31,202 nucleotides of DNA from a virus (lineage: Duplodnaviria; Caudoviricetes): IMG/VR virus record IMGVR_UViG_3300012667_000544, positions 1-31,202 of that record. One strand, 5' to 3'. The position numbers were made by a program, and so were the translations under genes. Numbering within the stretch: the first letter of the stretch is position 1; each line of letters begins with the position of its first letter. This document shows, one piece after another, positions 1 through 31,202 of the stretch. A model generated the notes under the pieces. The model was not told the origin of the DNA, made no database searches, and saw only the letters and a program-made list of their open reading frames with translations.

Positions 1-2
1 CA

Positions 3-1349
3 TATACTGTTATAGATACCCATATATTTTTCATCAAACATTAGGGTTGCACCATCTGTGTTGGTTTGTAAAAGCTTGGATCCTGGAATCATTAAGAGTA
101 GCTCTTCTACTAACATAGTAATCAATAATTGACCATTGATAGTAGTTTGCATAGTATACTGTGGATCAAATAACCATGAATATTCACTATTACTATTACC
201 ATAACTTGCATTAGCTGCTTCTTTAAACCCTTCAATAATAGCTATGTCTTTGTCTTGTTTTGGTTTAGCTTTCTCAGCTAACCTTACATCTACAATATCA
301 TGTTTATATACTTGAAAGAACTCTGACCCTAAATGGGCCGGATACATTCCATTCATACAAGCTATACTTGGATATAGAGATGCTACATCTAGATCCTTGA
401 TAATAATAGTACCTCCTGCTTTATAAATACCAGTTTCTATACACTGATGTATACCACCGGCACCATAGTCAAAGCTATAACCATTAAAATCCATGGTATA
501 CTTAAAGTCACTTTTTGTATTAGTGATTATCTTACCCTTTAACATTTCATGAAAGCCTTGAAAATCTATAGACTTAAACTCAATATATGGGAATAAAATA
601 TCTTTAATGTTTATACCATTCCTTCTAGTTCTTAGTTGTTTTACTTCATAAGGTTTTCTGCCAGTAGCTTCACAATATAACTTTAGTAATAGCTCACTTC
701 CTAGTTTAGTATTTGAGAAATTATAACAGTTTAACCCATACTTATTTTTAATTCTGTTTCTTACATCAATTAAAGGTTTAGATAAATGTAAAATCTGCTT
801 GGTAGAGACAACATCATTAATACAATAATCTACTACTGTTTGAATTTCTTCTTTTGTAGTAACTAAAGCAGTATGATGTATAGGCATGTCTTGAACATTA
901 GGAGAGTCCATTGAAAATTGGGCCCACTTTAGACTAGTTCTTTTGTTTGCATTATCCCAATGGTTTATCTTAAATACATCTATTTGTTGTATACTAAGTT
1001 TCCATTCAGGATAATCCAAGAATTCATTGTTGTTGGATTTCCTAATGACAGATTGAGCCTGCTCATAGATATGTTTTATTATTTCATTAACAGGAAGGTT
1101 CTTTAACTTTTTATGATTAACAAGAATAAATTCAGTAATCTGAGAGTCAAAAGCCAAACCATTAAATGATATATGCCATTCTTTATGTTCTTTATTATGC
1201 TGTAAGAATTTTACAAAGTCCTCATATTCATTTTGTAACTCATGAATAACAAAGATTTTTTTATCTTCATTCTTCCAATCAATAAATACTGCAACAAAAA
1301 GATTTTTCATGGTTTCATAATCCATGACATAGTTTGTTTTTTTGTCCAT
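3..1349 (-). CDS. polB: Family B DNA polymerase (5' part; truncated by the left window edge)
   Basis: Manual translation (not in the ORF track): ATG at 1349, MDKKTNYVMDYETMK (ExoI DxE), SFNGLAFD (ExoII), DLDVASLYPS (motif A), KEAANASYG (motif B), QTNTDG (motif C); start and motif C are in the same frame. Confidence 0.95.
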   Translation of the reverse strand, partial: MDKKTNYVMDYETMKNLFVAVFIDWKNEDKKIFVIHELQNEYEDFVKFLQHNKEHKEWHISFNGLAFDSQITEFILVNHKKLKNLPVNEIIKHIYEQAQSVIRKSNNNEFLDYPEWKLSIQQIDVFKINHWDNANKRTSLKWAQFSMDSPNVQDMPIHHTALVTTKEEIQTVVDYCINDVVSTKQILHLSKPLIDVRNRIKNKYGLNCYNFSNTKLGSELLLKLYCEATGRKPYEVKQLRTRRNGINIKDILFPYIEFKSIDFQGFHEMLKGKIITNTKSDFKYTMDFNGYSFDYGAGGIHQCIETGIYKAGGTIIIKDLDVASLYPSIACMNGMYPAHLGSEFFQVYKHDIVDVRLAEKAKPKQDKDIAIIEGFKEAANASYGNSNSEYSWLFDPQYTMQTTINGQLLITMLVEELLLMIPGSKLLQTNTDGATLMFDEKYMGIYNSI

Positions 1350-1366
1350 CTTATTAATATTAATAT

Positions 1367-1398
1367 AAAAAAAAGGGAGCAGATTTCTCTACTCCCTA
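1367..1398 (-). terminator. Intrinsic terminator-like hairpin
   Basis: Minus strand AGGGAGTAGA-GAAA-TCTGCTCCCT followed by a T run; one G-U pair. Confidence 0.8.
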
Positions 1399-1416
1399 TT
1401 AACCGCCATGGTTATA

Positions 1417-1842
1417 TTATGGCATGATGATAGAAGGCTTAGGAGCCTCTACTACAGCACCTTGAAAATGTTGCATATAATCAACCTTATCTGCATTTAC
1501 TGCAAAGGATTGAACAAATGCTATAATCTCAGCTTGATCAAGAATAAAATATTTCTGAAGTAATTCAGTCATTCTTCTTTCTTGTTTAACTGTAACTTGT
1601 TGACCAGTTTCCTCATCAACTTTAGGAGTTTTTCTCATTTCAGCATCTCCATTTTCATTTACTTTAGCAAACATAGCATACTCATTTCTCTTAAATGTAG
1701 AGGTAATCTCTAGAGCTTTTTTATCTCTGTTAAATACTACATCTAAGTAAGGGCAATCATTGCTTGCTGGAATCATTCTAAATGTATTAGAATCAGGAGA
1801 CCAAGGTGCTGTTACTAACAGCATTGTTTTTAAATTTGTCAT
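1417..1842 (-). CDS. Hypothetical protein
   Basis: 141-aa ORF in the operon direction, followed by a terminator. Confidence 0.85.
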   Translation of the reverse strand: MTNLKTMLLVTAPWSPDSNTFRMIPASNDCPYLDVVFNRDKKALEITSTFKRNEYAMFAKVNENGDAEMRKTPKVDEETGQQVTVKQERRMTELLQKYFILDQAEIIAFVQSFAVNADKVDYMQHFQGAVVEAPKPSIIMP

Positions 1843-1868
1843 TTTCTAGTTGGTTTAATTTTCACAAA

Positions 1869-2435
1869 TTAAATCAATTTTGAGGTGAATTCCAAATTTT
1901 TTATACTAGTTCTAAGAGTTTCTCTATCAAAATCAACAAGAGAACAAAGTTCCCCTACCTCTTTTAATACAGACTCATTTATCCCTATCATTTCAGAGTA
2001 CATTTTATAGTACTTTTCAGGATACATATAACTTTCAATATAAGCATAGTTAGAGTTAGTTCTACCGTAAAAGTTTTCTATTCTTCTTTTATAGTCACTA
2101 CTAAGCTTTGAATATTTACCAGATAAAATGCATTCCCAATCTTTAGAATAGGGGCTAAAATCAAAAACATAAACTCCTTTATTATCTTCAACCTGTTTGA
2201 AGTCATAAAAAAGTTTATTACCTAGTAATTTTTCTTTTTCAAACTGTGTAAATTCTGCATCATCTCTAAGATGATAGTGACAGATAAATTTTCTATCACT
2301 TAAACTATACTGGTTTTCCCAGCTCAGGTAAGTTTCAATAGGGGTTACACTAGAACCCCTCTTTATTTCCAATAGAGGGTACATAAATACCCTGCTTTTT
2401 TGGAAATAGTTTTTGTACAATGATTTTATGGCCAT
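1869..2435 (-). CDS. Hypothetical phage protein
   Basis: 188-aa ORF, co-oriented and closely packed. Confidence 0.85.
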   Translation of the reverse strand: MAIKSLYKNYFQKSRVFMYPLLEIKRGSSVTPIETYLSWENQYSLSDRKFICHYHLRDDAEFTQFEKEKLLGNKLFYDFKQVEDNKGVYVFDFSPYSKDWECILSGKYSKLSSDYKRRIENFYGRTNSNYAYIESYMYPEKYYKMYSEMIGINESVLKEVGELCSLVDFDRETLRTSIKNLEFTSKLI

Positions 2436-2445
2436 AATTATAAAT

Positions 2446-3474
2446 TTACAAAATTACTTGACTTGTAGCAAAGTTGTAAGGTAAACTATAATTATTATTC
2501 TTGTAATGCCAGTACATTTCATTTAATCTATCTGAAAGCTCAAAATCCCATATTTCTAAGGTGGTATCTGATACTTTAAAACAGTATACTTGATTGTACT
2601 TATCTATAACTATAAAGTTAAATACAACAGTCCATTCAGGAGTAATAATATGTTTATATACTTCTTTGACAAGTCTTGTGTAAATAGCTGCCTGGATACT
2701 GTAGTTATAGAATTTTACAGTTTCTGGGAAGTCTGTAATGGTCTTACCAGTGGTCTTTAAGTCATTGATATAAATAATCTTCTTATCATGATTGATTTGA
2801 ATACTATCTGCAACACCTTTAAGACCTATGTTATCTATTCCTACTGCATCTGAAGACAGTTCTATTTCATTAAACATGTCTATGTTTTCCATCTCTGATC
2901 TGTATAACCCTAGTAATTCACAAACTTTAGTGTCTGCTTTTAATAAGGTTACTGCTTCATTACATCTTTGTAATGTCTCTGAATCTATAAGGTCTCTATT
3001 ACCTTTAGATTTTAAGAATTCAAAATAACTAATAGTTTCTTCTGTAATAATCTTTGATAGTCTTTGATCATCTGTTTTGAGTGACTGGTGTAAATTGATT
3101 TCTTTAAGTATCTCTAGAATCTCCTTATTCATGTCAGTAAGTGCTAAGTCACTGGCTGGTTGAGGATCCATAGCTTTTACTATGCTGTGAATTCTATCAA
3201 TAACTAATCTTGAGTTGCCTGTTGGGAGAGTTGATGGTAAAAGTATGAAATTTTCATCAAATGAACCATCATTTAATAATAACCCATGGATAACTTTTCC
3301 ATCAATAAGATGTGAGTCAGTTCTATCTTCTCTTTGTTTAAGGATATAATGATTGTAAAACATCTTTGGTGAATACAATAATTTGTTTAAACCTGAATAA
3401 CTTATGTTAAAAGGTTTTGAGTAAAACTCCTGCTCTAATTCAGCAGGAGTCTTTGTATTAGGTATTTCTATCAT
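2446..3474 (-). CDS. PD-(D/E)XK exonuclease (RecE/exonuclease VIII-like)
   Basis: ISYSGL N-terminal motif, G..IH, KGVAD..., DLKTT and Y.IQAAIY motifs. Confidence 0.85.
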   Translation of the reverse strand: MIEIPNTKTPAELEQEFYSKPFNISYSGLNKLLYSPKMFYNHYILKQREDRTDSHLIDGKVIHGLLLNDGSFDENFILLPSTLPTGNSRLVIDRIHSIVKAMDPQPASDLALTDMNKEILEILKEINLHQSLKTDDQRLSKIITEETISYFEFLKSKGNRDLIDSETLQRCNEAVTLLKADTKVCELLGLYRSEMENIDMFNEIELSSDAVGIDNIGLKGVADSIQINHDKKIIYINDLKTTGKTITDFPETVKFYNYSIQAAIYTRLVKEVYKHIITPEWTVVFNFIVIDKYNQVYCFKVSDTTLEIWDFELSDRLNEMYWHYKNNNYSLPYNFATSQVIL

Positions 3475-4667
3475 GAATAAAAATTGTTTAAGGTTATTTC
3501 TGGTGTAGGTATTTCTGGTATTTCTGGTTCAGGCTCCTGAACTGGTAAAGCTACTACATCATGCTTAGCCATTGCTTTCTCTACCTCATCAGAATGAGTA
3601 ACTCCGGTTGCTTTAAAGTAGTCAGTTTCACCAGATTGATAAACTTCTTCAATAGCAAAAGGCATAATTAATGCAAGGTTTTCCCTAGTCATTATATCTT
3701 TTTTAATAAGAATTTTAACTATATCATCAAAGCTCATATAATCTCTAACAGTTATATCAAAAAACTTTAAAAAACTTTTAAAGTTTATATGATTTTTCAT
3801 ATCAGAGTTATACATTTTATTTTTATAATCTTTAACTAAGAATAGTAAGTAGATAGCAGATTTTAAATAATCACAATTAGCCATAGATTCCATAGCTACT
3901 CTATGATTACTATTATCATCACTTTCAAATAAATTCTTCATCCCTTCATAGATTTCTTTATCCATTACAAGTTCTGAATTTAACAGGCTTACCAAAGCAG
4001 ATTCATCATAAACATTACCATGATTTAATAATGTTAAATAGTCAGCTTCTTGTGTAGAATTTTCAAAATAATAAAAAGTACTATCTGAATCATATTCTAT
4101 TAATGTTTCATCAAATGGTATAATTTTATCATCATCATCATAGTTCTCAAGATCAGATCTTTCTAAAAATTCATATTTAGGTCCTTTAAAAGCTCCATAA
4201 TTTTTAATTTGATATATAAAACTACTATTTATAAGTACAAAATTAGCTGGTGAATTTTCTATATCTCTTATAAGTTCAGAAAGTTCATTACCATTATATC
4301 TTATTTTAACCTCAGCAAGATATTTTAACATTGCTCTTTTTGTAACAGAACAACCATAATCAAGTTTTTCAAAATAAGAATCTTTTATATTATCTTCATT
4401 AGTAAACCATATATTAGCTGTGTCTTTAAACTTTGCTACTGATAAATTGTTGGTTTCACAGAAACCCTTTACCTTAAATCTAGGTATATTACAATCAGGA
4501 AATATATATAACCTGTCTTTTGCAACAGGAACATATAAACCTTTAAGAACTTTTAATGAAGGACTTTCATTAAATACTTCTAAACTTTTGTATTCTAAAG
4601 TATTAGAATAACTATTATCCTTTATAGGTATCTTCTCTATATAGATACATTGTTCTTTATTGATCAT
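3471..4667 (-). CDS. Hypothetical protein carrying the shared MoxR-module domain; possible BRCT-like N-terminal region
   Basis: 398-aa ORF; segment LVMDKEIYEGMKNLFESDD...NCDYLKSAIYLLFL aligns with two neighbouring proteins. Confidence 0.85.
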   Translation of the reverse strand: MINKEQCIYIEKIPIKDNSYSNTLEYKSLEVFNESPSLKVLKGLYVPVAKDRLYIFPDCNIPRFKVKGFCETNNLSVAKFKDTANIWFTNEDNIKDSYFEKLDYGCSVTKRAMLKYLAEVKIRYNGNELSELIRDIENSPANFVLINSSFIYQIKNYGAFKGPKYEFLERSDLENYDDDDKIIPFDETLIEYDSDSTFYYFENSTQEADYLTLLNHGNVYDESALVSLLNSELVMDKEIYEGMKNLFESDDNSNHRVAMESMANCDYLKSAIYLLFLVKDYKNKMYNSDMKNHINFKSFLKFFDITVRDYMSFDDIVKILIKKDIMTRENLALIMPFAIEEVYQSGETDYFKATGVTHSDEVEKAMAKHDVVALPVQEPEPEIPEIPTPEITLNNFYS

Positions 4668-5142
4668 ATTTAGTAATTTTTATAGGTTCAACATTTAAAG
4701 CTAAGTGCTTATATTTTTCTTTTACAGTTATTACTACATCATAGAAAGTATTAGAACATTGAGTTTCAGTTCTTTCTATAATCTCCTCTTCTAGTTTTTG
4801 ATAAATCTCAGGAGTTAACCATCCTTGTGTATTAAGAAATTCAGCAAAAGGTCTTTCAGATTTTTGAGATATATGAAATAATCTTGAGTGATCTCTAAAG
4901 TTTCTACTAGCTTTAGTTCTTAGATTAACCATTCTATTTGCATACCAAGACTTTCTTGATAATTGCCATATCCAATAAATTGATTTCTCAATGTCACAGG
5001 TATTTAAGATTAACTGAGCCATTTTCCAGTCAGCTTCATCATTACTACTTAACATTTTAGCCAATGATTGACCTATTTCTTCATTTAATACAACAGCCTC
5101 TCCCTTTACAGGAGAAGCTGTTATTACTTTTTTGTCTTCCAT
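4657..5142 (-). CDS. Hypothetical protein carrying the shared MoxR-module domain
   Basis: 161-aa ORF; VVLNEEIGQSLAKMLSSNDEAD...TCDIEKSIYWIWQL. Confidence 0.85.
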   Translation of the reverse strand: MEDKKVITASPVKGEAVVLNEEIGQSLAKMLSSNDEADWKMAQLILNTCDIEKSIYWIWQLSRKSWYANRMVNLRTKASRNFRDHSRLFHISQKSERPFAEFLNTQGWLTPEIYQKLEEEIIERTETQCSNTFYDVVITVKEKYKHLALNVEPIKITKYDQ

Positions 5143-5145
5143 AAT

Positions 5146-6330
5146 TTATTTCATTGCCATTTTAACTACTTCTGCATTTAACATTAATTTCTGAAACTTA
5201 GCCTTGTTTGCATTGATTACTTTCTTCACAATGATATATTTTAAGTCATTAGTGAATACTTCACCTGTACAGAACTTAGTTAATCTTTCTGTAACAGCTG
5301 GTGTAATTGTGTTGTTCTCTGCATAGTTAGTAGTGAAGTTAATTAACCTTGTGGCTAATACACTTGCAATATCAGCTCTATAATCAGGACCTACACCAAT
5401 GCAGCTATTTAACTCACCAATGATATAAGATTCATTTTGGTGTAACAACATGTCTTTAGGAGTTACTAACTTATCTAATTTATTATTAATAAATGTAGTA
5501 AAGAAAGTACTAAAGTTTGGATTAGTGGTTGCCTCACCTAACTGCTGAATCAATGGTAACTGATCTGCAAAATTATCAATAGACATCAATGAGTTAAAGA
5601 ACATGGTTACAGTTCTTGCATTGATATCTTCAGCATCCATTAATTCTGGGTGTAATAACAAGAAGTTGATACATCTTGAGTCAATACCAGTCTTCTCTGC
5701 ATATCTAGCCCAAACATCTACATCAAACTTGAAGTTTACATTAATAACCCTAGTCTTTTGTGCACCATCCATTGCTGATACAGAATAATTACCATTATCA
5801 GGATTAGAAGTTAAGATAATCATAGAACCTTTAGGTAAACACCAGTTATTATAACATTGTGTCTCTAATAAGGTCATAGTAGCTTGAATGAATTTCTCAC
5901 TTGCTCTACTATAATCATCTAATAATAAAATCATTGGTGTTTCTTTACCATGAATCCACTCTGGAGCAGCATGAGTCATTCTCTTTTCTCCTGTTGGTTT
6001 AAAACCTCCTTGGATATACTGAGGAATTGCTCCTTCTACTACCCAGCGGATACTGTTATCTTTACCTTTCATCTCATGCTCTTTACATGGATAACCTACT
6101 AAGTCAGATACATCTTCTAACTCTGCTAAGTTCTTTCTAACTAATTCCATTCCTAGTTCATTAGCTAATTGCAAGATAGTAGAAGTCTTACCACCACCTG
6201 CTTCACCTTCTACATTTACTGCCTGTACAGGTAAACCTTTTTCAGTTAATAACTGATTATTTTTATATATATAATTTAAGAATGATTTTAATTCTTCTGA
6301 GTTTAAGCTGATTTTGTTTGTTGTTGACAT
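5146..6330 (-). CDS. MoxR-type AAA+ ATPase
   Basis: Walker A GEAGGGKT, Walker B LLLDDYSRA, sensor-1 LTSNP, arginine-finger region MDGAQKTR; adjacent to a VWA gene. Confidence 0.88.
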   Translation of the reverse strand: MSTTNKISLNSEELKSFLNYIYKNNQLLTEKGLPVQAVNVEGEAGGGKTSTILQLANELGMELVRKNLAELEDVSDLVGYPCKEHEMKGKDNSIRWVVEGAIPQYIQGGFKPTGEKRMTHAAPEWIHGKETPMILLLDDYSRASEKFIQATMTLLETQCYNNWCLPKGSMIILTSNPDNGNYSVSAMDGAQKTRVINVNFKFDVDVWARYAEKTGIDSRCINFLLLHPELMDAEDINARTVTMFFNSLMSIDNFADQLPLIQQLGEATTNPNFSTFFTTFINNKLDKLVTPKDMLLHQNESYIIGELNSCIGVGPDYRADIASVLATRLINFTTNYAENNTITPAVTERLTKFCTGEVFTNDLKYIIVKKVINANKAKFQKLMLNAEVVKMAMK

Positions 6331-6350
6331 ATACTTTATTTTTTTTATTA

Positions 6351-7583
6351 TTAATTTAATTGAATTTGTAGTCCTTGTAAATCTTCATTTAGACCATTAG
6401 ATTGACTTGATATTACCCATAGTACTGGACCTCTACATCTATCTGGTGCTGGAGCTTCTCCATCAGTAAGATAAATTAAACAATTATACTTCTTAGTATT
6501 TTGGTCATAGTAATCTGTTACTGGGTGAAAGCTAGTGCCTCCTCTACCATGTATTTCAAAATCCTTCTTAGGATCAAATTTACCTATATAAGATATAGAA
6601 CTATCACATTGAATAATAGTAACATCAGTTCCTGTTCTATTAATATGATATATCTCATTTAAGAATTCTTTTAGTTCATCAGTACTCACTGAGCCTGATG
6701 TATCTACAGCTAAAAGAATATGTCTTCTGTGTTTGTGTTTTAAACCTGGATTCTCAATAAATCTGAAATTAGGTTTATGTCTTGACATCTTAGTAAATGT
6801 CTTGATGGAACCACCAACAAATCTTCTTAAATATCCTCTCCAATTAAATTTAGGAGGTTCTATTTGAGATAATCTACTAATGATCTCAGCCATCTCTCCA
6901 GGGATTGTTCCCCTAGATTTTGTTACTTGATCTACAACTTCTTTTAAGATGTGTTCAGTCTGTGTTTTAATCAACTTCTTAGTTGCTTCATCTAATCCTT
7001 CAAACTCTGACCATGTACTATGATCAGGAACATTTACTTCAACTTCACCTTTTCCATTAATACTTACTTGTACTTTAATCTGACCTTCTCCTTCTCCTTC
7101 ACAATCACCTGCTCCTAGTACTTTATCTAGATTAGGACAAGTTCCTGAGTTTTGTGCAGCCTGCATTAACTTATCATAATAATACTGAGTACCTCTTTTA
7201 GGTTCTAAGTTTAGTTCTGGAAAAGTCTCTAGTAACATTGGCCCTGGAGGTAGATGATCTTTATCAATATATTGATTGATCTCAATATCCATAGCAATGT
7301 TGGATACTTTTCTATCAGTTAAGTGCTCATAATCTGTAATGTGAAAGAATGCAATATGCAATAGCTCATGTTTTAATAAGCCTATATGCTGTTTTGCTTC
7401 TAGTTCATTCCAGAACTCTTCATTAAGATATAACTGATAGTTAACACCTAATCTACTTACACCTGCTGTGGGTACTTTTGTACTCCATTGTTTGTTCAAC
7501 ATAATGAGAAAGAGACCATAAAATGGTTCCTTCAGCATTAGATCTTTACTAGCCTTGGCTAACTCTTCACTTTTGTTTTTCAT
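6351..7583 (-). CDS. Metallopeptidase-like (HExxH) plus VWA domain protein (DUF2201-type)
   Basis: HELLH motif, MIDAS AVDTSGS, GRGGTSF, YLTDGE. Confidence 0.9.
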   Translation of the reverse strand: MKNKSEELAKASKDLMLKEPFYGLFLIMLNKQWSTKVPTAGVSRLGVNYQLYLNEEFWNELEAKQHIGLLKHELLHIAFFHITDYEHLTDRKVSNIAMDIEINQYIDKDHLPPGPMLLETFPELNLEPKRGTQYYYDKLMQAAQNSGTCPNLDKVLGAGDCEGEGEGQIKVQVSINGKGEVEVNVPDHSTWSEFEGLDEATKKLIKTQTEHILKEVVDQVTKSRGTIPGEMAEIISRLSQIEPPKFNWRGYLRRFVGGSIKTFTKMSRHKPNFRFIENPGLKHKHRRHILLAVDTSGSVSTDELKEFLNEIYHINRTGTDVTIIQCDSSISYIGKFDPKKDFEIHGRGGTSFHPVTDYYDQNTKKYNCLIYLTDGEAPAPDRCRGPVLWVISSQSNGLNEDLQGLQIQLN

Positions 7584-8025
7584 TATCTTTAACTTTTATA
7601 AATTTTAATGTAAACTCTAAATCATCTACAAAGTCAAATGCTTTTTGTAAACCCTCTTTTAAGAACTTACTAAAGTCTGCCAAAAAAAAATTTAAACATT
7701 CTTCTTTGTTAGGTTGAGTTTTAATGACCTCAAGTATATGAGCATGTTTGATCATATTATTAGTAGGTTCAAAACCTAAAGATCCATGATAGTCTAGTAC
7801 TTTTTGGCAATTAGCTTTCCACATAGAATATGAAGCATTAGCGTTTTTTCTTAAAAATAATGTATAGATTAAAGATTTCTTTTGATCTACATTATTAAGA
7901 CATTCAAAAGCTACTATTTTATCTTCATCATCTCCATTAAACATACTTAGCAAAGTATCATAAGATTCAGTATCTAAAACCAGTTTATCTTTTAGTCCTC
8001 TATTTTTAATGTTCTTGTCATCCAT
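7567..8025 (-). CDS. Hypothetical protein carrying the shared MoxR-module domain
   Basis: 152-aa ORF; LVLDTESYDTLLSMFNGDDED...NVDQKKSLIYTLFL. Confidence 0.85.
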   Translation of the reverse strand: MDDKNIKNRGLKDKLVLDTESYDTLLSMFNGDDEDKIVAFECLNNVDQKKSLIYTLFLRKNANASYSMWKANCQKVLDYHGSLGFEPTNNMIKHAHILEVIKTQPNKEECLNFFLADFSKFLKEGLQKAFDFVDDLEFTLKFIKVKDNEKQK

Positions 8026-8336
8026 GTTGTTTTTGTATTATTTACTATATTATCCATCCATTCCTTTGCTGAAGGAATATAATTATTACAGTCTTCTTTG
8101 ACATGTTGTTCTCCAATGTATCTTATGTATACTCTTTTACCTACAGAGTTAATCATAAATTTTCCAAAGATTTCTTCCAATTGAAAGATACCTTCAGAGT
8201 GGTGCCTAAACATCCTGTGATAGGAGTGACCTACCCAAGCTTTAGTTTCATCAAACCATTCATGATATTTTAAATACTCATCAGGTTCCCCTCCCCACTT
8301 TTTTGAGGATGAAATACTATGTGCATATGGATGCAT
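7992..8336 (-). CDS. His-rich protein, probably DUF6915 family
   Basis: HPY.HS.SS.KKWGG...H.WFDETK...HR..RHH.EGIF...EQHV.ED pattern recognised from memory. Confidence 0.7.
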   Translation of the reverse strand: MHPYAHSISSSKKWGGEPDEYLKYHEWFDETKAWVGHSYHRMFRHHSEGIFQLEEIFGKFMINSVGKRVYIRYIGEQHVKEDCNNYIPSAKEWMDNIVNNTKTTWMTRTLKIED

Positions 8337-8369
8337 TTTTTTTCTAATTTTAAATTTTAATAAAATAAT

Positions 8370-8780
8370 TTAGTCTTTTGACTGTAATTCCTCTCCTGTT
8401 AAAACAAAGTAAAGATTTTGTAGTTGATGGACATACTTAAACTTAAATCTTGCTGATTCAATTGATTTATCTCTATCTGGTTTATACCATATAAAACCAT
8501 ACCCTACAAAATCACAAAAAGCATTTGAGGGAAAGATTGAAAATAAATCATTTAGATTATAGCTTATTGTTCTTGGCATATCATCTCTTCCCCATTTTTT
8601 AAAACCAAACTTCAATAACCATTCCTCTGTTAGTGGGATTGGTTCAAGCAATATTTTGTTTTCTTCAAGATTTACTAAATCTTTTGAACTGACCTTGTGT
8701 GAAAGTTCTTTAATATTTATAGCTAAAGCAGGAGTGCTCCATTCTACATAATTACCTATTCTTAATTCTTGTGCTTTCAT
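8370..8780 (-). CDS. Conserved Bacteroidota phage hypothetical protein (inserted cassette)
   Basis: MKAQELRIGN...PIPLTEEWLLKFGF...YVHQLQNLYF.LTGEEL; start placed at ATG 8780 rather than 8801. Confidence 0.8.
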   Translation of the reverse strand: MKAQELRIGNYVEWSTPALAINIKELSHKVSSKDLVNLEENKILLEPIPLTEEWLLKFGFKKWGRDDMPRTISYNLNDLFSIFPSNAFCDFVGYGFIWYKPDRDKSIESARFKFKYVHQLQNLYFVLTGEELQSKD

Positions 8781-8790
8781 GGTATATTTT

Positions 8791-8814
8791 TTAATGATCA
8801 TATGGATGAGACAT
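8791..8814 (-). pseudogene. Truncated 5' duplicate of the 7992..8336 gene (MSHPYDH*)
   Basis: ATGTCTCATCCATATGATCATTAA coupled by TAATG to the upstream gene; shares CATCCATATGnnCAT with the start of 7992..8336. Confidence 0.6.
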
Positions 8815-9164
8815 TAATCTTGAATTAAATTACCTTCATGATGATAATCTTCAGTTTCTGTAATGTAGATATGACTTTCTATACTATAAGTATTTTCTGA
8901 AATAAACATATTAAGTACACCATATCCACCATCATTATTCCACCAATCTTCTATATTACTTAAAATATTATCAGCATAATTTCTTAGTTTTTCATGAACT
9001 TCTTCATGTTCTTCTTCTATTTTGACAACTTCACCTGCTTTATTATAATAAGTAATATCATCTATATCACCACTGTCTCCTGACCCTGAATATTCAATTT
9101 TTACTTCATCTACACCTAAATCTTTAAGTTCTAATATAACTTCACTATTTTTTAAATTACTCAT
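8814..9164 (-). CDS. Acidic protein, probably DUF6878 family
   Basis: LKDLGV..V.IEYSGSGDSG.ID and W.NNDGGYG motifs. Confidence 0.7.
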   Translation of the reverse strand: MSNLKNSEVILELKDLGVDEVKIEYSGSGDSGDIDDITYYNKAGEVVKIEEEHEEVHEKLRNYADNILSNIEDWWNNDGGYGVLNMFISENTYSIESHIYITETEDYHHEGNLIQD

Positions 9165-9165
9165 A

Positions 9166-9588
9166 TTATTTTACTTTATAAAATCTACCTAGGATGTTAC
9201 CATTTAAATAAAGATCATCTTCTAATACACCTGATAAAAACTGATGCTTTACCTCCTGGTAAGTTAATTCAGTTTTGCTATAGCATATTTTAAGTATATA
9301 TCTTTGGATAACTACACCATCTTTATGTGCTTTCTTAAGTACATCATTACTACTATAGTAGTTTTGATAGGCAGACTTTGTTACTACTTTATATTTTTTA
9401 AGTCTCTTATCTGTAGAGATAGCCTTTTTGGCTAGTTTTTTCTTAGTATTAGAAAAGAAGTTCTTCTTTCCTATATAACTAACAGCTTTACCATTAATGA
9501 TAGCTGACATCTGATATACAAATCCTACAGCACCATCTGGAATATCTTTGTCTTCAAAGACTTTTCCTCCACTAAGTATCCAACTCAT
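9166..9588 (-). CDS. GIY-YIG family nuclease (compact phage type)
   Basis: GFVY...SYIGKK, YYSS, conserved E (YQEV), LNGNILGRFY. Confidence 0.8.
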   Translation of the reverse strand: MSWILSGGKVFEDKDIPDGAVGFVYQMSAIINGKAVSYIGKKNFFSNTKKKLAKKAISTDKRLKKYKVVTKSAYQNYYSSNDVLKKAHKDGVVIQRYILKICYSKTELTYQEVKHQFLSGVLEDDLYLNGNILGRFYKVK

Positions 9589-9785
9589 TTTTGGTTCATG
9601 TTTCTTAACATTTCTACTAACTCTTGTTGCATCATTGCATTTACTTCAGAGAGTATTTCTATTTTTAGTTCTTCAGTTAATGTCTGCAATGGTAAGGTCA
9701 TTAACCAGTCTTCAAAATCATTCATTATCTCCATCAAAGCGGCTAGGTAATAACTTTGAGATATTAAGCTGAATATATCTAACAC
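9585..9785 (-). CDS. Small hypothetical protein (true start probably 9725 or 9734)
   Basis: ATGA overlap with the downstream gene; the annotated 5' part overlaps the upstream gene. Confidence 0.6.
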   Translation of the reverse strand: MLDIFSLISQSYYLAALMEIMNDFEDWLMTLPLQTLTEELKIEILSEVNAMMQQELVEMLRNMNQK

Positions 9786-9966
9786 TTTTAGGGTATTCTT
9801 TAAACCATTTTAATATATCTGTATGTATATTACCATTACTATCTCCACAGTTATGATCAAGATCCTCATTTATAATATCTTGAATATTTGAATATATAGC
9901 TTCTTCTTCTGTTTCCCAGATAGAATTATCTGCAGACTTATATGCTTTTATTTGTTGTATTTTCAT
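9718..9966 (-). CDS. Hypothetical protein
   Basis: 82-aa ORF, ATGA-coupled to the primase gene. Confidence 0.75.
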   Translation of the reverse strand: MKIQQIKAYKSADNSIWETEEEAIYSNIQDIINEDLDHNCGDSNGNIHTDILKWFKEYPKSVRYIQLNISKLLPSRFDGDNE

Positions 9967-10946
9967 TGTAAGGCTTGTTTTAATAATGGGGTTAATGTTT
10001 GTTTTACTTTTATTATACCATGGTCTTTTATTGAATCACTAAGATCTTTTGACATATCTAATATTACCTGAGGAATATCATATTTGTTTTTATATTTCTT
10101 CATAGATTCAATGCCCGGGGCATCATTGTCAAATAGTGTACATATACCTTTATATTTGTGTTTATAAGCACTAATCATATGTTCTGGTATTAATATGTTT
10201 TCACTATCAGGAGCTATAGCCTCTGCATTTTTATAACCTAATTTAGTAAAGGCCATGATATCTTTCAATGAACTACATATAATCAAATATGGTACTGTCA
10301 TAGTCAATTGATCTGAACCTTGGATATAATCTTTAACTTTAATGAATTTGTAATCTTTTACATAGGGGTGATAAATCTTATACAGTGTCCCATCTTTTCT
10401 AAAATAGCCATAGCTATTATTACTTTTAATTGTAATCTCTTTAACTTGGTCATCTTCTTCTTTTTTAATAGTGTAATTCAGTAGAGGAGCCACTTTATAA
10501 AATTCTAATAATTTAGAACCTATGTGAAACTTAGTCCAGAATTTTTCATCAATGTTAGTCCATGCTCTTTCAGTAAAATCTACTACTTGATACTTAGATT
10601 TTTTCTTAAAATCTCTTGCACTATAATCCTCATCATGAGTAAGAATAAACTTACCATAATCTTGCATGATTTTATGAGCAGTTTCACCCCTGGTACTTAG
10701 TTTAAATAACTCTTGAACAAGATCTAAAGCATCTCCAGTTTTACCACTAGAGAAATCCTTATACCTATAAACAGTGCTATTAGATAAAAATATATACATT
10801 GAGGGATTTTTATCAACAGGATTAAATGCTGATTTTATTTTTACATCTTGACCAGTTAGTTTTTCTGTCAAGTTTAAATAATATTCAAAAACCCATTCTC
10901 TGGGTACATCAGTTATAGATGTTATTATTGATTTTGTACTCAGCAT
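9963..10946 (-). CDS. DNA primase (TOPRIM, crAss-like type)
   Basis: Degenerate zinc-binding-domain region (SAFNPVDKNPS...YKDFSSGKTGD), TOPRIM LIICSSLKD and LFDNDAPG, C-terminal KDLSD. Confidence 0.85.
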   Translation of the reverse strand: MLSTKSIITSITDVPREWVFEYYLNLTEKLTGQDVKIKSAFNPVDKNPSMYIFLSNSTVYRYKDFSSGKTGDALDLVQELFKLSTRGETAHKIMQDYGKFILTHDEDYSARDFKKKSKYQVVDFTERAWTNIDEKFWTKFHIGSKLLEFYKVAPLLNYTIKKEEDDQVKEITIKSNNSYGYFRKDGTLYKIYHPYVKDYKFIKVKDYIQGSDQLTMTVPYLIICSSLKDIMAFTKLGYKNAEAIAPDSENILIPEHMISAYKHKYKGICTLFDNDAPGIESMKKYKNKYDIPQVILDMSKDLSDSIKDHGIIKVKQTLTPLLKQALQ

Positions 10947-10957
10947 AAGTGTAATGT

Positions 10958-10982
10958 AAAAGGGGAGTTATTAGCTCCCCTT
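10958..10982 (-). terminator. Hairpin / probable weak terminator
   Basis: AAGGGGAG-7 nt-CTCCCCTT with a short T tract, after the SSB-like gene. Confidence 0.6.
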
Positions 10983-10987
10983 GGTTA

Positions 10988-11716
10988 TTAAAGATCAAAA
11001 TCTGAACCTCCAGAACCGATAAGATCAGATCCAGAATCCATAGCAGAACCTCCAAGACCTGGAGAAGGGCTTTCTCCAAATTCAGTAACTGTTTCTACTT
11101 TCTTCTTTTTAATATGGTCTTCAGGTTTAAACTTTAAAAGTTTACTTGGACTTGCTTCTGCAGATTCCAAAGATATACCTTCTTTACTATACTTAGGTAA
11201 AAACAATTCATAACCAGTATAACCACCTTTATTAGTATATTCTTTACCTGCTATACAGAAGTTATAAAATGTACCTTTAAATGGTTTGTCTTTAGCTAAA
11301 GCTTTAAAGAATGATTCAATTGTATCATGCTTACCTTCTTGCTTATCTAACCATGCCATGCAACCTGTGTTGATACAGAACTGCTTTAATGCTTTTAACA
11401 TCTCTTGGTCTCTGTCTACAGGAATACCAGATTTAGTTTCTCCATCTGCAAAAGCCCATTCAGATAATTTAACTGTACCTACTTTACCAGCATGTCTTCC
11501 TAACTCAGGCTTATCTTTGTCAATATAGAAACCTTCAAAGTCAGCTCCTAAGTCTTCACCTTCCACATTTAATACAATGTGATAAGCTCCTTCTTTAAAC
11601 TTGAACTCTTCAAGAGATACATTGTTAATTTTACACAAGTGATTTCCTGGTTCTAATGTTTTTACTACACCTTCTCCACCAACCTTGATGTCTTTTGTAC
11701 TTAATTTTCCGCTCAT
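10988..11716 (-). CDS. Probable single-stranded DNA-binding protein
   Basis: LEPGNH..KI..V OB-like start; Gly/Ser/acidic tail ending SDFDL; lies between annealing protein and primase. Confidence 0.6.
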   Translation of the reverse strand: MSGKLSTKDIKVGGEGVVKTLEPGNHLCKINNVSLEEFKFKEGAYHIVLNVEGEDLGADFEGFYIDKDKPELGRHAGKVGTVKLSEWAFADGETKSGIPVDRDQEMLKALKQFCINTGCMAWLDKQEGKHDTIESFFKALAKDKPFKGTFYNFCIAGKEYTNKGGYTGYELFLPKYSKEGISLESAEASPSKLLKFKPEDHIKKKKVETVTEFGESPSPGLGGSAMDSGSDLIGSGGSDFDL

Positions 11717-11736
11717 TTTATTTATTTTTTATAGGG

Positions 11737-12366
11737 TTATTTTACTTCTGTTGCTGTTATATTAATTACTTCTGCTATAGTACCATCTTCATTCCTTCTC
11801 ACATCAGATTCTTTTAAGAATGTATCAGCCATTTCTTCTGCTGTATATAAACCTAATAATAAATCTGCACCTATTCTGTTGGCACCTTTTGCTATACATC
11901 TAGCATATAACATTTCTCTTGGCATTCTTTTCCAGTTGTCTTTAGTAGTTAAACCTTGACCTTCTGCATCTTTCCAAGTAAAACTACAAGATTCTTCCAT
12001 CTCATCTCTTACAAATACAATAGTAGTTCTTCTGTCAATTGGCTTTGTACCATCTGGCTTAGGAGCTATACTATCTACTGACCCATCAGGATATACAAAT
12101 ACACCATCTTCTTTGGTATAAAACTTTACACCACCTTTTCTTAATAGTGCACCTGTAGCTTTTGCTGACAAGCTTAACTTACCTTGAATAGGTATAATGT
12201 AGTGAAATGCTTGCATTGTAGGGAATCCTAACTCTTTACCCATCTGGGCAATAGTGAAGGCATCTTCCACAGTTTTAATGTGGGTTGGTAGTTTCTTTGA
12301 ATCTATCAAAGTACTTAGAAATTGCTTAAGAGCACTTTCTGTTGAGGTTGTTACTTGGTTTTCCAT
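11737..12366 (-). CDS. RecT/Bet-like single-strand annealing protein
   Basis: G.ELG...MQA...I..IQGK and NWKRMPREMLYAR...GLYTAEEM motifs. Confidence 0.7.
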   Translation of the reverse strand: MENQVTTSTESALKQFLSTLIDSKKLPTHIKTVEDAFTIAQMGKELGFPTMQAFHYIIPIQGKLSLSAKATGALLRKGGVKFYTKEDGVFVYPDGSVDSIAPKPDGTKPIDRRTTIVFVRDEMEESCSFTWKDAEGQGLTTKDNWKRMPREMLYARCIAKGANRIGADLLLGLYTAEEMADTFLKESDVRRNEDGTIAEVINITATEVK

Positions 12367-12945
12367 TTATTTGCTTTTTATAATTTCATTTAACCATTCT
12401 TTTCTACTCACAGGTTTCTTCAATATAATAGCAGCAAAATCTCTGATAGTCATCTCTGTTATAGGAGCTTCCTTATCTGTTAATATTACTGGGTTACTAA
12501 GATCAAAACCACTGTTTTCAATTATTTCTTTTTCTGCATCTGTTTCAATAATCACCTCCTGTTTCTTAACAGTGGAATTATCTTCTTGATTGTATCTCTT
12601 GATAACTATTAATTCTGATATTGGAATAAGATATCTTACTTTAGATGGATCAGCATCTTGAGTTCTTTCATATTCTTCTCCAAAATGTGGGTTAAATTTC
12701 CACATATACAATGCTCTATCTTCTGCTTCTGGAACAATATCTCTAGTAGTTGCCTCTATAAAAATATCATTACCTCTACTTATTTCACTATGAAAAAAAC
12801 TTGTATAAAGTTCTGATTTACCACTAGGCTGATAAACCAATTTTCCATATAATGTGGGATTTACTAATCCCATTTTTTCAAATGTTGGCTGATGAAACTC
12901 CCTGAGTCTCTTGCCATTTTCTTTTTTGTCTTGCATTACTAACAT
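12367..12945 (-). CDS. Hypothetical protein
   Basis: 192-aa ORF within the replication operon. Confidence 0.85.
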   Translation of the reverse strand: MLVMQDKKENGKRLREFHQPTFEKMGLVNPTLYGKLVYQPSGKSELYTSFFHSEISRGNDIFIEATTRDIVPEAEDRALYMWKFNPHFGEEYERTQDADPSKVRYLIPISELIVIKRYNQEDNSTVKKQEVIIETDAEKEIIENSGFDLSNPVILTDKEAPITEMTIRDFAAIILKKPVSRKEWLNEIIKSK

Positions 12946-12947
12946 GA

Positions 12948-13955
12948 TTATATTCTTAATGTTCTGTCTTGTGTTGGAGGTGCGTCAATTGAGTGCAATC
13001 TCATTTTATTATACTCTGTTCTAAAGAAAGCTAAACCAGTATCACCATTTCTTGATTTAAGAAAATGCATAGCTAATATTTCAGGATCTCTGTTTACAAT
13101 ATATCTTTCTACACCATAAAATTTAATTTTCTGTTTACCAGGTCTATTAAGTCCTATTAGTGTATCTGCATGCTGAAGTAAAGCATCAGCACCAAATATA
13201 TCAGATTCAAGAATAAAGTTACCATATTTACCATCTTCATTTCTCTCAGGGCTATCTATATTTCTATTAAGCTGGCTAAGTATGATGAAGGCTATTGGGT
13301 ATCTTTTTTTCAAGTAAGTAAGAGCTTCACCTAATGAATTTAACATATCATTCTTATCTTTCTCTCCTTTACCTTTCTTTAATAACAAAGAGTGATCTAA
13401 AGTAATCATAGTATTAGTATACATTCTTTTAGTAACATCTCCTGTTTTAACTAAAGTAGAGTGTAATAACATATACTCATGAATAATTTCTTTAAATTCT
13501 TCTACAGTACATGGTTCTTCTACAATATCAATAGGTCTTTCTTTTATAGCTTTAGCATAAAGTCTACAGTTTTCAAATTCTTCATCAGTAAGTATACCTG
13601 TTACCATATCAGCACTACAAAGTTGTTTATAACTTCTACCTATATGACTAGAATATTCTCTGATAATAGAGTTTCTACCTAACATTTCTAATTGAAACTC
13701 AAGTACTCTAAATTTTATTTCTGGATTATAAGCAAATGCACCATTAACTATCAAAGTTTTGATAATAGTCTTACCAGTTGCTGGTCTTGCACCAATAACA
13801 GTAGTACTATGCCACTCTATACCATCTAATGTTGCATTGTTAAAACTAGGCCAAGGAGTTTTGATACTTGTAATTGTTCCCTCTTTTCTACCTTTTAAAT
13901 AAGACAAGGATTCATTGAGAGCATCTATTTGAGGCTTCCATTTTATTTGACTCAT
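12948..13955 (-). CDS. dnaB: DnaB-type (SF4) replicative helicase, ATPase domain only
   Basis: GARPATGKT, FQLEM, ITLDH, LSQLNR, QHAD, KSRNG. Confidence 0.92.
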   Translation of the reverse strand: MSQIKWKPQIDALNESLSYLKGRKEGTITSIKTPWPSFNNATLDGIEWHSTTVIGARPATGKTIIKTLIVNGAFAYNPEIKFRVLEFQLEMLGRNSIIREYSSHIGRSYKQLCSADMVTGILTDEEFENCRLYAKAIKERPIDIVEEPCTVEEFKEIIHEYMLLHSTLVKTGDVTKRMYTNTMITLDHSLLLKKGKGEKDKNDMLNSLGEALTYLKKRYPIAFIILSQLNRNIDSPERNEDGKYGNFILESDIFGADALLQHADTLIGLNRPGKQKIKFYGVERYIVNRDPEILAMHFLKSRNGDTGLAFFRTEYNKMRLHSIDAPPTQDRTLRI

Positions 13956-13989
13956 ACTTTTTTTGATTATTGTTTGTTGGTTCTTTTAG

Positions 13990-13997
13990 CAAATTTA
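13990..13997 (-). promoter_or_regulatory. Bacteroidota sigma70 -7 element
   Basis: TAAATTTG matches TAnnTTTG; intergenic, upstream of the helicase gene. Confidence 0.6.
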
Positions 13998-14015
13998 ATA
14001 AAAAAGGATGATATT

Positions 14016-14633
14016 TTAAAACACTTTTTCTTTAAATTCATCTTGTTCATAATCTTCACCATTAAGCACTAAGTCACAATAACTTGCCAAATCTGATGCC
14101 CAAGACTTATCTTGTTCTTGCTTTCTTATAAAATATTTAGAAGTTCTAGTATATTTATACTTTTTAGCTTCTTCAGCCTCTAAATACATCTGAGTTGCCT
14201 TATAAATAGTCTCCCAATCATAAGAATATTCCTCAAAGAACCATCTAAATGCCGGTATTATCTCTTTAATAGGAGCTCTTGCTGCCTTATTACTACCTAA
14301 CTTGATTCTTGGAAATAAGTTATTATACTTTTCTGCATTAACATCAAAATCTGCACCCATAATAGAGTTATTAGATTTCTTAAGTTGTACAGCAAAATAG
14401 GATTCTAGTTTACTAATGAGACTTGCAGCTTTAGGAGTCACTTTACAGACATTTTCTTCCTTAACTATCCATTCATCTATAAGCAGATGCCTGATTTCCT
14501 GATGCATGTTTATATCATTAGATACTAAACCATAATTTATACAATAAAGTACATAAAATTGATTAGGTGTCAATTTCTCCTCTGCTATCATGTTGAATAA
14601 CAACAGAAGGTTCATTTTCTTTTGCGATTTCAT
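14016..14633 (-). CDS. Hypothetical replication protein (possible N-terminal wHTH; initiator or loader candidate)
   Basis: 205-aa ORF between the DnaA-IV-like gene and the helicase; function inferred from context only. Confidence 0.6.
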   Translation of the reverse strand: MKSQKKMNLLLLFNMIAEEKLTPNQFYVLYCINYGLVSNDINMHQEIRHLLIDEWIVKEENVCKVTPKAASLISKLESYFAVQLKKSNNSIMGADFDVNAEKYNNLFPRIKLGSNKAARAPIKEIIPAFRWFFEEYSYDWETIYKATQMYLEAEEAKKYKYTRTSKYFIRKQEQDKSWASDLASYCDLVLNGEDYEQDEFKEKVF

Positions 14634-15036
14634 TTTTTATTATATTATATACTTTTATTGTTTCCTCATCATTAAATTTCAAATAATTAGTAATAGTTTT
14701 TACACCATGTAATATAGTTGAATGATTATATTTAAAGTATCCTGACATAACAGTATAAGTATACCCCATATCATATAATATTTTAAACATTACATGTCTA
14801 TAAATAATGATATGTTTTAATCTTGTTTTAGATCTTATAGTATAATCAGTATCATAGGTTTTTTGTAAGATATCATTGATTATATTTTCTATAGTAACTA
14901 AAGATACTGTTCTAATTTTAGTTTTGCTCAAGGTATAAAGAACTGTTGGATATACACCATAAGTTAAATAAAAATCTTTACAGAATTTACTTACCTCTTC
15001 TTTTGCTTGATTTTTTAATTTTTCATCATTTACCAT
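14563..15036 (-). CDS. DnaA C-terminal (domain IV)-like HTH protein
   Basis: SKTR..II.YRH.......Y...G.T...SGYF..NHSTILHGVKTI resembles the DnaA 'RDHTTVLHA' signature region. Confidence 0.75.
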   Translation of the reverse strand: MVNDEKLKNQAKEEVSKFCKDFYLTYGVYPTVLYTLSKTKIRTVSLVTIENIINDILQKTYDTDYTIRSKTRLKHIIIYRHVMFKILYDMGYTYTVMSGYFKYNHSTILHGVKTITNYLKFNDEETIKVYNIIKNEIAKENEPSVVIQHDSRGEIDT

Positions 15037-15749
15037 ATTATTTTTTCATTAAACTGTTTTTGAACAAGGTCACTTACTTGGTTAAACATATTATTACAAT
15101 CCCATGAAGGAAGGTCTTTATATGCTGCTGAAGCTGGATGACTTGTGAATATTTTGTAACTACTGTTATCTGGTACAACTTCAGACCATTCTTGTGCTTT
15201 CTTACCCATAAATACATATATTAACCCTGGATGATTATAAGTTAAATAATCAAATAGAAATGACATAAAAGGTTTCCATATATCATAATGAGAACCTACC
15301 TTATAAATGGTAGTAGTTAATGCACAATTGGTCATTAGGATACCTTGATTTGACCATCTGGCTAAATCTGGGTCCCATAAATGACCATCAGGATATACAG
15401 TTTCATCTAATGCCTTAAAGATATATCTTAAAGAAGCTTCTGGTTTACCTATATTACTACAACTAAATGCTATTCCATCTGCAACATATGGTTGAGGATA
15501 ACTATCCTGTCCCATTATTACTACTTTAAGATTATTTATAGGACATTGTTCAAATGCTCTAAATACTTGTTTTAAAACAGGAGTAAATCTCTTTCCTTCT
15601 CTGGCTTCTTCTAGTAACTTATTAAGTACAATGTTAAAATCATCACTAAGAATAAAAGTTTTAAGCTTATCTCCCCAGCCTGATGGTTTTAGGTTTTCAT
15701 ATAATTTAGTTTTTACTTCATCTAAATTAATATTGTCTAGTTTATTCAT
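15030..15749 (-). CDS. ung: Uracil-DNA glycosylase, family 1
   Basis: VFRAF, KVVIMGQDSY, ADGIAFS, W..QGILM.N.ALT, SHPAS. Confidence 0.93.
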   Translation of the reverse strand: MNKLDNINLDEVKTKLYENLKPSGWGDKLKTFILSDDFNIVLNKLLEEAREGKRFTPVLKQVFRAFEQCPINNLKVVIMGQDSYPQPYVADGIAFSCSNIGKPEASLRYIFKALDETVYPDGHLWDPDLARWSNQGILMTNCALTTTIYKVGSHYDIWKPFMSFLFDYLTYNHPGLIYVFMGKKAQEWSEVVPDNSSYKIFTSHPASAAYKDLPSWDCNNMFNQVSDLVQKQFNEKIIW

Positions 15750-15755
15750 TTTTTA

Positions 15756-15763
15756 TATATTTA
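15756..15763 (+). promoter_or_regulatory. Probable -7 element of the lone plus-strand gene
   Basis: TATATTTA (one mismatch to TAnnTTTG) 4 nt before the ATG; ATTG 20 nt upstream. Confidence 0.45.
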
Positions 15764-15767
15764 CAAC

Positions 15768-16082
15768 ATGGAAAAAATTAAGTATGATACTATACCTTCT
15801 GATGCACTAATTGATATTCAAGTATCAGGTTCATTCTATAAAAAAATAGTTGAGTTAATAACATCTTTAGGACAATCTGTACCTCAGAAAGAATTTGAAG
15901 AAGCTCTTGAAAAACTTAAAACTGATAAACCTCTTGCAAGTTTATTTGAGTACAATATTCATGTATTAATTGCATTAATATATGAAATAGAGAAAAAGGC
16001 TGTTGATCAGAAAAAAACTAAGGAAGTAGAAATTGATGCAGAACCTACAAAAGATGTAGATCCTACACAACCTCTTACCTAA
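15768..16082 (+). CDS. Hypothetical protein (only plus-strand gene)
   Basis: 104-aa ORF filling the gap between minus-strand genes; local strand composition flips. Confidence 0.85.
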   Translation: MEKIKYDTIPSDALIDIQVSGSFYKKIVELITSLGQSVPQKEFEEALEKLKTDKPLASLFEYNIHVLIALIYEIEKKAVDQKKTKEVEIDAEPTKDVDPTQPLT

Positions 16083-16464
16083 AGTTAATTCCTACAAAGT
16101 CTCCTCTTTCAATTAAAGTTTGAATAGTTAAACCTAACTCATCTTTAGAACAATCAGCAAATGATCTGCAATATGCTTCACCATCTTTGTCAAAGCATAG
16201 ACCACTTGCTATCTTGATATCTCTTTCTGTACTTTCAAAAGTTTCACCTGTCTCTTTTGCTAATTCTCTGATACAAGCTTTGACTTTAGCAATCTGTGTA
16301 AGAGTACCATTATCTAAGTTAGCATCAAAGAAGGCATGTATAACATGACCTTCTTCTAATGAATTTACAAATAGCTTATATAGTTCAGATTCAGATTCTT
16401 TTCTGCATATCAATCTACCATCTACTTTTACTAAGATGGTGCTAAATATAGCTTCCTTACTCAT
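16075..16464 (-). CDS. NinB/YbcN-like recombination protein (tentative)
   Basis: TQ...I.ELA.ETG.TF...K...RS.AD.SK.EL...I..L.....GI pattern. Confidence 0.5.
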   Translation of the reverse strand: MSKEAIFSTILVKVDGRLICRKESESELYKLFVNSLEEGHVIHAFFDANLDNGTLTQIAKVKACIRELAKETGETFESTERDIKIASGLCFDKDGEAYCRSFADCSKDELGLTIQTLIERGDFVGINFR

Positions 16465-16598
16465 TACTTTTTAGGATTAAGTTTCTTCCATAGAGACTTA
16501 GCTTGTTTTAAAGCTTCTTTTTCTGCAGGAGTTTTACTAAATAATGCTTGTCTAGCATCACTATCTTGTTTTGCTGTTGTTGTTTTTTCTTGTGACAT
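16464..16598 (-). CDS. Small basic protein (44 aa, not in the ORF track)
   Basis: MSQEKTTTAKQDSDARQALFSKTPAEKEALKQAKSLWKKLNPKK; TAATG-coupled to the next gene. Confidence 0.7.
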   Translation of the reverse strand: MSQEKTTTAKQDSDARQALFSKTPAEKEALKQAKSLWKKLNPKK

Positions 16599-16620
16599 TG
16601 TTGTTGGTTTTGATTGTTAA

Positions 16621-16941
16621 TTACTCTACATAATATTCATTGAGTTCTCTAACTTCTTCTTTAGCTTCTTCTAGAATCTTATTAAGCATTGCATCTACAT
16701 CAAATCCCTGATCAACAGGAATTCCAAATCTATTAGCTGCAAAAAACTGATAAGGAAAATAAGCATCAATATTAAGTTCTTCTAGTTTAAAGCCTACCAT
16801 ACCTCCTTGTATAAGAAGCTTGGCTACTTTAATTACTGTGTAGAATTCTCCTTCTACAACCCACTTACTAGTAGGTATATCATTTGGTTTATTTTTAGCA
16901 TCTATGCACTGAACTCTAAAGGGCAGTTTCACTTCCATCAT
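16621..16941 (-). CDS. Hypothetical protein
   Basis: ORF 16621..17004; start placed at MMEVKLPF to reduce overlap. Confidence 0.75.
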   Translation of the reverse strand: MMEVKLPFRVQCIDAKNKPNDIPTSKWVVEGEFYTVIKVAKLLIQGGMVGFKLEELNIDAYFPYQFFAANRFGIPVDQGFDVDAMLNKILEEAKEEVRELNEYYVE

Positions 16942-17236
16942 TTGTATCTTCTGCTGGGTTATAACCTGGGTTCCATTTATAATCTGTAGATTGGCTAGGT
17001 ACAAAATGACCTGCTTGGTGGGCTACTTCTCTTAATTGTCTATGATAAGTTTCCTCATCATCTTCATGAATAGTTACTGCACCTACATCTTCAGGCATAA
17101 AGTCATTATCACAAGAATAAAGAGTTACTTGTGTAAATACTTTTACATCCTCTTTATCATCTGTTTTACTTACAGGGGCTGGTAAAGTCATTATCTTTAA
17201 CTTTCTACCATCAATTTCTAATGCTGTTGTTGCCAT
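16916..17236 (-). CDS. Hypothetical protein
   Basis: 106-aa ORF directly after a promoter motif. Confidence 0.8.
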   Translation of the reverse strand: MATTALEIDGRKLKIMTLPAPVSKTDDKEDVKVFTQVTLYSCDNDFMPEDVGAVTIHEDDEETYHRQLREVAHQAGHFVPSQSTDYKWNPGYNPAEDTNDGSETAL

Positions 17237-17240
17237 TCTG

Positions 17241-17248
17241 CAAATATA
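17241..17248 (-). promoter_or_regulatory. Bacteroidota sigma70 -7 element
   Basis: TATATTTG, 4 nt before ATG 17236. Confidence 0.6.
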
Positions 17249-17500
17249 TTAAAATCTTTTAATGGTTACTATGTAAATTGTTTTATTTACAACAGGACTT
17301 AAATCAACAGTTACATAACTGATCATAGGGTTTTTAGGAGGTAACATTAATGTTTTAAAAGATACTTCTCTAAGTCCTGCTTTATAATCCCAAACATTTG
17401 ACCACTTTATAGGTTGATTTAATCCCTTTACATTTGTTTCCAAAGGTCTTAAATGTGATGTCTGCATGAGAGTAATCTCATCTTGTTTATTTATTGCCAT
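17249..17500 (-). CDS. Hypothetical protein
   Basis: 83-aa ORF, 1 nt from clpS. Confidence 0.75.
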   Translation of the reverse strand: MAINKQDEITLMQTSHLRPLETNVKGLNQPIKWSNVWDYKAGLREVSFKTLMLPPKNPMISYVTVDLSPVVNKTIYIVTIKRF

Positions 17501-17501
17501 A

Positions 17502-17792
17502 TTATTCTATTTTAACTGATAATTGATGTTCTTGTAATGCTTCATAAATAGGTCTTAGTTTGTTATAAGAACCATGTTTAATATCACATTTACCACTATT
17601 ATGTACTATAAGTGCTATCTGTTCTGCCTGTTCTTTACTATGTTCACAATATAGCATTAAACAGTTAATAACATGAAAGAAATTATTCACATCATCATTG
17701 TAAAGTATAATAGCCTTACTAGGCTCTATCATTTCTTTAATTTCAGCATCAAGCTGTGTCTCCTCTATCGGGTCCATTGTTGGTGTTTCCAT
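17502..17792 (-). CDS. clpS: ATP-dependent Clp protease adaptor ClpS
   Basis: IILYNDDVNNF.HVI..L...EQA..IAL.VH.SGK....G...L...LSVKIE. Confidence 0.9.
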   Translation of the reverse strand: METPTMDPIEETQLDAEIKEMIEPSKAIILYNDDVNNFFHVINCLMLYCEHSKEQAEQIALIVHNSGKCDIKHGSYNKLRPIYEALQEHQLSVKIE

Positions 17793-18078
17793 CTCTTTGT
17801 TTTTTAATTACTGCATCTCTTACATCATAAGTTAAATCCATTAACAAATCATATATTTCTTGCTGCTCTTTTGATTCATCTTCACCTTCTTTATAGTTAG
17901 TTAGTTTATTTAAACCTTGTTCATAGTCTTTTACAACAGTAAATAACTTTTTAAAATAAAGTTTAAACTCATATCTATGTTCAGGTAAAGTATGAATCAA
18001 CTCAGATAAGCATCTGACATGTGCAAGCATTAATGTAATATTAAGGGAATCCTCTGGTTTTAAGTTCTGATGGCTCAT
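17749..18078 (-). CDS. Hypothetical protein
   Basis: 109-aa co-oriented ORF. Confidence 0.75.
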   Translation of the reverse strand: MSHQNLKPEDSLNITLMLAHVRCLSELIHTLPEHRYEFKLYFKKLFTVVKDYEQGLNKLTNYKEGEDESKEQQEIYDLLMDLTYDVRDAVIKKQRDGNTNNGPDRGDTA

Positions 18079-18081
18079 AAA

Positions 18082-18636
18082 TTATTTAAGTCTCCAAATT
18101 CTAGCACTAAGATAAGTCTTTTTTGCATCACCTGAAAATGAACTCTTAATTGTGTAAACTAATTCAGCCTTATTAGTTTTAGCAATATAATTTTTTGCTT
18201 GCTGAAAAATATTACCTGCAGCTTTCTTAGAATCAGCTATACTATTAGGTATATATACTGAATCAAGCTTATCAGCTTTTATACTCAACATTTGTTTAGC
18301 TAACATGATTACAATCTCTGGTGTAGTTCTAGTACCTGTAAAAGGTACTTGTTGAATCACAAAAGGGTTAGCATCTAAGTCTTGAAAAGCTTCTGTTAAA
18401 GTATCCAATAAAACTTTTGATTTAGTTTTTGTAACAGTCTTTGGATACATTTTAGCATATATTGAAGGAGCTTTATATATTGAAGAGTCTTTTCTATTAC
18501 CAAACTCTCTACCATACTTAATCTTTGCTGCATTAGGTGTACACCCAATAAGTTTTGCAAACCTATCTAGTTCTCCAGATTGACCATATACATTTAACTG
18601 TTGTAGATTTTCTTTGTTCCAATTTATTCTTGCCAT
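18082..18636 (-). CDS. Hypothetical basic protein, possible N-terminal HTH
   Basis: W.KE.L..L...FAKLIGCTPNAAKIKY. Confidence 0.7.
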   Translation of the reverse strand: MARINWNKENLQQLNVYGQSGELDRFAKLIGCTPNAAKIKYGREFGNRKDSSIYKAPSIYAKMYPKTVTKTKSKVLLDTLTEAFQDLDANPFVIQQVPFTGTRTTPEIVIMLAKQMLSIKADKLDSVYIPNSIADSKKAAGNIFQQAKNYIAKTNKAELVYTIKSSFSGDAKKTYLSARIWRLK

Positions 18637-18654
18637 TGTTTTTTTGTTTTAGGT

Positions 18655-19737
18655 TTATATATAATTAATTTTTGTTTGATCATAATCTTCTAAGGCTGAT
18701 TTAACCCAATCTTCATCTATAGTATTCCTATAACATAGTATATGAATCATAGATTTATCATTAGGGTTTAACCTTAGAAGTCTTCCTATTCTTTGTGAGC
18801 TTTTTCTTTCATTACCATAAGCATGCATTATTATACCTACTTTAAGGTTTGGTATATTAATACCTTCTGATAGCTGTAGTACACAACTTAATTGGTCTAT
18901 TGTACCATTTTTAAAATCTTCAAGATTGTATTCAGAGTTAGGGTTATTACTATGATAGCTTTCTATACCAAAACTATCTGCTTGTTCTTGAGTATTAGCA
19001 AATAAGATAGTCTTGTCTCCCATTCTATTCAGTAATTCTTTTGCATAAGCTACTTTACTAGGAAAGGCCATTATAGCTTTCATCCTCATAATTCTCATTA
19101 TTTGAACCTCTTTGCCTGGTCTTGCTTTAGCACATCTTTCTGTCCAGTAATTATAGTTAGCCTTTTCTGATGTGTAGAAGAACTTTGGAGCTTTGCCTGC
19201 TTTTACATTATGCCTTGTATCCAAGTCTATCATATGTACCATGATCTCATAGTCATTTAGAATGTTGTCTTCTACTGCCTCATCTGTTACATACTTATAG
19301 ACTACAGGTATAAATTTTTTGAATAGCTTTCCCTTTTCTGAATAGTCCATTTTTGGTGGGGTACCTGTTAATCCTATTAGGTTGCCTTGATATGCACTTA
19401 ACCACCATGCATGTGAATTTAAGAGAGAATGAGCCTCATCTAAATATACTGCTTCATAGTCTAAATCTTGTTTTGTTAAAGATAGATAAGTAGTAAAAGT
19501 GATATGGGGTATTAAATACTCCATACCAAACTTTTTAGCATCATCTTTCCAAGATTTATATATAGATACTTTGGGTGCAACAACTAGAAAGAATGCATTA
19601 TCATGGTATAAACTAGCCATGTGTTTTAATCCTACCAAGGTTTTGCCAGTACCTACTGACATTGATATTGTTCCTCTTTTTACATTACTAAGAGCTTTTA
19701 AAGCTTCTTCTTGAATAATATTTTTAGTTTTTATCAT
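18655..19737 (-). CDS. Superfamily 2 DExH helicase
   Basis: SVGTGKT, VVAP, LDEAH, GLTGTP, LSEGINIP, QRIGRLLR. Confidence 0.93.
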   Translation of the reverse strand: MIKTKNIIQEEALKALSNVKRGTISMSVGTGKTLVGLKHMASLYHDNAFFLVVAPKVSIYKSWKDDAKKFGMEYLIPHITFTTYLSLTKQDLDYEAVYLDEAHSLLNSHAWWLSAYQGNLIGLTGTPPKMDYSEKGKLFKKFIPVVYKYVTDEAVEDNILNDYEIMVHMIDLDTRHNVKAGKAPKFFYTSEKANYNYWTERCAKARPGKEVQIMRIMRMKAIMAFPSKVAYAKELLNRMGDKTILFANTQEQADSFGIESYHSNNPNSEYNLEDFKNGTIDQLSCVLQLSEGINIPNLKVGIIMHAYGNERKSSQRIGRLLRLNPNDKSMIHILCYRNTIDEDWVKSALEDYDQTKINYI

Positions 19738-19936
19738 CTTTTTTATTTAAACCTGTCATATAATTAACTTCAATATCTTTATCTCCATTTAAAGCATTTT
19801 TAGCATACTGTAAAGCAGACCTTACTTGTCTATCGTGGGATGTTTCTAATTTACTACTGTTGTGTATGTTTGAAGTGATTCTGAGAGCTTCAATAATGTT
19901 TTCAAGTTGAAATTTATATATTATTATTTCTTCCAT
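19724..19936 (-). CDS. Hypothetical protein
   Basis: 70-aa ORF, TAATG-coupled. Confidence 0.75.
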   Translation of the reverse strand: MEEIIIYKFQLENIIEALRITSNIHNSSKLETSHDRQVRSALQYAKNALNGDKDIEVNYMTGLNKKDDKN

Positions 19937-20184
19937 TAGTCTTGTTTAAATGTTTCTTTATAATAATCTCTTCCTAAATGTTCAAAACTATTCATTCCAT
20001 AATTCATAGATTTTTGACCTTCAATATGTGTATTGATAATACATTCTTTTTCTTTTACTTGGTAACTGATAAGGTCTACTAAAACTACTTTGAGTATTTT
20101 TCTTCCACTTATTGAATCTAAATCAGAATCATACTTTAAATGTTCATTATACTTTTCAATTAATTCTTGAATTGGTGTTTTCAT
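19936..20184 (-). CDS. Hypothetical phage protein
   Basis: 82-aa ORF, MKTPIQELIE...YYKETFKQD. Confidence 0.8.
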   Translation of the reverse strand: MKTPIQELIEKYNEHLKYDSDLDSISGRKILKVVLVDLISYQVKEKECIINTHIEGQKSMNYGMNSFEHLGRDYYKETFKQD

Positions 20185-20185
20185 A

Positions 20186-20983
20186 TTAATCTTGTTTTTT
20201 TATTTTATAATTTTTATATAGCATATCTGGTTTTTTAAATCTTTTATATATTACTTTATTATTACAATTAAGAGCTTTTGTAATTTCTAATATACTATTA
20301 TAAATAACTATTTCTTTTGTAATAATATTTTCACATATTATCTTTACTGCATTATGATGATCTGTAGTAGTTATAACACATGGTATATTAGGTCTAAAAA
20401 AATAATGATTTTTATATTTGTTATTTTTTAATCTATTTCTATTATTTATAACATTATTTATAATACCAAATCCTTTTTTTAAACCTATATACAACTTCTC
20501 TAATTTTTTTCCTGCAGCATTTTCTGAGTCATAACTTCCTACACAATTACATTCTTTATCATAAATAACAACAGGTTTTTTTTGTTCATCATTTTTTCTA
20601 GGAATTAGTATACCTTTTTTATACTTATCTTTAAGTGTTTTAGATATTTTTTTTCTAGAACTTAAAGCAGTAACTTGTCTTACCACATCAATTATAATAT
20701 TATAATCTGGTTTTAAAGTATCAATATAATATTGTTCTTTTTGTGTTAATAAGTCAAAAGAAGTTTCTTCAAGTATTTCAACAGTAAAAGCATTTTTACC
20801 ATGTTTTATATAACTATTCAATAAATAAGGGTTTTGATGTTTTTTTCTTTCTAAATCAGAGGAATGTCTTTTAAGCCTATGATAAATATTTTTACTACTA
20901 CCTATATAAAATTTATTGTTTATAGTATTAGTAATACAGTATATTCCACATTTTTTTAAGCCAAAGCTTTTTGGTATAATCAT
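20186..20983 (-). mobile_element. Free-standing GIY-YIG homing endonuclease gene with NUMOD3/NUMOD1-like DNA-binding modules
   Basis: GIY.ITN..N.KFYIGSS..I..R...H, EQYYID...PDYN; SRKKISKTLK; two NUMOD1-like repeats; visibly more AT-rich than its flanks. Confidence 0.9.
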
Positions 20984-20995
20984 ATTTTTTTTTTA

Positions 20996-21027
20996 CAAAT
21001 ATACTAAAAAACTTTGACTTTTGCAAA
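20996..21027 (-). promoter_or_regulatory. Full Bacteroidota sigma70 promoter of the homing endonuclease gene
   Basis: TTTG (21027-21024), 20-nt spacer, TATATTTG (21003-20996). Confidence 0.75.
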
Positions 21028-21111
21028 TTACCCCACACTTACTGCTACTGTACCTCTCCTTACTTTACTTAGTTCTTCAAGAGCTTTCTCTTGTATTTCA
21101 TCTTTTGTCAT
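21028..21111 (-). pseudogene. Truncated 5' duplicate of the SF2 helicase gene (27 aa)
   Basis: MTKDEIQEKALEELSKVRRGTVAVSVG*; 16 of 26 aligned residues identical to the helicase N-terminus; stops inside Walker A. Confidence 0.85.
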
Positions 21112-21662
21112 AGTTCATCAAAATTAGGTCTTATTTCTGTAAAATCCTCTGGGATTTCTTTCATTAAACTAATTCTATCTCTAACCCATGTTCCTACATA
21201 ATCCATAGAGTGTTCATTACCATGATAGTCTCCACCACCTCTTCCATTTCCATCTGCTGTTAATAATGGTAAAGGATGAATCTTCATATCTCTTACATTC
21301 CAGTTTCCAGTTATAGGATTACATTTAGTTTTATCTACAAACTGTTTCTTATCCCAATTAACTAAGTAATGATAGTTCTCAGGTATTGCTTCTATAAGCA
21401 TATTAAGTTTGTCTTTTTGTTCAGCTAAACTATAAAGATTAAAGCCTTCATTAGGTTCATCATCAGCATAGTCTCCTGCCCATACTATTCTATTACCTGA
21501 CCATCTACCTCTGTTTCCTTCTCCATCATCTATTAATAGAAACTCTACAGCTTCTACAAATGAATTTCCTATGTAGGAATGTTCCATGAGTTTGGCTCCA
21601 TTGTCTCCTGAATCAACCCATTCTTTATTGCTTGCATTTACTGCTATATAATATTGTCCGAT
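21108..21662 (-). CDS. Conserved hypothetical phage protein (MGQYY...KLMEHS type); probable start codon reads ATC
   Basis: Frame is open 25 codons upstream of ATG 21587: (I)GQYYIAVNASNKEWV...GAKLMEHS; W.GNRIVWAGDY and GNGRGGGDY motifs. Confidence 0.75.
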   Translation of the reverse strand: MGQYYIAVNASNKEWVDSGDNGAKLMEHSYIGNSFVEAVEFLLIDDGEGNRGRWSGNRIVWAGDYADDEPNEGFNLYSLAEQKDKLNMLIEAIPENYHYLVNWDKKQFVDKTKCNPITGNWNVRDMKIHPLPLLTADGNGRGGGDYHGNEHSMDYVGTWVRDRISLMKEIPEDFTEIRPNFDEL

Positions 21663-21682
21663 AATTTCTAAGTTTTAATTGT

Positions 21683-21973
21683 TTAAGCTTTATTTAAAAA
21701 TGCTTCTAATTCATCTAGTCTATACTTAGCAACTAAGTCAAAAACTACTTTATTTTTCAACCAGTCTTGTACAGTACCTTCTTCATCTGTAGGTTGCATT
21801 ACTGTATCATAGTTTAAAGCTTCAAGAATTTCTTTTTTAAAATCTTGATAAAACTTAGGATTGTTTTTTCTTTTGTATAAGCTAAGCTTATATTCTATAA
21901 CCTCTATTAAATCATCATCACTGATTTCATCAAAGTTTATATCTACATCTGTGTTTATTGTTAAATATCCCAT
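21683..21973 (-). CDS. Hypothetical protein
   Basis: 96-aa ORF. Confidence 0.8.
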   Translation of the reverse strand: MGYLTINTDVDINFDEISDDDLIEVIEYKLSLYKRKNNPKFYQDFKKEILEALNYDTVMQPTDEEGTVQDWLKNKVVFDLVAKYRLDELEAFLNKA

Positions 21974-21978
21974 ATTTT

Positions 21979-22392
21979 TTAATTTATTCTTTTTATACTA
22001 AATCCTTTTTCCATTGCCCATGTCCTTTTTTCTTCAATGTAATTATGACAACCTCTACATACTGCTAAAAAATTTAATTCATCTATAAGATCTTTTCCTA
22101 TTTTACCAGCTTTATGATGAATTTCTGTTGCTTGACCTGCACATATTCCTTGAACATGTGCTTCACACATTGGGTGGTTCTGTAGAAAAACTTTTCTTCT
22201 TAAAGAATAGAGTTTCTCTTCCAATGATCTTTTCTGGGACCGGGGAGCAATAGGCTTCTTTGTTGGCTTATTTTGTTTATTAGTGGCAACTCCAGTATTT
22301 GCACACTTTTTACACAACCTAGTACCACCCCGGCTACTCCAGATAAGAGATTCAAGACCACACTTAGTGCAAATCTTCTTCTTTTGTATCAT
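21979..22392 (-). CDS. HNH endonuclease with N-terminal zinc ribbon
   Basis: CxxC...CxxC, then CE.....C...ATEIHH.AG...N.LAVCRGCH; start placed at MIQKKK. Confidence 0.8.
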   Translation of the reverse strand: MIQKKKICTKCGLESLIWSSRGGTRLCKKCANTGVATNKQNKPTKKPIAPRSQKRSLEEKLYSLRRKVFLQNHPMCEAHVQGICAGQATEIHHKAGKIGKDLIDELNFLAVCRGCHNYIEEKRTWAMEKGFSIKRIN

Positions 22393-22609
22393 TATCAGGT
22401 TCTTTAATCTCAAGTGTATCTCTTGTTGTTGATTTCTTAGCTATCAATACACCATTTCTAAAAGTTTTACTAAGAACTGTTACAGCAGATCTAATCTCTG
22501 TAAGATCATTGTCCTGTTTCATCATCTGTTTAAGCAATGCTTCTTCAGCTTCATTCTCAGGAGCAAAAAGTAATGATACTCCTCCATTTACTATAAATTC
22601 TACTTGCAT
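22364..22609 (-). CDS. Hypothetical protein
   Basis: 81-aa overlapping co-oriented ORF. Confidence 0.75.
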   Translation of the reverse strand: MQVEFIVNGGVSLLFAPENEAEEALLKQMMKQDNDLTEIRSAVTVLSKTFRNGVLIAKKSTTRDTLEIKEPDNDTKEEDLH

Positions 22610-23019
22610 GTTTCTGTTGGTATTAATTGGTTAAAATTCTTAGGTAATAATTTTGTTTCTATAAGTCTAGCTATTACTAATGGTTTACTTATCTTTAATA
22701 ATTTAAAAGACATGTTATTTATGTGGTCCTCATGACCTGTTGTACCAAAATAATTTACTAAACTTTTTGTTATCTCCATCTCAGGAAACCATCTCACAAA
22801 AAAGTCATTTGCTAGTTGATTAGTTACTTCTTGTTTAAGTAAATTTACAACAGTTTGACATTTATTATGAGACTTATTAATTCTTTTTTTCTTTTCTATA
22901 CTCATCTTTGAGATCTCATCCTGTGAATATATACTCAAGCCATGTAAAGCTCTATTGTATAAAAAATTCTGATAAGAATTGTAGGGATCTTTTTCAAATC
23001 TACTTTGTTTTGTTTCCAT
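22600..23019 (-). CDS. Hypothetical protein
   Basis: 139-aa ORF. Confidence 0.8.
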   Translation of the reverse strand: METKQSRFEKDPYNSYQNFLYNRALHGLSIYSQDEISKMSIEKKKRINKSHNKCQTVVNLLKQEVTNQLANDFFVRWFPEMEITKSLVNYFGTTGHEDHINNMSFKLLKISKPLVIARLIETKLLPKNFNQLIPTETCK

Positions 23020-23039
23020 GTTTCTGTTTATTAAAAATT

Positions 23040-23074
23040 AAAAAAAAAGGAGCAGGATTATTATCCCACTCCTT
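23040..23074 (-). terminator. Intrinsic terminator
   Basis: AAGGAGTGGGAT-AATA-ATCCTGCTCCTT plus long T run; G-U pairs favour the minus strand. Confidence 0.85.
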
Positions 23075-23096
23075 ATTATTATTTATTTATTTACAA

Positions 23097-23558
23097 TTAT
23101 AGGTCTGTCATATCTGATTCAACTTCTTCAGATACTTGAGCATAAGCTGCTTTAATATCTTCTGTGTTGTTGTGTGCTACAGAAATATCTTCAGCTGAAG
23201 AATTTAATGTATAGAAAGTTTTGCGGTAAACTGGTTGACCATCTTGGCAACATACAATTCCTGTTTTACCTGCAATTTTATAATCTTTCTCAGGGTTATT
23301 TACATTGAATGGCTCTAAGCTTTCTTTAAAGATAATTTTACCAGCAATTTCTTGGTTATTTACCCATTTGAAATCTTTTAAGTCTTCAATAGTACCATGG
23401 ATTAAGGCACTAATATTTCTTTTTCTTACAAATCCATTATCATCAAATGATGATCTTACTTGACTTACTCTGATGTGTCCCCACTCTGGGTTGTTTTTAG
23501 AGATTACTACTACTGCTCCTGTTGATTCATCTGCTGTTACTTTTACTTTTGAGTTCAT
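23097..23558 (-). CDS. Hypothetical phage protein with acidic tail
   Basis: 153-aa ORF bracketed by two hairpins. Confidence 0.85.
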   Translation of the reverse strand: MNSKVKVTADESTGAVVVISKNNPEWGHIRVSQVRSSFDDNGFVRKRNISALIHGTIEDLKDFKWVNNQEIAGKIIFKESLEPFNVNNPEKDYKIAGKTGIVCCQDGQPVYRKTFYTLNSSAEDISVAHNNTEDIKAAYAQVSEEVESDMTDL

Positions 23559-23619
23559 GATTTTTGTTTTTTAGATTGTTAATTGTTAATTGATTTATGA
23601 GTCTTGATTAATTAAATGC

Positions 23620-23646
23620 AAAAAACCAGGAGACTCATCCTGGTTT
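23620..23646 (-). terminator. Intrinsic terminator
   Basis: AAACCAGGA-TGAGTC-TCCTGGTTT, T run of 6. Confidence 0.75.
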
Positions 23647-23681
23647 CAACATATAAACATTAGTGTGATCAGTACTTATGT

Positions 23682-23981
23682 TTAATTTTCTTCTGTAGTA
23701 TCTTCTATATTATTTATAGTTTCTACCTCATCTACTGTTAAACTATCTAGAGATATTGTGACTGAAGGTGAAACCTCATCACTATCTAATTCATAGTCTA
23801 AAGTAATTTCTTTTTTGATTACTGTTTTCTTTTCATTTCTAATTACTGAATCATGCCAATGTGATGTGGGATAATCACCTATATTCATTCCATTAAGATC
23901 TTGGATATCATTATCTGATAAGCTCAAGTATTCTTCTATTGAAAGGTTGATTACTCTCCCATTGGCAAGCTGATAAAGCAT
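23682..23981 (-). CDS. Hypothetical acidic protein
   Basis: 99-aa ORF. Confidence 0.8.
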   Translation of the reverse strand: MLYQLANGRVINLSIEEYLSLSDNDIQDLNGMNIGDYPTSHWHDSVIRNEKKTVIKKEITLDYELDSDEVSPSVTISLDSLTVDEVETINNIEDTTEEN

Positions 23982-23982
23982 T

Positions 23983-24219
23983 TTAGATTACATTAAAGAT
24001 TTTCATAAATAGTAAAATTCCTACTATACCTAATCCAATCCATAACTCAGCTTGTCTTTTTTCTAAAGATACTATATCTTCTCTCATTTCTCCAACAGTA
24101 TCTTCATACTTGTCTAGGTATACAAATTTCTTCTTTTTCTTAAAAGAAGTTCTTTCTTCATTTGAGCCTACTGGGTTATCCCAATGTGTAGACTGTGCTT
24201 TTTCATCTCTTGGTGCCAT
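23983..24219 (-). CDS. Small protein with C-terminal transmembrane helix
   Basis: Coiled-coil-like stretch followed by LWIGLGIVGILLFM. Confidence 0.75.
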   Translation of the reverse strand: MAPRDEKAQSTHWDNPVGSNEERTSFKKKKKFVYLDKYEDTVGEMREDIVSLEKRQAELWIGLGIVGILLFMKIFNVI

Positions 24220-24234
24220 TTTAATTCTTTTTTA

Positions 24235-24242
24235 CAAATATA
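24235..24242 (-). promoter_or_regulatory. Bacteroidota sigma70 -7 element
   Basis: Intergenic TATATTTG. Confidence 0.6.
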
Positions 24243-24248
24243 CAAAAA

Positions 24249-24740
24249 TTAGAAAGGAAGAGTATCTTCATCCTTAACTTTTATAGACTCTATTTCATCC
24301 AAAACATCTTCTAGGTTTTCTACTTTACTATGGATATATGACTCTGATACATAATACTCTTGCTCAGAAGGTTTATTATCTTTTACAGCTTGGTATTCTA
24401 TTTTATAAGGTACTTCACCATAAATATCTACCTCATATATTTTACAAGGGATAAGTTCCATATCTTTTGTACCTGGTAAGGCCAAAGTGGCTTCCTTATC
24501 TACTCTCCAAGTAGCTAAATTACTATAATGTACATATATCCACTCTCCTGTTTTATACTTAAAGTCAGGATAAATACCTAGTAAAGCTTTGTAGATTTGT
24601 TCCATGCTGGTTCTCTCTTTACAGATATGACCAACCAGTAGGTCAATGAACCTGCTAGCCTTTGGCATAACAATATTCTTTCTTAACATCTCCTTGATAT
24701 CACTATCTGTGATTTCTACATTTATCTTTTTAAGACCCAT
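24249..24740 (-). CDS. Hypothetical protein
   Basis: 163-aa ORF. Confidence 0.8.
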   Translation of the reverse strand: MGLKKINVEITDSDIKEMLRKNIVMPKASRFIDLLVGHICKERTSMEQIYKALLGIYPDFKYKTGEWIYVHYSNLATWRVDKEATLALPGTKDMELIPCKIYEVDIYGEVPYKIEYQAVKDNKPSEQEYYVSESYIHSKVENLEDVLDEIESIKVKDEDTLPF

Positions 24741-24930
24741 TATCTAGTGGTTTAGTGATTTCTAATAACTTATTAGTTTCATCTTTTAATTTCATGTACT
24801 CATAAGTATGATCTCCTTGGGCATTGGTAGCACCTATCTTATTCTCAATCATATCAAGCTCTATTTCTTTGATATTTCTGATGATTTGCTCTACTAACTC
24901 TTTTTTAGTGTAATTTTCTCTATCTATCAT
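24730..24930 (-). CDS. Hypothetical protein
   Basis: 66-aa ORF, ATGA-coupled. Confidence 0.7.
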   Translation of the reverse strand: MIDRENYTKKELVEQIIRNIKEIELDMIENKIGATNAQGDHTYEYMKLKDETNKLLEITKPLDNGS

Positions 24931-25208
24931 CCTAGTTCTTTTGCTTCAAATTTGCTAATATACTCTTTCATCTCTTCAATGTACTTGTAGGTAGAGGAGT
25001 CCTCAACTTCTCCACTCAACAATCCTCCTGCTACAAGCTTTTTGTGAGTTTCTCTAAACTGTTTGAACAAGAATTTAATAGTTATAAGAGCATTGTTCTT
25101 AGCATTATTCATATCATAATGAGCATAGGTCTTATAGTTTTCAATATAATGTAATCTCATAATATCATGAGCTTGTTCTGTAGCTGTTAGTGTTTTATTT
25201 AATTCCAT
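24927..25208 (-). CDS. Hypothetical protein
   Basis: 93-aa ORF. Confidence 0.75.
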   Translation of the reverse strand: MELNKTLTATEQAHDIMRLHYIENYKTYAHYDMNNAKNNALITIKFLFKQFRETHKKLVAGGLLSGEVEDSSTYKYIEEMKEYISKFEAKELG

Positions 25209-25413
25209 TTAATTCTATTATAGTTTTTATATCAGTAGAACTTTTTCTTTTAGTAAATGTATGTCTTATATTTTTTACAATATACTTACCTCTTGAAACT
25301 GTTGCTTCAGGATAAACTTCTTCAAATAGTAAAATTTCACCAATATTTACTTTAGGAAAAGATTCATTACTATAAGAATAAATCTCATTACCATTACATA
25401 TTAATTTTATCAT
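25195..25413 (-). CDS. Hypothetical protein
   Basis: 72-aa ORF. Confidence 0.7.
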   Translation of the reverse strand: MIKLICNGNEIYSYSNESFPKVNIGEILLFEEVYPEATVSRGKYIVKNIRHTFTKRKSSTDIKTIIELNGIK

Positions 25414-25418
25414 ATTTT

Positions 25419-25640
25419 CTATTCTTTTGGTTTATCATCAACATATTTAGATATATTATACAATATATCATTAAACAAGTTATAATCTTCTTCACTTATA
25501 TGTCTCCAGTTAAGTAAAGCTCCATAAGCAGGATTTCTTCTAAGCTTTGTTATTGATATAAAAGGATGTTCAGTATCTACCCTGTCTATTGTCATCTCAC
25601 CCCATTTAAGTGACATCCAATAATATTTTTTATCTTCCAT
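25419..25640 (-). CDS. Hypothetical protein
   Basis: 73-aa ORF. Confidence 0.7.
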   Translation of the reverse strand: MEDKKYYWMSLKWGEMTIDRVDTEHPFISITKLRRNPAYGALLNWRHISEEDYNLFNDILYNISKYVDDKPKE

Positions 25641-25643
25641 ATT

Positions 25644-25931
25644 TTAGTAGTTTATTAATAACTGTTTAATTAATCCTACAGCAGTAGCTTTATAAAACAC
25701 CCATCTTAATGCTTTTAAATCAGCAATAGTAATACAGTTTATATTAATATCTATGTTTTCTCCAGCAACATGAGGTGTTGCTTTTATAAGTTTTATTTGA
25801 TAGTTATCATCAATGCCATAGTCTTTGCTTAAAAATAATACAAAGTAAGGATCATTTTTATCTATATATCTCATGGTTGTTTCATCAAAATTCCAACCAT
25901 TTTCTAGTAAGTTTTCATGTGTAATTTTCAT
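25644..25931 (-). CDS. Hypothetical protein
   Basis: 95-aa ORF, TAATG-coupled. Confidence 0.75.
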   Translation of the reverse strand: MKITHENLLENGWNFDETTMRYIDKNDPYFVLFLSKDYGIDDNYQIKLIKATPHVAGENIDININCITIADLKALRWVFYKATAVGLIKQLLINY

Positions 25932-26146
25932 TATAATTTAGCTTTTTGTTTAAAGTGATTAAATACCCCTGGTATATGTTTCTTGTAATAAGGTTGTGTA
26001 TCCATGCACCATTTCTTAAGTTCTTCTTTAGATTGAAAAGGTTTTTGCCAAGATCCACCAGCCATTACTAGTTCAAACATAGGCTCTAGGTCATCTATAA
26101 AATTCTGTACTGTCCATCCTTCCCAGACATGTTTGTTATTATCCAT
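25931..26146 (-). CDS. Conserved-looking small phage protein
   Basis: HVWEGWTV..FI...ELKKWC...QPYYKKHIP. Confidence 0.8.
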   Translation of the reverse strand: MDNNKHVWEGWTVQNFIDDLEPMFELVMAGGSWQKPFQSKEELKKWCMDTQPYYKKHIPGVFNHFKQKAKL

Positions 26147-26156
26147 AATTTAAGTT

Positions 26157-26411
26157 TTAAATTTCATCATCTCCTTCTTTAAGCATTCTCATCATCTTAT
26201 CTCTTTCTTCAATAGACTCTAGTCTACCTTTATTTAATTCAATGATACATTCACCACCAAGTTCTAAATCTAACTCAATCTCATCTAATAGTTTGATTAT
26301 ATTGTTTAATTTACTTGCTAATGGCTTTGTACTTGCCTGTTCACTTAGTCTTTTGTGAACATACTTTGCAGCTTCTTTATCCTGCACTAACTTTTTTAAG
26401 TTTACATTCAT
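26157..26411 (-). CDS. Hypothetical protein
   Basis: 84-aa ORF. Confidence 0.75.
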   Translation of the reverse strand: MNVNLKKLVQDKEAAKYVHKRLSEQASTKPLASKLNNIIKLLDEIELDLELGGECIIELNKGRLESIEERDKMMRMLKEGDDEI

Positions 26412-26415
26412 AATT

Positions 26416-26613
26416 TTAAAGTTTTTTGGTTTTTAATCCTAGGTCTCTTGAATTTTTGTTAAAATTATTTAATATAGATAATCTAATAGACAGCATATCT
26501 TCATATAATTTTAATTCTTCTGGTGTAAATATTCTTTTATCTACTGGATAAGTACTACCAGCTAATTGAAATTTTAACCAATTTCTTTTTTGAGCTAATT
26601 CTTGCTTATTCAT
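26416..26613 (-). CDS. Hypothetical protein
   Basis: Start moved to ATG 26613 because the longer ORF overlaps the tRNA. Confidence 0.75.
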   Translation of the reverse strand: MNKQELAQKRNWLKFQLAGSTYPVDKRIFTPEELKLYEDMLSIRLSILNNFNKNSRDLGLKTKKL

Positions 26614-26631
26614 AATATTAAAGTTGGTTAG

Positions 26632-26703
26632 TGGTTCCACATGGACTCGAACCATGAATACAAGCTTAGAAGGCTAGTGTTATATCCCTTTAACTATAGA
26701 ACC
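26632..26703 (-). tRNA. tRNA-Arg(UCU), CCA not encoded
   Basis: Acceptor GGTTCTA/TGGAACC, D arm GTTA...TAAC, anticodon loop CTTCTAA, T arm CATGG-TTCGAGT-CCATG. Confidence 0.93.
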
Positions 26704-26707
26704 AATG

Positions 26708-26838
26708 TATTAAGTGAAAGGTTAATGCACAAAAAGGTACATGACTACCTACCAAACATTAACCTAACACTCAATAAGGCCTGGGTGTGCAAATAGAAAA
26801 AACTATCACATAAAATCTACCTGCCTTTTTACACCCAG
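26708..26838 (-). ncRNA. Candidate structured RNA (two long hairpins)
   Basis: Stems CTGGGTGT/ACACCCAG with GCAGGTAGA/TCTATTTGC; TATTGAGTG/CACTTAATA with AGGTTAATG/CATTAACCT and AGGTA/TACCT. Confidence 0.5.
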
Positions 26839-26876
26839 AATGCTTTTTAATAACCTTTTACCATAATAAGATTTTA

Positions 26877-26884
26877 CAAATATA
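26877..26884 (-). promoter_or_regulatory. Bacteroidota sigma70 -7 element upstream of the hairpins and tRNA
   Basis: Intergenic TATATTTG. Confidence 0.6.
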
Positions 26885-26956
26885 TTATATTTTCTTAAAT
26901 GTTCTATCTGAACTCTTTTATAGTTAGGGGTTGCCACTGTGGTTTTCTCTACTGAT

Positions 26957-27334
26957 TTAACCATGATAAAAATGCCTATACATAATAACAGCTAATATAA
27001 TAAAGCATGTTATTGCATCCATTCTAACAATATCAAGAGTTCTCTCATAACTACTGTTCTTCTTAAAAATCCATGATAAACATCCTACTATGAATAAAAC
27101 CATAAATAATATAAACTGACTAGAAGCTAACACACCAATCACTGACCAAATAGTGTAGAAAAATCCTACTAATATTAAAGGTTTAAGGGTTATTAAACTT
27201 CCATCTTGCATATCACTTTTCTTAAAAGAATTTACTAAGTCAGCAGGGTTAATTGCTACATATGCTTCATATACAAGGAATACTATTCCTATTAAAAAAT
27301 ATGCTGTTACCATTTTCCTGAGTTTGTTATACAA
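26957..27334 (-). CDS. Multi-pass membrane protein (start may be 27313)
   Basis: About four hydrophobic segments. Confidence 0.75.
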   Translation of the reverse strand: MYNKLRKMVTAYFLIGIVFLVYEAYVAINPADLVNSFKKSDMQDGSLITLKPLILVGFFYTIWSVIGVLASSQFILFMVLFIVGCLSWIFKKNSSYERTLDIVRMDAITCFIILAVIMYRHFYHG

Positions 27335-27543
27335 TATCTACTTCCTACATGGGCATTCATCCAGTCTCCAGCACTTAGCACAAACTCTTTGTTGTTACTA
27401 CTGCATTCATTCTTAATTACTACACTATAGTTCTGTACATTATCTGATTGTACTATACCACAGTTACAAGGACCTTCATCTTTTTTCTTCTTGCAGGAAC
27501 CTAATAAGGCTACAACTGCTATTGCTAATACTATTTTTTTCAT
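27307..27543 (-). CDS. Small lipoprotein
   Basis: MKK + hydrophobic core + LGSC lipobox, then KKKKDE; four further Cys. Confidence 0.8.
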   Translation of the reverse strand: MKKIVLAIAVVALLGSCKKKKDEGPCNCGIVQSDNVQNYSVVIKNECSSNNKEFVLSAGDWMNAHVGSRYCITNSGKW

Positions 27544-27544
27544 G

Positions 27545-27787
27545 TTATTTGTTTTTAAAGTTTATAGGTATACTCCTTAATGTTTGGTCTGGGTGGCTCA
27601 TAGGATACATAACTCTCATCTTACTAAATAAATCAGCTTTTTCTAATCCATTACCTAAATTAATAGCAGCTTTTATAAGCAACATTCTTTCTTGTCTTGC
27701 TTTTTTGTTTAGTTGATGATATTCCCCATGAAACTTGTCTATATCTTCTATGTAATTTCTTACAAAAATCTTTACTTGCTGGGTCAT
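27545..27787 (-). CDS. Hypothetical protein
   Basis: 80-aa ORF, 1-nt spacing on both sides. Confidence 0.75.
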   Translation of the reverse strand: MTQQVKIFVRNYIEDIDKFHGEYHQLNKKARQERMLLIKAAINLGNGLEKADLFSKMRVMYPMSHPDQTLRSIPINFKNK

Positions 27788-27788
27788 A

Positions 27789-28094
27789 TTATTTTTTTCT
27801 GCAGATTTCTATTAGTTTATCTAAACAAGCACTTTCTGCTTCTTCATATGTATCATATACAGTATGATCATAATCAGTACCATTATGTATAAATAATCCA
27901 TAAAAAGCAGGATATTCAGATTTAATATACCAACATGTAGCATATTGATTACGTAACCATCTAAATGCTTGTGAATAGGTTGGAGCTTCTTCAGGTTTGT
28001 TTTTTTCAATATATCGAAAACTTAAACAAGGTTCATCAAAACCTAATTCTTTAAGAGCTAGTGCTTGGTTGTGTTTTGTAAAATCTTTATTCAT
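27789..28094 (-). CDS. Conserved Bacteroidota phage hypothetical protein
   Basis: ALALKELGFDEPC...APTYSQAFRW.R...TYEEAE.ACL.KLIEI. Confidence 0.8.
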   Translation of the reverse strand: MNKDFTKHNQALALKELGFDEPCLSFRYIEKNKPEEAPTYSQAFRWLRNQYATCWYIKSEYPAFYGLFIHNGTDYDHTVYDTYEEAESACLDKLIEICRKK

Positions 28095-28095
28095 G

Positions 28096-28332
28096 TTATT
28101 TTATATTAGTTAGTGGGTAAGAGTTTAAGATTACATCTTTTGTTAAAAAATCTTTTTCAACCTCCATATCTACTATTTCAGCAGCTTCTTTAAGGGCAGC
28201 TTCAACATGTAGTTTAGCAAATTCAATCATTAAATTATAAACTTCCTGATAATTAGCTTCTGCTAAAATAGTTTTAAAGTCTTCTTCTTGACTCCAAGCA
28301 AATTCTTCTGCTGTTGGTATTTTATTTTCCAT
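28096..28332 (-). CDS. Conserved Bacteroidota phage hypothetical protein
   Basis: IPTAEEF...MIEFAKLHVEAALK...ILNSYPL.NIK. Confidence 0.8.
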   Translation of the reverse strand: MENKIPTAEEFAWSQEEDFKTILAEANYQEVYNLMIEFAKLHVEAALKEAAEIVDMEVEKDFLTKDVILNSYPLTNIK

Positions 28333-28333
28333 G

Positions 28334-28705
28334 TTATTTGTTTATGTTATTAACCATGATTATAATTACAATAGCATGAAGTAGTTGATCAAATCCAAAC
28401 ACAACCCAATGCCATTTATTAGCAGGAGATTGTAATGCAGGAAACCAACCATTCATCCTACCTTTCCATATATCAATTAGAAAGTGTGTGATTAACTGAA
28501 ACCCCATCAATAAGATTGTGTTTGAGATCCCAATACATCCTAAAAATATACCCATCAATAAAGTGTGCACCATTGCATGAGTTAAAATAGGAATAAAAGG
28601 TTTACCTAATCTTTTTGCATTAAGCATCCAACCAGTTGATAAGTGTGTGTAATCTGCTAAAAAATGGCATATAAATAGCCCTATTAAAATTGTTGTTTGT
28701 GTCAT
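28334..28705 (-). CDS. DUF3307 family membrane protein
   Basis: HFLADY, HA..H, THFLID, GFDQLLH; start placed at ATG 28705. Confidence 0.85.
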   Translation of the reverse strand: MTQTTILIGLFICHFLADYTHLSTGWMLNAKRLGKPFIPILTHAMVHTLLMGIFLGCIGISNTILLMGFQLITHFLIDIWKGRMNGWFPALQSPANKWHWVVFGFDQLLHAIVIIIMVNNINK

Positions 28706-28706
28706 A

Positions 28707-28928
28707 TTAGTCTTGTTTATGTTTGTTAATAAAATCCTTCCACTGGTTACCTGTCCAGTCAAGGCTTGTTAGTCCTGTAGGAATAAGCTTACCATTCATT
28801 GCTAAGTCCCATTGCTTTCCCCATTTTACAGGCCAACCTGCTGGTAAGTCTTCATCAAGAATGACTCTTCTTACCAACCTACTAGACTTTAATGGAGTGT
28901 TCATAGGAGTGTTCCATATCTTAGTCAT
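28707..28928 (-). CDS. Hypothetical protein
   Basis: 73-aa ORF, ATGA-coupled. Confidence 0.75.
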   Translation of the reverse strand: MTKIWNTPMNTPLKSSRLVRRVILDEDLPAGWPVKWGKQWDLAMNGKLIPTGLTSLDWTGNQWKDFINKHKQD

Positions 28929-29113
28929 ATCTTAGGTTCTCCACAATCATTACAGGTTTTTACTATTATAAAGTAATCACCTTGGTTATACAACTTGTTA
29001 GCCTCCTCAAGAGTCTGAGGTTTAACATACTTACTAGGTTTAAGATATGTTCTCCATACTGGTTTCTCCTGTTTACAGAAGTCACACTTATCATATTCTA
29101 TACATCCACTCAT
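28925..29113 (-). CDS. Small zinc-ribbon protein
   Basis: CDFC...CNDC. Confidence 0.75.
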   Translation of the reverse strand: MSGCIEYDKCDFCKQEKPVWRTYLKPSKYVKPQTLEEANKLYNQGDYFIIVKTCNDCGEPKI

Positions 29114-29115
29114 AG

Positions 29116-29364
29116 TTAATAATGTTTAAGTTCTGGGTACTCTATTACCTTTACAAATCTCTTGTCTGTTTTATAGTGATGTTCTAATACTTCTAGAAGT
29201 AACTCTTCTTTAGTGTCTTTGCAGTAGAGTATATCTACACTATCTCCAAAACCAGCCATCTGAGAGTAGCTTATGTATTTCCACCCAAGCCAAGTCTTTT
29301 TTTGTATAAGATAGTCTGATGGTATTTTACCTCTTTTAATAAATCTGATTTTTATTGTTTTCAT
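29116..29364 (-). CDS. Hypothetical protein
   Basis: 82-aa ORF. Confidence 0.75.
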   Translation of the reverse strand: MKTIKIRFIKRGKIPSDYLIQKKTWLGWKYISYSQMAGFGDSVDILYCKDTKEELLLEVLEHHYKTDKRFVKVIEYPELKHY

Positions 29365-29482
29365 TCTCTACAGGTTTAAGTGTACATACATGACCATCAC
29401 TCCATTTAATACCTGGAGGAGATGTTAATTCTGGTGAGCTGTACTTGGTACCACACTCACTACATATAAAGTTATTCATCAT
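29336..29482 (-). CDS. Small zinc-finger-like protein (48 aa, not in the ORF track)
   Basis: MMNNFICSECGTKYSSPELTSPPGIKWSDGHVCTLKP...; ATGA-coupled to the methyltransferase gene. Confidence 0.65.
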   Translation of the reverse strand: MMNNFICSECGTKYSSPELTSPPGIKWSDGHVCTLKPVENENNKNQIY

Positions 29483-30315
29483 AATAAAGGTATTATATGG
29501 TTATTAATTGCTATTTGAGAGCTGTCTATAATATGACACATTCTTTTAAGTTCTTTGCATGCTTGCAGTATTTTACCAGAACCTCCAAATGGGTCTAATA
29601 CCCAGTCTCCTATTTTAGTAGCTTGTTCTACTAAGGTTCTGATCATAGGATATGGTTTTGCAGAGGGATATTCTTTAAGATTTGGTATTTCTTGAAAGTC
29701 AATCACCCATTGGCTAAGGTTATCTACCTGTCCACTTTTACTAAACACATAAATATGTTCAGGAGGCATAAGGTATTTACCCATGTTCATTCTGTTACCA
29801 GTACTCCAAAGCTTTGTATAAGATCCTGTTCTGTTACACATCTTTAAAGATGATTTACTGAACTCTTTCATATATCTATCATGAGCAGGCTTACTGGTTT
29901 TTCCTGAGGTAAACATGAATAATAATGGACTATTGTCCTCCTTGAGTAATGTCTCAAGCTTAGTTATAAGATCTCCAAATTGGGTAGGAGATATTTTATC
30001 ACAGGAGAATAGGTCTCTATTACCACCTTTTTGGCCGGCAGCATCATAGGGTATATCTAAGAAGATAAAATCAAATAAATCACCCTGGCTAATCATGTCA
30101 TCTACTATTTGCATAGTATCTCCATGTTGAACAATAGCTTCTGATGAGATATATAATCCTTTATCTAGTTTAGTGATACCTTTACCTACATTCTCATATA
30201 CTCTACCTCTAATTGTTGTTTGAGCAATGTCAGGAAACTTTGTATAAAGCTCCCTCATACTCATCTGTTGACTAGTACTTTTAAGTACTTCAAGTATTCT
30301 TTGTCTTAAGCTCAT
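29479..30315 (-). CDS. Beta-class amino (N6-A/N4-C) DNA methyltransferase with N-terminal winged HTH
   Basis: Motif IV FLDIPY precedes YPSAKP and motif I VLDPFGGSG; the first ~57 aa are wHTH-like. Confidence 0.85.
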   Translation of the reverse strand: MSLRQRILEVLKSTSQQMSMRELYTKFPDIAQTTIRGRVYENVGKGITKLDKGLYISSEAIVQHGDTMQIVDDMISQGDLFDFIFLDIPYDAAGQKGGNRDLFSCDKISPTQFGDLITKLETLLKEDNSPLLFMFTSGKTSKPAHDRYMKEFSKSSLKMCNRTGSYTKLWSTGNRMNMGKYLMPPEHIYVFSKSGQVDNLSQWVIDFQEIPNLKEYPSAKPYPMIRTLVEQATKIGDWVLDPFGGSGKILQACKELKRMCHIIDSSQIAINNHIIPLL

Positions 30316-30316
30316 A

Positions 30317-30790
30317 TTAGTCTTGTTTTTTAGTTGGTGGATTATAGTTCTCTGCTAACCAGCACTCAATCATAAGTGGTGGTGCTCCCATAGGTACTTT
30401 TTGAGCATCTCTATAGAACTCTCTGATTATTTCTTCCCAGGCTTGTTCTCTTAATTGGTCAAGTCTAGTAGGATATGCAGGTTCATCAAACTCAGGCATT
30501 GGTTTAAAGTTTACAGTTATATCACCTTCCTTCATGGTTAACCAGGAAGCATTAACTAAATACTCCTTACTTACAAGTTTAGCATATTTGTTAATGCTGT
30601 TGCTAGGAAAGTCTACAATCTCAAATTCTACTTCTAGCCCTTCATTAGAGTCATACAACATTAATCCATCTATATGACCATTGTCTATTAGAGGTAGTAT
30701 TCTTACTCTTATGCTGCCATGATAAAGCTCATCTTTAACATGGTACCATACCTGCCAACCATTTTCTGTTTTATGCAGTGTTCCTTTCAT
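30317..30790 (-). CDS. Hypothetical phage protein
   Basis: 157-aa ORF. Confidence 0.8.
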   Translation of the reverse strand: MKGTLHKTENGWQVWYHVKDELYHGSIRVRILPLIDNGHIDGLMLYDSNEGLEVEFEIVDFPSNSINKYAKLVSKEYLVNASWLTMKEGDITVNFKPMPEFDEPAYPTRLDQLREQAWEEIIREFYRDAQKVPMGAPPLMIECWLAENYNPPTKKQD

Positions 30791-30791
30791 A

Positions 30792-31151
30792 TTAGTCTTC
30801 TTTGTTTATTAAATCTCTAACTACATGCACATAAATAGCATCAGTCTTCTTAGTAAAGTAGGCAGCGGAGCCAAAGTCAAAGCTGAAGGCCCACACATAG
30901 TCTGAACTGTACTCCAAACTAGTCCAATAGTAGTCTCCATCAATTAATTTATCTTTATAAATCATAAAACACTCTTCAATAGTTGGTAATCTCCAACCAT
31001 TTCCAAGCTTTTTAACAGCTTTAACAGCTTTATCCCAAGTCATTTCTCCTAAACTATCTGGGTATAACTCAAAGTGATAATGCTTATCAACTATTTTAGA
31101 TTGTTTAATCACAGGTGTATATTCCACACCATCTATTATTATGTTTTTCAT
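30792..31151 (-). CDS. Lcl/DUF1566-like (C-type lectin fold) domain protein
   Basis: MTW..A......GWRLPTIEE...YWTS.E.....W.F.F..G......K.....V..VR. Confidence 0.8.
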   Translation of the reverse strand: MKNIIIDGVEYTPVIKQSKIVDKHYHFELYPDSLGEMTWDKAVKAVKKLGNGWRLPTIEECFMIYKDKLIDGDYYWTSLEYSSDYVWAFSFDFGSAAYFTKKTDAIYVHVVRDLINKED

Positions 31152-31201
31152 TAGTCTTTGTTTAGTGAGTTAATACCTATACTTGGAATGATTATTTTGT
31201 A
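31151..31201 (-). CDS. 3' end of a gene entering from the right edge
   Basis: ...YKIIIPSIGINSLNKD*, TAATG-coupled to the next gene. Confidence 0.5.
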   Translation of the reverse strand, partial: YKIIIPSIGINSLNKD

Positions 31202-31202
31202 A

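Follow-up and report, generated by a model that had tools for sequence, protein, structure and literature searches.

Selection against the CG dinucleotide in a freshwater crAss-like phage, with a virion-cargo nuclease domain as a candidate agent

Introduction

The 31,202 bases analysed here (the window, meaning the whole stretch) contain 25 CG dinucleotides, compared with 697 expected from base counts. The question is what removed them and what, if anything, reads the avoided word. The window corresponds to the replication arm of a crAss-like phage from fresh water, as yet uncultured, and is a 26%-complete fragment with no structural or cargo genes. Its named features are as follows.

3..1349, minus strand: family B DNA polymerase (PolB), N-terminal 449 aa, cut by the window end (phrog_1252, E 4e-96)
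2446..3474, minus strand: stand-alone PD-(D/E)XK exonuclease of the replication block
5146..7583, minus strand: MoxR-like ATPase and VWA/metallopeptidase pair
9166..9588, minus strand: small stand-alone GIY-YIG protein (PF19835)
9963..13955, minus strand: DnaG-type primase, RecT-like annealing protein and DnaB helicase
15030..15749, minus strand: uracil-DNA glycosylase
26631..26703, minus strand: tRNA-Arg(TCT), which reads AGA
29479..30315, minus strand: N6/N4-type DNA methyltransferase, not a C5 enzyme

Core proteins without a family are encoded at 1417-1842, 1869-2435 and 14016-14633, and an ESM Atlas search with the 188-aa core protein returned unnamed clusters only. Contigs from 4 of the 20 sequencing runs that contain this phage, aligned to positions 1-16000, represent near-identical freshwater strains with 1,417 differences. 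A search for a longer contig of the window's own species gave three 3-kb contigs only, and no long relative closer than those in use was found. Relatives were gathered with the MoxR-like ATPase as query; that of the nearest long relative, G001, is 90% identical to the window's.

CG depletion and the avoided word

The symmetrised CG odds ratio of the window is 0.035, whereas all other dinucleotides lie between 0.92 and 1.26. This exact computation, proposed in a first-pass annotation that had reported extreme depletion from about 25 CGs, falls far below 1 and bears out the report. GC dinucleotides are common, as had been said (731 copies, ratio 1.02); GATC, also described as common, is present 63 times but is mildly under-represented (0.64 of the Markov expectation, z -3.6). 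CCWGG, with 22 copies, does not belong to the depleted words of the window. The surviving CGs are at the following positions.

Up to 13 kb: 339, 458, 1404, 2066, 3605, 6047, 7842, 9740, 10116, 11017, 11710, 12983
Beyond 13 kb: 14253, 14625, 17769, 19834, 21659, 22241, 22331, 23224, 26648, 27952, 28015, 30036, 30866

The gaps between survivors do not depart from random spacing in the window, G001 or G002; the even spacing or pair avoidance considered for a two-site enzyme or for priming sites was not seen there.

Within the window's ORFs, CG is depleted in each codon phase (7, 4 and 10 CGs among 8,568 codons). Across codon junctions there are 10, against 175 +/- 11 in the synonymous-shuffling control for which the first-pass annotation had asked, and the spacers outside ORFs hold 2 where 30 are expected. 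Codon usage is therefore no sufficient cause, and the depletion of the window is not codon bias. Arginine CGN codons number 7 of 289 in the window versus 167 of 451 in two high-CG relatives. Selection on codons, tRNA or RNA (a preference for AGA, or an RNase reading CG) could draw on the 282 of 289 arginine codons that are AGA or AGG and on the tRNA-Arg(TCT), whose T-loop contains the surviving CG at 26648, but junctions and spacers are equally depleted and the 5' rule described below is the same on both strands, which refutes it as sole cause and leaves it scarcely any weight.

In the NCGN comparison suggested earlier, all 16 tetramers are depleted, CCGG least. The codon-controlled ratio is 0.62 for CCGG, 0.09 and 0.06 for words with one tolerated side, and 0.02 for words with none. 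CCGG accounts for 8 of the 25 survivors, where a share of 0.023 would be expected (p 6e-8), and C is the 5' neighbour at 26 of 50 half-sites against 0.15 expected (p 1e-9). The view that survivors are mostly CCG or CGG agrees with 18 of 25 CGs flanked by a 5' C or a 3' G, and the eight CCGG sites named beforehand are all real, with positions off by at most 1-2 bases. The pressure proposed from this bias is indeed context-dependent; its rule, however, applies per orientation and does not concern the CCGG site as such. The avoided word is the asymmetric A/G/T-C-G, in either orientation, and C-C-G is tolerated. Non-palindromic NCGN words are depleted as hard as palindromic ones, the 5' rule is identical on coding and template strands, and the depletion is strand-symmetric and even over early and late regions. 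One relative, G016, avoids G/T-C-G only (weights A 0.61, C 0.67, G 0.02, T 0.03; deviance of the fit 5.1 on 6 df).

Selection or mutation

Selection and mutational decay predict different rates of CG loss between strains. The overlap of the strain-pair set was reduced by removing L112/L001 and L025/L027 and replacing L002/L004 with L002/L125, with some genomes still common to pairs. In six low-CG pairs the silent-CG loss multiplier is 3-4, where selection predicts 3.65 and hypermutation 35 (dlnL -19.5 to -27); in 13 mid-CG pairs it is 2.0, where the predictions are 2.04 and 5.2 (dlnL -96 to -108). In close strain pairs silent CG gain is rare and loss only 2-4 times faster. In three 98-99% identical pairs, CG-creating differences reach 0.41 of the control, which is the prediction of selection (p 3e-8). 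The data of the four most independent low-CG pairs are compatible with a pure drop in CG gain, or multiplier 1 (dlnL -1.2), but those of all six (dlnL -5.9) and of the mid-CG pairs (-27) reject it. Per-site selection is weak, about 3.5 when population-scaled, and about 100 CGs remain per genome. That the depletion is independent of codon phase, symmetric between strands, governed by a per-orientation rule, and accompanied by strain-pair rates that fit selection and reject hypermutation can be held with high confidence.

The first-pass annotation had offered selection against a host defence, or decay caused by methylation. Selection stands, host defence is one of two live readings, and decay is not supported, with no C5 enzyme in the near-complete relatives and no transition excess in strain pairs. 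Decay would require that CG, C5-methylated by a phage or host enzyme, deaminates to TG/CA, a process established for Mycoplasma penetrans (cited in PMC11282364), and it may apply to phi17:2 (CG ratio 0.26), annotated with a PF00145 methylase. The suggested search for C5 methyltransferases, which bears on phage rather than host enzymes, found PF00145 in 0 of 20 near-complete relatives, and the single match among the clade's viral records, G038, has a CG ratio of 0.62. The TG/CA excess of the window (1.10) is smaller than that of AG/CT (1.26), the transition share of lost CGs in strain pairs equals that of controls, and arginine CGN codons are largely gone although transitions cannot remove them silently. 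The fast, transition-only loss with normal gain that characterises methylation decay is not observed, and this explanation is very improbable.

The trait among relatives

The CG ratio is 0.045 genome-wide in near relatives and ranges from 0.01 to 0.9 in the wider clade. The terminase, portal and major capsid proteins of G001 are of crAss-like type (phrog_6681, 6547, 11589), the capsid matching phi17:2, csAssE-Sib and cr106_1. A primase tree, not built for classification, places the aquatic clade apart from Steigviridae and Suoliviridae. Related contigs were binned with Chitinophagaceae and Phocaeicola, but also in unrelated bins; candidate host contigs from the Chitinophagaceae bin have a CG ratio of 0.54. 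Because the crAss-like DAC15 (about 0.02; 0.007-0.028) and the siphovirus SJC01 (1.39) both grow on B. thetaiotaomicron, the evidence points to a pressure tied to phage lineage rather than host. Phages of C. baltica have ratios of 0.26-0.81, and the depletion is common to crAss001 (0.03), a PolA phage, and the PolB window. Avoidance of other words also occurs: CCGG and GGCC are at zero in phi14:2, and GATC and GGCC near zero in crAss002.

In 21 genomes, no protein of 700 aa or less marks low CG by its presence or absence, and no small gene family marking low-CG genomes was found among 67 loci. As for the window's own genes, the N6/N4 methyltransferase was rejected as the cause: the loci of its four viral homologues range from 0.14 to 0.63 in CG ratio, and the available sequence of G001 and G002 lacks it. 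The GIY-YIG protein, the uracil-DNA glycosylase and the replication-block exonuclease were likewise rejected as the CG agent, being patchy or present whatever the CG level; the latter two are core genes of high-CG and low-CG relatives alike.

A nuclease domain in the virion cargo

It is proposed that steady selection against A/G/T-C-G acts on the phage lineage, likely through the phage's own sequence-reading nuclease, with a PD-(D/E)XK domain of the virion cargo as leading candidate; we give this reading a probability of roughly 0.4. The candidate is known from close relatives, the window's own cargo genes lying outside the window. G001 encodes giant proteins of 1,823, 3,673 and 1,122 aa in a cargo/RNA polymerase block seen in relatives only, and the first has a domain in common with crAss001 gp47 and DAC15 gp61. 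SLOG/DprA-like and kinase domains occupy the same block in relatives. The PD-(D/E)XK domain sits inside this giant cargo protein (crAss001 gp47 type), at about residues 1683-1891 in crAss001 gp47, 1886-2100 in DAC15 gp61 and 1088-1292 in G001. Its motifs G..D, AG.xD, IxDxK and Q..Y are intact, the invariant D and DxK occur in 24 of 24 aligned rows, and PF12705 is above cut-off in G002 and G046. The structure model (pLDDT 69) gives weak matches to AdnAB, AddAB, Cas4-like proteins and MGME1 (best E 1.5e-3). Motifs and model together indicate a predicted PD-(D/E)XK nuclease, with catalytic D and D/E-x-K on a restriction-like fold, of the RecB/AddAB/Cas4/MGME1 kind, whose members are mostly sequence-nonspecific nucleases. 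A PDB sequence search with the domain profile gave nothing under E 0.008, and an IMG/VR query with the domain matched itself only.

According to this proposal, the cargo protein would be ejected ahead of the phage DNA (for crAss001 gp47 others showed only presence in virions), and its putative nuclease would cut or nick D-C-G in host or competing DNA. The phage DNA would be spared by lacking the word, not by methylating it, and phage DNA still holding A/G/T-C-G would be cut as well.

Of 18 near-complete relatives, 16 carry the domain and two, G049 (CG 0.74) and G023 (0.39), do not; crAss001 gp47 and DAC15 gp61 also have it, and phi14:2 (0.45) lacks it. A TCG ratio under 0.2 is found in 36 of 43 domain bearers versus 2 of 11 non-bearers, in a tally that counts G068 together with G066 and leaves out the partial genomes G016, G018, G033, G038, G056, G072 and G083 and other fragments, whose first cargo gene is off-contig or unchecked. 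After phylogeny the association is not significant, in an underpowered test where well-supported branches give 1 independent contrast and all branches together 4. G056 and G050 have replication genes of 66-91% nucleotide identity, cargo proteins of 28% amino-acid identity, and TCG ratios of 0.60 versus 0.15; this swap exchanges the RNA polymerase too. There are clear exceptions. G071, a complete crAss-like genome of 121 kb with a CG ratio of 0.011, shows no detectable domain, and its cargo homologue skips the segment; G005 (CG 0.15, TCG 0.06) has the cargo nuclease module deleted. Five domain bearers with intact catalytic motifs are only weakly depleted (cr4_1 0.56, cr1_1 0.64, cr124_1 0.74, G045 0.68, G035 0.55). 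The domain link is thus a new lead, a candidate agent that is unproven. The broader statement, that many crAss-like phages inject a virion nuclease before the genome against a three-letter CG word, protect themselves by erasing the word, and change or relax the word when the module is swapped or lost, is doubtful.

Alternative readers

The same selection may instead come from a Bacteroidota host defence that reads N-C-G and that only crAss-like phages escape by losing the word; this is plausible, but we would not bet on it. Examples would be a nuclease triggered by infection or a toxin that modifies DNA, destroying the host's as well, or the combined effect of many restriction sites containing CG across a broad range of hosts. 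Such a defence would cover the CG-free genomes without cargo domain (G071, G005), lineage-specific words could track different hosts, and classical four-base avoidance does occur in the group (phi14:2, crAss002); moreover, non-temperate dsDNA phages show the strongest site avoidance (PMC6286503). DarT1 was rejected as agent, no consensus motif being given for it in the accessible text of PMC11543638. The CG-rich SJC01 infects the same host species as DAC15, no candidate host gene was identified, and the host contigs stand at 0.54, so that a constitutive CG cutter would need methylation, which is not seen as decay. The surviving CCGG is itself a common restriction site, and non-palindromic words are purged as hard as palindromes.

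Another phage-intrinsic reader is improbable, whether a core protein without annotation, the virion RNA polymerase block, or replication or repair that rarely creates CG. It would account for G071 and for lineage-specific words, several core proteins lack a family, the G056/G050 swap includes the RNA polymerase, and multiplier 1 survives in the four most independent low-CG pairs. However, the rejection of multiplier 1 in six low-CG and in mid-CG pairs counts against it, as does the absence of a marking small gene family (21 genomes; 67 loci); PolA and PolB phages are both depleted, and strand symmetry with early/late uniformity is unlike a transcription effect.

No published account of a CG purge in crAss-like phages was found, although paper supplements could hold dinucleotide or domain tables. 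A CG ratio held by selection at 0.01-0.05 in phages of CG-tolerant bacteria implies a protein that reads unmethylated N-C-G, which would be a novel form of bacterial immunity or else a phage weapon whose bearer is protected by lacking the sequence. The depletion is bench-testable in the cultured gut phages crAss001 and DAC15, for which hosts and the CG-rich control SJC01 are available. A candidate domain of 200 residues is named, and a 3-bp CG-directed nuclease, if true, would be a useful reagent.

Comparison with known systems

Mycoplasma penetrans, where the CpG methyltransferase M.MpeI causes CpG loss (cited in PMC11282364), likewise combines an AT-rich prokaryotic genome with an extreme deficit of CG; in contrast, the phage clade lacks a C5 methyltransferase and a transition excess, and its rates fit selection. 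In restriction-site avoidance of non-temperate dsDNA phages (Rusinov et al., 2018; PMC6286503), as here, a lytic dsDNA phage loses a short word genome-wide by selection, not mutation. The word here, however, is of 2-3 bases and asymmetric, with all 16 NCGN words depleted; it is no orthodox Type II palindrome of 4-8 bp, and the palindrome CCGG survives. A same-host-species phage lacks the avoidance, and no cognate enzyme is known for the word.

A PDDEXK domain in the large transcription-block protein of crAss-like phages was described by Yutin et al. (2021; PMC7886860), and mass spectrometry showed that virions contain crAss001 gp47, for which ejection before DNA was proposed (Bayfield et al., 2023; PMC10172136). 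The cargo domain considered here is of the same class and location; neither paper's accessible text ascribes a function or specificity to it or relates it to genome composition, and the relation drawn here is a correlation that has clear exceptions. Phage polyvalent proteins are large and modular, with swappable effector domains (Iyer et al., 2017; PMC5512222), in an account whose accessible text mentions neither crAss-like phages nor a restriction-fold domain. The relatives' block resembles them in carrying SLOG/DprA-like and kinase domains.

Endonucleases II and IV of phage T4 degrade host DNA, while T4 DNA is spared by base modification. The proposed cargo nuclease would likewise be a phage-made enzyme discriminating self from non-self; unlike T4 DNA, the phage DNA would be spared because it lacks the target word, and the virion would bring the enzyme in.

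CG deficit in the window and its relatives

The window, a 31-kb virus record with almost every gene on the minus strand, holds 25 CG dinucleotides against 697 expected (odds ratio 0.035), with the remaining dinucleotides at 0.92-1.26; the extreme CpG depletion claimed in the first-pass annotation is thus borne out, while GATC, called common there, is present yet slightly depleted. CG is deficient in every codon phase (7, 4, and 10), across codon junctions (10 versus 175 ± 11 under synonymous shuffling), and outside ORFs (2 versus 30 expected), and CGN accounts for 7 of 289 arginine codons, versus 167 of 451 in high-CG relatives. The gene content comprises PolB, a PD-(D/E)XK exonuclease, a MoxR-like ATPase with a VWA protein, primase, a RecT-like protein, DnaB, UDG, ClpS, an SF2 helicase, small genes, tRNA-Arg(TCT), and an N6/N4 methyltransferase, with these particulars:

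8303-8793 and 9720-9962: two small genes absent from population contigs, hence strain-variable
15768-16082, plus strand: the sole sizeable gene on this strand, kept in relatives beside UDG
29479-30315: the N6/N4 methyltransferase, of a phage-specific family with 119 homologues; mild GATC depletion (0.49-0.64) occurs in the window and three of four viral loci of this family

Strains near-identical to the window were found in 20 runs from 15 studies, chiefly freshwater. Of the long relatives, G001 (102 kb) and G002 (96 kb) are closest. They carry terminase, portal, and capsid genes of crAss-like type as well as giant proteins of the cargo type, and their CG ratios (0.046 and 0.045) are uniform along the genome. 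Among 80 loci collected with the ATPase the ratio is 0.04-0.59, and in further sets 0.015-0.92. The deficit is real, extreme, and lineage-wide. Two structural genes of G001 (L085:5559-7184 and L085:13444-15063) contain more CG (7 and 10) than the rest of its genome and CGT makes up 31 of its 44 CGN codons, which suggests that translation offsets the purge in its highly expressed genes. In the accessible portions of the open-access literature no description of this purge was found; bacterial CpG bias is tied to temperature in the available text of one study (PMC11282364).

The avoided word

Among the survivors in the window, 8 of 25 are CCGG and 18 of 25 are preceded by C or followed by G, in line with the annotated CCGG bias. 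The context dependence suspected from it is supported: a 5' C before CG is tolerated on coding and template strands alike, and codon-controlled ratios in five low-CG genomes fall from 0.62 at CCGG to 0.09 and 0.06 where a single side is of the tolerated kind, and to 0.02 where neither is. Codon-controlled CG ratios lie near the product of two per-orientation weights (tolerance by the 5' base, each strand read separately). This model fits the window (deviance 7.7 on 6 df, versus 50 on 9 df for uniform tolerance) and, less well, the pooled set (39 on 6 df). The fit is near-perfect (5.1) in the related genome G016 (L150-L152), which shuns G/T-C-G only: GCG and TCG are almost gone, ACG and CCG are kept (weights for A/C/G/T 0.61, 0.67, 0.02, and 0.03). 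Elsewhere the avoided word is chiefly TCG (marine clade) or all CG (DAC15, cr106_1, and G071). Such a pattern is what one would expect if a protein recognised an asymmetric DNA site of three bases.

Selection on the word

Close strain pairs were aligned, and silent C/T and G/A sites in CG-forming context were compared with controls, local divergence being treated as a mixture. In a two-state equilibrium model with k the odds ratio, the loss multiplier is k under hypermutation, 1 if gain alone is reduced, and S/(1-exp(-S)), with S = ln k, under selection. Equilibrium is assumed throughout, some genomes are common to several pairs, and surviving CGs may be constrained. Six low-clade pairs (11 CGs kept, 15 differing, 2,184 non-CG sites) gave a best multiplier of 3-4, where selection predicts 3.65; hypermutation (35) was rejected (dlnL -19.5 to -27) and a multiplier of 1 weakly so (-5.9, but only -1.2 when the analysis was confined to the four pairs that are most independent). 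For 13 mid-clade pairs (374 kept, 301 differing, 8,947 non-CG sites) the best value was 2.0 and the selection value 2.04 (hypermutation, dlnL -96 to -108; multiplier 1, -27). Among three pairs with 98-99% identity, differences that create CG stood at 0.41 of control (36/5,526 versus 228/14,180), equal to the selection value, and the transition share of lost CGs at four-fold sites equalled the control share. The long-term selection proposed earlier is upheld: selection acting on an asymmetric DNA word of three bases keeps the deficit in place.

Candidate readers of the word

It is tentatively proposed, at a probability of roughly 0.4, that a phage nuclease would impose this selection. The 1,823-aa protein of G001 contains a PD-(D/E)XK domain whose best outside match is DAC15 gp61. 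A profile search detected the domain, with intact catalytic motifs, in giant proteins from 16 of the 18 near-complete relatives, six of those 16 having contributed rows to the profile; the window's own cargo genes lie outside the available sequence. The domain was likewise detected in crAss001 gp47, DAC15, IAS, cr128_1, cr106_1, and three Suoliviridae. The profile did not find it in G049, G023, G004, G055, G005, phi14:2, phi17:2, csAssE-Sib, or non-crAss controls; crAss002 and Bc11 gave stand-alone 340-aa matches to the domain profile only. In the available parts of the sources, mass spectrometry identifies gp47 as a cargo protein of the virion (PMC10172136), and the domain in such giant proteins is noted without function (PMC7886860).

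A TCG ratio below 0.2 was found in 30 of 36 bearers versus 1 of 10 non-bearers, and in 36 of 43 versus 2 of 11 once the comparison took in two further marine genomes and a set collected independently through PolB. G049 and G004, which lack the domain and are high in CG, are placed between low-CG bearers on the primase tree (branch support 86-92%). The related genomes G056 (L296) and G050 (L211) share replication genes 66-91% identical in DNA, with cargo proteins 28% identical (the first cargo gene of G056 lies beyond its contig); their TCG differs fourfold and exchanged blocks are intermediate. Within the shared blocks, TCG content varies in step with identity, as if DNA, once exchanged, gradually took on the TCG regime of the genome it entered.

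Several observations concern the cargo proteins themselves. The cargo domain of G035 (L160-L163) has a large insertion common to G050, and this genome shuns GCC/GGC words more than CG (GGCC 0.01, AGCC 0.13). Giant cargo-type proteins with swappable SLOG/DprA-like, phrog_2072, and polynucleotide-kinase domains occur at L099:7066-19986, L217:15393-20000, L212:7750-19998, and L092:7043-10330. Four TGA codons interrupt the cargo domain of the crAss-like contig G045:C111 (L223), which suggests TGA recoding; in cr4_1 and cr124_1 the codon seen is TAG.

That the virion cargo domain in particular would be the nuclease is rather doubtful. Its association with TCG includes one well-supported independent contrast only. 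The complete genome G071 (L339-L345; 121,257 bp) has the lowest CG ratio among whole genomes compared (0.011, no CCGG); neither the domain nor a C5 methyltransferase was found in it, and a Pfam scan of 94 small and 10 large ORFs found no nuclease family except an endonuclease VII-like gene. It also carries a dATP/dGTP diphosphohydrolase-like gene (L339:10242-10547) and a stand-alone SLOG gene. The cargo module is deleted in G005, the window's partner on the primase tree (88%), and the TCG ratio of that genome is still 0.06. Five bearers lie at CG ratios of 0.55-0.74; apart from GCC in G035, none of them strongly avoids another word. Because G071 and G005 are low in CG without the domain and five bearers are weakly depleted, the domain is not required for the deficit across the group, nor is it enough to produce one. 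Its model (pLDDT 69, 24 rows) resembles AdnAB, AddAB, Cas4-like, and MGME1 nucleases, with no match at E <0.001; these nucleases are not known to cut at specific sites. The cargo domain remains the only named candidate for the reader of the word.

A host defence that this phage group alone escapes by losing the word can be entertained with some hesitation. In partial stretches of 20-90 kb the CG ratio is 0.03 in crAss001, 0.007-0.028 in DAC15, 0.09 in IAS, 0.11 in cr128_1, and 0.01 in cr106_1; SJC01, which shares its host species with DAC15, reaches 1.39. The ratio is 0.26-0.81 in five C. baltica phages, with crAss002, Bc11, and csAssE-Sib at 0.58-0.88, and two putative host contigs of a Chitinophagaceae bin at 0.54. 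Another phage-intrinsic process, other than a phage nuclease, is unlikely: the polymerase is PolA in crAss001 and PolB in the window, and no small gene family tracking CG level was found among the compared relatives. Methylation or codon effects are very improbable, since hypermutation was rejected in the strain pairs and, contrary to the suggested decay through CpG methylation, no C5 methyltransferase was found in 20 near-complete relatives, the only one among 39 viral records being in G038 (CG ratio 0.62). phi17:2, without the cargo domain and at a uniform CG ratio of 0.26, has an annotated C5 methylase (gp028, L143:14720-16012) and possibly followed a separate, mutational route to CG loss.

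Relation to restriction-site avoidance

As in restriction-site avoidance, the window lineage loses a DNA word by selection; it differs in that the site test defining restriction-site avoidance is negative in this lineage.
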